In this document: positions 1 to 64,000 of the stretch, in pieces | How positions within the stretch are numbered: position 1 is the first letter of the stretch | Layout: each line of letters starts with the position of its first letter | Origin: a virus | Virus record (IMG/VR): IMGVR_UViG_3300029989_000006 | DNA: 64,000 nucleotides | Reading direction: 5' to 3' (one strand) | Position numbers and translations under genes: made by a program | The notes under the pieces: model-generated | What the model saw: the letters and a program-made list of their open reading frames with translations, nothing else | What the model was told of the DNA's origin: nothing | Databases searched by the model: none

Positions 1-5
1 CTCAG

Positions 6-260
6 ATGGAAAAACTGAGAATTAGATTTAAAAATGTAAAAGTATTTATGGATAATGATTTACCAGGTGTAAAAGCTGCACATAAATATAAGAAAAAATA
101 TGGTGTGCAATGCGTTTTTATTAGAAGAAAATATTCAAAAGATATTTCTGACCTATGTAAAAAGGTGAGCAGGACTGTATTTTGGACGATTATAGAGGAG
201 TTAAATAGCATTATGAAGAATGATGCAGTAAAAAATACTAAGCATTTTAAGGTATTTTAA
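6..260 (+). CDS. hypothetical basic protein
   Basis: 84-aa ATG..TAA ORF packed with downstream genes; no motif recognised. Confidence 0.55.
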   Translation: MEKLRIRFKNVKVFMDNDLPGVKAAHKYKKKYGVQCVFIRRKYSKDISDLCKKVSRTVFWTIIEELNSIMKNDAVKNTKHFKVF

Positions 261-270
261 GGTATTTTAA
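241..270. repeat. short tandem repeat (GGTATTTTAA x2 plus a degenerate copy)
   Basis: AGCATTTTAA GGTATTTTAA GGTATTTTAA directly before the ATG at 271. Confidence 0.7.
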
Positions 271-576
271 ATGAAAATTGATGAAGAAAAGATTATTACA
301 AATATTATTGAAAACTTTTTAGAAGATCAATTTAATTGTAATGATAGATTCGTTGCTAAAAATCTTCTTAAATTATTAAGAAATGATTTAAATGAATTCT
401 TATTAGATGCTCAATATAATGGACATCAAAATGTCTATAATGAAGGTTATGCTGATGGAGTTTTTGATGGAAAAGCCGAAGGATTTGATGAAGGTTTTAC
501 ACAAGGAGAAAATAGTGGAATAGATGAAGGGTTTGATCGAGGATATGAACAAGCTTTAAAAGATAATAGTATATAG
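271..576 (+). CDS. acidic protein with GxxxG repeats (FliH/Yae1-like repeat)
   Basis: EGYADGVFDGKAEGFDEGFTQGENSGIDEGFDRGYEQA period-4 Gly repeat. Confidence 0.7.
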   Translation: MKIDEEKIITNIIENFLEDQFNCNDRFVAKNLLKLLRNDLNEFLLDAQYNGHQNVYNEGYADGVFDGKAEGFDEGFTQGENSGIDEGFDRGYEQALKDNSI

Positions 577-584
577 GATTAATT

Positions 585-1082
585 ATGAATATTATTTTAG
601 ATGTTGATGATGTAGTTTTGAATTTTTATGGTGGATATGCAAAAAGATATAATTGCAGTATGCCAAAAAGGTGGAGTAATTCACAAAGAATGATAAATAG
701 ACTAGCAGAATTAAAAAAGGATAAATCATTTTGGATACATTTGGAAGCGAAACATATTCCAGATTTTATTCCATCACATTTTGTTTCTGCAAGATCTTTA
801 CCAGTATCCTGGACTATTGAGGCTTTAAAAAGGCATAATATTCCAGGCAGGAGTAAAGTAACTCATGTAGGATGGGGACAAAGTAAAATAGGCACATTAA
901 GAAGACTAGGTTGTGATATTTTTATTGATGATAAATGGCAAACTGTAAAAGAATGTAATGAGAATGGAATTTTCTGTTTATTAATGGATGCTTGTCATAA
1001 TCGGCATATTAAAACTAAATATCGTATTCATAATTTAGAACTTGATAATATTCTTTATTTATGGAGAAAATTAAAACAATGA
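585..1082 (+). CDS. HAD-superfamily 5'(3')-deoxyribonucleotidase-like protein
   Basis: Motif I ILDVDDVV and motif IV IFIDD; ends TGA immediately followed by TAA. Confidence 0.8.
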   Translation: MNIILDVDDVVLNFYGGYAKRYNCSMPKRWSNSQRMINRLAELKKDKSFWIHLEAKHIPDFIPSHFVSARSLPVSWTIEALKRHNIPGRSKVTHVGWGQSKIGTLRRLGCDIFIDDKWQTVKECNENGIFCLLMDACHNRHIKTKYRIHNLELDNILYLWRKLKQ

Positions 1083-1091
1083 TAAATAAGT

Positions 1092-1298
1092 ATGACGGTT
1101 TATGTAGTTACTAATCCTGAAAGTGGTTGGGATTGTGTTTGTGTAGTTTGTTTAACTATAGAATCTTTAGGAGATTTTTTAGATGAACGCATATTTGATA
1201 ATAAAGGAAATTGGGATAATATGACTGTTGAACAAATGCAAACTTGGATTGATGATTTAGGTCATCATTATATTATTCATGAAAAAAATGCATATTAA
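1092..1298 (+). CDS. hypothetical protein
   Basis: 68 aa; TAATG overlap with the next gene. Confidence 0.65.
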   Translation: MTVYVVTNPESGWDCVCVVCLTIESLGDFLDERIFDNKGNWDNMTVEQMQTWIDDLGHHYIIHEKNAY

Positions 1299-2320
1299 TG
1301 GCTGAAATAAAAATAATTCCTGAGACATTGGAATTAATTAAAATGTCTGATGAGGAATATTTTAGTGAGAAATATAGAGGCTATATTTCTAATTCAAGTT
1401 TAAGTAAAATTAATCCAGACGAAGGTGGATCACTTGAGAAATATTTAGCACCTTATAAACAAGAATATTCTGATTCTTTTGAGTTAGGTTCTGCATTGCA
1501 TGCAATGGTTTTACAACCTGATTCATTTATAATTTCAGATATAAGAAAACCTAATGCAAAATTAGGTATTTGGGCCGAAGAAGTTTTTAAGTTAAGGTCT
1601 CAAGGATTAACTTTAATAGAGTCTTTTAAACAAGCATCATTTAATGCAAATTATTATGCTGGAACTTTAAATGATAATAAATTAAAAGTTGCAATCAAGA
1701 AATCTTTGTCATTTTATCTTGGAAGAATGAAAGTAGAGGAAATATCTGGTATTAAAACATTATTTATTTCTGAACCAGTTGCTTTAAAATATGCAGAATG
1801 TATTGTTAGAGTAAAAGAAAATCAAAAAATTCATTATACTCTTAATCCAGAAGGACTTTTGGAAAAACCAACTGTATTTAATGAATATGCTATCTTTTGT
1901 GAAGCAGATTTTGTTAAAGATGATGATACAATAAAAAGAATAAAATTAAAAGGAAAGATTGATAATTTTACTCTTGATAGAGAAGAATGTGTAGTTACTT
2001 TAAATGATTTAAAAACTACTGGAAAACCACTTGGATTCTTTATGGGTAATTTGGTTAATCAGGAAGGTGAAGAAGTTTGGTATGATGGATCTTTTCAAAA
2101 ATACCATTATTATAGGCAGGTTGCTTTATATGGATGGTTGCTACAATCTGCATTAAAGCAGTTTTACAATATTAATTATCAATTAAAAGTAAATATGCTT
2201 GTGGTTGAGACAATCCCATATTTTAATGGTAAAATATTTGTTGTGAATGGTAACTTCATTAAAGAAGGATTAAAAGAACTTAAACAATTATTAACACTTG
2301 TAGTGGATGGAACAACTTGA
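1298..2320 (+). CDS. PD-(D/E)xK exonuclease (RecE/ExoVIII, DUF3799-like)
   Basis: ISNSSL, GSALHAMVLQP, KGKIDN, DLKTT, YYRQVALY motifs. Confidence 0.85.
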   Translation: MAEIKIIPETLELIKMSDEEYFSEKYRGYISNSSLSKINPDEGGSLEKYLAPYKQEYSDSFELGSALHAMVLQPDSFIISDIRKPNAKLGIWAEEVFKLRSQGLTLIESFKQASFNANYYAGTLNDNKLKVAIKKSLSFYLGRMKVEEISGIKTLFISEPVALKYAECIVRVKENQKIHYTLNPEGLLEKPTVFNEYAIFCEADFVKDDDTIKRIKLKGKIDNFTLDREECVVTLNDLKTTGKPLGFFMGNLVNQEGEEVWYDGSFQKYHYYRQVALYGWLLQSALKQFYNINYQLKVNMLVVETIPYFNGKIFVVNGNFIKEGLKELKQLLTLVVDGTT

Positions 2321-2672
2321 CTTGGATAAATTAAATTATGAACAGAAAAGTGCTTTACATAATAAAGTATTTTCATTGGGAGCTTTATTTTCTCATGAAC
2401 TTAATGATAAACTTATTCTAATTTCTCTAGTTGCTTTAGTTACACAACAAATGAGAAAAAAAGATAAAAATATTACTCCATTAAAAGTTTTAATGAGTAT
2501 TACACAACAAAAAGAAGATAATACTGCATTTTATCAATTTTTAGAATCTTTATCTATCTTAGTAGATGATTTATGTTATGGGAGTGATAAAATCGATCCT
2601 TGTGGATTTAAGACATCACAAGAGATTATTAATAAAATAAAAGAAATTTTAAGTACATGGCTACCCTTTTAG
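2307..2672 (+). CDS. hypothetical protein
   Basis: 121 aa; overlaps both neighbours. Confidence 0.7.
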   Translation: MEQLDLDKLNYEQKSALHNKVFSLGALFSHELNDKLILISLVALVTQQMRKKDKNITPLKVLMSITQQKEDNTAFYQFLESLSILVDDLCYGSDKIDPCGFKTSQEIINKIKEILSTWLPF

Positions 2673-3589
2673 AAGAAGGAAATATTTATTTTGTACATGA
2701 TGATGAAATAGAAGAAGATTTATCCCAGACTGAGGATACAGAAGTTATATCTATGTGGGTTAAAGATAGAGATTTCATTAGACCTACAACAGATATAACA
2801 TTATTAAAGAAAATAGAACCAGGAGTTTATACTGCAGAATATGATCGAAATATAGGTATATATTGTCGTAAAGTACCAAATACAACGGATGAACTATTTA
2901 TATTTTCAGATTCTTTGATAACCAATCTATTAGCAGAAATTGATTTATTTTGGAGTAAAAAAGAATTATATAAAAAAAATAATTTAATACACAAGCGGGG
3001 AATTTTATTAGAGGGATTTCCAGGAACCGGTAAAACTTCTATAATTACAATTATATGTAATAAGGTCATTAAAAATGGTGGTATTGTCTTTAAAATTAGT
3101 AATGATAAGAGCTTAAATGATTATTTATTATTTATGAAATCTGGTTTTAGAAAAATTGAGCCAGATACTCCTGTAATTACTATTATTGAGGATCTTGATT
3201 TTTATGAAGAAGTTGAGTCTGAATTACTTGATTTTCTTGATGGACAAACACATATTAATCATCATATTGTTTTAGCAACTACTAATAATTCAGAAGCTAT
3301 TCCAGATACTTTTCTAAGACCTAGTCGAATAGATCTTAGAATTGAGATAGAACTTCCTAATAAAATTATTAGAGAAGAATTTTTTAGATTCAAAAATGTT
3401 CCAGAAGCAGATATTAAACACTTGGTTAAAGAATCTGATGGATTTTCTTTAGCAGATTTAAAGGAGTTATATATTTGTATATATTTATTAGATTACCCTA
3501 CTAAAGATGCAGTTAAAAAAATCTCAAAACCAAGGGAAAAGATTAATTATTTACAAAGTCCATTGAATTCTGGAAATATTGGTTTATAG
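2657..3589 (+). CDS. AAA+ ATPase
   Basis: Walker A GFPGTGKT, Walker B IIEDLD, sensor ATTNN, Arg finger LRPSRID. Confidence 0.9.
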   Translation: MATLLEEGNIYFVHDDEIEEDLSQTEDTEVISMWVKDRDFIRPTTDITLLKKIEPGVYTAEYDRNIGIYCRKVPNTTDELFIFSDSLITNLLAEIDLFWSKKELYKKNNLIHKRGILLEGFPGTGKTSIITIICNKVIKNGGIVFKISNDKSLNDYLLFMKSGFRKIEPDTPVITIIEDLDFYEEVESELLDFLDGQTHINHHIVLATTNNSEAIPDTFLRPSRIDLRIEIELPNKIIREEFFRFKNVPEADIKHLVKESDGFSLADLKELYICIYLLDYPTKDAVKKISKPREKINYLQSPLNSGNIGL

Positions 3590-3590
3590 T

Positions 3591-3677
3591 AACTCTAATT
3601 TTTATATTAATAAATTCTTATTGAGTTTTTATTAATATAATGAGTTTTAAATATTAATTTTATTACAAACTCTAATT
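3591..3677. repeat. AT-rich inverted and direct repeat element
   Basis: Perfect 13-bp arms TTATATTAATAAA (3602-3614) / TTTATTAATATAA (3628-3640); outer AACTC/GAGTT; AACTCTAATT at 3591 and 3668. Confidence 0.65.
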
Positions 3678-3713
3678 AATTACATTTTAAGCAATTTTAT
3701 AAAAAATATTGTG

Positions 3714-3721
3714 TAAATTTG
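3714..3721 (+). promoter_or_regulatory. Bacteroidota-type -7 promoter box (TAnnTTTG)
   Basis: TAAATTTG(CA) in the intergenic region upstream of 3796; no clear -33 TTTG. Confidence 0.6.
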
Positions 3722-3795
3722 CACTATAATTAGATGAAGAAATACATAGATAATTAAACTTATAGATAATAAAAATATATATTTTAAAAAATAAA

Positions 3796-4380
3796 ATGAT
3801 TATGAAAAATGTAGAATCACAAGGTTACAGCAAAGAAAAAGCTTTAGAAGCATCAGGTTTAGAAATTGAATTAGAGCGTATGAAAAATGCGACTCAGGCA
3901 TGGAAAAAAGACGGTTCTCCAATGGGAACAAAGGCACTTAATTTGTTTATGGCAAATTACATGAAGAAAAATAAAGTTGCCGGAGCTTATTTGGTTATCG
4001 AACCAGCATCTGATGATACTAGACTTCGTCCTTATTCTGTAATTAATGAAGTTACTACTGGTAAACGTAAAGCTACAACAACTTACCAAATTAAGGAAGC
4101 TGAATTGAAAGTTAAACACGTAAAAACTGTTAATGAAGAAGGTGAAGAAAAAGAAGTTCCTGTTGTTACAGTAGTTAATACTGGAGCAGTAGAAGGAAGA
4201 GCAGGAAAAAAAGATTCCGCTTTCAAATTAATGAAAGAATTGATTGAGGCTAACAACAAAAATTATGTTGTTGAGATCGTTAAAGAAATCACTGATGGAC
4301 AGAAATATGCTGGCTATGGTCTGTATACTCCATCAAAATCAGCTAAATTGGGGAAATTTAATTTCTTTGTAGTTGACTAA
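3796..4380 (+). CDS. hypothetical protein, monocistronic and probably highly expressed
   Basis: 194 aa between a promoter box and a terminator; uses more C-ending codons (TAC, ATC, TTC, AAC) than its neighbours. Confidence 0.8.
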   Translation: MIMKNVESQGYSKEKALEASGLEIELERMKNATQAWKKDGSPMGTKALNLFMANYMKKNKVAGAYLVIEPASDDTRLRPYSVINEVTTGKRKATTTYQIKEAELKVKHVKTVNEEGEEKEVPVVTVVNTGAVEGRAGKKDSAFKLMKELIEANNKNYVVEIVKEITDGQKYAGYGLYTPSKSAKLGKFNFFVVD

Positions 4381-4400
4381 TTAGATATAATATCTGAATT

Positions 4401-4439
4401 TAAGCCAACAGTTATTTTAACTGTTGGCTTATTTTTTTT
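4401..4439 (+). terminator. Rho-independent terminator
   Basis: TAAGCCAACAGTTA-TTT-TAACTGTTGGCTTA followed by T8. Confidence 0.9.
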
Positions 4440-4486
4440 GTATTTTAATAACAACAAGTAAAGGTGTAACAACTAATAAAAATTGA

Positions 4487-5815
4487 ATGGATAGTACAAC
4501 AACACATGATACCCTTCTAGATGATAGAATGAATGAACGTAGTCTAGGAACTGCAGTAAGGGACACAAATGGAAAAATTATTAGATATGATTATAAGATT
4601 TTAAACCATGATGCGCCTGCATTAGAAGGTTCATTTACACTCGATGAGATGAATTTAATTTATAAATTATATTCATTTTCAGGGGCAAATTTAGATAGAA
4701 GAACTGTATCAAGAGAATTTGATTTAATTATTTTTAATGATTTTATTCGAATTTTGCCTGCATTTCAAATTACAAAGAAATGTCCTCCTTTTGCTCCTCA
4801 TATTTCAGAGATGTATACGATAGATGAATTAGTTGCAATTGGTAGACAAACTAAAGAGAATCAATACTTTAAAAAGATTGAGCAGGATAATAATAAATTA
4901 GATCAAATTCGTGTTCAACAATTACTTAAAGAAAATTTTGAATTAAAAGAAGTTATTAGAGAAGCAGAAAGTTTTCCAGGTTTAAATTTTGAACCTATTG
5001 AATTTGTTTCTTGTCAAAATGCATCAGAAAATACTCTTTTAGTTTATTTATCAGATATGCATATTGGTGCACATAACTCTGGTGAAGGTGTTTATGATAA
5101 TCCTTATTCTGAGGAAGAAGTAACTAGAAGATTACAAAAAGTATTTTATAAAATTTCACAATATAAAAACGTAGATAAAGTAATTATTGTTAATCTAGGT
5201 GATGCAATTGATGGTTATAATGCAAGTACAACTAGACCAAGTTCTAATCATGTATTGCCACAAAATATGACTAATAGACAACAAGGAGAAACCTTTGTTA
5301 GAGTTGTTACAAATTTCTTTCATAATATTATTAAGAATATTAACTGTAATGAAATACAGTTTTATTCTGTATGTGAATCAAATCATGGTGGTGATTTTGA
5401 AGCTGCTTGGGTAAATGGCTTAATTTGTGTTCTGGATATGATGGGAGTTAAATGTCATTTTGCAAGAAAACCAATTGAATATTTCAATGTAAATAATAGA
5501 ACTTTTATTTATACCCATGGTAAAGATAATCTTAATCAATTTAAAAATTTGCCATTAACCTTAGACCAAAAAGCTGAAGCATATCTAAATGAGTTTATTG
5601 ATAGAAGTGATATTAGAGGAAAGATATCTGTAATTAAGGGTGATTTACATCAATCTGCAATTACTAAAGGTAAGAAATTCACTTATCATTCCTGTGCTTC
5701 ATTATTTGGAAGTTCTCATTGGATTCATGCAAATTTTGGGTTTACTGCTTGGGGATGTGATTATGCAATCCTAGATAAAGATGGTAATATTATAAATGGA
5801 TTAATTGAAGACTGA
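4487..5815 (+). CDS. calcineurin-like metallophosphoesterase with N-terminal extension
   Basis: SDMHIG, NLGDAIDG, SNHGG, THG, GDLHQ motifs. Confidence 0.85.
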   Translation: MDSTTTHDTLLDDRMNERSLGTAVRDTNGKIIRYDYKILNHDAPALEGSFTLDEMNLIYKLYSFSGANLDRRTVSREFDLIIFNDFIRILPAFQITKKCPPFAPHISEMYTIDELVAIGRQTKENQYFKKIEQDNNKLDQIRVQQLLKENFELKEVIREAESFPGLNFEPIEFVSCQNASENTLLVYLSDMHIGAHNSGEGVYDNPYSEEEVTRRLQKVFYKISQYKNVDKVIIVNLGDAIDGYNASTTRPSSNHVLPQNMTNRQQGETFVRVVTNFFHNIIKNINCNEIQFYSVCESNHGGDFEAAWVNGLICVLDMMGVKCHFARKPIEYFNVNNRTFIYTHGKDNLNQFKNLPLTLDQKAEAYLNEFIDRSDIRGKISVIKGDLHQSAITKGKKFTYHSCASLFGSSHWIHANFGFTAWGCDYAILDKDGNIINGLIED

Positions 5816-6165
5816 TGGCGATAACATATCATGCTTTTAGGACATATGATTACAAAGGAGGAGAATTAGTATCAGAGATAAATTTATTTAGACCTGGACT
5901 AATTAGTGAATTAATACATTATATATTAATTTCCTTTTTAGAAGATGTTGATTATGGAGATATTGATGTAGATGATGAGGCTGCTATAAATAGATTTGAA
6001 GTAGAATACCTTAGTAGAGAAGAATGTTTTGAAGAAGTAGAAGATTTTATTGCCGATTATGATCGAACATTAATTATGTATAAATGTGAAGGTAATATAC
6101 TTGAAGAAATTTATTTAGATAGACAATTGTGGAATGAAATGGTTGAAGAATATTTAAATGAGTGA
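5815..6165 (+). CDS. acidic hypothetical protein
   Basis: 116 aa, D/E-rich; overlapping start/stop. Confidence 0.7.
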   Translation: MAITYHAFRTYDYKGGELVSEINLFRPGLISELIHYILISFLEDVDYGDIDVDDEAAINRFEVEYLSREECFEEVEDFIADYDRTLIMYKCEGNILEEIYLDRQLWNEMVEEYLNE

Positions 6166-6925
6166 AAACGGAATAACTCTTAAGGAGTTATTAAAAGGTA
6201 AATCTACAATGATTAAGAATAAGGAATTTTTTCCTACTCGTAATTATGTTGAACCTTTTATTGATAGAATGTCCAAATTTACACAAGACTTTCGTTTTGA
6301 TGTAAAGTTACCTGATCAAATGACTGGTAATAAAGAACATACAGATATAACATATAATAGAGTATTAATACAAGCTGTTTTACCTGAATCTCATATGATT
6401 GATAATCATGATGAGGTGATAGGATTTCTGTATGGTATTGATGTAAAGAAACCAGTGGTTAAGATTTACAAAGGACATTTAAATAGGGCTTGCACAAATT
6501 TATGTGTATTCAATCCATCATGGATTAATGTTCAGGAATTAATTCCTGGAGATCCGATTAATTTTAATCCAATTAGTGAATTATTAGAAATGCAGAGTGA
6601 TTTTGCATTAAGACTAAAATCATTAAAAGATACTTATATCAACAGAGATGATAGACGTAGGTATCTTGGGGAATGGGTGGATTATGCTCTTAGAGAATCA
6701 CAAGATTATGGATTTGGTAAAGTTAAGTTGGCGGTAAGTACTCCGATTGATGCGTATAAAGAATTATTTATAAATCAAGAAAGTGAGTATTATGTACCAA
6801 TGGGAATTGATCCAAGTTTATTTGATATATATAACAGTTTTACTCAAATTATCAATGATGATCGCAAAGATCTGATGAATAAATTTGAAAAGACAATAAT
6901 TATTAATAGGCTATTAGGAATATAA
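6158..6925 (+). CDS. DUF932/DUF945-like protein
   Basis: 255 aa; NRACTNL motif and C-terminal SLFDIYNSFTQ resemble this family. Confidence 0.6.
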   Translation: MSENGITLKELLKGKSTMIKNKEFFPTRNYVEPFIDRMSKFTQDFRFDVKLPDQMTGNKEHTDITYNRVLIQAVLPESHMIDNHDEVIGFLYGIDVKKPVVKIYKGHLNRACTNLCVFNPSWINVQELIPGDPINFNPISELLEMQSDFALRLKSLKDTYINRDDRRRYLGEWVDYALRESQDYGFGKVKLAVSTPIDAYKELFINQESEYYVPMGIDPSLFDIYNSFTQIINDDRKDLMNKFEKTIIINRLLGI

Positions 6926-7248
6926 TGGAAGAAAGAGAAAATTTTAGTATTCTTGATTTATTTATACAAAAAGATCAAGAGGATTATTTTTTAGATAATT
7001 TTTATGCATATGAAAATATAGAAGATCAGGATGGAAATCTGTTATTTGAGTTCATTGAAATGACTATATTAGATTTTGATTTAGAAGATAGTTATAGTAA
7101 ACAAAGAGTTATTTACAGAAGAGTTTACGATAATAAATTCTTTGAATTTACTTATGCAAGATTTTATGATGGTCCTGAATTTGAAGAAGAAGGATGGGTT
7201 TTCTTTGAAGTATTTCCTCAAGAAAAATTAATTATTGAATATGTCTAA
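6925..7248 (+). CDS. acidic hypothetical protein
   Basis: 107 aa, E/D/F/Y-rich; TAATG coupling. Confidence 0.7.
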   Translation: MEERENFSILDLFIQKDQEDYFLDNFYAYENIEDQDGNLLFEFIEMTILDFDLEDSYSKQRVIYRRVYDNKFFEFTYARFYDGPEFEEEGWVFFEVFPQEKLIIEYV

Positions 7249-8602
7249 TAGTTTTCAACTTGGAGGGGATCAACTTCTTGCAATTGAAACTGTTAAAAAA
7301 TTCTTAAAATCTTCCGATATTGCTATATCTATTTCTGGTTTTGCTGGTACTGGTAAAAGTACTATAACCAAAGAAATAGTGAATTATTTAAACGATGAAT
7401 ATATTTCTTATGTATTATGTGCACCTACTCATATTGCTAAGTTAGTCTTAGAGCAATTTACTGAAGAGGAAGGGATTACATTACATAAATTACTCGCATT
7501 AACCCCTGATATTGAGATCCTTAACTTAGACTTTAAGGATCTCAAATTCTTAACAAATAATAAAATAAGTTTATTTCCTGCAAAAGGTGTTGTTATTTGT
7601 GATGAATCATCAATGGTTAATGATGAATTATTTGATCTACTGATTATGAAAGCCCACGAATATTTTGCAAAGATAATATTCGTGGGTGATGAAAAACAGC
7701 TTAGACCAGTAACTGCGTTAACTCATTCAAAAGTATTTAATTTACCTAATAAAATAACACTGAATAAAATCTATCGACAATCTTCTGAAAGTGGCTTAGT
7801 TCCAATACTTCCAGTTTTAAGGGAAAGAATTATAGATAGATTTTATGATTCTATTGGAACAAAAGGTTCTCTTACTTGTCATACAGATATGAGAGACTTT
7901 TTTTCTAAAATTATACCAGCATTTAGAATTGCAATTGAAAATAAGGATATTTTAGAGACAAAAGTATTAGCTTATACAAATGATAGAGTCGGTGTATTTA
8001 ATAGAAAAGTAAAAGAGATTATATTTGGTTTAGAGAATGAGTACAGTAAATCTGAATTTTTAACTTGTTATGAAAATCTGGAATTTAATAATATGAATTT
8101 TTGGAACTCAATGACATATATTGTTGTTAGTGATCCAGTTAAGATTAGTATTGAAATTCCATATTTTATGTCATTGCCAGGTTATAGATTAAATTTATAT
8201 GATGCGGCAAATGATGTAACTGGATATGTCTGTATTTTAAGTAAGTATATTTCAAAAGAGTATCTTGATTCTTTATGTTTTGTAATTGAATCTACTAGAT
8301 TAGATGCAATTGAATTAAAACGAAGAAGATCAAGAGATGCTTCAAAAAGATGGAGGCAATATTATGAAATCATAAATAGTTTTGCTTCACCAATGGATTT
8401 ATATTTTGATAATAGGTTGATTAGAAAGAAATCATTTGATTATGGTTATGCTTGCACAATCCATAAGGCACAAGGCCAGACGATGAATGACGTATTCATA
8501 GATATGAAGAATGTTTCAATTTGTAGAGATCCAGATGAATTAAGACAGCTACAATATGTATCTGTATCTAGAGCTAAAAATAACGTATTTATATATCAAT
8601 AA
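7241..8602 (+). CDS. dda: SF1B DNA helicase (Dda/RecD-like)
   Basis: GFAGTGKS, CAPTH, CDESSM, VGDEKQLRPV, YRQ, YACTIHKAQG, YVSVSRA; ATG at 7241. Confidence 0.9.
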   Translation: MSNSFQLGGDQLLAIETVKKFLKSSDIAISISGFAGTGKSTITKEIVNYLNDEYISYVLCAPTHIAKLVLEQFTEEEGITLHKLLALTPDIEILNLDFKDLKFLTNNKISLFPAKGVVICDESSMVNDELFDLLIMKAHEYFAKIIFVGDEKQLRPVTALTHSKVFNLPNKITLNKIYRQSSESGLVPILPVLRERIIDRFYDSIGTKGSLTCHTDMRDFFSKIIPAFRIAIENKDILETKVLAYTNDRVGVFNRKVKEIIFGLENEYSKSEFLTCYENLEFNNMNFWNSMTYIVVSDPVKISIEIPYFMSLPGYRLNLYDAANDVTGYVCILSKYISKEYLDSLCFVIESTRLDAIELKRRRSRDASKRWRQYYEIINSFASPMDLYFDNRLIRKKSFDYGYACTIHKAQGQTMNDVFIDMKNVSICRDPDELRQLQYVSVSRAKNNVFIYQ

Positions 8603-8880
8603 TGAAGATAATTAAAGTCATATATGACAGTAATTGTAAGTTTATTTTAGATATAATAAATAATTTACCTAATAAAAGAATCTTTATTGAGACTTATAAT
8701 TATGAGAGTAAGGCTGAACAAAAAACTGCAAGAGGAATTTTAACTCGTTTTGGAACTAAGAATTTACCATTAATAGTTTTTGAAGATGAGAATTTAGTAG
8801 AATATAACGCTATTTGGAGTGAAAGAAATCCAAATTGGGAAGAAGAAATTAATAAAATACTTAATGATGAAAACTCTTAA
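8602..8880 (+). CDS. thioredoxin/glutaredoxin-like protein lacking the first Cys of CxxC
   Basis: 92 aa; KVIYDSNC...NLPLIVF pattern; near the RNR gene. Confidence 0.45.
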   Translation: MKIIKVIYDSNCKFILDIINNLPNKRIFIETYNYESKAEQKTARGILTRFGTKNLPLIVFEDENLVEYNAIWSERNPNWEEEINKILNDENS

Positions 8881-9052
8881 AGGTTATTTTTATATTAATA
8901 CAGGTTATATAGGTTCTCAAAGAGAAGAATCCTTTAATATTACAGTAGATGACAGTGTGTCAGGTGATTCTATATTAGAAGAAATGTTTGATAATTTTAT
9001 GTATAATATAGATAAAGGATGGATAATTGAAGAAGAAAATATAATTGATTAA
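8864..9052 (+). CDS. small acidic hypothetical protein
   Basis: ATG at 8864/8867 within the 8819..9052 ORF. Confidence 0.6.
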   Translation: MMKTLKGYFYINTGYIGSQREESFNITVDDSVSGDSILEEMFDNFMYNIDKGWIIEEENIID

Positions 9053-9053
9053 T

Positions 9054-11600
9054 ATGGAAGAATACTTTAAAAATGATGAACTAGCATATGATGCTTGGAG
9101 AAGCAAGTATCAATTAAATAATGAGACATTAGAGGAATTTTTTATTAGAATTGCTAGAGAATTTGATAGATTAGATAACTTTCCTCAATGTTTAAAACTT
9201 GATGAAGATAAATTTAAAAAATTATCTCCTTATGGTCAATCTAGAATTAAGGAGGATAAATACGAATTGTTTTTAGGCTTATTTAAAGATTTTAAATATA
9301 TTATTCCTGGTGGATCTGTATTAGCTGGAATCGGTGGTACTAAACCTGTTTCTTTATCAAATTGTTTTGTATTAGAAACAGATGATTCTATTGAACCGAT
9401 TTTTGATACTGCTAAAGCAATGGCCCAGATTTATAAAAGAAGAGGTGGTGTAGGAGTAGATTTATCTTCATTAAGACCACGTGGCGCAGGAGTAAACAAT
9501 GCTGCAAATACAACAAGTGGTATAGTTCCATTTATGGAATTATATAGCCAAACTACTAATACTATTGGACAAGAAGGTAGACGTGGTGCGTTAATGCTTT
9601 CTGTTGATATTAATCATCCAGATAGTCCTGAATTTATTACAAGTAAACAGAATTTAACTAAAATTACAGGAGCTAATATCTCTGTTAAGTTAAATAATGA
9701 ATTTAAAAAGGCTGTTGAAAATAATAAGGATTATATTTTAAGATGGCCCACAAATGTAGATTTATCTACTTATCCTGACGATGATTTAACACTTATTCCT
9801 TATAATAAATTAATTATGTTATGGGAAGGATTGTATGTTAAAAAAGTTAAAGCTTTAGAAGTATGGAATTCTATAATTGAATGTGCTTGGAATACTGCTG
9901 AACCTGGTATACTATTTTGGGATAACATTATTGATAATGATCCTGCAAGTGTATATCCTGAGTTTAAAGCAGTATCAACCAATCCCTGTGGTGAAATACC
10001 CCTTTCTCCTTATGATTCTTGTAGATTAATTGCAACTAATTTATTTAGTTTAGTATATAAACCATTTACTACGGAAGCCTATCTTAATTTAGAAAAGGCA
10101 TATGAAATATTTTATGAAGCTCAGATTATTGCTGATATCTTAGTTGATTTGGAAATAGAATATGTTCAAAGGATTATTGATAAAACTGAAGGTGCTGAAA
10201 AGGAACTTTGGATTAAGATCAAAGAAATTGGACAAAAAGGTCGTAGAACCGGAACTGGTTTAACTGGTTTAGGTGATATGTTTGCGGCTCTTGATGTTCC
10301 TTATGGTGATGAAACTACTTTACATACTATAATGAGAACTAAAATGGAGGCTGAATTTGATGCATCTATTGACTTAGCAATTATTAATGACCCATTTCCA
10401 GCATATTCTGTAAGTAATGAATGGGATAATTATGATGAAACTGATATTGGGCCAACTATGGGAAATAATCCATTTTATGAATATTTCCAATGGAATTTTC
10501 CTAATCAATTTAAAAGAATGATTCAAAATGGTCGTAGAAACATTTCAATCTCAACAATTGCTCCAACTGGAACTATTAGTTTAATGGCTGGAGTTACAAG
10601 TGGTGGAGAACCCTTATATGATTATTATTATAGAAGAAGAAGAAAATGCAATCCTGGAGAAACTCCTGATTTTACTGATCAAAATGGGATAGGGTTTATG
10701 GAATATAATGTAATCCATCCTAAATTTAAAGAATGGGCACATATTATTGCAGGACCTATAGTTCCTCTTGATAATATGACTACTGGTGAATTAAATATTC
10801 TTGTAAAACAATCTCCTTGGTATAATCAAATAGCTGAAAAAATTGATCCTTCTGTAAGAATTAAAACTCAATCTATTTTACAACAGTACACAACTCATTC
10901 TATTAGTTCTACTATTAACTTAGCTGAATCTACCACAAAAGAACAAATTGATTTTTTGTATAGAGAAGCTTGGAATAGTAATCTTAAAGGAGTTACAGTA
11001 TACCGTGACAATTGTAGAACTGGAATTTTACTTAAAAGTGAAGCTTCTAAACCAATTATCGAAGAAAGACCTACTGAAATAGAATGTAAAGTTGAGCATT
11101 TTAAGAATGAAAAAAAGGATTGGATTGCTTTTGTTGGACTTCTTAATGATTTTCCATATGAGATATTTACTGGTCCAAAAGATTTAGATGTATTTCCTAT
11201 TCCTAGTAGTGTTATTTCTGGTAAAATTATAAAAGTACGTCAAGAGGATGGAACTTCAAGATATGATTTTAGGTATGTAGATTCTTATGGATATACAAAT
11301 ACCTTAGGAGGATTATCAAGAGTATTCGATAAAGAACATTGGAATTACGGTAGATTATTGTCTGCATTGCTAAGACAAAATATGGAAATTGTAAAACTTG
11401 TAAAAGTTGTAGAAGGACTTATTTTCAGTAATAAAGGTATGAATACTTGGAAAGCTGGTGTTATAAGAGCATTGAAAACATTTATTCCTGATGGAACAAA
11501 AGTTCATGGTGAAATCTGTGAAAATTGTGGTGGTACAAATGTAATTTATAATAATGGATGTAAAGAATGTAGAGACTGTGGCAGTAGCAAATGTGGATAA
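9054..11600 (+). CDS. nrdJ: class II (adenosylcobalamin-dependent) ribonucleotide reductase with C-terminal Zn ribbon
   Basis: SLSNCFV, RGGVGVD, GRRGALM, AEPG, TNPCGEI, IAPTGTIS, ISSTINL, KGVTVYR; terminal CENC..CKECRDCGSSKCG; no beta subunit nearby. Confidence 0.92.
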   Translation: MEEYFKNDELAYDAWRSKYQLNNETLEEFFIRIAREFDRLDNFPQCLKLDEDKFKKLSPYGQSRIKEDKYELFLGLFKDFKYIIPGGSVLAGIGGTKPVSLSNCFVLETDDSIEPIFDTAKAMAQIYKRRGGVGVDLSSLRPRGAGVNNAANTTSGIVPFMELYSQTTNTIGQEGRRGALMLSVDINHPDSPEFITSKQNLTKITGANISVKLNNEFKKAVENNKDYILRWPTNVDLSTYPDDDLTLIPYNKLIMLWEGLYVKKVKALEVWNSIIECAWNTAEPGILFWDNIIDNDPASVYPEFKAVSTNPCGEIPLSPYDSCRLIATNLFSLVYKPFTTEAYLNLEKAYEIFYEAQIIADILVDLEIEYVQRIIDKTEGAEKELWIKIKEIGQKGRRTGTGLTGLGDMFAALDVPYGDETTLHTIMRTKMEAEFDASIDLAIINDPFPAYSVSNEWDNYDETDIGPTMGNNPFYEYFQWNFPNQFKRMIQNGRRNISISTIAPTGTISLMAGVTSGGEPLYDYYYRRRRKCNPGETPDFTDQNGIGFMEYNVIHPKFKEWAHIIAGPIVPLDNMTTGELNILVKQSPWYNQIAEKIDPSVRIKTQSILQQYTTHSISSTINLAESTTKEQIDFLYREAWNSNLKGVTVYRDNCRTGILLKSEASKPIIEERPTEIECKVEHFKNEKKDWIAFVGLLNDFPYEIFTGPKDLDVFPIPSSVISGKIIKVRQEDGTSRYDFRYVDSYGYTNTLGGLSRVFDKEHWNYGRLLSALLRQNMEIVKLVKVVEGLIFSNKGMNTWKAGVIRALKTFIPDGTKVHGEICENCGGTNVIYNNGCKECRDCGSSKCG

Positions 11601-12014
11601 ATGACTAATGAACAAATTTTAGAAGGTAATAAACTAATTGCTGAATTTATGGGTTATGAAATACCAAAACAAACTCATAAACTAGATTGGATCTATTATA
11701 AAGGAGTATTACAAAATATGCTATTTCATTATTCTTGGGATTGGTTAATTCCAGTAGTTGGAAAGATTGAATCTATCTATGATAAGCATCATGGACATTT
11801 TGGAGTACATATTTCAAGTAATACTTGTTCAATACAAGGCACTAATTTATGGAAATCTTTAGAAATGGAAGTGGATAATAATGAATCTATAACAAGACCA
11901 TATGGCTATGTTTATTGTTCAGATTCAAATGTTATATTTGATACTAAAATAGAAAGTACCTGGTATAATGTAGTAGAATTTATTAAGTGGTACAATAATT
12001 ACAAAGAAAAATGA
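11601..12014 (+). CDS. conserved phage protein (NKLIAEFMG...SWDWLIPVV..IE family)
   Basis: 137 aa with a recognisable phage motif. Confidence 0.75.
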   Translation: MTNEQILEGNKLIAEFMGYEIPKQTHKLDWIYYKGVLQNMLFHYSWDWLIPVVGKIESIYDKHHGHFGVHISSNTCSIQGTNLWKSLEMEVDNNESITRPYGYVYCSDSNVIFDTKIESTWYNVVEFIKWYNNYKEK

Positions 12015-12301
12015 GTAAATATATTTATATCCAAGCGGATACTAATGACGGTGATTACATTAGTGAATTAAATGAAATAGATGAAGAAGATTTAGTATCA
12101 ATTCTTCCTATTATTCAACAAGTTGCTAATAATTTTGGAGATTTTGGAATGGGAGAATTTGGAGATTCTGCTGATAAACTTTATGGAGAAATAGATAATT
12201 ATGATTTATTTAGACAATTTGTTCCCAGAGGAGAATATGGAATTCATACAATTGTCGAAATAAGAATTTTGGAAGTAACAAGTGATAAAAAATTATTATA
12301 A
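12011..12301 (+). CDS. acidic hypothetical protein
   Basis: 96 aa; ATGA overlap. Confidence 0.7.
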   Translation: MSKYIYIQADTNDGDYISELNEIDEEDLVSILPIIQQVANNFGDFGMGEFGDSADKLYGEIDNYDLFRQFVPRGEYGIHTIVEIRILEVTSDKKLL

Positions 12302-12501
12302 TGGTAGTATTTTTTGAAGAAAGAGATTTACTTTCTTTTGGTTTATTTATGGTGTCAGATTTTAGGAAAACAGCTTATATTAATTCTATGAAAGAAACTC
12401 CTGCATTAGTTCCACAAGTTTTAAGTGAATGTGGGCAGGATGATTTAGAATTATGGATGTATTATAAACAAAATACAGAAAAGGGACAAGAAGATGCTTA
12501 A
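12301..12501 (+). CDS. hypothetical protein
   Basis: 66 aa; TAATG coupling. Confidence 0.65.
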   Translation: MVVFFEERDLLSFGLFMVSDFRKTAYINSMKETPALVPQVLSECGQDDLELWMYYKQNTEKGQEDA

Positions 12502-12940
12502 TGTTCAGGTAATAAATAAATCATATAATGATTTACCAGAATATTCTACAAAAGGATCTGCTGGAATGGATGTAAGAGCAAATGTAATAAATGAAGTTGG
12601 TTATATTACTCTTTATCCTAATGAAACAAAGTTAATCCCAACTGGATTGTTTTTTGCAGTACCAGAAGGATATGAAATGCAAATTAGACCTAGAAGTGGT
12701 CTTGCATTGAAAAATGAAATTACAGTTCTAAATACTCCTGGCACTTTAGATAGTGATTATATTGGTGAGTTGGGAATTATTTTACATAATTTCGGGAAAA
12801 GCACATTCTTTATAAATAATGGTGATAGAATTGCTCAGATAGTGTTCAATAAATACGAATCCGCAGTATTAGAATCTGTTTCACAATTAAATGAAACTAA
12901 TAGAGGAACTAGTGGATTTGGATCAACTGGTATTAAATAG
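12494..12940 (+). CDS. dut: trimeric dUTPase
   Basis: SAGMDV, RPRSGLA, GTLDSDYIGE, GDRIAQ, RGTSGFGSTG. Confidence 0.97.
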   Translation: MLNVQVINKSYNDLPEYSTKGSAGMDVRANVINEVGYITLYPNETKLIPTGLFFAVPEGYEMQIRPRSGLALKNEITVLNTPGTLDSDYIGELGIILHNFGKSTFFINNGDRIAQIVFNKYESAVLESVSQLNETNRGTSGFGSTGIK

Positions 12941-12941
12941 T

Positions 12942-13283
12942 ATGAAAATAGTACTAAGAAATGAATATTCAGTAACTATGCCAAAGGTGTTTATTACTGA
13001 AATTGATTTTAATATAGAAGAATTTTTAAAAGATTCAGAAATACATGATGAAGATGATTTAAGATACAGATTAGAGGATTTAATATGGGATGCTAATTAT
13101 CAATATTTTGATAATGGGGATGAAGACATAGAAAATGATGATTTAGAAACTTTCATTGAAAATATAAATGAATTAGTTGAAAAATATTCATATTTAATTA
13201 TCACTGAGTTAAAAGAAACATGTTGTAATAGCGCTACTGAAGAATCCAATTTTTGTAATATTTGTGGTAAAAAATTAAAGTAA
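12942..13283 (+). CDS. acidic protein with C-terminal Cys cluster
   Basis: ATG at 12942; TCC...FCNICG Zn-ribbon-like end. Confidence 0.7.
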   Translation: MKIVLRNEYSVTMPKVFITEIDFNIEEFLKDSEIHDEDDLRYRLEDLIWDANYQYFDNGDEDIENDDLETFIENINELVEKYSYLIITELKETCCNSATEESNFCNICGKKLK

Positions 13284-13660
13284 TGACAAGGTTAGAAGGA
13301 TTAATTGAGGTTTTAAAAGAGAATGATTTTGACAATGAAGTAATAGATGAACTTATTTTAAAATATTATTCAACACAAGATGATATTACATTTTATTCAG
13401 AAGGATATACTTTTAAAGTATATACAAATGATGAAATGGAAGATAATTTATATGAGATTGCTGATGTAATTTATTGTGAGGTTATATCAGATATGCAAAG
13501 AACTACCAGAAATATAACATATAGTGATTATGTTCTTGAAGAATTAAAGCGTGATAATATAATAGATAATATTTCTAAAGACTTAAATTATTTTGAAGAA
13601 AAAGAAGATTGTTTATTTTTAGGTGAAACTGGTAGATATACAGTTTGTGAGTTAGTATAA
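13283..13660 (+). CDS. acidic hypothetical protein
   Basis: 125 aa; TAATG coupling at both ends. Confidence 0.7.
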   Translation: MTRLEGLIEVLKENDFDNEVIDELILKYYSTQDDITFYSEGYTFKVYTNDEMEDNLYEIADVIYCEVISDMQRTTRNITYSDYVLEELKRDNIIDNISKDLNYFEEKEDCLFLGETGRYTVCELV

Positions 13661-14142
13661 TGGAAGAAAAAGAGTTTAAGAAATATAGATATTTAGGTTA
13701 TTGGTATCCAGGAGTTCCAGAACACTGGAAACCAATAGTCCTAAATATGTTAAAAGAAATGGATGAATATATTAAACCTAAGTTAGTTCCTAGGTTTATA
13801 TATAATTGGGTTGCATGGTTTGCAAGAAGAGGAAGTGTTGTAAATGTTTCAAATAATTTTTGGTATAAAATTTCATATTATTTAAATAAAGGGAATTTTA
13901 TTACTGATATTAAAGATAAATATGCAACTTTAAGAGTTTATGGTTATTTTGATAATTCTGTTGATGAAATAATTGAAAAAGCTGAAAAACTTTGTGAGAA
14001 TACTTGTGAACGATGTGGTGGAACTGAAGAAGTAAAAGATATAGCAATTAAAGGATGGGTAACCAATCTTTGTATTAATTGTAGAACTGAATTAAAGCCA
14101 AAAAAGAATGATAGTAATATCGGAAATAGTACTAGTAAGTAG
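13660..14142 (+). CDS. phage protein of the '(Q)IKEKFGxLRFY' type with Zn ribbon
   Basis: DIKDKYATLRVY, TCERCG, LCINC. Confidence 0.75.
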   Translation: MEEKEFKKYRYLGYWYPGVPEHWKPIVLNMLKEMDEYIKPKLVPRFIYNWVAWFARRGSVVNVSNNFWYKISYYLNKGNFITDIKDKYATLRVYGYFDNSVDEIIEKAEKLCENTCERCGGTEEVKDIAIKGWVTNLCINCRTELKPKKNDSNIGNSTSK

Positions 14143-15262
14143 AAATGCACGTGATAAAGTTCAGGTTGCAATTACATCATTAAGTCAGAATGGTAATTCT
14201 TTTATTATTAATAGAAAAACTGGTCAGTATAAAGGAAAAATGTCAGTTCAACCTGAGTTAGTTATTGAAAAAGGTAAAGCAAAAAGGTCTGTAATTCAGC
14301 AAGCAGAGTTAGAATTTAATAGTATTATTAATAAATATTGTGATAAAGGTTATAAAAAACTACATAATTTAACTGATACTAAATTTGAAGAAATAGAAGA
14401 TTCTGAACTTAATGAATTAGTTCCAACCATTAAAAGTGATGATAATGGAAACAATAAACCTATGTTAGCTAAATCATTTGATGATTGTCAGAATTCTGTA
14501 TTGGAAAAACCAATGTATTGTTCTCGAAAACTTAATGGAGTTCGCTGTCTTATTAGGCAGGGTAGTACTAGTAGTAGAGGTGGTAAAGATTATGATTGTT
14601 CTACTATAAAAATTATGGAAGAACTTGAAGATTTCTTTATTGATCATCCAGATATAGTTCTGGATGGTGAATTATATATTCATGGGGAGTTTCTACAAAG
14701 AATTTCTGGTATTGCAAGATTAAAAACTTGGGAATCTAGGTGTGATAGATTACAATATTGGATTTATGATATAGCTTCTGAAACTGAAACTTTTGAAGAA
14801 AGATTAGAAACTTTAAAAGAAATGCAGGAGATATTTAAATCTGCTACATATGTTAAAGTTTTAGAGCACGTACTTACTGAGGGTTGGGATAAAGTTAAAA
14901 CTTTACATGATAAATGGGTGGCTGAGGGATTTGAAGGATTAGTCGCAAGAAAACCTGATAAGGTTTATCAATTTGGAAAGAGAAATTCTACAATGATTAA
15001 GTTAAAAATGACTAAAGATGATGAGTTTGAAATTATTGATTATAAAGATGGGTTAAGACCTGAAGATTTTGTATTCGTATGTCAAACTAAATCAGGTAAA
15101 GTTTTTGAAGCTAAACCATTAGGAAGTAGAGAATTAAAAGCAGAATATTTAGAGAATATTGATAATATTATTGGTAAAATGGGAACTGTTAGATACTTTG
15201 AATTATCAAAGGATGGAATTCCATTACAGACAAGATTATTAGCAATCAGGGATTACGAATAA
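14108..15262 (+). CDS. lig: ATP-dependent DNA ligase
   Basis: PMLAK, motif I KLNGVR, LDGELY, YWIYD, EGLVAR, KLK; C-terminal OB fold. Confidence 0.92.
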   Translation: MIVISEIVLVSRNARDKVQVAITSLSQNGNSFIINRKTGQYKGKMSVQPELVIEKGKAKRSVIQQAELEFNSIINKYCDKGYKKLHNLTDTKFEEIEDSELNELVPTIKSDDNGNNKPMLAKSFDDCQNSVLEKPMYCSRKLNGVRCLIRQGSTSSRGGKDYDCSTIKIMEELEDFFIDHPDIVLDGELYIHGEFLQRISGIARLKTWESRCDRLQYWIYDIASETETFEERLETLKEMQEIFKSATYVKVLEHVLTEGWDKVKTLHDKWVAEGFEGLVARKPDKVYQFGKRNSTMIKLKMTKDDEFEIIDYKDGLRPEDFVFVCQTKSGKVFEAKPLGSRELKAEYLENIDNIIGKMGTVRYFELSKDGIPLQTRLLAIRDYE

Positions 15263-15272
15263 AAATTAAATT

Positions 15273-15485
15273 ATGAAATTTAGAAAAGTAGTTGAGACTT
15301 ATATCTTAAATGAAGAATTATTAGATATGGTAAATGAAGTTTTAGAATGTGATGATAAAGAACCTTTAACAACTTTGGAAAATTTAACAATTGAGAATTA
15401 CATTGAAATCTTTGGAGAAGATTGGTTTTATGAGGAATTTGAATATGCAAGTGATGATAATTCAGTAATTACGATTGTTGAATAA
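15273..15485 (+). CDS. small acidic hypothetical protein
   Basis: 70 aa, E/D-rich. Confidence 0.65.
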   Translation: MKFRKVVETYILNEELLDMVNEVLECDDKEPLTTLENLTIENYIEIFGEDWFYEEFEYASDDNSVITIVE

Positions 15486-15491
15486 AAATGA

Positions 15492-15740
15492 ATGACTGCA
15501 AACGAATTCAATAAGAAATATGCAGACTTTATAGTTAAGCGACATCCTGGATGTTGTTTAATTAATAAGTCTGTTATTGATTATTTAGACAGAGAATTTG
15601 AGGAATTGATTAAAATCCCAGGTTTTCAATTCCACGAGATTAAACCAAGGTTTAATTTCTTTAGATTAACAGGAACAGATTTATCTCAAGAAAAGATTTG
15701 GGAGATTGAGAATAAATTATATGAATTACATAAACAATGA
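15492..15740 (+). CDS. hypothetical protein
   Basis: 82 aa; HEIKPRFNFFRL resembles the motif in 13660..14142. Confidence 0.65.
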   Translation: MTANEFNKKYADFIVKRHPGCCLINKSVIDYLDREFEELIKIPGFQFHEIKPRFNFFRLTGTDLSQEKIWEIENKLYELHKQ

Positions 15741-16246
15741 AATTAATAATAAAAGAAAAATCAAAATCACAACTTAGGGAAGTTTATGTTATTGAAGTTG
15801 ATTTTATGTTTGGGGACGCAGATGGTAATGAAACTTTAACTTTTGAGTTTTCTGAAGCAGAGTATGCAGATTTATATTTTGCAGATGAAGTGCATTCATT
15901 TATTAAATCTATATTAGAAGCAATTGATATAGATCGTCTAGGAAGAGGTGGTTTTGAATCTTCAAGAGAATGTATAAGATGGTATGGTTTAGGTCAGGAT
16001 TATACATGGAAAAATAATAAAATGGCATATGTTGAAGTACATAATCCAGTTTATCAGTGGAATAGATTTTGTGAAGATGATTATGATATTGAAGAATTTG
16101 AAGAGTTAGAATTTAGATCGGATAGATTTTTATATAGCATCCCAACTTACTCTGATAGATGGTATGGTTCATATGAATCTATTACCATTTCATATTATGA
16201 TGATCAAGGATATAAATATTTAGTAGAAATTGATGAGAAAAATTAG
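15737..16246 (+). CDS. acidic hypothetical protein
   Basis: 169 aa; ATGA overlap. Confidence 0.7.
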   Translation: MKLIIKEKSKSQLREVYVIEVDFMFGDADGNETLTFEFSEAEYADLYFADEVHSFIKSILEAIDIDRLGRGGFESSRECIRWYGLGQDYTWKNNKMAYVEVHNPVYQWNRFCEDDYDIEEFEELEFRSDRFLYSIPTYSDRWYGSYESITISYYDDQGYKYLVEIDEKN

Positions 16247-17321
16247 TGCAGAAATAATTGCGGACAGTACAATACATGGCCATAGATTGATTACTTATAT
16301 GTTGACTTATCCAAGATTTATACATGCAGAACTGATGACACATCGTGTGTTTTCAAGAAATTCGGCTAGTAGCAGAGCCATACCATTTGAGAAAATGATA
16401 AAATCTGTTGGAGAAGATCCGTTTATTCCTATTGCATGGCAAAAAGATCATAAAGGTATGCAGGGAGCACAATATATTACTTCTCCACAGGGAATAGAAC
16501 ATTGTAATAATTTATGGGAAGTAGCAGCAGAACAAGCTGTTAAATCAGCTAAGATGATAAGAATAATGGATGGAGAAATTGAGTATCCCGGTACAATTGA
16601 GGAAGTATTTTCTGATTTTGAAGATGAGGATGAGATTTTAATTACAAAACAACTTTGTAATCGTCTTTTAGAACCGTTTTTATGGCACACTGTAATAGTA
16701 ACATCAACTGAATTTTCAAATTTCTTTGAATTAAGATGTCCTAAATATATTCAACATACTATAAACAAAGTAAACACTTTTTACAGTAAAAAAGATTATG
16801 AAAATAAGTATGGTAAACAAGATATATCTGAATTAGATTGGATTAAATCTAGTCAATCAGGAGCTGAAATACATATTCAAGCATTAGCGGAAGCTATGTG
16901 GAATGCTAAAAATGAATCTACTCCTAAAGAATTAAAAGAAGGTGAATGGCATATTCCTTTTGGAGATAAAATATCTGGAGATGTTACAAAATGGTTTTCA
17001 ACTATTGAAGATCAAGCATATTGGTTAGGAAAAGATATGACTAAGTTATTTCTTAAAGTAGCTGTTGCACGATGTGCTAGATTATCTTACATGACATTTG
17101 ATGGAGAAATAGATTATAAAAAAGATATTCAACTCCATGATACACTGTTAGCTAGTAAACACGCAAGCCCATTTGAACATGTAAGTCGAGGTTTAACTGA
17201 AGAAGAATATAACACATTAGGTAAAATGATATTAGATCCAGTTAAAGGTTATGTTTTTGAAAAAGGATGGGCTGATAATTTTAGAGGATTTATATCTTAT
17301 AGAAGAATTCTAAATTTCTAA
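16233..17321 (+). CDS. thyX: FAD-dependent thymidylate synthase
   Basis: AELMTHRVFSRNSASSRAIP, NRLLEPF, NFFELR, ARCARLSY, HASPFEH. Confidence 0.9.
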   Translation: MRKISAEIIADSTIHGHRLITYMLTYPRFIHAELMTHRVFSRNSASSRAIPFEKMIKSVGEDPFIPIAWQKDHKGMQGAQYITSPQGIEHCNNLWEVAAEQAVKSAKMIRIMDGEIEYPGTIEEVFSDFEDEDEILITKQLCNRLLEPFLWHTVIVTSTEFSNFFELRCPKYIQHTINKVNTFYSKKDYENKYGKQDISELDWIKSSQSGAEIHIQALAEAMWNAKNESTPKELKEGEWHIPFGDKISGDVTKWFSTIEDQAYWLGKDMTKLFLKVAVARCARLSYMTFDGEIDYKKDIQLHDTLLASKHASPFEHVSRGLTEEEYNTLGKMILDPVKGYVFEKGWADNFRGFISYRRILNF

Positions 17322-17352
17322 ATTTTAAAGGATTTATTAAAATTTTAATTAT

Positions 17353-17360
17353 TATCTTTG
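17353..17360 (+). promoter_or_regulatory. Bacteroidota-type -7 promoter box
   Basis: TATCTTTG(CA) 13 nt upstream of the ATG at 17374. Confidence 0.65.
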
Positions 17361-17373
17361 CATATAACTTTAA

Positions 17374-18105
17374 ATGAAGAATATGTCAGGAATTTATAAA
17401 ATTTTAAATAAATCCAATAACAAATGTTATATTGGTAGTACAGTTAATTTCGGTGATAGAAAAAATTTACATTTTTCTAAATTAAAACGAGGAAAACATC
17501 ATTCAATTATTCTGCAAAGAGCATATGATAAATATGAAATAGATAGTTTTGAATTTATTATTTTAGAAGAGTGTGAAAATGAAAAACTTCTAGAAAGAGA
17601 ACAATGATATTTTGATAATTATAAACCAGAATATAATGTTGCAAAAGTTGCAGGAAATACACTAGGTGTTGCCTCTACAAGACGTATAGCTATAGTACAA
17701 TATGACTTAGATGGAAATCAAATAAAAATTTGGGATTGTTTAGAAGATATTAAAAAAGAATTAAATTTGGCTGCATCCTCAAAGATATCTGAATGTTGTA
17801 AATTAAAACGAAATAAAATTTATGGCTTTGTTTGAAGATATTTAGAGGATAATCCTGGATTTTCATTAAGTACAGTTAGAAAAGGTAAATGTATTGCTGA
17901 GATAGATTCTTGTGGAAATATTATTAATGTATGAGAAAGAATTATAGATTGTGCAAATGATATAGGAACATCTTCTGCAGCAATTTGTGATACTTTATCA
18001 GAAAAATCCCGAAGAAAAACAATATATAATAGAATGTTTAAAAGAATAGAAAAAGAAGAGTTAGAACAATATCGTTATTTAATAGAAAATAAAAATGATT
18101 GATAA
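17374..18105 (+). CDS. free-standing GIY-YIG homing endonuclease with two NUMOD1-like domains; TGA=Trp (243 aa)
   Basis: GIYKI..CYIGS; EREQ[TGA]YFDNYKPEYNVAKVAGNTLG; VQYDLDGN..ISECC..YGFV[TGA]RY; in-frame TGA at 17605, 17833, 17932, 18100; TAA at 18103-18105. Confidence 0.9.
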
Positions 18106-18610
18106 TATAACTTTAGAAAGAATAAAATTACTTCATCCTAAAATTAGGAATGAAGTACATGATATATATGTAAATGAAGTTGTTCCTGCTTTAACAGGTA
18201 AATCAACTTGTAGATTTGCATACACATTAAGAACATTTGCTGAACAAGATTTATTGTATGCACAAGGTAGAACCAAATTATTTGATGCAAGTGGAAATCG
18301 ATTAGGTATCGTAACTAATGCTTCTGGTGGAAAATCTATCCATAATTATGGATTAGCTTTTGATATTGTATTGTTAGAAAATGCAATTGCTTCATGGGAT
18401 ATAGTAAAAGATTTTGATGGTGATCATGTTCCAGATTGGATGGAAGTTATTAATATCTTTAAAAATAAAGGATATGAATGGGGTGGAGACTGGAAAAGTT
18501 TAAAAGATACACCACATTTACAAAAGACTTTTGGATTAAACTGGGCACAATGTTCAGCTATATATAAAAGAAAAGGTGGATTAGATGCTGATGGATATAT
18601 TATTTTTTAA
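18095..18610 (+). CDS. endolysin, peptidase M15 family (L-Ala-D-Glu peptidase-like)
   Basis: RTFAEQDLLYAQGR, VTNA, SIHNYGLAFD, WGGDW, DTPHLQ. Confidence 0.92.
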   Translation: MIDNITLERIKLLHPKIRNEVHDIYVNEVVPALTGKSTCRFAYTLRTFAEQDLLYAQGRTKLFDASGNRLGIVTNASGGKSIHNYGLAFDIVLLENAIASWDIVKDFDGDHVPDWMEVINIFKNKGYEWGGDWKSLKDTPHLQKTFGLNWAQCSAIYKRKGGLDADGYIIF

Positions 18611-18614
18611 TTAA

Positions 18615-18998
18615 ATGGAAGAAAAGGCATTAAGATTTAATAGTGGAAAACCTAAATGGTCTTTAGTTCATTATAAATCAATAGTTCCCATGATCCGTGT
18701 ATTGGAATATGGGGCACATAAATACAGCACTTTTATAAGTCAAGATGGATCAAAAACTGTAACAGGTGCTGAGATAACTCAAGAAGAAGCAAAGGATTGG
18801 ATTTTATTAACCTCTGGAAGAAATAATTGGAAGAAACCAATGGATCTGAAAGAGATTTTAGAATCTATGCAACGACATATAGCTCAATTAATGGATGGAG
18901 AAGATTGTGATTTAGAGTCCGGTATTAATCATATGGGACACATAATGTGTAATGCAATGTTCTATAATTATCATAAAGATAATGAACTTTTAACTTAA
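18615..18998 (+). CDS. dATP/dGTP diphosphohydrolase domain protein (DUF5664)
   Basis: RFNSGKPKWSL, VLEYGAHKY, NNWKK, RH, DLESGINHMGHIMCNAMF. Confidence 0.85.
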   Translation: MEEKALRFNSGKPKWSLVHYKSIVPMIRVLEYGAHKYSTFISQDGSKTVTGAEITQEEAKDWILLTSGRNNWKKPMDLKEILESMQRHIAQLMDGEDCDLESGINHMGHIMCNAMFYNYHKDNELLT

Positions 18999-18999
18999 A

Positions 19000-19182
19000 A
19001 TGGAAAAGAAGGCAAAGTTCAAAGTAGTGCATAATAAACCTCAGTTAATTTGCTCTAAATGTAGTGAATTAGTGAAATATTCAAAAGATTTCTCAGAAGA
19101 GGATTGGAAAGCATTTAAAGGAGAGATTTTATTAAAACCACAATTTTGTGATAAATGTGAAGAAATTTTAAAATATAAATAA
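19000..19182 (+). CDS. small Zn-finger protein
   Basis: CSKC and CDKC pairs in 60 aa. Confidence 0.65.
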   Translation: MEKKAKFKVVHNKPQLICSKCSELVKYSKDFSEEDWKAFKGEILLKPQFCDKCEEILKYK

Positions 19183-19604
19183 TGCAATATATTAAATTTT
19201 TACAAGGATTACCAGGAAGCGGAAAAACTACATGGGCTAAGAAAGTAATTGAACTGAATAAAGACTATGTAATTGTTTCTAGAGCAGAAATATCTAAAAT
19301 AGTTGATGGAATCCCTTACACAGAAGAAATTCATAATGATGTGTTTGAATTGCAGAAGATTATTTGTAAAATATTTCTAAATTCTGGAAAATCTGTAATT
19401 CTTGATGATATGAATTTTGATCCAAAATATTGGGAATATTTTTCTCAATTATCTGTTTCTAGAGGCATTCCAATTGAAAGGATTTTCTTTGATGTGCTAG
19501 TTGAAGAATGTATCGAACGAGATTCAAAACGTGAAAAACCAATTGGAAAAGTAGCTATCGAGCTTGCGTATACAAAGTATCTTAAAGATAATAATAATGA
19601 ATAA
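19182..19604 (+). CDS. P-loop kinase (polynucleotide-kinase N-terminal domain, AAA_33-like)
   Basis: GLPGSGKTTWA, SVILDDMN, ECIERDSKR. Confidence 0.85.
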   Translation: MQYIKFLQGLPGSGKTTWAKKVIELNKDYVIVSRAEISKIVDGIPYTEEIHNDVFELQKIICKIFLNSGKSVILDDMNFDPKYWEYFSQLSVSRGIPIERIFFDVLVEECIERDSKREKPIGKVAIELAYTKYLKDNNNE

Positions 19605-19860
19605 AGAGATTGTGATTAAAATTTTGGAAACCAATTCTGTTTCACGAGATGAATTACATATTTTTATTTCAGATTATATATTGGAAAAGAAAAATAAGAA
19701 CATCTCAGGACAAGAATTAGCTGCAATTGAAAGTATGATCCATCAAGGATTTTTAAATCTAAGATTTGCTGCTGAACAAGCTGCATATGATTTGGGATTA
19801 ACAGTATTATCTTTATTGGATAATGCTTCAAATCCTAAAAAAACTTGGGTATATGAATAA
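19597..19860 (+). CDS. hypothetical protein
   Basis: ATG at 19597; ends just before a terminator. Confidence 0.65.
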   Translation: MNKEIVIKILETNSVSRDELHIFISDYILEKKNKNISGQELAAIESMIHQGFLNLRFAAEQAAYDLGLTVLSLLDNASNPKKTWVYE

Positions 19861-19865
19861 ATAAT

Positions 19866-19913
19866 AATAGGGAAGGATTGTAGTTTAACTACAGTCTTTC
19901 CCTATTTTTTTTT
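19866..19913 (+). terminator. Rho-independent terminator
   Basis: AATAGGGAAGGATTGTAGTT-T-AACTACAGTCTTTCCCTATT plus T run. Confidence 0.9.
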
Positions 19914-19944
19914 GATTTTTATATTTTTTATGAAAAAATATTTA

Positions 19945-19952
19945 TATTTTTG
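19945..19952 (+). promoter_or_regulatory. possible Bacteroidota -7 box
   Basis: TATTTTTG upstream of the ATG at 19979; could occur by chance in AT-rich DNA. Confidence 0.4.
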
Positions 19953-19978
19953 ATGATTAATTTAATATTATAATTCTT

Positions 19979-20686
19979 ATGGAAAATTCAAATTTTGCTT
20001 CATATACACCGTACATTGATGATCTTTCATCTGATGAAAAATTAAAAGAATATTATACTCAGCATCCTCATTTTTCTAATGAGTATTTAGATAGATATTT
20101 AGCACAACTAACTCCTGAACCTAAAACTATGATTGTAACAACTCCTAAAGATGAAAAACATTACTCCACAAGTGATATTATAGGAAATAAAGAATATTTT
20201 GCTAAATTATTAGGAACTAAATCTAATTATGTTTCTCCAGTTAAAAATGAAATTACTGATGAAATTAGTAAAATGGATGTACCTGATGAAGATAAAGAAT
20301 ATCTAGTAAAATTAGCAGGAAGAGAAAGTAATTATAATCCAACTGTCAAGAATAAATTTGGGTACTATGGATTATATCAATTTGGTGATAGTGCTCTAAA
20401 AGATATTGGTGAGACTAGACAATCTTTTACAGATAGTGCAACACAGAATAATGGTGCACTAAAATTAGCTAAGTTAAATGAATCTCGTTTACAAAATGTA
20501 ATGAGTGAATTTGTAGGTAAGAAATTTAGGGGATTAAATATCACAAGAAATGGAATTTTAGCTGCAGCACATTTATTAGGTGCAGGAAAAGTGCAGAAAT
20601 GGTTTAGTGAAGAAAAACCTGATGCAAAAGATTATCATGATGGTTTTGGAACAAAAATAGAAGAATATTTAAATCTTTATTCATAA
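19979..20686 (+). CDS. lysozyme-like / lytic transglycosylase domain protein
   Basis: RESNYNP (catalytic Glu), GYYGLYQFG, ILAAAHLLGAG. Confidence 0.85.
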   Translation: MENSNFASYTPYIDDLSSDEKLKEYYTQHPHFSNEYLDRYLAQLTPEPKTMIVTTPKDEKHYSTSDIIGNKEYFAKLLGTKSNYVSPVKNEITDEISKMDVPDEDKEYLVKLAGRESNYNPTVKNKFGYYGLYQFGDSALKDIGETRQSFTDSATQNNGALKLAKLNESRLQNVMSEFVGKKFRGLNITRNGILAAAHLLGAGKVQKWFSEEKPDAKDYHDGFGTKIEEYLNLYS

Positions 20687-20694
20687 TAAAACAG

Positions 20695-20734
20695 AAATAC
20701 CCACAGTACAATCGTACTGTGGGTATTTTTTTTT
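20695..20734. terminator. hairpin terminator between the convergent arms (probably bidirectional)
   Basis: AAATACCCACAGTAC-AATC-GTACTGTGGGTATTT plus T run; A-rich on the other side. Confidence 0.9.
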
Positions 20735-23700
20735 ATTCTGATGGATGCATAAACTCAAACATCTTAAGATCTTTATTCATTAATTGTTCAAATGTTTTAT
20801 TTCCTCATAATACACTGTGTACATCTGTTGCAGTTTTAGTTCCTCAAGCTCAAAAAACTGGCTCAGTTTTTAAAGCTCCTAAAGTATTATTTCATAAATT
20901 TCCTTCACTTAATACTTTTTTATTTACGGATGCCATAAACTCTACTGTTCTTCCATCAATTCCATCAGTACCATTTTCTGCAATTCAGCCATCATAAATA
21001 GCCTTCATCATACCAAACAGTAAAACCATTAATAATGAATCTACCATTGCAAAACCTACTCTCTCATTTCTATGATCTTTATTTTTTGCAATTTCTCCTC
21101 AGTTTCCTTTTATAACATCTTGCATTAGATATCCTACAGAGTATAATAACCCTTCTTGTGGATGTCCTACTCATGCTAACATTGGATCTCCAGTATTTTC
21201 AGTAGTTGCTTTAAATCCAATAATTTCATCAGGATTTGTTTGACTATAAACAGGTTCTCTTCATAATAATTGACCTGTTTCCTCATCAGTTACTTGTTGA
21301 TGACTTCCCATCATACTTTTATCTGCAGAAACTGGTTTACCAAATCACATATTCATCTTACCTGGCCAGAATTGAAGTAATTGTAATCAGATTATTCCAT
21401 ACCAAGTATTATGTCACTCGGCTTGACTATCTTTATCATAATATCCATAAACTGTATCAGTAAAAGATTTAAATCCAGTTCTTTCTTTTTCAGAATAAGC
21501 TTGATCTAATAAATCAGTTGCTTCATCAAGAATTGGATTGTTTCCTTTAGCTAATTCTGTATTTCTTTCACCTAAAATTATTGTATAAAGATTTCTTTGT
21601 TCATTATATTTTAGATTATTCTTTGCAGGAATATATTGTCCATCAGCATTTTTATATTTTTCTCTATTTTGGAAATAATATTCAAATCGCTTATCTTGAG
21701 TTGGATCATAGTGTATATAACCTTTATCGTCTAAAGTATGTGCATAAAAACTTCCATCATGAATCATTTTTGCAATGAATAGAGATAATCTATTATAATA
21801 ATCAGGAATAGTATTACAAGCATACATCCATTTACTTAATCCTAACATAGCACCTCTTCTATTTGTCTGCATTTTTCTCGGTAAAGAATTAACATCCATA
21901 TTTGCAAATCCATAATAAAGATTTATTCCATCCATTAAATTTCATTTTTTAGACATTTTATTATCAACTGCTAACATAATCTTCATTGCTTCTGCTAAAT
22001 CTTTAATATTAAATGGTTTTTTTCCACCATAAATATTAAGGGCAGCCAATCCTACATTTTTATACAATCCAAATGTTAATTCCTTTGCCATTAAAGCAGG
22101 ACGAAATCCTAACATTGCAGCAGTTGCAATGGTTTTCCCTGATCGAACTAATCTAATTGCATCACTTGCCTCTGGATCAATAATAGGTTCATCAAATAAT
22201 CCTAATTTTATTCTATTAGTAATGTATTCTAATTGTTTAGATATGTTTTCTTTATTTTTTCCTGCAAGTAATTTCATTCATCAAACATATGATGTAATAT
22301 TTGGAAGAATTGCGTCAACATTTGCTTTTCTTATACTACTGAAAGCAACTCTATGAGCTATTGTATCTAAATCCAATTCATAATATCCTGGGGAATTTTC
22401 ATTAATTAGTCTAACTTTCATTTCATCTGATTGCATAGAATAAATATCATACATTTCATTGAAACCTAATTGTGTTTCTTTAATTCTATTTAAATCATTT
22501 TCTGAAAATTCTCTTGGATCTAAATAGTCCTTAGTTTCATCAAGTCATTTAGATACATCTTGTCATAATCCTGCTAATCCACTTTTTAAAATTCTATCAT
22601 TTCTATTAATTTGTTGAGAACGCATTATTGGCATTTTGAAATAATCTCCAGAAATAATACTCTTTATAATTATACCAGAAGTATCAGTTTTAGTAATAGA
22701 TTCTATACTTGTTAAATCAATTTTACCTCATAATTTTTCTGGAATATGTAGTCTATATTTTTTAATTTCAAATAACATTTGCTTAGAATATTCTTGTTCA
22801 GCCTGTGTTAGAGTCTTATCAGAATATGGATCTTTTAATGACCAACTATTAGAAACTTCACTGCCATCATGTTCTCACATATTTTTATTAAGAGATCTAA
22901 CATTACCAATTCAATTTTGTGAAAGATTTGAGTAGTTTATTTTTTTAAAAAATTCATATGTAAATGCAGCTATTGTAGTAGATTGTTTATACATTTTATG
23001 TCTAATACTAGAATTTGCTCCTGTAATCATTTTATTAATATTCTGTAAATCTACAGAACCTATACGATCAGGAGTATTAGTTTTCAAACCACCAATAATT
23101 CCTAAAATTCTTCTACCAGTTTTATCATAATCTGCTTGTTCATCTGAATAAAAAGCTGCTAATAAACTTTTAAAATCAGAGAAACCAATAGCAAAATTTC
23201 TCATTTGCATAAAATCTCCCTCTGGGACATCTCCTGATTTAGCAACAATTAATGAAGATAGAATTGCAAAAACATATTCAAGTCTGTTCTTAAAATCAAT
23301 TTCAGAACCAAAAGTTTTTTTCTTTAATTCTGGAAAAGCATCAGCAAGTTCTCTATGAATTTGTTTCAATTTATACAATTCCATTCCTTGATAATCTTCA
23401 CCATATTTTAAAACAATTTTTTCAACTGATGTAGACTCTAAATTAAGAACTGCCTCTTGCATTTCTGTAACAGCTCTATCTGTAAGATTAAGAAAATTAG
23501 ATAAATTTATTTTTGGAGTTATTCCTTTTGAAGTTAATAAATCAAAATATTGTTTTTGTATTTTATTTACATCAAAATATCTTGCCTGAGATCCCTCAAC
23601 ATTTAATGGTATTAAATTCTTAATTTTATTGAAATCTAAATCTAATTCATCATAATAATGATGAAAAAATAATAACATTTTTAAATATTCAACCTCAGCA

Positions 23701-25334
23701 AATGTTGTGTTTTTATCATATTTTGCATCACCATTTAATACAGTCAAACTAAATAAAACTAATTTATTACTTCTTTTACTTTTTAATAAGATAAATCCTA
23801 AAGAATCAAGTGCCATATTATTTTCAACAACTTTATAATCACCATTTAAATACGGAGATAGTAAGGCATTAACATGAAGGGTTTGGTGGTCATTAGCCAT
23901 CTTAAGAGGTAAATCCGATTTATTTAGAATTGCCTCAGAAATTTTATCCTTTAATTGCGTAACTCTGTAATAGTTATTTTCCGATAATTTCTTAGTATAT
24001 GCGTAAACTCTTTCTTTAAATTTTACCAGTTTTTCAGCATCTGATAAACCTGGTGCCCTAAATCTAAAATTTTCATCTTTAATTAAACCAAGTTCAAAAT
24101 CATCAATTTTACTAATAAATTCTAATTTATTATTTTTTATTGCATCTGCAATTATTTTTTCTGGATCATTTTCATCCTTAGATGTTTTGATCTTATATAA
24201 TGGGAATAAAAAAGCTAAATCTGCTAAAAATCTATCATTCTTTTTAGTATCATATTCTATATTAAACTTTTCAGGAATAATTAACTGAGCAGTTCTTGTT
24301 ATAGTACCAGTAGATTGTAAACCAGTATTTGCAGCAGATAATGATACAATTTTTCCTGCGCTAAAATTAATTGGATTAAATTTATTTAAAGTTGAACGTT
24401 CTCCAATACTGATTGGAATAACATTTATAGAAATAATATTTTTAGCATTAATATGTTGTGCTAATAACTGTCTTTGAAGTGCTAATTCTCAATCTGTTGT
24501 TAATTTCTTTGTTGAATCCCAGTCTGGATAATCACGTTTTGATAATTTTAATTCAAAAATATGAACATTTCCATCCTCATCAACTACAACAAAATCTAAT
24601 TTTCCTTTTAAACCAATGGCTCCACCATCTATAGTATCTAATATAACATTAGTTAATATAGTTCCTTTACTATTTAGAGTTGAATAAATTTTATATAATA
24701 CATCTTTAATTTTATCTTTTCAATCCTGACTTTCTCCACCTAAATGCCATTTATTCTTTTCAATTAAATCATCAATATTCTGTTCAACACTAATATTAAA
24801 TTCACCTTGAGAAAATTTAAGACTACTTAAAATTGAATGTAATCCAATTCCAAAATCTCTTAATCCTTTTTCTATTTCAATAACATCTTGAATATCCTTT
24901 GTATATTGTATGATTTTATTACTTATATCTGGATTATCAGCATATTGAGAAATTAGTTCTTTTAAACTTCAATCAATATGTGGATTAACTCCATCAGAAA
25001 TTAATTTCCTTTTAACTTCTGATAGTATTCTATTTTCTTCAATATATTCAGGAGCTAATCTTTGTTTAGAAATTCCTAAAGTTCCTAAAAACTCTTCCTG
25101 TCTAGTAGTAATAAATTGTGAAATATCCATTTTACTTGGATCCATTGATATAGTTTTTCCTCTTGGAAATTGATCTTTAATTTTATCTACTATACTATTT
25201 ACAATTTCATCAGAACTAAAAATTTTTGTATTTTTTAGTTCTGATGTATTTTTATAATAATATTCAGTTAATCCTGTTAAAGTTACAGGATGTTTAAAAT
25301 TATCCTTTAATAAGTAAGTACAATTTATTGACAT
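20733..25334 (-). CDS. giant virion cargo protein (~1533 aa, TGA=Trp) with PD-(D/E)xK nuclease-like domain
   Basis: Track fragments starting at 25334, 23900, 22277, 21935 share one frame; starts MSINC; GKLDFVVVDEDGNVHIFELKLS at ~24545-24606; TAA at 20733. Confidence 0.85.
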
Positions 25335-28300
25335 TGTATTTCTAAATTATTGTTTTTAATTTGTTCTGACATTCATTCACGGAAATTGGTTTCAAATAAA
25401 ATTAAACTTTCATTTCCTATTTCATGAGAGAGTCTGGGAAATCTTGATTCCATAGTAGTATTTAATATAGAAAATATATTTGAATCTTCTGTTATTGGTT
25501 CTAATTCTAATTTTATTAAAGCACTATTTATTGCATTGCTAAATGATTTATAATCAATAATATTTTCAATTCCAAGATTAATTTTATTAGTTAATTTATT
25601 AATTAATTCTTCTTCTAATTCAGATAAATCTTCTGTTTTAGAATTAGAAAGTAATTTATAATTTTGTAATACTTCTTCATATGTATTTTTACTTAAATCA
25701 TTGTATTTTAATGCAATAAAAAATAAATGTAAATACTCATGAATAATATTTTGTTTACCAGAATTAAGATTTGCAGTATTTATAACCAATCTTTGTCCTT
25801 GTTCATTAGATTCTATTCAAGCCTGTTTAGATTGAAGATCAGTATTATATACATGATCTACATCAATATTAAAAATTGTTGAAAATCTTTTAGTTAAATC
25901 TGAAAGTATAATTCTATTTCTAGCAATAATATCCTCAGGAGAATTATTATTTTCACCAATTTTAAGATCTAATTTTTCTAATTTTGATCCAATTTTACGA
26001 TTTCCTTTCTTTGCATAAATTCACATTATATCATTAGAATTTTTAGGAATAGTTTTAATTACTGTTAGAATTTTACCCCTGTGTGAAAATGTATTAAATT
26101 CTATAGTAATGTTATCAGCTGAAGCAGAAGTAATTTGATATAATTTGTTTTGAGAAACCATATTTCCATCAACTGTCTTAGCTAATACAATATACGCTCC
26201 AGGTTGTAATAATTCTCTTTTTTGTTCAGTTTTTTCCTGAAAATTAGAATTATACAATGCTTTATTAAATCTTTGATAATAACCTCTTTCTAAAGTTTTT
26301 ACATATAATCCAGTTCCGTTAATATTTCGTTTAAAATTAATTGCATTAATTAAATCCTCAGTAACATTAGTGTATCCTTCATAGTCTTTTGGATTTTTAT
26401 TATATATTTCTTCTGCAACAAGTGTTCCTATATTTAATTGTCCACTTGGCATTAACAAAGCTGTCTGAAAATCTAAATTACTTGGGATAAAACATAACAT
26501 TGAAGTTTTATCTTCTCCTTCATATAAAGTCTGTAAAAATAAATTATTATATTCTATATTTTCAATAGCAGAACTTCTACTAATATCACGTGTAGTAATA
26601 AAATTAGTTCGTTTTGATAAATCATTATCTACTAAATATTCATTTATTGGCATTAAAGTTTTTTTATCAAAATTAATCATTGCTAATAAATTTTTATCTT
26701 TATTTAGTATTTGATAAATTTGATTATATTCAACTCCTTCATTAGTTTGCTTTGGTATTATAACAAAGTCTCCTTCTGAACTTAATTCAAAATTATCAAA
26801 ACTTGAATAAGAAAATTTAGCTGGAGATTGATCTTTTGCAATTCTATTTGCAAATTCTGACATTTCTTGAAATACTTCTCTAGTAACCTGTGGTTTTTTT
26901 CTATAAACATTTACTACAGAATCTCTACTAATTGCTTCAGAATAATATTTATCATTTCTTTTTACTAATATATAAATTGATTTTTCATCATCACTTATTC
27001 CAAGAACTTTATTATATCTTCTTTTACCTTTTTCATCAATATGAAGTATATAATCAGATGAATCAATAGGAACTTGAGGATTTCTTCTTAATTCTATTGC
27101 ATCATAATTTTTTAATGTCTGAACTTTTTCTTCCCATGTTTGGTCAGTAAATTCATCTTCAAATGCATTTTTATGTGTTATTAGAGTTGTAATTCTATCT
27201 AAATTAACATATGGATTTTCTAATAATACATCTTGTTTTTCACCAGTATAAACTTTATTAAGCAATAATTTAGAAGGAGAAACATCTTTAATAGTATTTC
27301 AATAAGTTTTTACCTCAGTTTGTTTAGCCCCATTCTTTATTTTTTCTTTTCTAGTTTCACTTTGGACTCTACCACCTCTTACTGCGCTAGATAAAACTAA
27401 TGATTTAGGTAAATATTCACCCTTATTTGCTTTTATAACAATTGAATCATTTGAATTTATTTCATTTGCTTCAGTAGTATTTAGTATTTTAGTTCCTTTA
27501 GCTAATTTTCTAAATTTTATTTCTCCTAAATATATTCTGTCTGTGGCAATTTTAATTTTTCCTTCACTATTATAAAATCCTCTAATTTTTATTCTATCAT
27601 CCTCTATATCCACATCAACAGGAACAATATATCTTGTATAATCCTCTTTTTTAGGAATTAATATTAAATCTTGACCAAGACTTAGATTGGATTTTATAAA
27701 ATTAACCATAGATTCTAAATCTGTAAAATCTTTAGAAGTTTCTTGTGGTGAATAATAATCATCCTTTTTTTCTAGATACTTCTGAATCTTTATTCCCTTT
27801 TGAGTTAAAGTAGATTTTAAATAATCATCAGATATTTTACCATATTCCTCTGATGCTTCTTTATTTTTATCTACTCAATTTGTTTCTCCTAAATTAAAAA
27901 TTTGTTTTAAAAGTAAATCAAATTGTGTATTTAAAAGGAATTTTGAACCAGTTATTATATTTACTAAATCAGCGTAAATGGCATCTCTATTAGGATTTTG
28001 AGATAAACTGTCTAAAATTGGATTCTGAAATTCTAAATTTTCATTTTCTCCAATAAATTTTCCAATAAAAAATTCTTCTGGAGTATATTCTTTAGTTATG
28101 CCATATTTTAATAAAACATTTGATAAATTTTCTTTAGACATTAAAGATCCCTGATGTTTAAAAATTCCATAGAACATAGAGAGATAATTATTTTTATCAT
28201 AAACTATTGTTGGATCTTCTGTTCCATTATTTATTACAGTAGCTTGATTTTGATCAAATTGTCCTGAAATAAATATTTTCTTATGTTTTAAAGGTCCTTT

Positions 28301-28855
28301 ATAAAAGTTATTTAAAATAATAAATAATGCATTATCTGTTTGTGCTTCTATAGTTGTATCACTAAAACTGTTTAAATAATCCTCTAATTTATTTAATTCA
28401 TCTATTGGAGCAGTAGTATTTAATACTCCAGTAATGTTTAGATTATTAAAATAAGTATCAATTTTATTTTCTGAAGCAAGATTTAATAATTCCTGAAAAT
28501 TAATCTTCTGATATTTAGTTCCATTAATTTTTTTATAATCAAAGGCAATATCATAATTAAGATTCTTTCATATTGCATTTTGTAATGAATTATTAGTTAC
28601 CTTCTTACTAATAAGTTCATTTAATTTAGTAATAACCTCGGAATCTTTAGTGTTTCTAATTATGTTATTTATTTCATTTACTGTTAAACCTGTATGTAAT
28701 GAATTTAAATAGGCAAGCAAATTACTAGTACCTTCTTCTTTAGAAGTTGGGAGTAATTCTAGAAATTTTTGATCCTGTAAAGATATTTGGTTTACAGTGG
28801 AGGGGATTCTTAGTTCCCCCCCATTTGGTAATTTTACATAAAAATAGCACTTCAT
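25325..28855 (-). CDS. large virion cargo protein (~1176 aa, TGA=Trp) with C-terminal zincin HExxH motif
   Basis: Fragments 28864, 28177, 27709, 27265, 25789 share one frame and end in TGA; starts MKC (TAATG overlap); IIHEYLH at 25727-25747; ends IQCQ-TAA. Confidence 0.82.
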
Positions 28856-31800
28856 TATATACAATTATAATTAATTATTAATCCCTTTAAGTTAATTAGG
28901 TTTTTTAATTTATCTACATTTCTAGTTAACTCTAAATTTGCGTTATTTACTATATCCATTTCAGTATTAATAACATAATCTCCATTTACTAATGATAAAT
29001 TATTATTAACTCCAGTTGTTAATTTATTTCTAACATTTAAAGTTAAAAATAATAAAGTATTTAATTTACTTCTATAGATTTCTATTCTAATTGCTGGATT
29101 TTCAATTGGTAATAAATCAAGTAGTTTTGCTTCTCCTCTATCAATTGCAACTGAATATTTTATATATTCTCCTGCAATATTATTATTATTCTTTATATAA
29201 TCCTCAAACATTGGAGTTAATCTCTTATCTCCATAAGAATCATTATTTACAATTAAATTATAAACATAAAGTAAATCTTTTCACTGCATATTAACTCCTC
29301 TTACATTTGGTATTTTTACACACTTTTGATCAATTTCATTAAATTGATTTAATAATATCTGAAATTTTTCCAAATTAATAGTTGAATTTAAACTGCTAAT
29401 AGGAAAAGTTGGAGTAACCTGTGTTGTGGAAATATTAAAGCTATTTTTAACAGTAGATAATCTTAATATATTACCTAAATCTGTATTTTGTTCATTTTTT
29501 AAAATTTGTAATCCTAATACTTCTACCATTCTTTTAAAATTAGCAATACCAGTATCAGTTTTTAAATCAATTATATAATCAGGATCAGTAACTTTTACTG
29601 TTACAACTTTTCCTTGGTCAAATACTGTAGGATTTACAAGTAAAGCTCCTGAAGTTGAAATCTTAGCTAAATCATCTCTGTATAAAGTTATTGAGTTTAT
29701 ACCTGCTAATCTTAATCAATCCTGAACTTTAAATACTAATGCTTCAGCTTTTTCTCCATTTTTTAATCAAGAGGCAACAGCTAATTTATCATATAAATTA
29801 ATTATTCTTCTAATCATAACATCATCAATGTTGATAGAAAATGCAGGATTACCTCTTCAAGTTTTAATTGCTCCTTTATTATATTGTTGGATATTTAGAG
29901 AATTTGTTCTGATAATATCACGCATTTGCGAAAATATAAAATTATACTTTTTTGACGATATTAAAAGTATATTATTAATAATACCAACACCATCAATCAT
30001 AGCTTTGAAATGTGGTGAATTTTCTATCACATCAAAAATATTTATTGTATTTTTTATAAGATTGTAATAGCTTGTGGTTATTTTTCTATAATTTTCATTC
30101 TTTGGATGCATATAATATCTAAAGTCAAACTGCCCTCCCAATAAACTTACATTTTTAGTTTCTTCAACACCAGTTGAATTAATAAAAGATATCTCTACAT
30201 TATTTGCTAAATTAAATATATCTCTAACATAACCTCTATCCTTTTCTCCTTCATGCAGAAGTGGATTTTGTCTAATGACTCTATTAATTAATGAAATTCT
30301 AAATTGTTCAGATGTATCCCAAGTTGAACTATCTCTTAATTTTATTGCATCCTGTCCAAATATGGCACCCTCTCTATTTCATAGAATTTGATCAAATCCA
30401 GTTAAGAATCTATTTAATTCTATAGAATTAGCAGCAATTTTCTGATTAACTTTTAACATACTTGCTAAAATCTTAAATTCTTGTGCTCCTTCATAAATAT
30501 CATGAAATGTTTCTAGATCTTTAAATTGCTGTAATATAGATGCCTCTAATTGTTTCTTTTCATTATCAAATTGTGTTGAAATTAATATAGTTTCTTTCTC
30601 AGTTTTTGGAATTATTTGAGAATATTTTTTCTCAAGTTCTTCAATTAATTTTGTTTTATCATTATTTAGCATTGTTTCATAAGATACTAATAATTCATTA
30701 ATATATAATTTCTTTGGATCTTTAAAATAATTTGTATTTAATCCTTTAATTAGATATTGAACAATTGGAGAATTCATATATTTTACTACTTCATCAATTG
30801 AAATTCCTAATGAAGTTAGGTATAAATGGGTTCCTAATAATTCAGTTATTCCATTAATTTTTGCCATAACTAACTCCTTTGCATTATCAGTTGCACCTGA
30901 TATAATATTTGAAACAACTACTGCAGCTCTATTGTTAAGAACATCCAGCTGTTTATTTAATTTAGTTAATCCAAAAGCATCTTCTAATTCCTTAGTCATT
31001 TCTTTAGATATATTAATATCTGCAATTGAGGAGATATTATATGATTTACCATTAATATTAAAGGTTTTCAAGAAAGCTTTATTACTTAATCTTAAATCTT
31101 CTGGTTGAGTTTCTAAATGTTTATATCAATTATTGTAATAATTAGTTAATGCTAAAAATACTTTTAATCCATTTGCACCAATACCTACATCAGCCTTACC
31201 AACTGCTGCCTCTTTCTGTTGTTTATAGAAACTTAACATATCTCAATTTGATAAATTTCTATAACTTGCATCCATTCCTGCATTTTTTGCAGCATCATGA
31301 AGTGATTCTACATCTACTGGTATAGAAGAAAGAAATTGACTACTTGGGGCAGAAATAACTTGTCTAATTCTTGCAATAACAGAATTTTTTACTGCATTTT
31401 TAGAATAAATAAATTTCTTAAATGAATTATGTTTATTAACTAAATTTAAAACTAAGTTTGCATATGGATTTATATTATTTTTAATAACAATAACATCTAC
31501 TTGATTAAGTTTTCTTAAGATATTTCCAATAATTTTTGCTTCATCTAAAGATAAATTAATATCTGAAAGATCTTCAATATCACTTGGAATATTAGTTATT
31601 TTTGAAAAATCTAATATATCTTGATCTAGATTAATACCATTATCATTAAATGTGTATTTTTTATATGAAGGTAATGGAAATTTCTCTAATTCATTTAACT
31701 CCTCAACTGTTGAATAATTTGATAAATTAGTTCAAGTATCATATTGACCACTTTTATTAAATCCATATCCCATGATATATGCTTTATCAATATCGAAGTC

Positions 31801-34800
31801 AGATCCTTGAATTCAAATCTGTCATATTGATACATAGGCATCATTTGATTCTGTACTAAAATATCCAATATTCTTCATCTCCATTGCAGATTGTAAAGAT
31901 TGTGCTGGAATTCTAGAAACAATAAACTGATGTGATTTCTGCCATGAAGCATAAACTCTTTCTGATAAAGTATCTAATACTCCCTCTTTGTTATTAATAA
32001 ATCAGGTATTATCTAATACTTTTGGAGATTCTCTATATCCAGTAAAGTTTTTAAAGATTGAAAATGATAGACTATTTAAATCATACTCTGTAAGGGTGTG
32101 ATCTCTATTACTTTTAACAACATTATTAATCTTATTATTCATTAAAGGAATAATTGATGAAATCTCACCTTGAAATGAGTTAATAAAATCAGAAACTGTT
32201 TCTTTAAAATCTCTATATATAACAGTACTGTGTGTATCAGTTTCTTTGATACGAATTGGATCACCTATTTTTATATAAACAATATCATAATCTGGTCCAA
32301 TTTTAATTTCTGAATTTTCTGGTTTCTTATATAATTTTTCTCCTGAATTAGATAATCTTGTCTTTTCAATATAAGATTTTCCATCCTTTACTTTTGGTAC
32401 AAGATCAAAACTGTTAACTGGCTCAACAATACCTGTTAATTCTTTAACAAATTTCACAAATACTGGATTTTGTCCACTTTTAAGATTTAAAACCAGGTCA
32501 AAGGTTTTTGTTGGATTAACAACAGTGATATTCTCACCTTTATTAGTAGTTAAACTATTATGTATATCTACTACATTAAATTCCTTCTCTAATTTATTTC
32601 TAAAATATTTTGATCCTAATTTGTTTATCTCTACAATTGATGCTCCATCATTATCAAATACTGTTTTGTATATATTTGGCAATATTAGTTCATTAGGTTT
32701 AAAAACATAATTTTGAACATCAACTAATTTTGGTAATCAGAAATCTAAAACATCATTATTGATCTTTTTTAAATCATCACCATTTTCAGCTTCTGTTCCA
32801 AAATATGCATTAAAATCAGTATGCTCACTAACAAATGGTAAAAGTTTAGAACTATTTAAAAATTCTAAGTTTCGTTCAGTCCATTTATCAAGTATATGAT
32901 TAGCTTCTTTAAAGTTATCAACAGCTTCTTTATTGTTAGGAACTATTGTTAAATTAAATGCCTTTAAGAAATTTTGTAAGATAATAAAATCTTTATTATC
33001 TGGTAAAATATTCTCTCCTGCTTTATATCTAGATAATAAGAATTTTAATTTAATAGAATCCGTATCAAATAAATTATAACTTCTAAGTTCTGTAGATATT
33101 GTAGTTTCTGTATTTACAACAACCTGTATTGGAGTTATAATATCAAAAGTTATTTCTGAAGGTTTTAAATCTCTTGGAATATTTATAATTTTTTCACAAG
33201 GTTCATTATTTGAATACATCTCTTTAAAGTCCTGATAAAGTTTTGGGGAAGATAAATTATGTCTTATTCCTTTAATTTCAACTATTTCTCCAGGATTAAT
33301 TTTGCCAACTATTGTTTTAATTGGTTTTAATTTTTTATCCAAATATTCTTTTACAATCTCCTCGCTATTTTTACCTATAATTCCTCTTTCAACTGAATCC
33401 TGCATTGCTTCTTTTATAATATCTTCTTGCTTTAAAATATTTCCTTCTGCATCTTCAAATAATTGAATGATTTTGTGTGATGGATTTAAAATAGCACCTA
33501 ATCCTGAATAATACCTTGTAATAAATTCAGAATTTAATCTTCCAATCATATGTTGAACAAATTTACCAAAGAAATGTTGATTACTAAATGGTAACATATC
33601 TCCACTTCCAAAACTTTCACTAATGATTTTAGATAAATCATTTGTTTGACTATTATTTAAATCTTTTGCAAATTCTTTTGATAAATTTAAATAAAAATCA
33701 TTTAAATTTTTATCATCAAGTGAATCTAATGTTTTTAAATATGGAGAAGCTGCTTCTTTAATAATCTGAGCAAGATTTTGATAAACTTCATTTGCAATCT
33801 GAGAAGTCATTGGAGACTGAGCTAATGTAGAAATTAACTGTGTAATTTCTTTGATTTTAGAAGCATCAGCTGTGTGATTTGCATCCAACTGTGGACCCAT
33901 ATATTTATGAGAAACAGTTGTATAGTTTAATGGAGTATTATCAATTCAATGAGTAGATGGATTTATATTTGTAGCTCCTGCTTTAATTGCTGAAAGATTT
34001 GACATAATATGGATTAATCTATTTTTTAAAACATAATTACCTTCTTCATTATATGAAGTAATAATGTTAAATAATAAATCATTAGATGATTCATCTAGAT
34101 TAAATTTACTATCAGTAGAATATTCTCCACCAAAAACAGTTCATAAGTCATAAAGTGTGTTAATTTTGGTAGGATTATATTCAATGCTCTCAAATTTTTG
34201 TAAAATATTATTATATTTTAATAATTCTAGAGATAATACATTATTTTCTATTTTAAGTTTAGAAATTTTGAAATAACTTCCATCTTTTCAGTAATATTGA
34301 TTTAGCCCATCTTTTACAAATAAATTTATATTAATAGGTAATCCTAAAGATTTTTCTTGAAGATTTTTAAAAGCAATTGATGAATATTTTGAATTTCTAA
34401 TTTTATCATTAGTTAATACGGTTTCTGCATCTTTTTTAATCATTATTCCATAAGGAGTTAAGAAAGTACCAAATTGTTTCTTTGTACCTTTATATCCTTT
34501 TCCTGGATAAGATTCTTCAACCATTTTGGCATATAAATATGAAATTACAGATGATCCATCATGAATATCTTGTTTATGACTTGTTTTAGCCATATTATAT
34601 AATTCATCCTGTAAATCACTGATTGTTGCATGATTAATGTTATTTGGAACACCAGTTACTTTATTATGTACTGGTAGTTCAATAACCGCTGTAGCAACAA
34701 CGTTTCTTTTACCCATATTAGCAATTCTTCAATGTGCCTCATTTTCAAAGTTCTTACTAAATTTATCATAATCTGTAGATGCATAATCTTCTTGTAATGC

Positions 34801-37713
34801 TATACCTTTAGTTTTATGCATATACTCACCTTTTAAGGTTAAATAATGATACTCTTGTTTAAATAAGTTAGTTGCTAATAACCATCTTTTAAGTATTGGA
34901 TTAACATTTCCCTTACTATCATAGAAAGCATGCACATTTTCTTCTTCGTTATCTACAACAAAGCTCTTATTATAATTTTCTGAATTTATTCCTAAACTTT
35001 GTAATAAATTAGTAATTACCTCTGGATCTGCATCAGAATTTTTTGTTCTTTTTGTAGAGTTAGATAATTGATCAAGTTCTTCAGCAGAAAATAGTTCATT
35101 CTTACCTTCATCTTGTAACTTAGTTATTGCATTTTCAAATTGTTTATTTATAAATTTATTAAAGTTTCCTTTATTTGAAAATATTTTATAGTAATCTCAT
35201 ATATTTTGATTTATTGCAATACGTTTACCATAGAATGTATAATGTCTTTCAAGTTGAAAATTTACATCAGGATTTTTAAGTCTTGCCTGTCTTATTACTT
35301 CTAAAAATGCATCAGATTTACCCTCGAATTGTTTTAGATATTCATTAATTTTAGTTAAATTCTCAGCAATAGGACTTGTTAAATTTAATTCTAATCCCAA
35401 ATACTTATATTGTTTAATTATTTCATGAAGATTGTCCGTGAAGAAATTTAATGATTGAGTTCTTACTAAATCTTGTAAAGCTTCTTCTGATAATACATTT
35501 TGACCAGATCTATTTCCTATAATACTTTTATTATCATAAGAAGCATTTAATCCAAATAATTTTGATAATATACTATTCTTATCAGAATAATTACCAACAA
35601 TTACTGGAAATACTTCTGATTCTGCTTCTGGTCTAGTAAATGGATTCACAAAACCATAAAAGAAATCCGATATAAAGTTTTCTAATACACTAAAAGAAAA
35701 TGCTGACTTACTTTGACCTTTATTAACTAATTCAAGTTTTATACCAGTTCCTTTTAAAATAGAATTATTAGCTAAAAGACTTTTATATGTAATGTTACCT
35801 GTTTCTTTCTTTTCAAAGTCAAATCGTTCTTTTAATGTAACAATATCATTGTTAAATAACGTAGGTGTTTTGAATGAAGGAATTTTCTCTCCAGTATATG
35901 TTGAAATAACTGTGATTGGAGTTAAAACATAATTATCCAAGAATACATCTAAAATATCCTGTATTTTAGAGTTTAATTCAGTAATTACCTTACTCTCAGA
36001 CTGAACATTTTCTCTATCATCATCATTAACACTTTTTTCATTCTCTGCAATTCTTCCTAATAAATCATTATTATTAATTGCATCTAAATAATCCAATATT
36101 TTACCTTCAACACTAGAATTATTAGTAGTTCATTGTTTTATTAATTCCTCAGCCGAAAATGATTTAATACTAATTCCTAAAGTTCTTTGAATAAATTTTA
36201 CCAAGTCAGAAGATGTACTAGTTAATTTTTTTATTCTTTCCAAAGATTTTGCTCTATCTTTTCCAAAAATAAATGTTTCTGGAGAATTTAAGAGATTTTT
36301 TAGATGAGTATACACACTTACTTGTAATGCTATCTTCTCTGCATTATGTGAGTATAATTCTTTTACATCCATTTGACTGGAGTTACCATTGAAAGTATTG
36401 TAATAAGCCCCATAGCAGTTATTTAACACTTGTGTTAATAATTCTGTTACAGGTTGAGTTTTGGTCTCCTTTTTAGCTATTTCATTTTTAAAAATACTTA
36501 AGGATTGAATAATATCAAATTTTGGTCTGAAAATTAAAAATTTCTTATTATCAAGTCCAAGAAATCCTTGTTTTTTAGCTTGACTTACCTTTTTTATGTA
36601 TCATTCATACATATTAATAGGATCCTCATTAAAAGGTTTTCACGTTGGGTCATTAAAAAGTTCTATTGAATTTTCTAATTCAAATACATGCATTGTTGCA
36701 GCTAAACTATATAAATGCTTTGTTTCTAGAAATTGACCAGTAGGATTTCCTCAATGATCATAATGTGGTATAATAGCAATAGTATTCTTTGTTAAGTCAT
36801 CTGATAAAGTTTCTGCTGCTTCAGACATATGTTCATCTTCTGCCCAATACTCAGTTTCAAATCCTTTAGTAGTTGCAGTATATTTAATACCCTGAATTGG
36901 ATCTTCAAATGTATTGAATTCAGAAAAATTAACTTTAATCTGATTTCTGTATCTTGTAAATAATATATTGTCAAAGTTAACTAACATAATAGCTGCATTA
37001 TACGCATCTAATTTTGTTCTTAAAGCTCCATTTGAAATACTTCCTTGTAAATTTGGAATCTCTTTACCACTAGGTAATATTACTAAATCTTCATCAGAAG
37101 CAATTACATCTTGAAACTTACTAATAACGGGTTGATATAATGTATAATTAATTACACCTTTTTTATTATAAATATTTCCAATAAATTTATCTTTTTGAAA
37201 ATATAAATGCCCATTTTCTAAATTACCTCCTGTATATAAATATCTAACAATTCTCTCAAACAATCTATTCTTTAGATTCTTTAAACTTTGATTTAATTTT
37301 ACTGGATCATTAATAAATTCTGAACTATCTTTATCACCAAGTTTAGTAGCCCTCATAATTAATGCATTTGAACTTTCTAAAAAGTATTTTTCAGCAATAT
37401 GAAGTGTATGAAATAAATCAGAAACTATTGGAGAGTTAAATAAACAATCAATATTATTAATTGGTCTGTTTTTATTAATTCTATTAATAGTTACAGCAGG
37501 TTCTAAAATTTCACTTAACTGAATTCCATAATCTGTAATTATAGAATTAAAAGTACTCAGTGATTGCTCACTAAGTACTTCTTGTGCTTCCATAACATTT
37601 GATACAGTTACCCCATGTTTATTAAATATGTCTAGAATTTCTTGTTCAGTTTCTATTTTACGTTTAACTAAATCCTTAATAATCTTCTGTTGTTTTTCTA
37701 TAGTACATGCCAT
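28855..37713 (-). CDS. virion-packaged single-chain RNA polymerase (~2952 aa, TGA=Trp), crAss-like/phi14:2 gp66 type
   Basis: Eleven same-frame fragments; SRIPAQ followed by QGSDFDIDK (DFDID at 31786-31800); also HDGS and SAIKAG; starts MAC, ends NYNCI-TAA. Confidence 0.92.
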
Positions 37714-37728
37714 AAATTTGTTCTTTTA

Positions 37729-40700
37729 TTAACACTCAAAGAAATCTTCAAGTGATTCATTATTTTTATATTTTCCAAAATCAATTTGTAATTTATCTAA
37801 AACATAATTCATTAAATTAGATTCTATTCCAACATCATGTTTTGGTGCTAGAAACTCATTCACTTTTATTACACTCAAGTCTTTAATATGATTTAAAAAC
37901 TCTGATAAAGTTAAACTTTCAGATCCATCTATACTTGGGAAAACTTTAGTTTTCCATTTCTTTAATAATTCTTCAAATAAAGTATTATCATCTGCATTAT
38001 CAGATTCTTTAACATCACTTAATTTGTCTTTAAATATACTAACTAATTTCTGAACTTCTGATAAATCATTATATCCAGGAATTGGAGTTAATATTTCACC
38101 TATTTGAGCAATTGCTACTTCCTTTGTAATTGGCAAAATAGGTTTAACAACTTGTTGCATTTCAGTAAGTAATGCATCAGTTTTCTCCTCAGTTTTCTTA
38201 ATTATAGTTTCTGGTTTTATAACACTACTTTTTGTAGAAAGATCAATTAATAATCTTGGACCTTCTGGCATAATTGTAGTATATACATTATCAAAAACTA
38301 ATGGACTTTCAACTCTTTCATATTTTTCAGGACCAGTTGAACCTTTTGCACTGACAATTGGTACATTAAAAAATATACTTCCATCCTGTGCTTTGTCAGA
38401 TTCTTTTGCTTCTCAAACTGAAAAGATTTTTCCAAGAGTACTATTAATCTCTTTATAACGACCTCTAATTTCAGGTAAATACTTTTCATTAGAAGCAATT
38501 ATTGCAGATTTTCTATATAACTCAAATATATTTCAGAAGTTTCTATACCATTGTGTATTAGTACTTCTAACCAATTTTAACAGTTCATCTCTTAATAATT
38601 TTCTGTCTAATGGCATATGTTTACTTTGAAAATCTTCAACTGTTTTTAGAAGTGTTTCAATTACTAATCTTAATTTACTATCTTTTTCATTAGTAATAAG
38701 AGAAATAATATCCTTTTTCATAACATCTTTAAAGCTGTCTGTGTAAGCTTTTATAAACTCAGTTGATTCATCTTCACTAACCTTGCCTTGTTTAAAAAGT
38801 TTTATATATAGTTCAGAATTTTCTGTTGCAATTTCTATTAATTTATCTAATACTTGACTACCAGAAAACAAACTATCTCTAAGAGTTTCTGCTTGTTTTT
38901 GTGTATTAGAATTAGTTAATTTATCAATTAATACTTCATCAATTACAATTTGTTTAATCTCTTTTATATATCTTCTTCTACTTTTTAACAGTATTAATTG
39001 TACTTGTTTTGGATCCTCTATGAAAGTAACTGCAGCATATGGTTTTCCTCTAAACTTTTTATATAATGATTCTAATCCTAAAATTTTCTTGCCTGGATTA
39101 TATGGATCATCAACATCTTCATCCTTTCTTGGCTCTCCAAAATTGAATTTTTCTATTTCTTCAATAAATTTAGCTTTATTAGTAGAAAATAATTCATAAT
39201 GAATTTCATTAGTAAATACTCCTCTGTTATAAAAACTAATTCCAGGAATTTTCGAAATTTCTGTTAAAGTTAATCTTTTTAATTTATTATAATTTATATC
39301 AGCACCTTGAGTAGTTATTCTTGTTGGACTGATAATAGATATATCTTCAAATTTAACTTCAACCTCAGATTTTGCAGAGGTTAATAACTTTTCATAAGTT
39401 TTAATTGAATTAGAATCTTTTCCAAAAACTGCAGCAACAGTATCTAATGCACCAAAAGTAGCTAAATGTATGTAATAATCATTATTTGGAGAAATATTAA
39501 CCTTTAAATATAAATTTACATGGTTATCATCATTCTTCAGATGTTTACTAGAATTATCAACCATACCTTTTGCAAAAGGAGCATTAGCTAATTCATCGTA
39601 TTTTGTATTGATTAATACTAACTTAGTAGAATAATGATTCGGGATATATGCTTCAGTATTTGTAACTAATCTCATAATTTCATTATTAGCAGGTAATTTA
39701 CCTTGCAAATTTCAGAAACTATATTTTAAACTTACCAAAGAAGAAGTTAATTTATCAAACTCATCTTTTGATATTACTTTCTGATTTTCACCTAAGCCAA
39801 ATATAAAAGATAATCCAGAATTTAAATTAGTTCTATCATTCTTTTCTAATAATACTTTATCACCATCTACAATAGTAAACTTAACATTAATATCATTATA
39901 AAATGTATGAAGCATAAACTTATTATCATCTGGTTTTGTTTTTAATTTATTATTTAAAACAACTTGTGGTTGGGGCACAACATGATTTACTTCATCATCT
40001 GGCTTACCAGATATAGAAACTTCAGGCGATATTTCATCAGCTTCTTCAATTACAGCATCCTTTTTGAATTTAAAATTATCATCAACTAATGAAAAATTTG
40101 GATCTAATAATTTTGTTAGTTTCTCAATTCTTTTTAATTTAGTTTCTTTAACTAAATCCTCATTTATTGGTGTAATAAAATTAGGAAAATCTTCTGCTGT
40201 TGAAATTAAATTCAATGTAGTAGAATCCAATGTATTATTAATTGACTCATCATTTATTATAATAGATGCAGATTTTGATCTTGACATATATGTGTAAAGA
40301 TTTCTTAATGCACCTAAAATATGATTACTTTTTATTTGTGAAGTTTTAAAGATAAAATAATTAACTTCTGATCCCTGAATATTATCTTGAGTAAATAATT
40401 TCACATTATCCATGGAAATATTTGCTTTAGTTAATTGTTCTTGTATATTTGGATTTAATGTTCCAGAATCAGTTAAAATTCCTATAACTGATTTTGGATT
40501 TTCCTTAATAATGTTAACTAATGCAGTTAACACTTTAGTTGGAATTATTTTATCAGTTGTAATTAAATCACCACATAAAGTTTTATCATCTAGATAATAT
40601 TTCAATAAAATTCCTTTATCAATAAATCCCATAATCTTACTAGAATCTACTCTATAATCATTAAAGTGTTTAATACTTTTACGAACCAAGGAAGAAACAT

Positions 40701-43700
40701 AATCATTATCTTCTCTTTTCTGTGAATTTTCGGCTCTAACAACTAAATTTATAAAGGGTGTAAAAATTCCAGAAACCCTGTCAACATTAAAACTTGCTCC
40801 AAAGAATTTTGCACCATTTTGTGATTGATCTCCAGCTCCTACAATTTTAATTAATTTTCCCTCAGCTCAGGCTTTCTTAGCAATTTCATTAATTACTCCT
40901 AATTCTAAAGCAGTGAAATGTGTTACTTCATCAATAAATAATAAATCTGGAAGATTTGTAACAGATTCTTTAATAGTAATTTTATCTGCATTTAATATGA
41001 TGGAATTACCACTTTGAACAGTTACATATTGAGATTTGTCTTTATTACTATTTATATCATTAATTATTTCACTAATTCCTAGTTTATCAAATAATGTACT
41101 TTTATTATACTTATTTATTGTAAATTGTTTTGTATCTATACCTTCTAAAACATTTGTTTCTAATAAATCAGCTTGATCTAATTTTGGTCCAGCCAACCAA
41201 ATAGTTAAATTAGGATTATTATTCATCAGGAATGTAATAAGTGATTTAAAAATAACACTTGTTTTTCCTGTTCCTGCATTTCCTAATACATATGAAATAA
41301 AATCCGTTGTAACTAAATCTGGATCAGTAGTTAATTTTACAATTGCTGAGAATAATTCAGGATTTACTGTTGAAGCATATAAGATTTCAGCTGCTAATTC
41401 TTGAGAATAGAATGGGACTTTGTTAAATCCTTCCATCTTTGCTTGTGCAAGAAACTTATTATTAACATCCTTTGGATTTAACACCATTGTAGAAGCCAGA
41501 ATTCAAACAAAATCTGTTCTACTTAGTTCTTTTACATCTTTAGTAATTTCGTCAGTACCATCAATATTATAAATTGAATCAATATTATTTTTAAATAATA
41601 AATCATTATCCGTTAAAATCTGCGTAAATAATTGAATTAATTCTGTATTATTTAAATTTAAATCTTTTACGTACTGATAAATTGCTGATCTTATGTTTAA
41701 TAACTGTCCTTCTTTATCATCTAGATTTGTTAACAAATCTGTAAGATCTGGAAGTGTAGGTTTTTCTTTAAAAATAACTGGTTTACGAAGAATTTCTTTT
41801 AATTCTTTTATAACCAAATTAGATGTAGCTGTTCTTGTAAGTTCAGATTCATTATATATTTTTCCTGAGTTTGATTTAGATAATTCTTTTAATGTCTCCA
41901 ATTTAACTTTAATTCTGGCCAAATCTTTAAGCATTAATGCTGCAATATCAGATGGAACTGTTTTTAAACTTGTTGTTGGTGAAGTGATTTTATTTCTTTC
42001 TAAAAATTTCTGTCTTGTAACAATAAATCCAGATGGATGTTCAAAATCAACTTCTGTTAAACTTGTTCCTTCTACAACACTTTCTAATAATGAAATCATA
42101 TCAATCGCATTACTTATTTGTGTTGTTCTTATACCTTCTATCAGATAATTTGAGATATTAGATGTTTGAAATAATGAAAGTTCTTCATTTTTTAAGATAT
42201 CAAAAATTGACAATTTTTTAATACCTGATGAGGTTAGCAAAGGTACAATTTTTTCTGAAAGAAAATCATAGATAGAGTTTGAAATGAACTGATTTTTATT
42301 ATCAGTGATTTCTTTTAATTCTGTTAATGTATTAAAATAATCTTTATTAGTATTTTTAAAATTTTTGAAATCATGTAAAATTCCTAATAAATCTCCAACA
42401 GAATCTAATAGTTCTATATGATCTAATGAAATATATTTAGGTAAATTATATTTCTGTAAAACAGTTTCCAAATCCTCTGTATCAGAACTTAATTCATTTT
42501 GTATTTTTTCTAAATCTCCCAGAATTTTATCAGAATTTTCAATTAAATCTAATAATTCAACATTAGTTAATTGAAGTTCTTTAAAATAATTTGCTTTTAT
42601 ATAAGATAATTTAGTATCTAATCTTTGTTCTATTAGTATTACTAATTCTCTATCTAAATTTTTAGATTGTTTAATCTCTTTAACAATTTCTTCTAATCCA
42701 TAGTCATTGATTTGAAAGAATTGTGGAGTTTTTACAGCGAATTCTAATTTATTTTTAAGAGTCTGATATTTATTTAGTTTATTTTTAATTGAATTAAAAT
42801 AATCAAGAAATGATTCTAATATACTTGTTAGATTAAATATATCATCATTATTAATTAACTCTTTTATATCATTATTTTTATAATAATTATTAAATAATGT
42901 AATAACTGAAAGAAGGGCTTCATATTTCTCTGTATTTGATAAATCATTTACTGACTTACCTAAAACTTTTGCCTTGTTAGCATATAAATCTTTAATAGAG
43001 GAAACATTTGTTGAGATATTTGGTGTATTTGTTAGAAAATCAATATCTGCATCAGTTAACTGTAAATCAGCTTGTTCTGTTTTTAAATTTAAATTATTTG
43101 TTATAATTTGATTTTGTGCAGTTTCTGTTTGTTCATAAGGCATCAAATTTACTTTTAATTTCTTATCATCCAATTCTTTCATCTGTTTTTCTATGTCAAC
43201 TTTCTGAATTGAATCTGCAGAATCTAATTGAGTAATTAATTGATTAATTTGTTGATCTATTTGTTGATCATATTCTACTACCTTTGCATTAAAAGTATTT
43301 AATAATACATCATAATCAATAGCTTCTGATGGTAAATATGAGGCAATTGTACTGATAAAATTGTCAATAAATTCCTTCTTAGTTGTTCCACTTTCTGCAT
43401 TAACAACTTGATTTAATTCTGCTTCTGTTAATTTCTTCCCAGTTTCATAATTAATCAGAACATCATGGTCTATTACTTTTTTAGCAACATTAGTTTTTAT
43501 AACATCTCAACTAACAATCTTTTTACCAATTTTTTGTTCAATGTTATTTACAGTCGCTCTGAATTGCTCCAGATTAGCTTCACGATGTTCAGGATCCATA
43601 TTCCACAATTCTAATTGACGAGAAATATCTAATAATCCTTTAAAAGTTTTGTCCCTTTCATAACTATATCCATTAGTCATATATTCAACTAGTTTTGGAT

Positions 43701-46428
43701 TAAAGTCTAGTTCTAATTGTTTATATGCTTCAGTTGCAACTCCTAAATATTTCTTAAAATCAGTATTTTCTTTATATTTTTTAAATTCATCATCAATTCT
43801 TTTTTGAGTTACACCAAATCCTTCTGGTTCTAAGTCATGATAATTCTTTCCATAAGTAATTTTAGTAAAAGTATCTTTATCAATTACAACTCATTTATCA
43901 CTTATTTGTTTATTTAAATACATAGACATTTGATCGAAATATTTTTCAGCAGTGTTGCCATCTAACATTTCTTTTACTTGTTTTTCATAAATTGAACTTT
44001 CTTCTTTCAATTTTTGAATTTGCTTAGTATTTTTTAATGTATCGGTTTCAGATTGTTTTAATTTCTCAATTTCTAATACAATATCATGAATTTTATTAAT
44101 TTTTTCTGTATAATCAGATAAAATAATTCCTTCAATTCCTATAGTTTTTCCTTCTTCTTTAGATTTTTTAAGAGAATCAAGAATTAAAGAATCTAACATT
44201 GTTTTTCTAATAACCTCATCATCAGATTCTCCAAGTCCTGTTGAATTAAAAATTCCATCAAGTCTTTGAATTATTCTAATTGTTTCATCAGCTACTACAT
44301 CTGCTTGTGAATAATTTTTATTCAAATTAGACATTGTACTATCTCCAACATTATCCCCAATATTTGTTATTACATTATTTTCTACATCAGCTCCTTCTGG
44401 AGTAATGTATTTATTCCCTAATTTCTTCCTTTGTTTATTAACTGCTGCTATGATTTCCTCTGTATGACCATCTGCAATTAATTGATATAAATCTTTCTTA
44501 GTATCCTGTGTTAATGCAACACTATTCTTTGGATCTAACAATGGTTCAATAACTGAGCGTTGATACTCAAACATTGCACCACCAATTACACCACCAACTA
44601 AATTAGATAAATATTTTTGAAATCCCTGAGCACTAAATGTGTCATCCCAAGTATTCATAGAACCTTTTTTCTCAGTTCATCCTAAATAAGACATTAAATC
44701 CACAACTCCAGTAGACATATCCTGAACAGCTTGTTCGGTTACTTCTTCAACACCTTCAATTACTGCATTTTTTCACATATTCTCTCCAATAATAGATGGA
44801 GTTGTAAAAATATCCTCGATTGTGTTTTTAAATTTTGAAACTACTCCTGCGAGTTGAAATTTACCTTTTGCCATATTAGTTTCAGTTGCTTTAAAACCAG
44901 TTTGTATTTCCTCCATATATGGTAGAACTGCTTTACGTAACATAGCTTTATTAGTTTCTTCAGTATATCCTGTACTTTTATCCAAAAACCAATGACCCAT
45001 TCTATTATTCATCATGATTCCATACTGTCCAGCTGCAGCTAATAAAGTAGCAAAACCTGCACTTCTTTTATCATAACCACCAGTAATTGCCTGACCATAA
45101 ATATCACTAGTTGTAGACATTGCCATATATCCTAAAGATAATCCCATAGATAAAGCACTTTGTGCTTTTTCAAATGATTTAAGTTGAGGAAGTTTTTCCA
45201 TAGCTGCCTTAGCCATTACTTCAGATTGTTCTGCTGTAATAGTTCCAGTTATTTTTGCAAAATCTACTTCTTGCCCAATTTTTGTTGCTAATTCACTTTG
45301 TTTTTCAAGTAGTGCTAATTCTTTAGATCTCATAAAAATCTTTGATAAACTAGCTGCAGCTCTTTGCTCATATAATTGGGAAAATATAGAACTAACCATT
45401 GTACCCATTTGCTCCACTGATAAAGCAGATTTACTTCCTTCCTCAGATACTGACTGTTGGACAAATTTTGCCATATAATTTTCTGCAGAGGTAGCTAATC
45501 CACCCATAGCATCAGCTTTTTCTCCTAATAACATTCCTTCTAAGGATTTGTAGAAAGTAGGTAAAATAGAGGCCATTGTAACAGCTGCTCTAATTCCTCC
45601 ATAAACTGTTCCTACTCCAGGTATTAAAAATGGGGCAATTTCTGCTGCAACTTTTACACCTATTCCTGCAAGTGATTTATCTTTTTCATCTGCATCAAAA
45701 ACATTATACTTATCAGCTAATGTTCCATCAGTAGTTAATATATCATTTGGATTAACAACTATTTTACCATAAATCTCACCATCACCAAGTTTTTCAATAA
45801 AATAATTTCCATCTTTGTCTACTTTTCATTCACCTTTTTGGTGTTTTATAGCTTTTTGGCTTAATGGATCAAAATGAGTTCCATCTTCATTATAAGTTGC
45901 ATATACTAAAGTATCCCCAAATAATTTCTGAAGAACACCTAAATCATTTACACTTTCTGTTGACCATGAATCAGTTTTAGGATCATATAATTTATTCTGT
46001 TGTGCAAGTTGTTTTTGTGTAAAATCGTTTTCAGTAATACTGTTTATTCCAGTTCTACTAAATAATTGTTTAGATGGATTAAAATCCTTCTCAAATTCAA
46101 CATCAATTTTAAAAGTGTTTGCATTTTTTGGTCTAGAAACATCAAATGGACTGTAATATACAGTATTTATATCTTTTAAATACTCATCATCAGTCATTTG
46201 ATAATAATGACTCTTTGCTAAATTATAAAAATCATTAAATTTTATATCATCAAATTTTCCATCTGCAGTTTTAAACTGATTCTGAATAAACGGACTTTGT
46301 TTATATTCATCTTGAGTTAACAAGGATGTGTTATCAGGATTGATATTTACTGATAACATATCCTGAGTTGTGGCAGTTGGACTACTTAATGTAGCAACTA
46401 ATATATCATTAGGTTTTCTAATTTCCAT
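37729..46428 (-). CDS. giant virion cargo protein (~2899 aa, TGA=Trp) with SF1 helicase domain
   Basis: Eight same-frame fragments; GNAGTGKT (41260-41283), FIDE, GAGDQSQ, QGSE, YTYMSR; N-terminal Gly/Ala hydrophobic segments and EGVEEVTEQ; ends FFEC-TAA. Confidence 0.88.
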
Positions 46429-46437
46429 AATTTAAAA

Positions 46438-48309
46438 TTAATTAAGTACTTGTGCATTACCATTTACTGATTGTACTGCAGGTGTTGTATTTAAATTGTA
46501 TTGAACATCACTATTTTTAGTAGCTTTAACTGTTGGACCTCTTCCATTAAAACTATCTACAATAACATTAGAGGCAGGTCTATAAGGAATTGCAATCATC
46601 CCTTTATAATAATTACCAAATCAACCTTCATTTGGTTTTGTAGATTTAATTTTAGTTCCAATCTTTTCTGATCAAGTTTTATCTAGATCTGGCATAATTG
46701 CTTTCTCTTCATCTGAAGTTAACTTAGTTACTCAAGGATTATCTTTTCCTAAAGCAGTTCCATCATTTGTATAACCATAAAATACTAAAAATGGTTTAAT
46801 ATGACTATTATCCATAATTACTTTAGTATTTATTCCATTTTTAGTTTCTTCACCAATTTTGATATCAAAATTATGATCTTTAAAAAATCTAGTTGCTTCA
46901 CTAGTAGATCATTTATCCTTATTTGATTCATATGTAGCATAAATCTCTTTAAAGATTTTAAATGCATTATAATCAGGTCTTCCATTATCATCAACTGGCA
47001 TATAAACCTTTGCTGCATCTTTTCCATCATAAACCACATTTTTAAAATCATATGATTCTAATGATTTATTTCCAAAAGAAGCATTATCAAAATCTAAAAA
47101 TTGATTATAACCAATATTTGCTATATTTTGAACTGATGTCATAGGAATTGTTTCATCATTGGGTGTCATTAATGGAAATACTCCACCAATTGCTCCTTTA
47201 AGTAAAACTCCAAGTTTTGCATCATTAAAAGCAAATGTTAAATTCTTACTCATTAATTTATCATTATGAGACATCTGGAAATTATTCATTGGCTTATCAC
47301 TTTGACCTGAAGAACCATCACCAATTTTTACAGGTTTAACTTTTTCAGAATGTGAATCATTAGCACTATTACTAATCATATTCATTAACATAGATCCTGG
47401 TGTATCACCACTTAAAGCAGCTATTACGGATAGTTTATTTTGTGCCTTTTCACCCATAGCTTCCCAAATATATTTTAATCCCTTTTCAACTCTTCCTCTT
47501 TGTGAACTGTTATTCTGTTCAACGGATACATAATCACTATTTACATCTGTAAGTGAATTTAATTTTTGTAATTGTTCAAATTCTTCTTTTGTTGGAGTTG
47601 GACCTTTAATGTTTATTCTAGAAGCATTCATCTGATGTTGAATCTCATTCCATTGTGCTTTACTATAAACTTTATCAGATATTTCTGTATCAGTTCCAAA
47701 ATCCTTTACTAATTTAAGAACATCATCCTTAATTGTTTTTAAACTAACTGCATCATTTGCAACATTAAAAATATCATTTCTTCCAACTAAATTTGGATTT
47801 AATCTTCTTTCGTTTAATAAATCCTGAACTGTTAATAATTGTTGTGTATTTTTATTTTTTTGATAATCAGCTAAGGTAACTCCTTTAACTGTCCCCACTT
47901 TATCCTTAACAAATAATTCTCCTCTACTACCAACTGCAACTTCACTTAATGTACCTTGTTTTGAGGCTTCATTTACTGATTGTGTTCATGCATCTTTATT
48001 TTCTCTTAATGCATTTAAAGTTCCAATTAATTTTATAGAACTTAATCTATTTTTAGGTTGTAAATAAGGATTTGTTTCAGAACCTTCTAACTTTGCAAGT
48101 TCAGATGTAAATTGATTTACTTCATTCGTTAAACCAACATCTTTTTTTATCATTTCTTTATAAAGAGCATCATCTAAAATAGATGATCCAGAATTATCTG
48201 AATCATCTTTTTTAGAAGTTGTTGGCATTTGAGGAGTTGGACTTGAAGGTATATAAGGAGTAAAAGCTACAAATCCACCTCCTTGTTGCAGTTTTGGTAT
48301 AAATTTCAT
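46438..48309 (-). CDS. putative virion cargo protein (~623 aa, TGA=Trp)
   Basis: Fragments 48309 and 47898 in frame; translated through TGA to TAA at 46438; starts MKFIPKLQQGGG. Confidence 0.82.
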
Positions 48310-51300
48310 TATTTAAATACTTTTATTAGTGATTTTTGTAAAAGTTCATTATCTAAAAAAATAGATTTATAAAACATTTCCAATTCTTTTTGACTTTTTT
48401 CATGTTCATTTCTTATTTTTGCCAATTCTATTCTATTATCTTGTGACATACTTCCTCCTTTTTTATAATAAGGAGAATAAGATTGTACCACAGCCTGTTG
48501 TTTTAAAATAGGTGAAGTATATTGTTCCATTAATGTATTTCCATATTTTATTTTGTCTAATAAAGCTTTAGCATAAGCAGATTTTTCAAAAGTCATATTA
48601 GGATCAACATTTTTTGAACTTTTCATATCTTCTGTAAATTTATCACGATATAATTGTTCAATCTCAGGAGAAGATAATTTTGCTAAATATTTCTGCATAC
48701 TAATAAGATTTGGATCATTAATTTTCTGTCGTAAATCAAATGTAGCTTTTTTCTGTTGCCACATTGGTCAAGTCATTGCTTCTGATTTAAGTAAAGTATT
48801 TCTTGCAGTTGTGTCAGCCATAGTTTTATTTGCCATGACTAAAGACATATTTTTTTCAGCATTAGATGATGCAGATTTATTAGCATTTATAATTTGAAGA
48901 TTTCTCTGTCCAATTTGAGTATTCATAGATAATTCCTGTCCTTTTATAGCATCATTTCTTTGAATATCTGCTTGTTGTGCTCTTGATGTTATATCTGCAT
49001 TTTTAGCATTAGCTTGTAATCTTGCACTAATTCCTTTTCCTCAATCATTAGTATTTTCTGCAATGTTTTTACCAATATTATTATTAATTCTATTTTGTTG
49101 TTCTGCTATAATAGTATTTGGTGTACTAGTACGCATATAAACTAATGGACTTGTTTGTAATATTGGAAATTTAGATGCAGCAGTTAATTGATTCTTTAAA
49201 ATGTTTTTATTACCAACCATTGTATTTACAAATTGTGCTAAATTCACAAATCGTGTTGGATCAATGTATGGTTTTGATGTATATGGAATTTCTGCAGGAG
49301 GATTAAGTCCATCTGTATCTAATGTTGTAGTATTAGGTGCTGGTGTTGTTGGTGCAGATGTGTTAATATTAGCAACTTTAGGAGTCATAGGACTTGAAAT
49401 TAATCCAGATGAAACAGTAGGTTTCCCTATTAAATTTGAAACAAAATTATGTACTGTTCCAATTTTTTTATCAACCAATAAACGTTGAACATCAGAAGCA
49501 TTTTTTACTTGATAAGTTCCCTTATTAGCTAAAATTTGTTTATTTAAATCTGATCCATATTTATTAAATCAATTATCATCAATAGATTTTTGATAATCTA
49601 ACCAAGGTTTATTATATTCCTGAGTTTTTGAATCAAACCTAAAATCATTTCCAAATTGTTCCATAGTTCTGAATGGAATTTTTCCTGCATTTTGCATTTT
49701 TAATATTCCTCCTTCAGATTTTTTCTCTACTTTCTTTTTAGAAGTAACTTTATTAACTTTTTCCACTTTTTCTTTAGAAGTTTTTGGTTTAGTAGTTGTT
49801 TTAACAACTTCTTTTTCTTCAGTTGGATTTACAACTACTTTAGTTTTTTCTATTTCAGGAGTTTTTACTGGAAGCTTTTCTTTTAAACTTTGTAGTTTTT
49901 CCACAGCAGATTTTTCATCTGTCACAACTCCTTCACCTAAGTGTTTTCTAGCTAATTTATAATCATTAAAATCTGTGCCTCTATCTCCAGTAACTAATTT
50001 TGGTTCAGTTCCAAGAGTTCATTTTCCAGTAGATTGTCCATAACTATGAGTTAAATTCTTTGTATCAATTTGTGTTAACTCTTCTGGAGTTAAATCCCTT
50101 CCATGAGTTTCTTTATAAGCAGAACTTATTTTATTTTTTAAATTATTTAAACTTGCTTCAGCTTGTTCTTTAGTTGGCTCAGTACCTTTACCTATTAATG
50201 ATTTTCCTCTTTCAATTAAAGATTTAGATGGTTCAGCATCAGGTTTAATAATTCCTTTTACTTGTCCTGTATCAATAAGTTTTCCTTCAGAATCCAAAAG
50301 ATTAAAGGCAGTTTTATCATTTGTAACACTTGCTCTTTCAGCTTGGTTAGTAATAGCTTTCATTCTTCCAGCATTTGCTTTTAAAACATTTGCAAAAGAT
50401 ATACCCATTACTACTTTTTTCCAATCCTCAGGATTAGTATTTTTAACACCATCCTCTTTTCAATCTTTATAAATGTTAACTCCTCCAGAAATTGCCTGTT
50501 GTCCAGCAAATGCACCTAATCCATATTTTCCGGCTGTTGCAACTTTTGCAAAATTAGTTGTTGTAGCTTTTTTAGCTAAGTTTCCTAAAGTTTGACTGCC
50601 TATGATTTTAGTAGTTGCTCCTTTTAATGTCTCAGCTGCTGCAATATGAGAATCAAGTGCTTGTGAAGCTAATTTCATAGTTTCTTCAATTGGTTTTCCT
50701 TCACCAACTAATTTAGTAGCTAATTCAATTGCTTCAGCAGTAGGTTTTTCGGTTTTTAATAATGCAGATGCTCCTTTAGCTTCTTCTAAGGTATTAAAAC
50801 CTGCTTTTGTTAAAGTACCAACGGCCTCTAATTCTTTAGTTCCTTCTATACCTTTACTAATTGCTTCAGCTGTTTTTGTAAGTTTAGCAATCTTAGTTGC
50901 ATCCATTCCTACTTGTCCAGCTTTTATTAAGGATTTAACTCCACCTAATCCGAAGAATGATAATGCCACAAAAGCAGCATCTAGACCTAAATCTAATTTA
51001 TGATTTAATAAACCATTTGCTCCTTCTTCATGTAAAATCTTACCAATATCTGCTCCCATGACAACTCCTGCTCCAATAGAACCTGTTGGTCCTGGAACAA
51101 ATGATGCACCTAATCCTGCAATACCTGCAACATCATAAGCGGTACTTGTAGTATCTTGTCCTGCAAATGTTCTTGCATCTGTTTTATTTACAACTGAAGA
51201 TGGTTCTCCTTTAAGTATTTCTGCTAAAGTATTTTCAGGATTTTCCTGAGATGGTACTACATTCTCTCCTACTACTGGAAGTACTGTTGCTATTGGATGT

Positions 51301-52133
51301 GCTAAATCATACTCTCCTTGAATTTGTTTTTTTCTTTCGTCAGATAATAAAAATCCATTAGGATTAGAACCTGTTCTATTTAATACATCAACTAAACTAT
51401 TTCATGTATTATCATCAATTGGTTTAGTAAAATCAATTTTATCAGTTATAGCTTTTATAGCTTGAGCATGTTCAGTTCCTGTAAATTTATCAATTCCTTT
51501 ATTTGTTTCATAATCTTTTAAATAATCCTCAGCATTTTCTTTAGAATATTTAGCAACTTTTTGTTTGATTACATCATCAGTTGTTCATGATTTTAATGCT
51601 GTATCACGAGATGCATCATTACCACCAAAAACAGTCCCTGTCATATAATCCTCTAAAGATCTAAAAGATTTATCTAATGCATATCTTGGAATAGTTACCT
51701 GAGGATTTACATTTTGTGATGATGTTTTTCAATCATTATATATTGATGCAACTAAAGAATTATATTTCTTTCTTGTAGAATTTTCTTCACCATAATTACT
51801 TCTATCAGGATTGCCAGTATAGGATCCAAATAAATTTTTATTAATTGCATCTCTACTTCCACCTCATTCTGCTTTTTGTAATTCTGGATCAGTTATTTTG
51901 GAACTATCAATACTATATTCGTGTTTAACAGGATCATAAGCATATATATCATTAAAATTACTTAGTTGTGATAATTTTAAGAACTGAGCAGCGGTGTCTC
52001 TAGCTTCTCTTTCACCTTTACTAGTAAAATTTGTACTATCTAATCGTTTTGTCAGATAATCTGCAAAACTTTGTCCTTGTGAAGATATTCCTTCAGTTCA
52101 TCCACCCGCTTTTAATTTTTTGACTAGTGCCAT
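48309..52133 (-). CDS. putative virion cargo/ejection protein (~1274 aa, TGA=Trp) with transmembrane-like segments
   Basis: ATG 52133 MALVKKLKAGG[TGA]; fragments 51059, 50408, 49925, 49478, 48764 in the same frame; hydrophobic LGLDAAFVALSFFGLGGV. Confidence 0.82.
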
Positions 52134-52159
52134 GTTTTTACGATTTTTAAATTAAACAA

Positions 52160-52192
52160 TAAAAGGGAGACAGATCTCCCTGCTTCCCTTTT
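52160..52192 (-). terminator. Rho-independent terminator (imperfect stem)
   Basis: Minus strand AAAAGGGAAGCAG-GGAGAT-CTGTCTCCCTTTTATT after the TAG at 52201. Confidence 0.7.
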
Positions 52193-52200
52193 AAGGTAGG

Positions 52201-52482
52201 CTATCGTCTGCCTATTAATACTAACTTACCTCCTTGACGTTGATAGGTTGGCTGTCCCTGGGCTTCTTGACCTTGTTGACCTTGTTGAGCAGCTCCTTGT
52301 AATAGTTGCATAATCATCTGTGCCAAAGCTGCAGCAGCCTCTGGTCCTAACTGTTGAACAATTTGTGTAGCCATTTGAGCTAATTGTTCTTGTGGATTAC
52401 CTTGTCCACCTTGTCCACCTTGTGCTCCTTGTTCTGAAGCTGCAGGTGCTTCTCCACCTACTTGAAATTTTCTTACTTTCAT
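52201..52482 (-). CDS. small Gln/Gly/Ala-rich protein, putative virion protein
   Basis: 93 aa, no Trp; KFQVGG and YQRQGG motifs at the two ends. Confidence 0.8.
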   Translation of the reverse strand: MKVRKFQVGGEAPAASEQGAQGGQGGQGNPQEQLAQMATQIVQQLGPEAAAALAQMIMQLLQGAAQQGQQGQEAQGQPTYQRQGGKLVLIGRR

Positions 52483-52487
52483 TTTAA

Positions 52488-53081
52488 TTACTGATTTTTT
52501 GATTGTACATACTCAGGGTTATTAGTTTCCTGAACTTTTAAAAATTTAAATACTCTCTTTCCTAGATTCTTATAATCATTCTCATTATTCGTCGTTGCAG
52601 CTTTCTTTGCAAACTTAATTAATATCTTTGTATTAGCCCGAGAAAAAATTCTCTCTTCACCTTCTAATTCCATTTGAATTTCTCCACCTGAATTTAACAC
52701 TAACATTTTATCTGGTTTAAGTTGTTTATGTTTTGGTTGAAACTCTAATTCATCTCCCACTTTAATACCAGAATTTTCATTAACTTCTAGTACATAATAT
52801 GCATCTTGTTCTGTAAGGAGTTCTTCTGATAATGGTACTCCATGTTGAACAGAGAGTACATTTAATTCATCACTTATAAAAACAATATCTAATGGAATTT
52901 TAGTATCTTTCATTCATATTCCATTTCCTTCCATCATATCATCTTCTGAAAAAAGAAATAACATTCCTTCATCAGGAGCCAATTCAGTTTTTTCTTGTAA
53001 TCCTTGCTCTTTATCTTCATCAGTTTGAGCAAGTTCTACTTTATAATATTTTCCCCCAATTAAAATATTTACTTTTTCCAT
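52488..53081 (-). CDS. DUF192-domain protein with extra C-terminal domain (197 aa, TGA=Trp)
   Basis: VELAQT..QGL..EGMLFLF..I[TGA]MKDTKIPLDIVFI..YVLEV matches the DUF192 WMKNT.IPLD motif; TGA at 52914-52916. Confidence 0.9.
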
Positions 53082-53320
53082 TCTGATAAAATATTTGAAA
53101 TAACTTCTTTATAGTTCTGTACTAATACCCCGCCTTCTTTATGTTTTCATTTTTTTGCATTTTGTGCAAAAATTGCTCTTTTTCTTGTAAGAGAATTACT
53201 ACTGTGTGTAAGAGTTTCTGTAGATTTACCTGTTCTTTCCTTTAAGGCAGTAAATTTTCCCTTATTTGCAGGATTAATATGTATACTTGTTCCTTCTTTA
53301 GCTTTTATTATATATTTCAT
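53069..53320 (-). CDS. small basic phage protein (83 aa, TGA=Trp), absent from the ORF track
   Basis: MKYIIKAKEGTSIHINPANKGKFT...RKRAIFAQNAKK[TGA]KHKEGG...WKK-TAA; TGA at 53147-53149. Confidence 0.85.
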
Positions 53321-53321
53321 A

Positions 53322-54674
53322 TTATATAGTATTAATAAGATTTGTATTATCCTGAGTATTCTCTAATAGTTCTTCTGTAACAAATTTACCACATTCAATA
53401 CAAATTTGATCTTTTTCTTTTGGATCTTCTGTATCATTAAACTGTGTAAAAAATTCTTCCATTTTATCGGTTGCTTCTTTGTGAAATATAATCTCATTCT
53501 TTTCAATTTCAGCATGTTGCTCTATTTTACCATCTTCCACTGTAATCACTGGAATTCCCTTATTTGTAACTGCACTTCCTAAATCTCCATCATAATGATT
53601 TAAATTTTTATGTAATGCACCTTCGGGAATTACATTCATTTTTCCACCAATAGCATATTTAATAACCTCACCATCCATTGCTTGTCCTTCTTGAGCTTTA
53701 AATATTTTTTTCTTAACCTTATTCTTAAGATTTCTTAATTTTGCAGGATTAATCTTTGTTCCTAATTTTCCTGAGACAATTTGATTTTTATATGAATTGT
53801 TTAATCCAGAAGTTAATGCCTGTCTATTTTTTGAATTGATATCTTGCATAGAATTCATACCTGCTAAGGTATTATTTTTATCTAAATCAATTGCATTAGA
53901 TTTTAAAGCATTAGTTGTATTTATTTTTTCTATAGCAGCTCTTTTATTTGCTAATAATCCTTTTTTATTTCCAAATAATTTACTTATAAAATTAGTTACT
54001 CCCCCAATTTCTGTTGAAGCAATAGTTCTCTCTGCACTATATCCTTTTGTAACTTTAGCAGCTAAATCTGTATCAGAACCTTCTACTTTAGTTTTTGCTA
54101 CTGCATTTAAAATTTTTAAAGGCAATAATGCAGTACTTCCTAAAGTTGAATTCATAATTTTATCACCGGTATTACTTGCATTATTAATTCCACCACCTAT
54201 AGCATTAATACCTTTGTTTAATAATCCTGCAGCTTTCATTGTTCCACCAATAATAGTTCCATAACCTGGAATTGCTGATGCAGCATTTGCTGCCATATCT
54301 CATCCTGCATCAATTCCACCTGTTAATGGATCATCTTGAGTTTTATCTGGAATCAATGAGGATAATAAATTGATTCCTTGTCCTACCAATGCTCCTTTTT
54401 GTTCTTTACCTATTCCTTTTCAAGAACTTTGTAAAGTACTCCCAAGACTCTTTTCAGTATTAGTTTCCCCATATTGATTTTTTTCTCATTGGGTAGAACC
54501 TATTGCAGGTGTTGGTATAAATTTTTGTATCATTTGGTTAAATGAATTTTCTTTAGAGAAATTTTGAAATATTCCAGGAATTCTATTTATTTTAGAATTA
54601 CCTGGAGTATTAAAATTAAGAACTGAATCAGAAGGAAATTCCTCTCATTTTCCTGTATATTGGTTAATTGGCAT
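53322..54674 (-). CDS. putative virion protein (~450 aa, TGA=Trp)
   Basis: ATG 54674 MPINQYTGK[TGA], in frame with the 54296 fragment; Gly/Ala-rich middle; C-terminal NVIPEGALH..GIPV..AEIEKNEIIF. Confidence 0.82.
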
Positions 54675-54685
54675 CGTAGTTAATT

Positions 54686-57600
54686 TTATGCATAACTAAT
54701 TGTAAATAAAGTTCTTAAGGCATTAATAATAGAATGTTTCTTTCCATCATATTTTACTCTTATTTTTATATATTTGTCTCTTATTCTCATTTCACTGATT
54801 TTTGAAAATCTTATTTCACCATCTTTTAAATAAGCATATCTTATTTTAATTGGCTGAATTTGTATATCTCAGGAATCTTCTACATAATGCATATTACCCT
54901 TAGTTCTACCATAATTTACAAAATCCTTTCCATCTTGATTTGATAAAACTCTATCTTCTCCATTTCATGTATCATTTACTAATACAGTATCAGAAGTAAA
55001 ATCTTCTCAAGCAATTGTGTCTAATAGACTTACTGTTTTATCTTTAAGAACAAACGGTAATTTTAAAAATTTAAATGTTGAATAATCGGATGGATTAATT
55101 CAAGTTGGGACTGGAAATTCTGGATGATCTATTAAAATTTGTGAAATAAAGTTAGATAATAAATATCTATACCCATTTAAAACTTTATCTAAAGATGATT
55201 GATATAATACAGTATTAATCTTATATGAACCATTTGATTCTAATGTATAAATAAAATCATCTTTTAATACTGGTGTATAAATTCCATCAATACTTGTAAT
55301 ACTATAATTATAAAGAGGTTCATCATTTAATCAACTAATAACTTCTTTATAAGAATGTCAATCATATCCTTCTCCTACAATTTCAAAATTAAAAGAATCT
55401 GGTTTTGATTTATTTGAAATAATTTTTAAATTATCAAATATTTTCTGAACTCCAGGAACTGCAGCCACAACAAATTCAAATTCGAATGGATGTTGTTCTT
55501 CATATCATACTGTATGTTTTATATTTGCAACCTCATCGGCAGTTCCTGCAAATCCATGTTTATATAATTTATTCTCTCCCTTTGAATGAATTTTAGTATT
55601 TGCAAAAGTATAAAAAATATTATTAATATTTTCCGAAAATTCCGGAAATCATGTATTTCTAGTTACTCAATGGTTTAAAAGCTCATTTCAACATAAATGT
55701 CATTGTTGTTTATTATAACTAAAAACAAATAATACATCTTGCTTAAAGGCATTATAATGAGATTTAATACTATAATTTTCAGGTTTATTTAAAACATCTG
55801 TAACTCTTAAATTTATATTATCATTTAAAAATTTCTGAATTTTCATATCTGAAATAGTTTCAAACTTATTTCCATTGGTTCTTCAAATTCTTTTACCAAT
55901 AGTATCTAAACCATAAATATATTTAGGTGTAAAAACTATTGAATTAGCTCAAGTTGTTCCAAAAGTATTAGATAATACCTTTGGATTTTTTGGTAATACA
56001 GTTTCAGTATTAATATAAACATTTTCACCCTGAGCATTCATCATCATAGCACGTTCATTAACTGGAATCATTAAAACCCCATGTTCCATAACTGCTATCA
56101 ATGTTCCATACCATTCTACTAAAGAAACTAGGGCACCATACTCCATTGTATAGTCTTGAAAATTCTGAGCCTTAAATACTCTATTGCCATTTTTAAATGC
56201 ACCTTCTCTAAGTAATTCTGAATAGTAAATTCTATTTGTAAAATTAGTTTTAATAAATGGAACATCTGGAATTTCAAAGTAATATCTATCTGATAATGAA
56301 TGATTTATTCCATTGTTCATAACAGTAGACTCTGGTAATTTATTAGTAATTTTTGCTTCTTGTAATGGATGAAAACTGCGTTTCATTTTATGTATTGCCT
56401 CTTCTTGTGGTCTAGAAAAATCAATATCTCTCATTGCAAGATTTATATTGCTACAAATTTTAAATGTTACTCAATGTCCTAAACCTACTGCATTTACATC
56501 TGGTCTATTAATCTTTTCAGAACCAAATGTTCCATTAGCTTCTGAATATTTTTTGAATTTTTTACCATCTGGTAAACATAATCAGCTTAATGCAACCGAA
56601 CCATCAGTTTTCTCATCAAGTCCACCATATGTAAATAAAGATAATAATTTTTTATATTCAAATTCAGTTCCTCCTGGTAAAGTACTTATTTCACCAGTAC
56701 TATCTCCATTATTTGCCCTAATTAATCCCTGCAAAGCTCCCCCATTATTTATTGATATATGTTTAGAAGTTCTAACTTTAAAGTTCTTATATCAAGTATA
56801 AGGATCAACTATTTGATTATTTGTTGGTAATTCTGGATCTATAAAATTTCATAAGACTCTATGTGTATATGTGCTTATAAAACAATCCCCTCTATAATGA
56901 GTTGGAGATCCTCATTGCCCAATTTTATCTCATGTTAGTCTGTCACCAATTGCCATGAATGGAGAAGAATCATTATATCTAATTCTAAAATAATTTTTTC
57001 AATTACTGAAATCATAATCTTTTTGAAATATATTATAATGTTGTCCAAAGATAAGATTATTTGCACTACTTCCAAGAAAAGTATTAAATCCTCCTCTTAT
57101 TTTTGTTGTACTATCTGATCATGTATTTTCTGATGCAGTTGTTTTATCTAATGAATTAATATTACCTAAAATTGGATCTTCAAATTTTCAAGCAATTGTT
57201 GGATCACCAGCTTTAGAACAAAATTTACTATTATCACCATTATTAATCAATTCAATTTCTGGTTCAACTAATAATAAATTTGTTGTAATAGTATCAGATG
57301 AAATGACATTATCCTTAATTAAATCTCCTAAGTTAAATAATGTTTGAGTATTTGCTCCATCATTAAAAATCTTTCCACCAGAACTATATTTAAACTTCTT
57401 TAAAATAAATTCTGAGGAATTAAAATAATTATTAAATATATCAGTTCTTACACAAGCCTCTGGACATAATAAGGCATTATTCTGTATATCTACAGGTTGT
57501 ACCTCAAATAAACTCCTTCCTAAAATTGGATAATTATGTAAATCTTTCTTTAAAAATGATTCTGAGAAAAATTTTCTTTGATTAGTTCCATTATTATTAT

Positions 57601-59092
57601 ATTGTCCAAAAATAATAGGAGTATATGATTTCTTAGTTGTTGCAATTCCAACTGCTTGTGTCAATAACGTAGGAATTCTTTTTTGCCTAACAAAGAAAAA
57701 TCCTTTAGTTAAATCCCTTAATCCATAAGCCCCAGTAATTTTATTTTGATTTACTATATCATCCTGAAATTTAAATTTAAGTCCTATTGGTTTAATACTG
57801 TCTGCTCCATTAAAAACACTTTGATCTGAATTAATTTTAAAAACTCCTTTAATATTTTCTAAATTTCCATCAATTCTTGAATTAGATTTTTCTAAAATAA
57901 AATCCTCACCAAAATTTAATTCATCCCCTCTCTCATAGTTATCAAATACAGTTATACTTGTAAGTTCTTTAATACCTCTTATATTGAATACTGGAGATAA
58001 TGTATAATCTGGTAAAATATAAATAATTCCAAAACGATATATATCTTCATCTCAATAACCTAATTTATAATAAATATTTTTTGTATTATAATATTCATAA
58101 CCAATATCAGGATTATTTTCTGTATAAGAAGCACTTAAGTTTCCAATAGTTTCATCATATGACAATTCTGGAGTAATAAACAAACTATATTTTTCTAAAA
58201 TTTTAAATAGTTCATAACTTTTAGTAATATTTCCAACAAAAGTTAAATTTTGACAATTTGTATTAGTCTCTGCTGAATCAAAATTAGCATATTGAATATT
58301 TATTTCAGAATTATCTATTTCAACATGATTTTCAAAACCTGTAATAGTCAATTCTGTAGAAATTCCTCTGATTTTAAATTTATCAGTAATTTTATAACTT
58401 TTTAATTGATCTATTAAATTATTTCCTGAATGTTTAGTATAATAAATATTAATATAATCATAGGCTAAATCAAGATTATTAATTTGGAATTTAATAACTT
58501 TATCACTAACTTCATCCATTTGTCCTCCTCTTATAGAAGATGGATGATTTACTGCCCCAATATGACAAACAACTTTACCTGATTCAGATATAAAATCTGA
58601 TTCATTTCCATCACTGTCAGCTAATTTAAAATAAAAATTATAACTCCCCACTGGTAAATTACCTCCACTTTCAATACCTTTAAAATCTAATGTTATTATT
58701 GATCTAACAGTTTTAACTAATCCTGCTTCAATTTTGAAATTTTCTTCAGTATATATATTGGTATCTAAATTTCCTTTTCTATCCCCAATTTTATAAGTAT
58801 TTGAATCTACTAAATAAAATCTAGAATTTATTATCTTTAATGGATTCTTTTTATCATTAATTATTAAATTTACTGAATCATCATATGAAGGTTCTGTATC
58901 TATAATTAAAGGTGAGTTAATATCAATACCTGCAGAGAATGCATTTAAAGATAAACTTACTAAGTCTATGGTTCCATCAGTTGTTAAAACCTTTAAATTT
59001 TGTAAAGGTTTATATTGATATAGTAATTTTCCATCTTCAGGAAAAGCATGTATCGTATTATTTATTTGTATTGATATTAATGGTAAACTCAT
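54686..59092 (-). CDS. large tail protein (~1468 aa, TGA=Trp), tail stabilization/muzzle-like
   Basis: Fragments 59092, 57664, 56434 share one frame; C-terminus RIRDKYIKIRVKYDG..TLFTISYA-TAA; position in the tail module. Confidence 0.75.
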
Positions 59093-59102
59093 TATTTATA
59101 AT

Positions 59103-61145
59103 TTAGTAATTGCTGCAGGCTGTATTTTCAAAACAATTTTGTCCACTTGCATAAGTGTCAATCGGTAATAACATATATAATCCATTATATGAAAAAGTTG
59201 GTTCAGATAAAGAACAAATTCCAAGCATTAATTTTCCATCTTGATTACTTATATTATCAAATTGATTAAAAGGAGCTGTAATTTCATGAATTTCATTTGG
59301 AGGTAAATATGAAATACATAATGGATAATTATTTGAATAAAGTATATCTAAAGGTATTAGTATAGTTCAGCATATTCCCAATCCACTATTAGGATCAGTA
59401 GTTGTTGGTATTTCTTGACAATATTGAGAAGGAGCTAAAACTATTTGCTGTTGAAATAATTGAAGAATATATTCATCAATATTAGTATTTAATGGTTCAA
59501 CTATTAAAGCTTTATTATTTTCCCCAATTGTAAAATAATTAATAATTGTTGGTGTTCCAAAAGCTTCTGCGTATGAATTATTTAAACCATTAAGTAAAAA
59601 TATATATGCATTACTTATATCTGTAACTTTTAATTCATAATCTAAGAATTCTCCATTATTATTTTGTAGTCAATATTCTTGATATAACATATTTCCATTA
59701 ATACAAATATCATTCTGTGGAATAAATTTTATATTATCATAACTTGTATTTATTAGAATAGATCCATGAATTGTATATTTATCTAAAAATTCTTTAGGTA
59801 AATCATCTTCTGTATATTCATCACTAAAGCCTTCTAATGAAAGAATAGGTGTTATAACATATTCTAATAGTTTGTTATTATAATTTGTTCCACTAATATT
59901 ATAAATAATGTAAGATGCTAAATTATCTGTAAACTCCACATTTCATTCATCATATATTTCTGTAGATTTATCTAAATATATTTTAACTTTGGCTTTAGTT
60001 ATTTTAACATCTCCAGTTACTAAATTAATAGATTTTTGAGCAATTCCTTGTAAAGTTAAACTAAATGAATAATAATTTTGTGGAACTAATGTTTCAGTAG
60101 TAAATTCATCAGTCGTTAATTCCTCAGTAGTGGTTGGATCAGTTGTAGATAATACATCAGTAGTAGTTGGTAATACAGTAGTTAGTAATATTGGGATATG
60201 AGGATCTCCAACAAATTCTGAAAGATTAATTGTTGGAACATCAATAACTTTAAATATCTTTAAATCTTCTATTTCTAATGATAAAGCTAATTTTCCTTTA
60301 TATTGAGAAGGACAGTAATATCTAAAATTATTATCATTAAATCAATATTCTCCAACATTAATCTGAAAATTTTTATAATGGTTATACTTTAATCAAATAT
60401 CTTGAGTTAAATCTAAATATCCATTATTTAATTGATGATATAATTTTACTCTATAAAATTTAGGAACAAAAGTAATTTCTGAATAATCTACAATACCTTG
60501 TGAAATATTTTCAGTATGTATAGTTAAACTATTATTAAAAATAATATATCTTCCTGTTTTAAAATCAGTTGTATTAATAACACTATATTTATATAGATCT
60601 GGAGTTACAATGGTTCCATAATAACTTTTACTATCAGAAGCTTCTGGTGAAGGATAACTTCCAAATTCTATTATTCCAAACCTATTATTATAATCCTCTT
60701 CCGTACCAATGATATCTCAATACTTATTAGATTCTTCTGGTAATTTAGGTAAAGTATTATTAAAATAATCTTTTCTCTGATAAAAAATTTTAATATCGGA
60801 TCATACTGGCTTTGAATATACTAAATCATCTTTTATATATGAAACACTTTGATTTCATTCTAGTATATTATTAATATTTATATCTGGTAATTTTCGTGAA
60901 GCTATATATAAAACTCCACCAAATTCTTTCATTCCTAATGGTTGAAATCCTTCAGTTAAGTGAACGACTCCATCTACTGTTTGTATTGGAGCATTACCTG
61001 CATCATTTTGTAGACTTAATTCATCACCATTAAAAGTGATAAAAGTTGCATTTACTGCATCTGTTAGGACATTATTAGGAGTTGTAAGGGGATTTAAGTC
61101 AAATACAAGCCCTTTATCAAAAGTATTAACTGATTCCTTTTTCAT
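59103..61145 (-). CDS. tail protein (~680 aa, TGA=Trp) with muzzle/stabilization-type N-terminus
   Basis: NTFDKGLVFDLNP..PNN.LTDAVN..LQNDAGN; read manually through TGA codons to TAA at 59103. Confidence 0.78.
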
Positions 61146-62157
61146 ATTCTTTTATTAATTCTTGTCATGTTTTATTTGAAGGAATAAATTTTAAATCTCT
61201 TACTTCTCCTAAATATTCTAAATTTCTTAATTTTAATTTTGGTGCCCAAAAAGCCCAACCTTTAAAAGTATCTCTTTTAAATCTAAATATATATAAATGA
61301 TTTGATTTATATCTTAATTCTTCCTGAATTTTTCTTGGTATGATATTTACAAAATGAGTAATTTTTCTTGCAACTTTATTTGTTTCACATCATTCCTGAA
61401 AAAGTCTATCATTTAAACCAATATAATAATATCCATCAAAATCCTTTCTTTCTCATTGTGCAATTTTTCTTAGCTTCTTATCTCTTCTAATACTATATTG
61501 TTTTATTTGATAAGGTATATTTAAAGATAAAGCCCCAATATATGCAACACAATCAATATATTTTTTGGTATTAATAGAAATAGCACATCCATATTTTATT
61601 GAAGAATACATTCTTCTAAATCCATGCATTAAAATCTTTTTTAATTCTTTTAATGTTAATTCTGTGAATTTTTCATGGACTTCTGGTAAAATATCATTTA
61701 TGGTCAAATCTTTTATTGTATAAAATTTTTCTCCTGAATTTATTTTATCCAAAAATTTCTGTTTTAAGGCACCTCCGAGATACACAGGATAAGATTTTTG
61801 ATATGCCTTAGCCTTGTAATAGTACTTGATAAAATAACCCGTAAAATCAGATTCTACAAAATCAATTTCAGAAAAACGACCACATTGTCTTTGTTTCACA
61901 AACTGATCTTCTAGAACAATTTCAAAATCAAGATAACCCTCAACAGAATATGGGATCAAAAATCTTACTTTTTCATCAATCATTTTATTAATAATTAATC
62001 CAAAACAGTATTTAAATGGATCAGCTACTGCATCAGCATAACTATTGGTAGATCCATATAATTTAATAAATCATGCTCATTTTTTATCAGTTACTTTATT
62101 TGTTGGATTTGTATATAACTCTTCACAAGTTAGTCCATGATTAAAAAATATTCTCAT
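61126..62157 (-). CDS. protein with probable tandem IHF/HU-like domains (~343 aa, TGA=Trp)
   Basis: ATG 62157 in frame with the 61983 fragment, TAA at 61126; occupies the IHF-like gene slot of crAss-like gene order; the domain call is weak. Confidence 0.6.
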
Positions 62158-62861
62158 TAACGAACAGGCTTATAACTCTTTCCAAATCGTTTTCTATCCC
62201 AAGAACTGGATACATTAAGTATCTCATCCATTTCGTTTTGATTAATATATTCTGGAATTCTTGCTTGAGAACACAAACTTTTTCATTTTTGTTCTAATAT
62301 TTGAGCTAATTGCATTAAATTTCTATCTCTTGAAACTAATGCATTTTTAAAAGTATTTGTATATGCAAGAAAAGCTGATATTGCATCTAATTCTTTTACA
62401 TTTAAATAAGGTAAACCTTCTTCATCTGCAATTACTCCTTTATATAAAATATGTACACTACGAAAGTTATCAGATAAAAATATTTTTTGTCCTTCTTGTC
62501 TATATTTAATATATTTACCAGAAGAATATAATGTTCCAGTATTATATTTTCTAGATTCAATATAACTCTCAATTCATCCACTTTGTGAATTTCCTGGTAA
62601 TAATTGATTAGAAGTTTTTTGATAATCTTCATAATCTGCTGTAACTGCCTCAATTATATCTACATTACATGGAAGATCTACATAATAATTTCCAGATAAA
62701 TCTTTAATAGGTTCTGTTATATATTTATATAATCTTGTTTGTTTATTTCCTATTCTATCTCATCCAATTAAACCAATTGATTCAAATTCATCTGGATTAA
62801 GTTCTAATCCATATAACTCCCTAGCTTGTGTGTAAGCTGTATTAAAATTATAACTTGTCAT
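62157..62861 (-). CDS. tail ring/neck protein (234 aa, TGA=Trp), absent from the ORF track
   Basis: MTSYNFNTAY..IG[TGA]DRIGNK..LPCN..ILYKGVIADEEGLPYL..K[TGA]KSLCSQAR..KPVR-TAA. Confidence 0.8.
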
Positions 62862-62863
62862 TA

Positions 62864-63532
62864 TTAACGTGGTGTTTGATCATTGGGGTGAGGTTGTGCT
62901 ACTAAACTTCTATAATATCTAATTTTCTTTTCAGTTAATCTCTTTTTAACCTCGGCAGAAATAAAAGATAAATTATCTACTTCTTCTGAAGTACAACATT
63001 TATATTCTGCTAACTGTCTTGGATCTTTAAAAATTGCAATAACCGAAACTTTTTTTAACATAGGTGCATTATAAATTCATGCATCATACATATTATGATC
63101 ATTTGGGGTAGGTTCTACATAAACATATGGTTTATCAAATCCTCTTCTTAGATATTTATGATACTGAAAGGCAGTATTAGTATATATCTTTAATTGTATT
63201 TCTCTATCTATTGATCCAATAAACTCAATTGCCTCACTTTGAAGATCATTAATCGTCTGAGGCATTTCAAAGTGTAATTGTGGAGTAGTAAATGAATCTG
63301 TACTACAGGGACATTTATCCAAAGATTCACAATTCACATCAATACAATTAATTGACATTAATAAATCATTTCTTGGGACAAGATTTTTTAAAGAATATTC
63401 TTTTATAACCTGTAATCTTTCATCTACTATATCATCCATTAATTGATCAAGTGAGATACTAGGTGTTCCTGTAAGTCCACTTAATCCACCTACTATATCA
63501 TTGTATATTGCGGAAGCTAATTTTCTTATCAT
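62864..63532 (-). CDS. tail ring/neck protein (222 aa, TGA=Trp)
   Basis: Two track ORFs joined at TGA 63077: YDA[W]IYNAPMLKKVSVIAIFKDPR. Confidence 0.82.
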
Positions 63533-63549
63533 ATATAATTTCTTAAACT

Positions 63550-63578
63550 AAAAAAGGCGACGGTATATCCGCCGCCTT
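63550..63578 (-). terminator. Rho-independent terminator
   Basis: Minus strand AAGGCGGCGG-ATATA-CCGTCGCCTT-TTTT. Confidence 0.9.
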
Positions 63579-63601
63579 AATTAGACCATATTTATTTAAA
63601 A

Positions 63602-64000
63602 CTAAGCTTGAACTGTATAAGTAATGCTTGCAGTATTACCAACTGCATCAGTAACAGTAACAATTGCTGCACCTGTTCCTGTAACTCCATCAGTAGTAAC
63701 TAATCCAGTAGCATTAACAGTTGCTCTTGTAGGTTGATCAGATACAAATGTAATTGCTCCAATTGCACCAGTAACAACCATTTGATCTGCAGTATTATCT
63801 GAAGTATCTAATGTAGCTGTTGTAGTAACAACTGCGGTTAATTTATAAGGTGTTGTTAAAGATAATTTATCTAATTCAGTTTCAAAATCAGAGACAAGAT
63901 CCGCTTTTACCCAAAATACATGAGTTGTAATTGATGTTGCACCAGAAACAATTCCATCTTGTCCATCTTTAGTTTTAGAATAACGAAGTGTATATTCTGT
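63602..64000 (-). CDS. partial (3' end) structural protein, probably auxiliary capsid protein with C-terminal Ig-like domain
   Basis: 133 open codons: TEYTLRY..THVFWV..ITFVSDQPTRATVNATGLVT..GAAIVTVTDAVGNTASITYTVQA-TAG. Confidence 0.75.
   Translation of the reverse strand, partial: TEYTLRYSKTKDGQDGIVSGATSITTHVFWVKADLVSDFETELDKLSLTTPYKLTAVVTTTATLDTSDNTADQMVVTGAIGAITFVSDQPTRATVNATGLVTTDGVTGTGAAIVTVTDAVGNTASITYTVQA

What the first reader, a model, noticed from the sequence alone, without database searches (positions are those of the whole stretch)
17340..18610. Recoded homing endonuclease upstream of a non-recoded endolysin: candidate code-dependent lysis gate
Seen: the GIY-YIG/NUMOD1 gene is the only plus-arm gene I found with internal TGA (17605, 17833, 17932, 18100). 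It has its own TAnnTTTG box, and its full-length end overlaps the endolysin ATG (18095) by 11 nt. All five endolysin Trp codons are TGG. Inference: before the code switch ribosomes stop at codon 78. That gives a truncated nuclease and leaves ~490 nt of untranslated mRNA before the lysin, removing translational coupling and inviting polarity. After the switch both are made. The selfish nuclease would be confined to late infection, when homing templates exist, and could time lysis indirectly.
Basis: partly seen in the sequence, partly recalled or inferred. Interest (0 to 1): 0.8.

Follow-up and report, generated by a model that had tools for sequence, protein, structure and literature searches.

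The report
Late-code homing endonuclease beside phage lysin
A selfish DNA-cutting gene in the standard-code half of a 172-kb crAss-like phage is written in the phage's late genetic code (TGA = tryptophan), so it is probably made in full only late in infection; this kind of gating is already published, and the proposed control of cell lysis through the neighbouring lysin gene is not supported.

Summary
The ORF at 17374/17383-18105 is an intact GIY-YIG homing endonuclease (HE). It has three internal TGA codons, plus a terminal TGA followed directly by TAA. Its end overlaps the ATG of a TGA-free M15 endolysin by 11 nt.

- **TGA is read as Trp.** The internal TGAs lie at Trp or aromatic positions of homologues. 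dN/dS is 0.10-0.14, and it is the same after the first TGA, so this is not a decayed gene.
- **The pattern covers all three HE-like genes.** About 50 kb of the standard-code arm could be read. Only three genes there have internal TGA, and all three are HE-like (8 TGA : 5 TGG against 0 : about 198, p = 1.5e-11).
- **The HE belongs to thyX, not to the lysin.** All six lineages of this HE clade sit right after thyX, five of them with a conserved TAnnTTTG box. The gene downstream differs: lysin, phosphoesterase, dGTP-diphosphohydrolase-like, or unknown.
- **The lysis gate lacks support.** The linkage is not conserved. The untranslated stretch has 8.8% C. The lysin start has Bacteroidetes-type upstream adenines. 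A four-TGA HE likewise overlaps the DnaB-like helicase start. No holin lies nearby.

Code-gated HE production was proposed by Borges et al. for Agate phages. This scan has also noted it before on other DNA (e1-5676875, e1-2903432). Verdict: a new member of a known kind, of modest interest.

The parts
16233..17321 (+). thyX (flavin-dependent thymidylate synthase). No TGA, 9 TGG. All six lineages of this HE clade sit right after its 3' end.
   Evidence: Pfam Thy1; 53 homologous loci; thyX C-terminus found upstream of the HE in L055, L056, L112, L113 and L114.
17330..17415 (+). A/U-rich inverted repeat. As RNA it encloses both candidate HE start codons. The promoter-like box lies inside its 5' half.
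   Evidence: MFE -21.9 kcal/mol, z = -4.2, 0 of 200 shuffles as stable. Same topology but weaker in L056 (-15.2, z = -1.8) and not significant in L055. One compensatory pair. Tentative.
17353..17360 (+). TAnnTTTG box (Bacteroidetes -7 type), 22 nt before ATG 17383. Candidate promoter carried by the HE cassette.
   Evidence: Chance-level frequency in the window, but conserved 25-31 nt upstream of the HE ATG in 5 of 6 lineages whose HE proteins are 56-90% identical.
17383..18105 (+). Free-standing GIY-YIG homing endonuclease gene (alternative start 17374). 240 codons under TGA = Trp. Standard code stops after codon 74.
   Evidence: Pfam GIY-YIG 2e-11; phrog_314 and phrog_7168 'homing endonuclease'; I-TevI catalytic domain 1MK0 at E = 1.5e-12; dN/dS 0.10-0.14.
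17605..17607 (+). First in-frame TGA. Aligns with Trp, Tyr, Phe or His after the conserved catalytic Glu.
   Evidence: Alignment A1. TGA in L055, TAT in L056.
17833..17835 (+). Second in-frame TGA, at a nearly invariant Trp (G-F-V-W-R-Y motif).
   Evidence: W154 conserved in at least 90% of sequences in A1. TGA in L055; TGG in L056, L112, L113 and L114.
17932..17934 (+). Third in-frame TGA, at a Trp conserved in close relatives.
18100..18105 (+). TGA-TAA tandem at the HE end, inside lysin codons 2-4. The protein ends here under either code, give or take one Trp.
18095..18610 (+). M15 (L-alanyl-D-glutamate peptidase type) endolysin. Standard code, 5 TGG, no signal or anchor sequence.
   Evidence: Pfam Peptidase_M15_4 9e-18; PHROG endolysin families; 50-52% identical to annotated lysins of Riemerella and Elizabethkingia phages; no TM segment.
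18615..18998 (+). dATP/dGTP diphosphohydrolase-like gene. In HE-less and lysin-less relatives it follows thyX directly.
   Evidence: Pfam dGTP_diPhyd_N 2e-21. Order thyX then dGTPdi in L007, L008 and L049. HE then dGTPdi in L113.
19866..19906 (+). Strong intrinsic-terminator-like hairpin that closes the thyX-HE-lysin transcription unit.
   Evidence: 19-bp stem plus T run.

Best explanation
The gene is an intact, free-standing I-TevI-like GIY-YIG homing endonuclease cassette (candidate promoter box plus ORF). It has colonised the site just after thyX in the standard-code replication arm of a roughly 172-kb crAss-like phage that reads TGA as Trp in its structural arm.

In this lineage three Trp positions of the endonuclease are written TGA. 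Under standard decoding, ribosomes release a 74-77-residue fragment. That fragment lacks the conserved Asn of the catalytic core and the entire DNA-binding half. Full-length nuclease appears only when TGA is suppressed, by inference later in infection.

The same holds for the two other endonuclease-like genes of this arm. So this is a property of the phage's selfish nucleases as a class. It is not a device aimed at the neighbouring lysin. The lysin is most likely translated independently of the endonuclease.

Shown here: the ORF is intact, TGA sits at conserved Trp positions, the whole length is under purifying selection, internal TGA in this arm is exclusive to HE-like genes, and the cassette is linked to thyX.

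Inferred, not shown: that TGA suppression is temporally regulated, that the box is a promoter, and that the enzyme cleaves an HE-less thyX junction.
For: - **TGA-only interruptions.** There is no TAA or TAG in the 164 codons after the first TGA. The chance of that in this composition is 1.2e-6.
- **TGA at conserved positions.** TGA154 lies at a nearly invariant Trp. TGA187 is Trp in close relatives. TGA78 is aromatic.
- **Purifying selection.** Against L055 and L056, dN/dS is 0.08-0.13 before the first TGA and 0.105-0.141 after it, at dS of about 0.65.
- **Shared TGA positions.** L055 carries TGA at the same three codons. L056, L112, L113 and L114 carry TGG, or TAT at the first position, so both spellings encode a working protein.
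- **Late-arm spelling.** Trp spelling in the HE (75% TGA) matches the late arm (120 TGA: 29 TGG) and not its own arm (0: 85).
- **Exclusive to HE-like genes.** Over about 50 kb of the arm (L111, L109, L106 and the window), the only genes with internal TGA are three endonuclease-like genes: 8 TGA: 5 TGG against 0: about 198, p = 1.5e-11.
- **Catalytic domain.** It is homologous to I-TevI (1MK0).
- **HE-type distribution.** There is presence/absence variation at a fixed site. thyX is followed directly by dGTPdi in L007, L008 and L049. The HE follows thyX in six lineages.
- **Published precedent.** Borges et al., bioRxiv 10.1101/2021.08.26.457843, report a TGA-enriched intron endonuclease in an early gene of Agate phages, predicted to be made late. 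In T4, HE translation is delayed by hairpins combined with late promoters (PMC2988022).
Against: - No UCA suppressor tRNA was found in the roughly 114 kb I could read. That stretch holds only tRNA-Trp(CCA) and eight other tRNAs.
- The suppressor's existence elsewhere in the genome rests on an unchecked scan note (e1-5661133).
- The timing of suppression is unknown for this phage, which is uncultured.
- More distant members of the HE clade work without TGA. The TGAs could therefore be tolerated drift under AT pressure and not a selected timer.
- NUMOD1 is below the Pfam threshold.
- No cleavage site was identified.
Confidence: 0.72

Rival explanations
1. Premature termination at the first TGA uncouples the lysin and exerts polarity on it, so endolysin output, and indirectly lysis, waits for the code switch.
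For: The HE end overlaps the lysin ATG by 11 nt. A weak local hairpin can pair the lysin AUG (-12.1 kcal/mol, z = -1.8), so an arriving ribosome could help initiation. There is no terminator and no strong conserved promoter between the first TGA and the lysin.
Against: - The HE-lysin linkage is not conserved. L055 (also TGA-bearing) has Metallophos downstream, L113 has dGTPdi, and L056 has another ORF.
- The untranslated stretch has 8.8% C and 17.5% G, so it lacks Rho-loading composition.
- The lysin start has A at -3, -6 and -13, which favour independent initiation in Flavobacterium (PMC6847099).
- HE3, with four TGAs, overlaps the DnaB-like helicase start in the same way.
- The lysin has no export signal and no holin or spanin gene is nearby. 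By established phage lysis biology, timing should therefore be set by a holin.
- All 41 lysin homologues lack TGA, but they come from standard-code phages, so that check is uninformative.
Confidence: 0.08
2. The TGAs are tolerated drift, not a selected timer. The selfish gene is under no pressure for early expression, so TGG-to-TGA changes driven by the 27% GC mutational bias persist once a suppressor exists. Late-only production is a side effect.
For: More distant clade members (L056, L112, L113, L114) use TGG and are equally conserved. The late arm shows the same 4:1 TGA bias. Borges et al. describe low GC as the driver of recoding.
Against: All three unrelated HE-like genes of the arm carry TGA, while about 85 neighbouring genes carry none. 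The T4 precedent shows that delaying HE translation is itself selected (PMC2988022). The two views predict the same molecular behaviour and cannot be separated with sequence alone.
Confidence: 0.3
3. The TGAs are an ancestry mark. The cassette was recently imported from a fully recoded donor, or from a late region, and has not yet adapted to the standard-code arm.
For: Its Trp spelling matches the late arm. HEs are mobile, and L057-L059 show the same gene as a truncated remnant in a different upstream context.
Against: All six lineages, both TGG and TGA versions, occupy the same thyX 3' site with the same upstream box, so the cassette is old at this site. The window and L055 differ by dS of about 0.64 and share all three TGAs, so the state is long-lived.
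Confidence: 0.08
4. Decayed import: a pseudogene broken by stop codons.
For: Under table 11 the ORF stops at codon 78. Some gene callers split it this way (L061 and L063).
Against: Only TGA interrupts the frame (P = 1.2e-6 for no TAA or TAG). dN/dS after the first TGA is 0.105-0.141. The TGAs sit at conserved Trp positions. All catalytic residues are present.
Confidence: 0.02

Closest known systems
Recoded group I intron endonuclease in an early gene of TGA-recoded Agate phages (Borges et al., bioRxiv 10.1101/2021.08.26.457843; read)
   Same: A homing endonuclease located among standard-code early genes preferentially spells Trp as TGA. The authors predicted that this prevents endonuclease production until late in infection.
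   Different: Here the endonucleases are free-standing, not intron-encoded. Rfam finds no intron and thyX is uninterrupted. The phage is a roughly 172-kb crAss-like phage. All three HE-like genes of the arm show the pattern. Close TGG-spelled relatives at the same site allow a direct comparison.
Phage T4 I-TevI and the seg/mob free-standing endonucleases (review PMC2988022)
   Same: The catalytic domain is of the GIY-YIG type and homologous to I-TevI. The cassette is associated with a thymidylate synthase gene and inserted between genes of a nucleotide-metabolism operon. In T4, HE translation is confined to late times, with a promoter placed inside an RNA hairpin that hides the start on read-through transcripts. 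A similar layout is predicted here.
   Different: The delay here would come mainly from the genetic code and not from RNA structure. The hairpin is only weakly conserved. The neighbouring gene is thyX, not td. Neither cleavage nor homing has been demonstrated.
Code-4 and code-15 crAss-like phages with standard-code replication genes (Yutin et al., PMC7886860, listed and not read here; Zeta crAss-like 'Lera', PMC12386605)
   Same: Two-arm genome with recoded structural and packaging genes, a standard-code replication arm, many tRNAs and several homing endonucleases.
   Different: In Lera, three of four lysin genes and the holin carry TGA. Here the M15 lysin and the SLT-domain protein of the replication arm carry none.

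Membership tests
GIY-YIG homing endonucleases (I-TevI-like) | GIY-YIG catalytic domain with the conserved Tyr, Tyr, Arg, His, Glu and Asn | tested here: met
   Pfam PF01541 at E = 2e-11 over residues 4-88. 1MK0/1LN0 at E = 1.5e-12. Y8, Y19, R29, H33, E76 and N88 are nearly invariant in alignment A1.
GIY-YIG homing endonucleases (I-TevI-like) | C-terminal modular DNA-binding region (NUMOD or helix-turn-helix type) | tested here: inconclusive
   NUMOD1 scores 17.4 bits, below the 22.8 cut-off. Homologues carry PF07453 and PF22083. phrog_314 and phrog_7168 align through residue 227.
GIY-YIG homing endonucleases (I-TevI-like) | Sporadic presence or absence at a fixed genomic site next to a conserved gene | tested here: met
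   The HE sits directly after thyX in six lineages. thyX abuts dGTPdi with no HE in L007, L008 and L049. A truncated remnant occurs in L057-L059.
GIY-YIG homing endonucleases (I-TevI-like) | Site-specific cleavage of the HE-less allele, and homing | not testable with these tools
   Needs purified protein and an HE-less thyX junction substrate.
Stop-codon-recoded (TGA = Trp) phage with standard-code early genes | In-frame TGA in late genes, no TGA stops there, and early genes free of internal TGA | tested here: met
   Minus arm: 120 TGA, 29 TGG, stops 14 TAA and 1 TAG. Plus arm: 0 internal TGA in 31 genes, six of which end in TGA.
Stop-codon-recoded (TGA = Trp) phage with standard-code early genes | Phage-encoded suppressor tRNA with a UCA anticodon | tested here: inconclusive
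   None in the window or in L060, L062, L106, L107, L109, L110 or L111. Only tRNA-Trp(CCA) was seen. The rest of the 172-kb genome could not be fetched. Scan note e1-5661133 places one 33 kb beyond the window; this is unchecked.
Code-gated intron endonuclease of Agate phages (Borges et al.) | Endonuclease encoded inside a self-splicing group I intron of an early gene | tested here: not met
   thyX is complete (residues 1-360 align). The HE lies in the intergenic position. No Rfam intron match in 15500-21000. It works like that case but is free-standing.
T4-type hairpin plus internal promoter control of HE translation | Stable RNA structure hiding the start codon on read-through transcripts, with a promoter inside it | tested here: inconclusive
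   Window hairpin -21.9 kcal/mol, z = -4.2. L056 z = -1.8, L055 z = +0.3. The box lies inside the 5' half and is conserved in 5 of 6 lineages. No transcription start data.
Recoded lysis cassette or 'lysis timer' (Borges et al.) | Lysis genes (lysin, holin, spanin) clustered and carrying recoded stops | tested here: not met
   The lysin has 0 TGA. No TM-bearing small ORF lies in the window's real genes. The lysin sits among nucleotide-metabolism genes.

The most novel reading that the evidence does not exclude
A partial gate cannot be excluded. Before TGA suppression, ribosomes leave the mRNA 490 nt ahead of the lysin. The weak hairpin around the lysin AUG then stays closed, so endolysin output rises only once the endonuclease is read through. 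In this phage species a selfish gene would then have become a translational throttle on a lysis enzyme. More broadly, the phage may use its second genetic code as a general containment switch for all its selfish nucleases, layered on a T4-like arrangement of hairpin and promoter.
Probability: 0.1. Interest if true: 0.65.

Novelty: new member of a known kind. Interest (0 to 1): 0.3.

Why it matters
This is a clean natural example of a phage's two genetic codes being used gene by gene, not only block by block. In about 50 kb of standard-code replication genes, the only genes that need the late code are the three selfish nucleases.

Close relatives carry the same endonuclease at the same site spelled with TGG. 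That gives matched TGA and TGG alleles for testing whether recoding delays nuclease production, and whether the delay matters. It extends to free-standing endonucleases of crAss-like phages an idea published for one intron endonuclease family.

It also matters for annotation. Table-11 gene callers split these genes. The lysin next door is not recoded, so this genome does not fit the simple 'recoded lysis genes' picture.

Tried and rejected
- **Fetching the genome.** No whole genome is held for the window. The ENA and JGI records behind the loci cannot be searched by handle. I therefore walked the 172-kb contig by exact-protein look-ups. That reached only about 29 kb upstream of the window. Two look-ups at the right-hand end found nothing.
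- **Suppressor tRNA.** Not found in any sequence I could read.
All 41 homologues have no TGA. My first 'recoded neighbourhood' heuristic for those loci was spurious. Proper gene maps of six of them (L054, L066, L070, L078, L098, L104) show standard-code phages, so the check says nothing about gating.
- **Public phage records.** No close relative of this locus turned up, only distant thyX, lysin and HE matches.
- **Rfam.** Nothing relevant around the locus.
- **Sigma-70-type promoter scan.** Fewer hits than in shuffled sequence (25 against 35.8), so it is uninformative for a Bacteroidetes-type host.
- **Internal TAnnTTTG boxes in the HE** (17544, 17762). They fall on conserved codons and recur in relatives with other downstream genes. 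I do not read them as lysin promoters.
- **Pseudogene reading.** Rejected on dN/dS and on the open-frame statistics.
- **Structure prediction and complex prediction.** Not used, because no claim here depends on them.
Full report
**What the window is**

The window has 27% GC and two arms.
- The plus-strand arm runs to 20.7 kb and holds replication and nucleotide-metabolism genes: RNR, ligase, dUTPase, a PIF1-type helicase and thyX.
- The minus-strand arm runs from 20.7 to 63.5 kb and holds giant structural and cargo genes.
- The RNR is 43% identical to that of crAss001.

Exact-protein look-ups place the window on independently assembled contigs of 172,155 and 172,180 bp. The overlap I could compare is 100% identical. 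This is therefore a large crAss-like phage. The lysin's relatives and the Bacteroidetes-type promoter box suggest a Bacteroidota host, perhaps a Flavobacteriia member. That host assignment is an inference.

**Two genetic codes**

| Arm | Codons | In-frame TGA | TGG | Stop codons |
|---|---|---|---|---|
| Minus arm (15 ORFs) | 14,227 | 120 | 29 | 14 TAA, 1 TAG, 0 TGA |
| Plus arm in window, non-HE (31 genes) | 6,311 | 0 | 85 | 19 TAA, 6 TAG, 6 TGA |

Each of the six TGA stops in the plus arm is backed by a TAA or TAG 1-18 codons later.

**The observation**

The ORF 17374-18105 has TGA at 17605, 17833, 17932 and 18100. The last is followed directly by TAA. The ORF is a GIY-YIG domain protein:
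- Pfam gives E = 2e-11.
- PHROG homing-endonuclease families cover residues 1-227.
- The I-TevI catalytic domain 1MK0 matches at E = 1.5e-12.
- NUMOD1 is only sub-threshold.

The ORF end overlaps by 11 nt the ATG of a 171-residue M15 peptidase. That peptidase has five TGG and no TGA, and is 50-52% identical to annotated lysins of Riemerella and Elizabethkingia phages. One correction concerns the start codon. In the two closest relatives the 17374 ATG is absent and the ATG equivalent to 17383 is conserved.

**Is the endonuclease alive?**

Yes, on four grounds.
- The three internal TGAs fall at a nearly invariant Trp (G-F-V-W-R-Y), at a Trp conserved in close relatives, and at an aromatic position just after the catalytic Glu.
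- Only TGA interrupts the frame. The chance of no TAA or TAG in the 164 codons after the first TGA is 1.2e-6.
- Two short metagenomic contigs carry 90% and 85% identical copies (L055, L056). Against them dS is about 0.65 and dN/dS is 0.10-0.14. After the first TGA dN/dS is 0.105-0.141, and before it 0.08-0.13.
- L055 has TGA at the same three codons. L056 has TAT, TGG and TGG.

The downstream part is therefore translated, and TGA stands for Trp. The 'decayed import' reading is rejected. Under standard decoding the product ends after 74-77 residues. It would lack the conserved Asn88 and the whole DNA-binding half.

**A class property, not a local device**

Walking upstream of the window gave L106, L109 and L111, so about 50 kb of the arm could be read in all. 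Only two further genes there have internal TGA.
- L106:1429-2421 is a second GIY-YIG/NUMOD1 protein. Its single TGA lies in the same I-W-R-Y type motif.
- L106:3767-4909 is an endonuclease of phrog_559/681 with zinc-ribbon repeats and four TGAs.

Together the three HE-like genes have 8 TGA and 5 TGG. The other roughly 85 genes of the arm have 0 TGA and about 198 TGG (Fisher p = 1.5e-11). Borges et al. reported the same thing for a group I intron endonuclease inserted in an early gene of TGA-recoded Agate phages, and predicted late production. This scan has also logged the pattern on other DNA (e1-5676875, e1-2903432, e1-4406417).

**The cassette belongs to thyX**

All six lineages of this HE clade lie immediately after the thyX 3' end. 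They are the window, L055, L056, L112, L113 and L114, with HE proteins 56-90% identical.
- A TAnnTTTG box lies 25-31 nt before the HE ATG in five of the six. The motif as such occurs at chance frequency in the window (116 against 120 expected).
- The 50-nt spacer is 94% conserved among the window, L055 and L056, far above synonymous-site conservation.
- HE-less relatives have thyX followed directly by the dGTP-diphosphohydrolase-like gene (L007, L008, L049).
- thyX is a hot spot in these phages. Other GIY-YIG genes flank it in L021, L031 and L051. The gene itself is interrupted in L047, L048, L051 and L113.

In the window the HE start lies inside an A/U-rich hairpin (-21.9 kcal/mol, z = -4.2), and the box sits inside its 5' half. 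A transcript starting just after the box would lack the 5' strand and would free the AUG. That is the T4 arrangement for I-TevI, segB and mobE (PMC2988022). The hairpin is weaker in L056 and not significant in L055, so I treat it as tentative.

**The lysis gate**

The downstream partner is not conserved.

| Lineage | HE Trp spelling | Gene after the HE |
|---|---|---|
| Window | TGA | M15 lysin |
| L055 | TGA | Metallophos phosphoesterase |
| L057-L059 (truncated HE remnant) | TGA | Metallophos phosphoesterase |
| L113 | TGG | dGTP-diphosphohydrolase-like gene |
| L056 | TGG (TAT at the first position) | Unrelated ORF |

In each case the HE end abuts or overlaps the next start, as is usual in this tightly packed arm. 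Further points against the gate:
- The 487 nt left untranslated after the first TGA have 8.8% C and 17.5% G. C is at or below G in all but one 78-nt window. This is unlike the C-rich, G-poor tracts that Rho loads on (the Rho preference is established knowledge).
- The lysin start has A at -3, -6 and -13. These are positive determinants of SD-independent initiation in Flavobacterium johnsoniae (PMC6847099). Only a weak local hairpin is predicted there (z = -1.8).
- The four-TGA endonuclease upstream of the window overlaps the start of the DnaB-like helicase by one base. If premature termination silenced the next gene, replication itself would wait for the late code.
- The lysin has no signal or anchor sequence, and no holin- or spanin-like ORF is present in the window. 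By established lysis biology, timing should rest with a holin elsewhere.
- An unchecked scan note (e1-5661134) reports a TGA-recoded transglycosylase next to the suppressor tRNA, about 34 kb beyond the window. If real, that would be a better candidate for a code-locked wall enzyme.

I put the gate at about 8-10%.

**What remains open**

I could not read the rest of the genome. I therefore did not see a tRNA(UCA). Only tRNA-Trp(CCA) and eight other tRNAs were found 20-28 kb upstream of the window. That suppression is late is inferred from the published model and from the strict avoidance of internal TGA by replication genes. Sequence alone cannot tell whether the TGAs in the endonucleases are selected timers or tolerated AT-driven drift in genes that need no early expression. 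Both readings give late-only full-length nuclease.

**Verdict**

The lysis-gate interpretation is not supported. The phenomenon is a further, well-documented member of a published kind. Its useful extras are the 3-of-3 rule for selfish nucleases, the matched TGA and TGG alleles at one site, and a possible T4-like hairpin-and-promoter layer.

Noticed in passing
window 1080, 2318, 5813, 6163, 12012, 15738: Six standard-code genes end in TGA, each backed by a TAA or TAG 1-18 codons downstream. Two of them are ATGA overlaps with the next gene. Under suppression these proteins would gain short C-terminal extensions. The backups look like an adaptation to living with a suppressor.
   Followed up: partly
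L106:1429-2421 and L106:3767-4909 (8.3 and 6.0 kb upstream of the window start): Two further endonuclease-like genes of the standard-code arm carry internal TGA (one and four). The second ends one base into the DnaB-like helicase gene.
   Followed up: yes
L047, L048, L051, L113 (thyX loci of related phages): thyX is interrupted between about residues 243 and 265 by 0.7-1.1 kb that in some cases holds endonuclease-like ORFs. Other GIY-YIG genes flank thyX in L021 and L031. thyX is a hot spot for mobile nucleases, and possibly introns, in this phage group.
   Followed up: no
window 17283-17297 versus 17325-17339: A 15-nt near-repeat (14 of 15 matching) of the thyX 3' end lies just upstream of the HE promoter box. 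It recalls the I-TevI operator, which mimics its homing site, or it may be a remnant of target duplication. It is seen only in the window/L055/L056 clade.
   Followed up: partly
window 17322-18614: Compared with relatives in which thyX abuts the dGTP-diphosphohydrolase-like gene (L007, L008, L049), both the HE and the lysin are extra. The lysin's nearest relatives are standard-code phages of Flavobacteriia, up to 72% identical. The lysin itself may be a lateral acquisition at this recombination-prone site.
   Followed up: partly
L057-L059 (79-564): Truncated remnant of the same endonuclease. It has only the DNA-binding half, still with two TGA codons. It lies between an exonuclease-like gene end and the Metallophos gene, and shows decay of the cassette in a sister population.
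   Followed up: partly
L111:1609-8232 (about 20-28 kb upstream of the window): Cluster of nine tRNA genes that includes tRNA-Trp(CCA) but no UCA-anticodon tRNA.
   Followed up: partly
window 19866-19906 and 20693-20730: Two very strong terminator-like hairpins. One (19-bp stem) lies before the SLT-domain gene, which has its own TAnnTTTG box at 19945. The other is bidirectional and sits at the junction of the two arms.
   Followed up: no
window 63624-63848 (+): A small Val/Thr/Ala/Pro-rich plus-strand ORF with two in-frame TGAs lies beyond the start of the minus arm. No exact product is on record in the collection.
   Followed up: no

Follow-up and report, generated by a model that had tools for sequence, protein, structure and literature searches.

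A split genetic code, with standard and reassigned stop codons in different genes of one phage genome, has been described before (Yutin 2021, PMC7886860; Borges 2021/22, bioRxiv 10.1101/2021.08.26.457843; the Zeta crAss-like phage "Lera", 2025, PMC12386605), including in gut crAss-like phages. The first of these studies states that reassignment of TGA to tryptophan is confined to late genes, so an earlier note on the present DNA was right to call the phenomenon known in some crAss-like phages. Among the studies compared here, the sole experimentally confirmed two-code case is that of crAss-like phages that read TAG as glutamine (code 15), for which the confirmation is metaproteomic (Peters et al. 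2022, PMC9523058). That paper contains no proteomic test of TGA as tryptophan in phages; the term 'code 4' is absent and TGA is mentioned twice.

The case described here is environmental. The window, 64 kb long, belongs to a ~172,046-bp crAss-like phage genome from peat. It is 100% identical to the 172-kb contig wherever the two overlap, and assemblies with 100% identity come from several independent samples. The plus arm (~91 kb) carries replication and nucleotide-metabolism genes and a cluster of 24 tRNAs, while the minus arm (~77 kb) carries a putative terminase, portal, capsid, tail ring, muzzle and giant cargo proteins. Naming the arms 'early' and 'late' follows crAss-like synteny, which we take to be the gene order of the cultured phages crAss001 and phi14:2, and a few TAnnTTTG boxes. 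The same two features suggest a Bacteroidota host; single boxes are only a hint in this respect, and no enrichment was seen for the bipartite promoter pattern of Bacteroidota. The earlier note had claimed a dual code, with a late arm reading TGA as Trp and an early arm avoiding this use, and the claim held in every detail checked.

Two codes in one genome

Translated with table 11, the minus strand between 20733 and 63532 breaks into ~50 fragments. With table 4 these merge into the 15 abutting ORFs described in the earlier note, each ending in TAA or TAG, and same-strand ORF coverage rises from 0.649 to 0.997 (0.950 to 0.977 on the plus arm). The merged models contain no in-frame TAA or TAG across 14,362 codons; the two other frames contain 1,180 and 1,421. 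In-frame TGA and TGG codons number 120 and 30 on the minus arm, and 4 and 84 among the 6,441 codons of the plus arm (Fisher p = 5e-33), with GC content equal in both arms at 27%. Tryptophan would make up 2.1 per 1000 minus-arm codons if encoded by TGG alone and 10.4 if TGA is included, compared with 13.7 on the plus arm. The nucleotide context of TGA (+4, -1) is in no way special, which favours global decoding over site-specific read-through. The late (virion) arm thus uses TGA as Trp and the replication arm uses it as a stop, which confirms two codes in one genome.

The last gene of the late arm (20733-25334, minus strand, as are all genes in this paragraph) encodes 1533 aa with 22 TGA and 6 TGG. 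Its final 228 codons contain 11 TGA and 2 TGG, the same count as that made earlier, and its ortholog in the relative G002 has 1556 aa and 15-16 TGA. Two giant virion genes of the cargo type are recoded: 28855-37713 (2952 aa, 21 TGA/5 TGG; 2984 aa in G002), whose product has no match in PHROG, and 37729-46428 (2899 aa, 10/7; 2815 aa in G002). Further recoded late genes occupy 25325-28864 (1179 aa, 6/1), 46438-48309 (623 aa, 5/2), 48309-52133 (1274 aa, 10/3), 53322-54674 (450 aa, 4/0), 59103-61145 (680 aa, 8/0) and 61126-62157 (343 aa, 5/2). The crAss-type muzzle protein (54686-59092; PF25731, 71.9 bits) is 1468 aa long with 23 TGA and 1 TGG. Two products resemble tail ring proteins below the cut-off: a ring protein 1-like product (62157-62861; PF24228, E = 0.0012; 3/1), with orthologs in relatives, and a ring protein 2-like product (62864-63532; PF25702, E = 0.001; 1/0). 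A DUF192 protein (52488-53081; Pfam PF02643, E = 3.5e-22) lies between two table 4 ORFs that end in TAA or TAG (52201-52482 and 53069-53320). ORF lengths of minus-arm genes are kept in relatives. Beyond the recoded stretch, a head-block gene of 366 aa that lacks TGA has its 3' end inside the window (63602-64000) and continues past it.

The plus arm of the window (1-20686, presumed early) has 30 ORFs. Pfam identifies an AAA ATPase (2657-3589), SF1 helicase (7235-8602), RNR (9045-11600), ATP-dependent ligase (14108-15262), ThyX-like protein (16230-17321) and two putative wall-degrading enzymes, an M15 peptidase (18095-18610) and an SLT protein (19979-20686). The location of the latter two on the standard-code arm does not fit the version of the model in which recoding gates lysis. 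The earlier note had plus-arm genes using only TGG internally with one exception, and all four TGA codons indeed fall in that gene, a GIY-YIG/NUMOD1 homing endonuclease (17374-18105; Pfam GIY-YIG, E = 2e-11). They are codons 78, 154 and 187 plus a TGA-TAA at the end, together with 1 TGG; the TGA at 17833 encodes the proposed Trp of GFV[W]RY. With the endonuclease left out, the plus arm has 0 internal TGA and 83 TGG against 120 and 30 on the minus arm (p = 5e-38). Columns aligned with G002 orthologs include 29 in which TGG is retained and none in which it becomes TGA. The whole early arm contains 321 TGG, and internal TGA occurs mainly in nuclease and homing-endonuclease genes; further examples are in short uncharacterised ORFs at 53-56 kb of the contig, which may not be real genes.

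TGA also ends genes on this arm, six of the 30 in the window and ~15% over the whole early arm. The gene at 585-1082 has TAA directly after its TGA (a tandem stop) and ends at the same residue as its G002 ortholog (165/165 and 194/194), which uses TAA. The PD-(D/E)XK-like gene at 1298-2320, with the next TAA/TAG at 3 codons, and the gene at 4487-5815 end within 2 residues of G002 orthologs that stop at TAG and TAA, respectively. Start-codon overlaps are found at three of the six: TGATG at 4487-5815, and ATGA at 11601-12014 (next start 12011) and 15492-15740 (next start 15737). The remaining gene, 5815-6165, has its next TAA/TAG at 6 codons. The match between these TGA stops and TAA or TAG stops of orthologs makes it very probable that TGA is a stop in the host.

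A probable suppressor tRNA and TGA columns in relatives

Alignment of homologs at TGA columns finds Trp in relatives, with TGA and TGG freely interchanged. In G002, 38 of 98 aligned columns are Trp (26 TGA, 12 TGG), where Trp makes up ~1% of residues. The other 60 are expected at the divergence of G002 (muzzle 52% identical; non-Trp columns of the minus arm 34% overall), yet indicate that many TGA codons are lineage-specific. In L001 (88% identical), Trp stands at 22 of the 23 muzzle columns, encoded by TGG in 7 cases, and codon-aware alignments place W at 15 of the 23 in nearly all IMG/VR relatives. The muzzle gene of MT835470, which uses the standard code, has TGG at 9 of 19 aligned columns and mostly F, Y, L or M at the rest. 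The single TGA of the DUF192 gene (52916-52914, GI[W]MKDT) falls at the invariant Trp of the family and aligns to the invariant W of the bacterial crystal structures 3pjy and 3m7a. This codon and the TGA at 53149-53147 (NAKK[W]KH) are both as the earlier note had read them. These comparisons support the assignment of minus-arm TGA to Trp.

The predicted tRNA with anticodon UCA was found 33.4 kb past the window in the 172-kb contig (L066:5307-5380, equivalent to window position 97441-97514; ARAGORN; Rfam RF00005, 56.2 bits). It is 73 nt long with a variable loop of 5 nt and G73. No other gene feature of the minus arm comes before it, and it is the sole tRNA outside the early-arm cluster. Its G002 ortholog is 66% identical, has the same CUUCAAA anticodon loop and G73, and lies at the equivalent site, with the same HNH/EndoVII-like gene coming after it; in both phages the other 24 tRNAs are all on the opposite arm. 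Bacterial tRNA-Trp usually carries A1-U72. The G002 tRNA does so, whereas that of the window phage has G1-C72, so charging with Trp is indicated in this phage by the codon columns only.

We consider it highly probable that the genome as a whole is explained by two codes and decoding by the phage tRNA(UCA). The tRNA would read TGA in minus-arm genes and, since no TrpRS gene was found in the phage, would presumably receive its Trp from the host TrpRS; no release-factor gene was found either, Pfam lists of the genome included. If the host uses the standard code and the suppressor builds up during infection, translation of TGA-containing virion genes would be possible only at a later stage, in line with the published code-switch model. 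With 21-23 TGA in single genes, suppression would have to be very efficient; no factor acting against RF2 was found in the phage.

Uneven recoding and alternative explanations

Recoding within the late arm is patchy. Almost no TGA occurs in the capsid block, in four LamG genes or in the 7 kb that come first after the tRNA. Seven TGG and no TGA are counted in the capsid gene of the window phage, of L001 and of G002 (84% identical). The LamG paralogs (0 TGA/36 TGG) are 36-38% identical to each other with GC3 of 0.11-0.14; they are long-established genes, selected to avoid TGA. The capsid gene of MT835492, a relative recoded at TAG, has the reassigned codon at 4 of 23 Gln positions, compared with roughly one third to one half in neighbouring genes. 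Such gene-specific use suggests that TGA suppression has a cost, or tunes the amount or timing of each protein.

These observations bear on the strongest alternative, which accepts TGA as Trp but holds that recoding is mainly not a temporal switch. It could tune protein yield, each TGA costing some termination so that low-copy virion proteins tolerate many and the capsid none. Alternatively, it could serve to attack or escape the host, by read-through of host TGA stops or by shielding late genes against translation by the host or by competitors, an anti-host idea raised previously (PMC12386605). In favour of this alternative are the unevenness within one co-directional arm (muzzle 23/1, capsid 0/7), the long-resident LamG genes and the less recoded capsid gene of MT835492. 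However, the comparison covers only ~3 independent lineages, and timing control is an equally good or better fit to a suppressor that stands apart from the 24 tRNAs, where the late arm begins. We judge this alternative to be a real but minority possibility.

A host that itself uses code 4 and lacks RF2, with the early-arm lack of TGA-Trp a historical or compositional accident, is very improbable. TAA or TAG follows soon after the TGA-ended genes (+1, +3, +3, +6, +19 and +2 codons) and would rescue termination, and full recoding is seen in some phages whose hosts use code 4 or code 25 (bioRxiv 10.1101/2021.08.26.457843). However, the backup stops are not significantly close (p = 0.08 in the window, 0.06 pooled with G002), and the arms differ starkly at equal GC. 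Early TGA stops match ortholog TAA/TAG stops and ATGA or TGATG overlaps, such a host would leave the phage no need for a tRNA(UCA) of its own, and the same gene is standard-code or TAG-recoded in related phages.

Less probable still is decoding of TGA as another amino acid, namely Gly (code 25), Sec, Cys or Arg. ARAGORN labels the tRNA 'SeC', from the anticodon alone, but tRNA-Sec is roughly 90 nt with a long variable arm, unlike the short-looped 73-nt molecule found here. The acceptor stem of the window tRNA is not Trp-like, but A1-U72 with G73 in G002 is the bacterial Trp pattern. tRNAscan returned 'Trp or Arg' for the Lera suppressor (PMC12386605); across relatives, however, TGA exchanges with TGG and not with GGN, TGY or CGN, and residues other than Trp at TGA columns are mostly aromatic or hydrophobic. 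A truly fragmented minus arm (pseudogenes or an assembly artefact, with TGA a stop throughout), for which the table-11 ORF map speaks and nothing more, is refuted by the frame statistics (120 TGA and 0 TAA/TAG in frame), is opposed by the identical assemblies from several samples and conserved ORF lengths, and has negligible probability.

Comparison with known systems

The preferred two-code reading most resembles that of Zeta-group crAss-like phages (PMC7886860; Lera, PMC12386605), a likeness judged on features. Shared are a genome of ~170 kb, ~25 tRNAs and a tRNA-Sup(TCA), TGA in structural genes including muzzle and ring proteins with the standard code elsewhere, and close relatives with TAG recoding or none. 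However, those phages are from gut and this one is from peat. In tblastn searches, capsid and muzzle show no detectable similarity to named Crassvirales records; apart from a weak match to FpV4, the sole hits, at 35-50% identity, are to two gut contigs that lack annotation. The window phage also differs from Lera in having a family A DNA polymerase and one suppressor tRNA (UCA) rather than two (UCA and CUA), and in Lera a helicase gene is also disrupted by TGA.

The Agate and Jade phages (bioRxiv 10.1101/2021.08.26.457843) likewise combine code 4 structural modules with standard-code replication genes, a TGA suppressor tRNA and low GC, and there too homing endonucleases within early genes are preferentially TGA-recoded. 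They belong to other phage clades, and their hosts are Firmicutes or others. In Jade, a tRNA, TrpRS and RF1 form a 'code change module', of which neither RF nor TrpRS was found here, and the candidate lysis enzymes in the window are not recoded. Code 15 crAss-like phages (PMC9523058) share the two-code logic of late genes that need a suppressor, but with another stop codon and another amino acid. Genome-wide code 4, as in Mycoplasma, Spiroplasma and some endosymbionts, shares UGA decoding as Trp by tRNA(UCA) and an AT-rich genome. Those organisms are without RF2 and use TGA as Trp everywhere, whereas here the meaning of TGA differs between the two arms and it ends ~15% of early genes.

Genome and gene content

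Contigs from independent assemblies of several samples, including a 172,155-bp contig in ENA and one of 172,300 bp from JGI, agree with the window at 100% identity throughout the overlaps. The ends of the ENA contig share a 109-bp overlap, which gives a genome of ~172,046 bp. A 41-mer of the window had no exact match in IMG/VR or the JGI metagenome collection, and the rest of the genome was reached by 11 exact-protein look-ups, with the ENA contig stitched without any conflict, and whole-genome counts cover all except 2,191 bp (ENA contig 81482-83672). The sequencing runs that contain the window sequence are labelled as peat metagenome. The plus arm (~91 kb), presumed early from crAss-like synteny, encodes replication proteins (family A DNA polymerase, DnaB-like helicase and others) and 24 tRNAs. 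Pfam matches in its window portion are to a helicase, ribonucleotide reductase, ligase, a ThyX-like protein, an M15 peptidase and SLT. The minus arm (~77 kb), presumed late, encodes the portal, crAss-type capsid, ring, muzzle and giant proteins.

For the crAss-type muzzle gene (54686-59092, minus strand) the PF25731 score is 71.9 bits against a cut-off of 27, and PF25729 also matches, with 27.5 bits. Ring proteins 1 and 2 (62157-63532, minus strand) are syntenic and have weak Pfam matches, 18.7 and 19.3 bits, that fall below the cut-off. A DUF192 gene is recognised by Pfam at 52488-53081 (minus strand), and the crAss-type major capsid protein is a 476-aa gene 2.6 kb past the window, assigned to PF23898 (Crass_capsid) in precomputed Pfam annotation. 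Two adjacent giant ORFs of 2,952 and 2,899 aa (28855-37713 and 37729-46428) occupy the spot expected for virion cargo genes. No PHROG family matched either of them, and their orthologs in the relative IMGVR_UViG_3300031521_001337 (G002), though of similar size, are just 23-27% identical to them. Their position makes the two presumptive crAss-type cargo/RNA-polymerase proteins. A PHROGs search with 13 late-arm proteins returned a single weak match, 18 kb compared by megablast with the phages of GenBank gave zero matches, the muzzle protein had no match by sequence in the PDB, and tblastn with the capsid protein found no named Zeta record. By sequence searches the phage is distant from named phages. 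The early arm also carries (L075:10001-13486, a stretch placed on the ENA contig at ~69.6-73.1 kb) a gene for a 609-aa protein with an OmpA domain and, after it, genes for an ABC-transporter permease and ATPase, an unusual cargo for a phage.

TGA as tryptophan in the late arm

Read with table 11, the stretch 20733-63532 of the minus strand falls apart into ~50 ORFs. Under table 4 it holds 15 abutting ORFs of 83-2,952 aa, every one ending in TAA or TAG, as the earlier note had proposed for a reading of TGA as Trp. The minus arm in the window has 120 TGA and 30 TGG, and the feature that the note had weighed against its merged models, in-frame TAA or TAG, is absent (0 in 14,362 codons); the two other frames contain 1,180 and 1,421. 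The plus arm in the window (30 ORFs, 6,441 codons) has 84 TGG and 4 TGA. All four TGA fall within one GIY-YIG/NUMOD1 endonuclease gene (17374-18105), which had already been named as the sole exception, and the remaining genes have 83 TGG and 0 TGA. The contrast between the arms is strong (p = 5e-33, Fisher's test) and extends to coding density, with same-strand ORF coverage rising from 0.649 under table 11 to 0.997 under table 4 in the minus arm and from 0.950 to 0.977 in the plus arm. Trp makes up 2.1 per 1000 codons of the minus arm if TGA is left out and 10.4 if it is counted, compared with 13.7 in the plus arm. The individual TGA sites picked out earlier (the DUF192 Trp, NAKK-W-KH and GFV-W-RY) are all correct on a check of the sequence, and so is the tally for the final 228 codons of the gene at 20733, 11 TGA and 2 TGG.

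A codon-aware alignment of the muzzle gene with nine IMG/VR relatives places 15 of the 23 TGA columns at W in nearly all nine, and TGA and TGG swap freely. The relative with 88% identity has W at 22 of the 23 columns, encoded by TGG in 7 of these. The muzzle of G002 (a 213-kb record, unique for ~205 kb if a terminal redundancy of ~6.5 kb is estimated from repeated ORFs) is 52% identical to that of the window. Across the late genes, 38 of 98 TGA codons aligned with G002 stand opposite W (26 TGA, 12 TGG); identity in the non-Trp columns of these alignments is 34% overall. The two closest GenBank records, both unannotated human-gut contigs, carry the same muzzle gene without an in-frame stop (MT835470, standard code) and with 31 in-frame TAG (MT835492). 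MT835470 has TGG at 9 of 19 aligned window TGA columns, with mostly F, Y, L or M at the others. Of the 13 W columns that MT835470 contributes to the alignment, the window has TGA at 9. Judged from these alignments, the clade holds all three coding states, standard, TAG and TGA, in the same gene. The lone TGA of the DUF192 gene is opposite an invariant W of the bacterial crystal structures 3pjy and 3m7a. The enrichment for Trp at homologous columns that the earlier note had asked for is thus present, and at the level of sequence the meaning of the codon and its partition between the arms are established. The nucleotides beside TGA (+4 and -1) do not differ from those beside all codons, and because TGA lacks distinctive neighbours its decoding looks global rather than site-specific.

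Recoding is uneven within the late arm, whose 46 genes from the suppressor tRNA onwards contain 183 TGA and 117 TGG, with no TGA stops. The first 7 kb (HNH, PhoH, PD-(D/E)XK and other genes) has 3 TGA and 19 TGG. Two TGA-free islands lie beyond the window, the capsid block (window-equivalent 63602-69054) and four LamG-domain (LamG_3) paralogs (window-equivalent 70109-76031). The capsid gene has 0 TGA and 7 TGG, its four neighbours summed have 1 and 7, and the LamG paralogs have 0 and 36. The TGA-rich genes are those for the putative terminase, portal, glycosyltransferase cassette, ring, muzzle and giant proteins. G002, whose capsid gene is 84% identical, and L001, the relative with the 88%-identical muzzle, show the same capsid count of 0 and 7, which thus holds in three lineages. 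The LamG paralogs share 36-38% mutual identity and have a GC3 of 0.11-0.14, which is the very low GC3 of the genome; this divergence and composition rule out recent import and mark them as old residents. Because the capsid gene is free of TGA in three lineages and the LamG paralogs are old, these sequences indicate that selection maintains TGA avoidance in some late genes. In the TAG-recoded MT835492 the capsid gene carries less recoding than its neighbours.

Candidate wall-degrading enzymes also differ in coding: the standard code is used by the M15 peptidase (18095-18610, 5 TGG) and by the terminal plus-arm SLT (19979-20686, 1 TGG), and the SLT adjoining the suppressor tRNA is recoded. A syntenic SLT ORF in G002 (129708-130415), also of 235 aa, has 2 TGA and 0 TGG and gives no ortholog match at E <= 1e-5. 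The TGA-poor late-arm head of G002 includes a Cpn60/TCP-1 family chaperonin (L051:2081-3529, minus strand, 482 aa, E = 9e-41).

Standard gene calling breaks up ~45% of the genome. Public gene calls of this same phage vary by sample, with code 4 applied to some contigs and code 11, which splits the late genes into fragments, to others (L013 versus L014 and L015; L066 versus L067). As a result, the proteins occur in databases in intact as well as truncated form.

The suppressor tRNA and TGA in the early arm

The window contains no tRNA. In the remaining genome, where the earlier note had suggested seeking an anticodon TCA, ARAGORN predicts a tRNA with anticodon UCA (56.2 bits with the Rfam tRNA model) at L066:5307-5380, on a contig stretch of the same phage (window-equivalent 97441-97514). 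Its length of 73 nt, short variable loop and G73 rule out a tRNA-Sec. The gene heads the late arm and is oriented along it. It is directly preceded by a standard-code ORF of 78 aa and by a TAccTTTG box and directly followed by an HNH/EndoVII-like gene, and the adjoining divergent SLT gene (L066:3868-4833, minus strand) is recoded, with 6 TGA and 1 TGG. This placement is conserved in G002, where the ortholog, in the same context, is 66% identical and has the same anticodon loop; its acceptor end is A1-U72 with G73, and that of the window phage has G1-C72. The other 24 tRNAs, including tRNA-Trp(CCA), are in an early-arm cluster in both phages, and no second suppressor tRNA was found.

A phage Trp-tRNA synthetase or release factor, which the earlier note had also thought worth seeking, did not come to light: RF-1-domain and class-Ib synthetase (TrpRS) searches of G002, a complete relative, and of G001 found none, with working positive controls, and both families are absent from the precomputed Pfam lists of the window phage's genome. 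The bipartite Bacteroidota promoter TTTG-N17-21-TAnnTTTG, with 2 matches against 4.9 expected, shows no enrichment. Odd tRNA-like genes occur in the early-arm clusters (L047, a stretch of G002 at 75000-91000, positions 7863-7952, 7957-8038 and 8043-8124; L073:9076-9147), including an 82-nt tRNA-Trp(CCA), a 90-nt 'Tyr(ATA)' and entries without an anticodon named by ARAGORN; they possibly have introns or non-canonical structures. Small Val_tRNA-synt_C and YqeY (GatB/YqeY-type tRNA-binding) proteins encoded among the phage tRNAs (L076:16073-16805, ENA contig ~99.7-100.5 kb) might act on tRNAs; no link to the suppressor was seen.

Six plus-arm genes of the window stop at TGA. In three (585-1082, 1298-2320 and 4487-5815) this end coincides, within <=2 residues, with the TAA or TAG end of the G002 ortholog, and in 4487-5815, 11601-12014 and 15492-15740 the stop overlaps the next start as TGATG or ATGA. 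The whole early arm (153 ORFs) has 321 TGG, and in ~23 ORFs the sole TGA lies in the last few codons, as the stop; TGA likewise ends 14 of 124 plus-arm ORFs of G002. At all 29 conserved early-arm Trp columns both phages use TGG. Backup TAA or TAG codons close after TGA stops are suggestive, not significant (p = 0.08 in the window, 0.25 in G002, 0.06 pooled).

Internal TGA in the early arm is found chiefly in nuclease and homing-endonuclease genes (HNH, PD-(D/E)XK, NUMOD1, DUF723, GIY-YIG), and also in some short ORFs, uncharacterised and perhaps not real genes, at around 53-56 kb of the contig. Nuclease and homing-endonuclease genes with 1-4 TGA each are located at 17374-18105, L013:1429-2421 and 3767-4909, and ENA contig 65206-65676 and 88592-89056; the families represented in this standard-code arm are GIY-YIG/NUMOD1, NUMOD1, DUF723, HNH_2 and PD-(D/E)XK_5. 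They resemble the recoded intron endonuclease of Borges et al. (bioRxiv 10.1101/2021.08.26.457843). The presence of TGA in such selfish genes implies that they would be translated only once the suppressor is present.

Decoding model and comparison with known systems

As a whole, the data are very probably explained by a host-charged phage tRNA(UCA) that reads TGA as Trp in the virion genes. The tRNA would be charged with Trp by a host enzyme, the early arm would be adapted to a host in which TGA is a stop, and the isolation of the suppressor at the late arm's head is consistent with a code switch that is delayed. It is conceivable, and compatible with such decoding, that the purpose is yield tuning or anti-host action and not timing alone; the unequal use of TGA among late genes is in keeping with this, and the solitary suppressor at the arm's head with timing. 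A more specific proposal, equally tentative, is that TGA-Trp is under gene-by-gene selection within one late arm and forms a translational dial, with the suppressor setting both the timing and the amount of each virion protein. Presumed high-copy proteins (the capsid and its neighbours, the four old LamG paralogs) would be kept strictly TGG, and presumed low-copy proteins (muzzle, cargo, putative terminase) would have up to 23 TGA. If true, recoding would be a stoichiometry control and not just an on/off late switch.

A host that itself uses code 4 is very improbable given early-arm TGA stops at the ends of orthologs. Still less probable is decoding of TGA as another amino acid; the W columns of G002, the nine muzzle relatives and DUF192 argue for Trp, as do the mostly aromatic or hydrophobic residues at the other columns of MT835470. 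That the late genes are truly fragmented, as table 11 would have it, can be dismissed from the absence of in-frame TAA and TAG, and their ORF lengths under table 4 match those of their orthologs.

Reading of TGA as Trp by a phage suppressor has close precedents, and the earlier note was right that late-gene stop recoding is known in some crAss-like phages (PMC7886860, PMC12386605). Yutin et al. (PMC7886860) reported TGA to Trp as confined to late genes, and found that within the Zeta group the code can change over a short distance. Borges et al. reported TGA-recoded clades with suppressor tRNAs and standard-code replication modules, together with recoded intron endonucleases in early genes and a code-switch model. 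The 2025 Lera paper (PMC12386605) describes a Zeta crAss-like phage with 26 tRNAs, including tRNA-Sup(TCA), and TGA within its muzzle, ring and TerL genes. Peters et al. 2022 (PMC9523058) validated TAG to Gln by proteomics; a test of TGA to Trp is not reported there. Feature by feature, the phage is of the same kind as those of Yutin, Borges and Lera; its recoding is real, well supported and already explained, and the current picture of phage code switching is unchanged. Its likeness to the Zeta group lies solely in the size of the genome, the tRNA load and the mixture of coding states. In a full-text search, no literature combined Crassvirales, peat and recoding. What is new is modest: the peat habitat, the distance from named phages, a clean layout with one suppressor apart from the other tRNAs, and TGA-free islands in the recoded arm. 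Late-gene recoding of TGA to Trp, described in crAss-like phages of the gut, is thereby extended to a deep-branching lineage from peat, which, with its lone suppressor, working TGA stop in early genes and TGA-free islands, offers a clean natural case for distinguishing among timing, yield and both.

Follow-up and report, generated by a model that had tools for sequence, protein, structure and literature searches.

Crass-like phages package giant proteins in the virion and eject them, and both the crAss001 atlas and the work on the phi14:2 polymerase have raised the question of how about 0.7–1 MDa of folded enzymes could pass through a narrow tail. Could such proteins be joined end to end? The question arises from a 64,000-nucleotide stretch of viral DNA (IMG/VR record IMGVR_UViG_3300029989_000006; hereafter, the window), in which four giant genes, A to D, occupy positions 20733–46428. 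A first-pass annotation, made from the letters alone, proposed an end-linked chain and placed it at positions 25320–37734, a segment that takes in no more of the block than B, C and the codons at the junctions.

The Cargo Block and Its Genes

Reading A–D requires translating TGA as tryptophan, which removes 59 in-frame TGA codons. The block, with its terminal cysteine codons checked in the DNA, is laid out as follows.

46438–52133, minus strand: two upstream proteins, 623 and 1274 aa, zero Cys, not part of the Cys chain
37729–46428, minus strand: gene A, putative first link, MEIRK...FFEC, 2899 aa, 328 kDa
37732–37734, minus strand: TGT codon, A Cys2899 (C-terminal residue)
28855–37713, minus strand: gene B, putative virion RNA polymerase, MAC...NYNCI, 2952 aa, 338 kDa
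37705–37707, minus strand: TGT codon, B Cys3
31786–31800, minus strand: DFDID catalytic motif of a two-barrel RNA polymerase, B aa 1972–1976 (motif and hhalign)
28861–28863, minus strand: TGT codon, B Cys2951 (penultimate residue)
25325–28855, minus strand: gene C, putative extra link, ATG at 28855, MKC...IQCQ, 1176 aa, 136 kDa
28847–28849, minus strand: TGC codon, C Cys3
25331–25333, minus strand: TGT codon, C Cys1175, overlapping D's ATG
20733–25334, minus strand: gene D, putative last link, MSINC...HPSE, 1533 aa, 176 kDa
25320–25322, minus strand: TGT codon, D Cys5

Gene product B carries the catalytic DFDxD motif of two-barrel RNA polymerases within GSDFDIDKAYIM (residues 1969–1980); the same block occurs in crAss001 gp50 (position 1483) and phi14:2 gp077 (position 1361). 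The GenBank tag gp077 denotes the phi14:2 virion RNA polymerase 'gp66' (PDB 6VR4). Aligned by hhalign, the B family matched phi14:2 gp077 with 93% probability (E = 3e-7, 350 columns). Searches of B against the PDB, including 6VR4, by phmmer and profile gave no match, nor did BLASTP against the proteins of crAss001, phi14:2 and p-crAssphage. The remaining giant proteins have their own signatures: an SF1-helicase-like P-loop, GNAGTGKT, at residue 1716 of A; an invariant zincin-like HExxH motif at residues 1039–1043 of C; and, in relatives, matches of D homologues to PDDEXK_1. We read these as a helicase-like protein (A), a virion RNA polymerase (B), a zincin-motif protein (C) and a nuclease-like protein (D).

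The giant genes flanking B lie with it in one late operon, after structural and small cargo genes. An upstream 1468-aa protein matches a virion structural PHROG, and the 623- and 1274-aa proteins are positionally like the small cargo proteins of crAss001, with the minus-strand order up2-up1-A-B-C-D recurring in MT835470 and MT835492. None of A–D, nor either of these two small proteins, matched a PHROG. No tRNA was found in the window, a search of IMG/VR for close relatives with protein C gave no match, and a word-index search with the same protein returned only C itself. Taken by homology and position, A–D are probably cargo that a divergent crAss-like phage with recoded TGA packages and ejects.

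A Cysteine at Every Inner Terminus

Together, A–D comprise 8,560 residues (978 kDa, or about 1 MDa) and only 13 Cys, against 91 expected: residues 1952 and 2899 of A; 3, 90, 433, 1506, 2798 and 2951 of B; 3, 788 and 1175 of C; and 5 and 1173 of D. Six of the 13 sit 0–4 residues from the six inner termini, while the N-terminus of A and the C-terminus of D have none. Thus, taking about 6 residues from the chain end as the limit, every inner terminus bears a Cys, both outer termini lack it, and Cys is otherwise depleted. The 40 other proteins of the window have a Cys frequency of 1.06% and carry an N-terminal Cys in 0/40 cases and a C-terminal one in 4/40. The probability of finding Cys at all six inner termini is 8e-14 when 13 Cys are placed at random, and 3e-8 when the genome-wide Cys frequency is used. 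The first-pass annotation had read the termini correctly and counted six internal ends with Cys and two outer ends without; its 'about 7' other Cys in roughly 8,500 residues are exactly seven, and, as it had stated, the pattern becomes visible only after recoding.

The rule is kept in about 20 related genomes and in about 180 homologues, and persists at 20–35% identity. An N-terminal Cys occurs in none of 120 A homologues and a C-terminal one in 114, and in 75 of the 120 the latter is the sole Cys in about 2,900 residues. B homologues have the N-terminal Cys in 36/39 cases and the C-terminal Cys in 38/39, with C3 and C2951 the only invariant Cys columns of the family alignment. All 18 full-length C homologues keep Cys3 and have a Cys as their final or second-to-last residue, most of them having no other, and D homologues bear an N-terminal Cys in 12/12 cases and a C-terminal one in 0/10. 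Tabulating relatives in this way had been proposed at the outset as a check on the pattern, and it bears the pattern out at inner and outer termini alike. Four apparent exceptions were re-read in the DNA and all four proved to be gene-calling errors: two in B, where M-x-C starts had been overlooked or in-frame TGA taken as stops, and two in A, explained by in-frame TGA truncations. The other five exceptions are the A homologues P0128, P0165, P0167 and P0173 and the B fragment P0084.

The Rule Follows Protein Ends

Chains of two, three, four and five proteins all conform, and the Cys come and go with the ends of the polypeptides. For instance, A is split in two in MT835492, and a new Cys pair stands at the split (EACKVIA at the end of the first part, MQSNC at the start of the second), giving a five-link chain; unsplit A homologues have no Cys at this position. 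Conversely, fusion removes the pair at the joint, a comparison that the first-pass annotation had suggested. The A+B fusions Fpv1 gp33 and cr1_1 gp076 retain only the downstream pair, the former having a single Cys, at position 4400 of its 4401 residues, and p-crAssphage gp44, a B+D fusion, has no Cys near its joint. Two relatives have B broken within GSDF|DIDKAY by an intron that bears a LAGLIDADG gene; no Cys is found at these breaks. Along the same lines, the three cargo proteins of phi14:2 hold four Cys in total, all terminal. The rule also holds in crAss001, where gp47 (C-terminal Cys only) lies on the opposite strand to gp50/gp49, and it is therefore not an effect of the DNA junction. 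In crAss001 the inner termini bear gp47 Cys2339, gp50 Cys5 and Cys2404, and gp49 Cys5, the three proteins amounting to about 694 kDa; the terminal Cys of the phi14:2 polymerase are Cys3 and Cys2179. The terminal-Cys rule tracks protein boundaries, not genes.

A Proposed End-to-End Linkage

This comparative evidence strongly supports the view that every C-terminal Cys is matched to the N-terminal Cys of the protein that follows. The best explanation, which we consider probable, is an end-linked A-B-C-D concatemer, with a disulfide as the most likely bond. On this reading, selection has purged nearly all Cys from A–D, as in other ejected phage proteins, and has retained exactly one close to every terminus that faces a neighbor, no more than a few residues from the end. 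Disulfides joining the C-terminal Cys of one protein to the N-terminal Cys of its successor, most likely arising in virions after assembly or release, would then yield an ordered concatemer of about 978 kDa. With its links at the very ends of the chains, the product would be topologically almost one polypeptide, which would allow it to pass out through the tail as a single thread and to separate again once in the reducing cytoplasm. More broadly, and more tentatively, crass-like phages may join their cargo by single terminal disulfides into a megadalton pseudo-polypeptide that is ejected in a fixed order and freed by cytoplasmic reduction; this we find plausible, if slightly short of probable.

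The timing of disulfide formation is a difficulty for the chain, because these phages are assembled in a reducing cytoplasm and inhabit the anoxic gut. A CxxC motif search of the window revealed no convincing phage thiol oxidoreductase or thioredoxin-like protein. Thioredoxins are encoded by some relatives and by p-crAssphage.

The linkage first proposed from the letters keeps its central element, the pairing of neighboring Cys, which are conserved, are gained or lost as junction pairs at splits and fusions, and are never found at outer termini; what we infer is the bond itself, the chemistry behind it and the part it would play in ejection.

Alternative Explanations

Instead of forming a thread, the terminal Cys might staple a folded complex in the capsid, uniting the polymerase with the helicase, protease and nuclease and aiding co-packaging or stoichiometry, with no single-thread ejection. 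The C-termini of B and C resemble amphipathic beta strands (phi-x-phi-x-C), and the strand-like motifs at the B and C termini are conserved (I-x-F-x-C, I-x-I-x-C, M-x-C-Y-Y-Y-I-K-L-P); because of this, the terminal Cys may be part of folded domains, an arrangement that suits a stapled complex no less than a thread. The cargo proteins of crAss001 are likewise predicted to be folded and helical (PMC10172136), and all the comparative evidence for the end-linked chain fits a staple equally. But a staple could form at an interface anywhere, and so gives no reason for links 0–5 residues from the chain ends; it also leaves the purging of all other Cys unexplained. We regard it as unlikely, though it survives best among the alternatives.

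Alternatively, the thiols, the most reactive of side chains, could serve another chemistry. They might bind a bridging metal (which the first-pass annotation had allowed for), form a covalent adduct, or hold the proteins briefly to portal, capsid or DNA while packaging proceeds; the pattern establishes no more than the need for a thiol at the ends. One Cys per terminus, however, supplies a metal bridge with two ligands only, and neither a conserved His nor an additional Cys adjoins the terminal Cys, while attachment to a third party predicts neither the Cys-free outer termini nor the joint gain and loss of N- and C-terminal Cys. These chemistries are distinctly unlikely.

Judged by Cys parity alone, B and C could also each close on themselves, N-terminal to C-terminal Cys, with the lone Cys of A pairing with that of D or staying free, and the counts are compatible with this in every genome. 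Every fusion or split would, however, force partners to be swapped. The A+B fusion loses the C-terminal Cys of A and the N-terminal Cys of B, the B+D fusion loses the C-terminal Cys of B and the N-terminal Cys of D, and the split of A adds a Cys to both of the new ends; the lost Cys are never partners under self-closure and always partners if neighbors are linked. Two-protein chains, moreover, permit only an intermolecular pair. Self-closure is thus very improbable.

Split inteins were rejected as an origin of the terminal Cys: no Hint or intein domain was found in Pfam at E<=0.01, the N-terminal Cys is preceded by 2–5 ordinary residues, and fused homologues have no inserted module at the joint. 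Finally, a DNA by-product (start/stop overlap, coupled translation, or mere chance given a recoded genome rich in AT) can be practically dismissed. The TGT of C does overlap the ATG of D, a TGC overlaps the start of A2 in the same way at the A1/A2 split of MT835492, and reading an ATG with a one-base shift necessarily gives Cys or Trp. But overlaps are few (A and B are 15 nt apart, B and C meet at TAATG, and relatives have gaps of 2–170 nt), the N-terminal Cys are left unexplained, crAss001 gp47 and gp50 lie on opposite strands, and the chance probability is 1e-13 to 3e-8 in this window alone.

Comparison with Known Ejection Systems

The closest counterparts of the A–D block are the Crassvirales cargo genes gp47/gp50/gp49 of crAss001, gp078/gp077/gp076 of phi14:2 and gp45/gp44 of p-crAssphage. 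They share with the window giant co-oriented genes placed after tail genes and small Cys-free cargo genes, a GSDFD[IV]DK two-barrel motif in one giant protein, and the same terminal-Cys parity. The clade of the window differs in having four links (five in MT835492) rather than two or three, in encoding the HExxH zincin module as a protein of its own that bears a Cys at each end, and in requiring TGA = W, and its proteins resemble canonical cargo only by profile, around the catalytic site.

The cargo proteins are known to be in the virion and to be ejected in phi14:2 and crAss001. Disulfides stabilize crAss001 virion assemblies (Bayfield 2023, PMC10172136), and at the tail and portal vertex they join different proteins, so crassvirus virions do use such bonds. 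Those disulfides are structural, within a rigid assembly, whereas the proposed A–D links would run end to end between ejected proteins.

N4-like phages (Schitoviridae) offer a more distant parallel. Their ejection operon (gp50/gp71 for the virion RNA polymerase, gp51/gp72, gp52/gp73) packs a giant RNA polymerase into the virion and ejects it with helpers, as proposed for A–D, and Cys is reported to be strongly suppressed in the ejected proteins (PMC11445570). However, the N4-like polymerase is a single T7-like chain of roughly 3,500 aa with zero Cys, while the window encodes several chains, each keeping terminal Cys, and B has a two-barrel DFDID motif together with conserved terminal Cys.

The working principle proposed for the A–D chain is shared, without homology, by AB toxins. 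In diphtheria and botulinum toxins, a chain held by one disulfide passes unfolded through a narrow channel and is set free by reduction in the cytosol. AB toxins have one link, derived from a cleaved single precursor, whereas crAss-like chains would have up to four between separately translated proteins.

Significance

Neither a wider literature search nor targeted reading of N4-like ejection papers, the preprint on the phi14:2 polymerase and the crAss001 atlas revealed any mention of these terminal Cys, and within this literature the initial impression that the pattern had not been described holds. Our analysis suggests a previously undescribed end-to-end tether of phage cargo.

As an annotation aid, the Cys rule marks the true starts and ends of these giant genes and reveals where public data contain recoded stops, introns or wrongly called starts. 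A conserved tether would supply both an order and a mechanism for ejection, and would account for the free tolerance of gene fusions and splits in the cargo block. If the proposed linkage is true, the ejection question becomes testable on cultured phages by simple means, and the human gut's most abundant phages would embody a new principle of protein delivery.

Cysteine distribution in the four giant cargo proteins

Read in the standard code, the cargo region of the window holds only a scatter of short open reading frames (ORFs); reading TGA as Trp resolves six long minus-strand genes across the same span, and the cysteine pattern is, as the first-pass annotation had noted, visible only after this recoding.

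Long genes of the cargo region (TGA read as Trp)
Two upstream genes, minus strand: ORFs of 1274 and 623 aa; both proteins without Cys
A, 37729-46428, minus strand: 2899 aa; 10 in-frame TGA; Cys 1952, 2899
B, 28855-37713, minus strand: 2952 aa; 21 in-frame TGA; Cys 3, 90, 433, 1506, 2798, 2951
C, 25325-28855, minus strand: 1176 aa; 6 in-frame TGA; Cys 3, 788, 1175
D, 20733-25334, minus strand: 1533 aa; 22 in-frame TGA; Cys 5, 1173

The start ATG of C overlaps the stop of B as TAATG. Together, A–D (978 kDa) contain 13 Cys in 8,560 residues: six lie at the six inner termini, i.e., the ends facing the next protein in the order A-B-C-D, and none at the two outer termini (the N-terminus of A and the C-terminus of D). 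Each terminal Cys codon was confirmed individually in the window DNA, and both the terminal strings and the tally reported at first pass (six inner, none outer, about seven others) agree with the translations, the strings exactly. At the Cys content of the 40 other window proteins (1.06%), 91 Cys would be expected in A–D. Among those 40, none has Cys within the first six residues and four have it within the last six. The probability of Cys at all six inner termini is 3e-8 at the genome-wide Cys frequency and 8e-14 when the 13 observed Cys are placed randomly.

Several other features of the region were recorded. Five consecutive minus-strand proteins at 46438-53320 (623, 1274, 93, 197, and 83 aa) have no Cys and probably belong to the ejected or cargo set as well. 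In-frame TGA codons cluster in the late genes of the minus strand, which have up to 23 each; few occur in the replication genes of the plus strand. The 64,000-nt window contains no tRNA gene. Small thioredoxins are encoded near the cargo block of p-crAssphage (30978-31256) and of some relatives (contig L007, 19994-20257); the window's corresponding 87-aa ORF (19597-19860) lacks Cys.

Identity of the cargo proteins

At residues 1969-1980, B has GSDFDIDKAYIM, the catalytic block that marks two-barrel virion RNA polymerases of the crass-like type, as in crAss001 gp50 and phi14:2 gp077 (the virion RNA polymerase ‘gp66’, PDB 6VR4). A B-family profile matched gp077 at 93% probability over 350 columns around the catalytic site. 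Plain sequence searches with the window proteins gave no match to characterised relatives, and the clade is therefore very divergent. A shows a Walker A motif along with weak Pfam matches to SF1 helicases, its relatives match AAA_19, AAA_30, and UvrD_C_2, and D homologues of two relatives match PDDEXK_1. Because its HExxH motif (HEYLH, aa 1039-1043) is invariant in 18/18 full-length homologues, C is assigned to the zincin-like module known from phi14:2 gp65, where the phi14:2 authors describe it, and from p-crAssphage gp45, into which it is fused. The module stands alone in the window, whereas in p-crAssphage and phi14:2 it is fused to other cargo proteins.

Conservation of the terminal cysteines

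An exhaustive phmmer search for C recovered 59 proteins, 18 of them full-length (25–33% identity); all 18 begin M-x-C and have Cys last or penultimate, and in most these are the sole Cys in ~1,200 residues. Searching with the C-terminal region of B returned 39 proteins of ~3,000 aa, with Cys at position 3-6 in 36/39, at the last or penultimate position in 38/39, and nowhere else in about two thirds; in a 15-sequence alignment, no Cys other than C3 and C2951 occupies an invariant column. The N-terminal region of A gave 120 listed matches, of which none has an N-terminal Cys, 114 have Cys 0-4 residues from the end, and 75 have that C-terminal Cys alone. In the fetched contigs, D has Cys at position 3-6 (12/12) and never at the C-terminus (0/10). 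Within this clade, the tabulation in relatives proposed at first pass bears out the bare outer ends.

The outer ends are themselves conserved: most of the 120 A homologues share ME[IT]xKPNDI[FL]VA (window ~46390-46428), and D closes with F-R-x-x-E-[FM] and then an acidic tail (~20736-20770). These Cys-free ends may act as docking or leader signals for the chain.

The apparent exceptions that were re-read are all gene-calling errors. An in-frame MKC start upstream of homologue P0089 had been overlooked; P0096 is a B protein truncated at an in-frame TGA, whose complete gene begins METSC; and the A proteins P0183 and P0147, similarly truncated, end in QTCKIS and FTTNC when TGA is read as Trp, with downstream neighbours beginning MNC or MITC. 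The true start of D in contig L011 is MNC, and crAss002 gp33, whose annotated start is a Met further upstream, reads M33-S-C35, as in the MSC of p-crAssphage gp44. Outside this re-reading stand four further A-family exceptions (P0128, P0165, P0167, and P0173) and the fragment P0084. Public calls of giant cargo genes are often wrong (contigs L013, L014, L018, L019, L011, and crAss002), through truncation at in-frame TGA in recoded phages, missed M-x-C starts, or, for gp33, a start 32 codons early; the terminal-Cys rule flagged each of them.

Terminal cysteines track polypeptide ends

The key evidence is that the rule tracks polypeptide ends rather than genes or homologous positions. In MT835492 (TAG=Q), two genes, A1 and A2, take the place of A and correspond to its first and second halves in MT835470, where A is unsplit; A1 ends in EACKVIA and A2 begins MQSNC, giving a five-link chain, and unsplit A homologues have no Cys at the corresponding position. 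In MT835470 (MT835470.1 23339-24400) and contig L006 (6077-7140), a LAGLIDADG endonuclease gene (LAGLIDADG_2, Pfam 2e-26) interrupts B within GSDF|DIDKAY, accompanied by a weak match to a group I intron 3' end (RF00028, E 0.016). Because no start codon precedes DIDKAY in the second exon, the transcript has to be spliced and B made as one chain; as the rule predicts, no Cys flanks either side of the break.

Fusions behave accordingly. Flavobacterium phage Fpv1 gp33 (4401 aa), an apparent A+B fusion judged by its length and the position of its polymerase match, has one Cys, at 4400, and gp34 begins MAC; cr1_1 gp076 (4551 aa) and gp077 do the same. p-crAssphage gp44 fuses gp50-like and gp49-like parts, has no Cys in 2220-3105, the span holding the joint, and retains its MSC start opposite the SFSCM end of gp45. 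Fused homologues, singled out at first pass as informative, have thus lost the pair at the joint. The rule is also independent of strand: in crAss001, gp47, on the strand opposite to gp50 and gp49, has a single Cys (2339 of 2341), gp50 has Cys 5, 2404, and one internal, and gp49 has only Cys 5; in phi14:2, all four Cys of the three proteins combined are terminal. Across ~20 genomes, chains of 2, 3, 4, and 5 proteins (n) have a facing pair at each of the n-1 junctions and no Cys at either outer end. Throughout these sequences, Cys is extremely depleted, and the terminal Cys are strictly conserved and follow the protein boundaries.

Two further observations concern junctions and smaller proteins. 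At the C/D junction (25320-25334) and the MT835492 A1/A2 split (11499-11517), the genes overlap, the upstream Cys codon includes the TG of the downstream ATG, and both Cys are encoded within 15-19 nt. p-crAssphage gp47 and gp48 and crAss002 gp30 have Cys-bearing tails (KQSCR, YRCGGHRR, and FRCGGKKKIA) with no obvious N-terminal partner, which may form another, different link.

Pairing partners and a possible mechanism

The virion of phi14:2 contains gp66, which goes on to enter the cell (polymerase preprint), and crAss001 packs gp45, gp46, gp47, gp49, and gp50, which must partly unfold at tail constrictions, in a virion holding inter-subunit disulfides (Bayfield 2023, PMC10172136). N4-like phages avoid Cys in ejected proteins, which an earlier suggestion, cited there, attributes to passage through the periplasm with its disulfide-forming enzymes (PMC11445570).

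We infer that each junction pair would form a disulfide inside the virion. The linked product would be nearly linear, because the bond lies 0-5 residues from both chain ends, and could be pulled through the tail as a single thread in the order A, B, C, D, after which cytoplasmic reductants would part the enzymes; purging the remaining Cys would keep wrong links from forming. The B and C termini resemble amphipathic strands (I-x-F-x-C, I-x-I-x-C, M-x-C-Y-Y-Y-I-K-L-P), whose pairing may bring the thiols together, and these features fit equally well with terminal Cys that staple a folded complex.

As for partners, the first-pass annotation paired each C-terminal Cys with the next N-terminal one. 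Judged by Cys parity only, B and C could also self-close, N- to C-terminus, while A pairs with D. However, the lost Cys would then never be partners, survivors would be forced to swap partners at every fusion or split, and two-protein chains permit only an intermolecular pair. Neighbour pairing is much the more parsimonious, since fusions drop exactly the two facing Cys and the split gains exactly two. A metal bridge is less likely, as it would have just two ligands, with no conserved His or Cys alongside.

As the first-pass annotation had supposed, the pattern seems undescribed: no mention of the terminal Cys was found in the phi14:2 polymerase preprint, the crAss001 atlas, or two papers on N4-like ejection, nor by wider full-text searches. 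This window adds the four-link chain, with the zincin module as a separate link bearing Cys at both ends; the five-link relative, MT835492, whose gene split acquired a fresh Cys pair; intron breaks that serve as natural negative controls; counts across whole families (120 homologues for A, 39 for B, and 18 for C); and the finding that the rule also holds in Fpv1-like Flavobacterium phages, classified outside Crassvirales.
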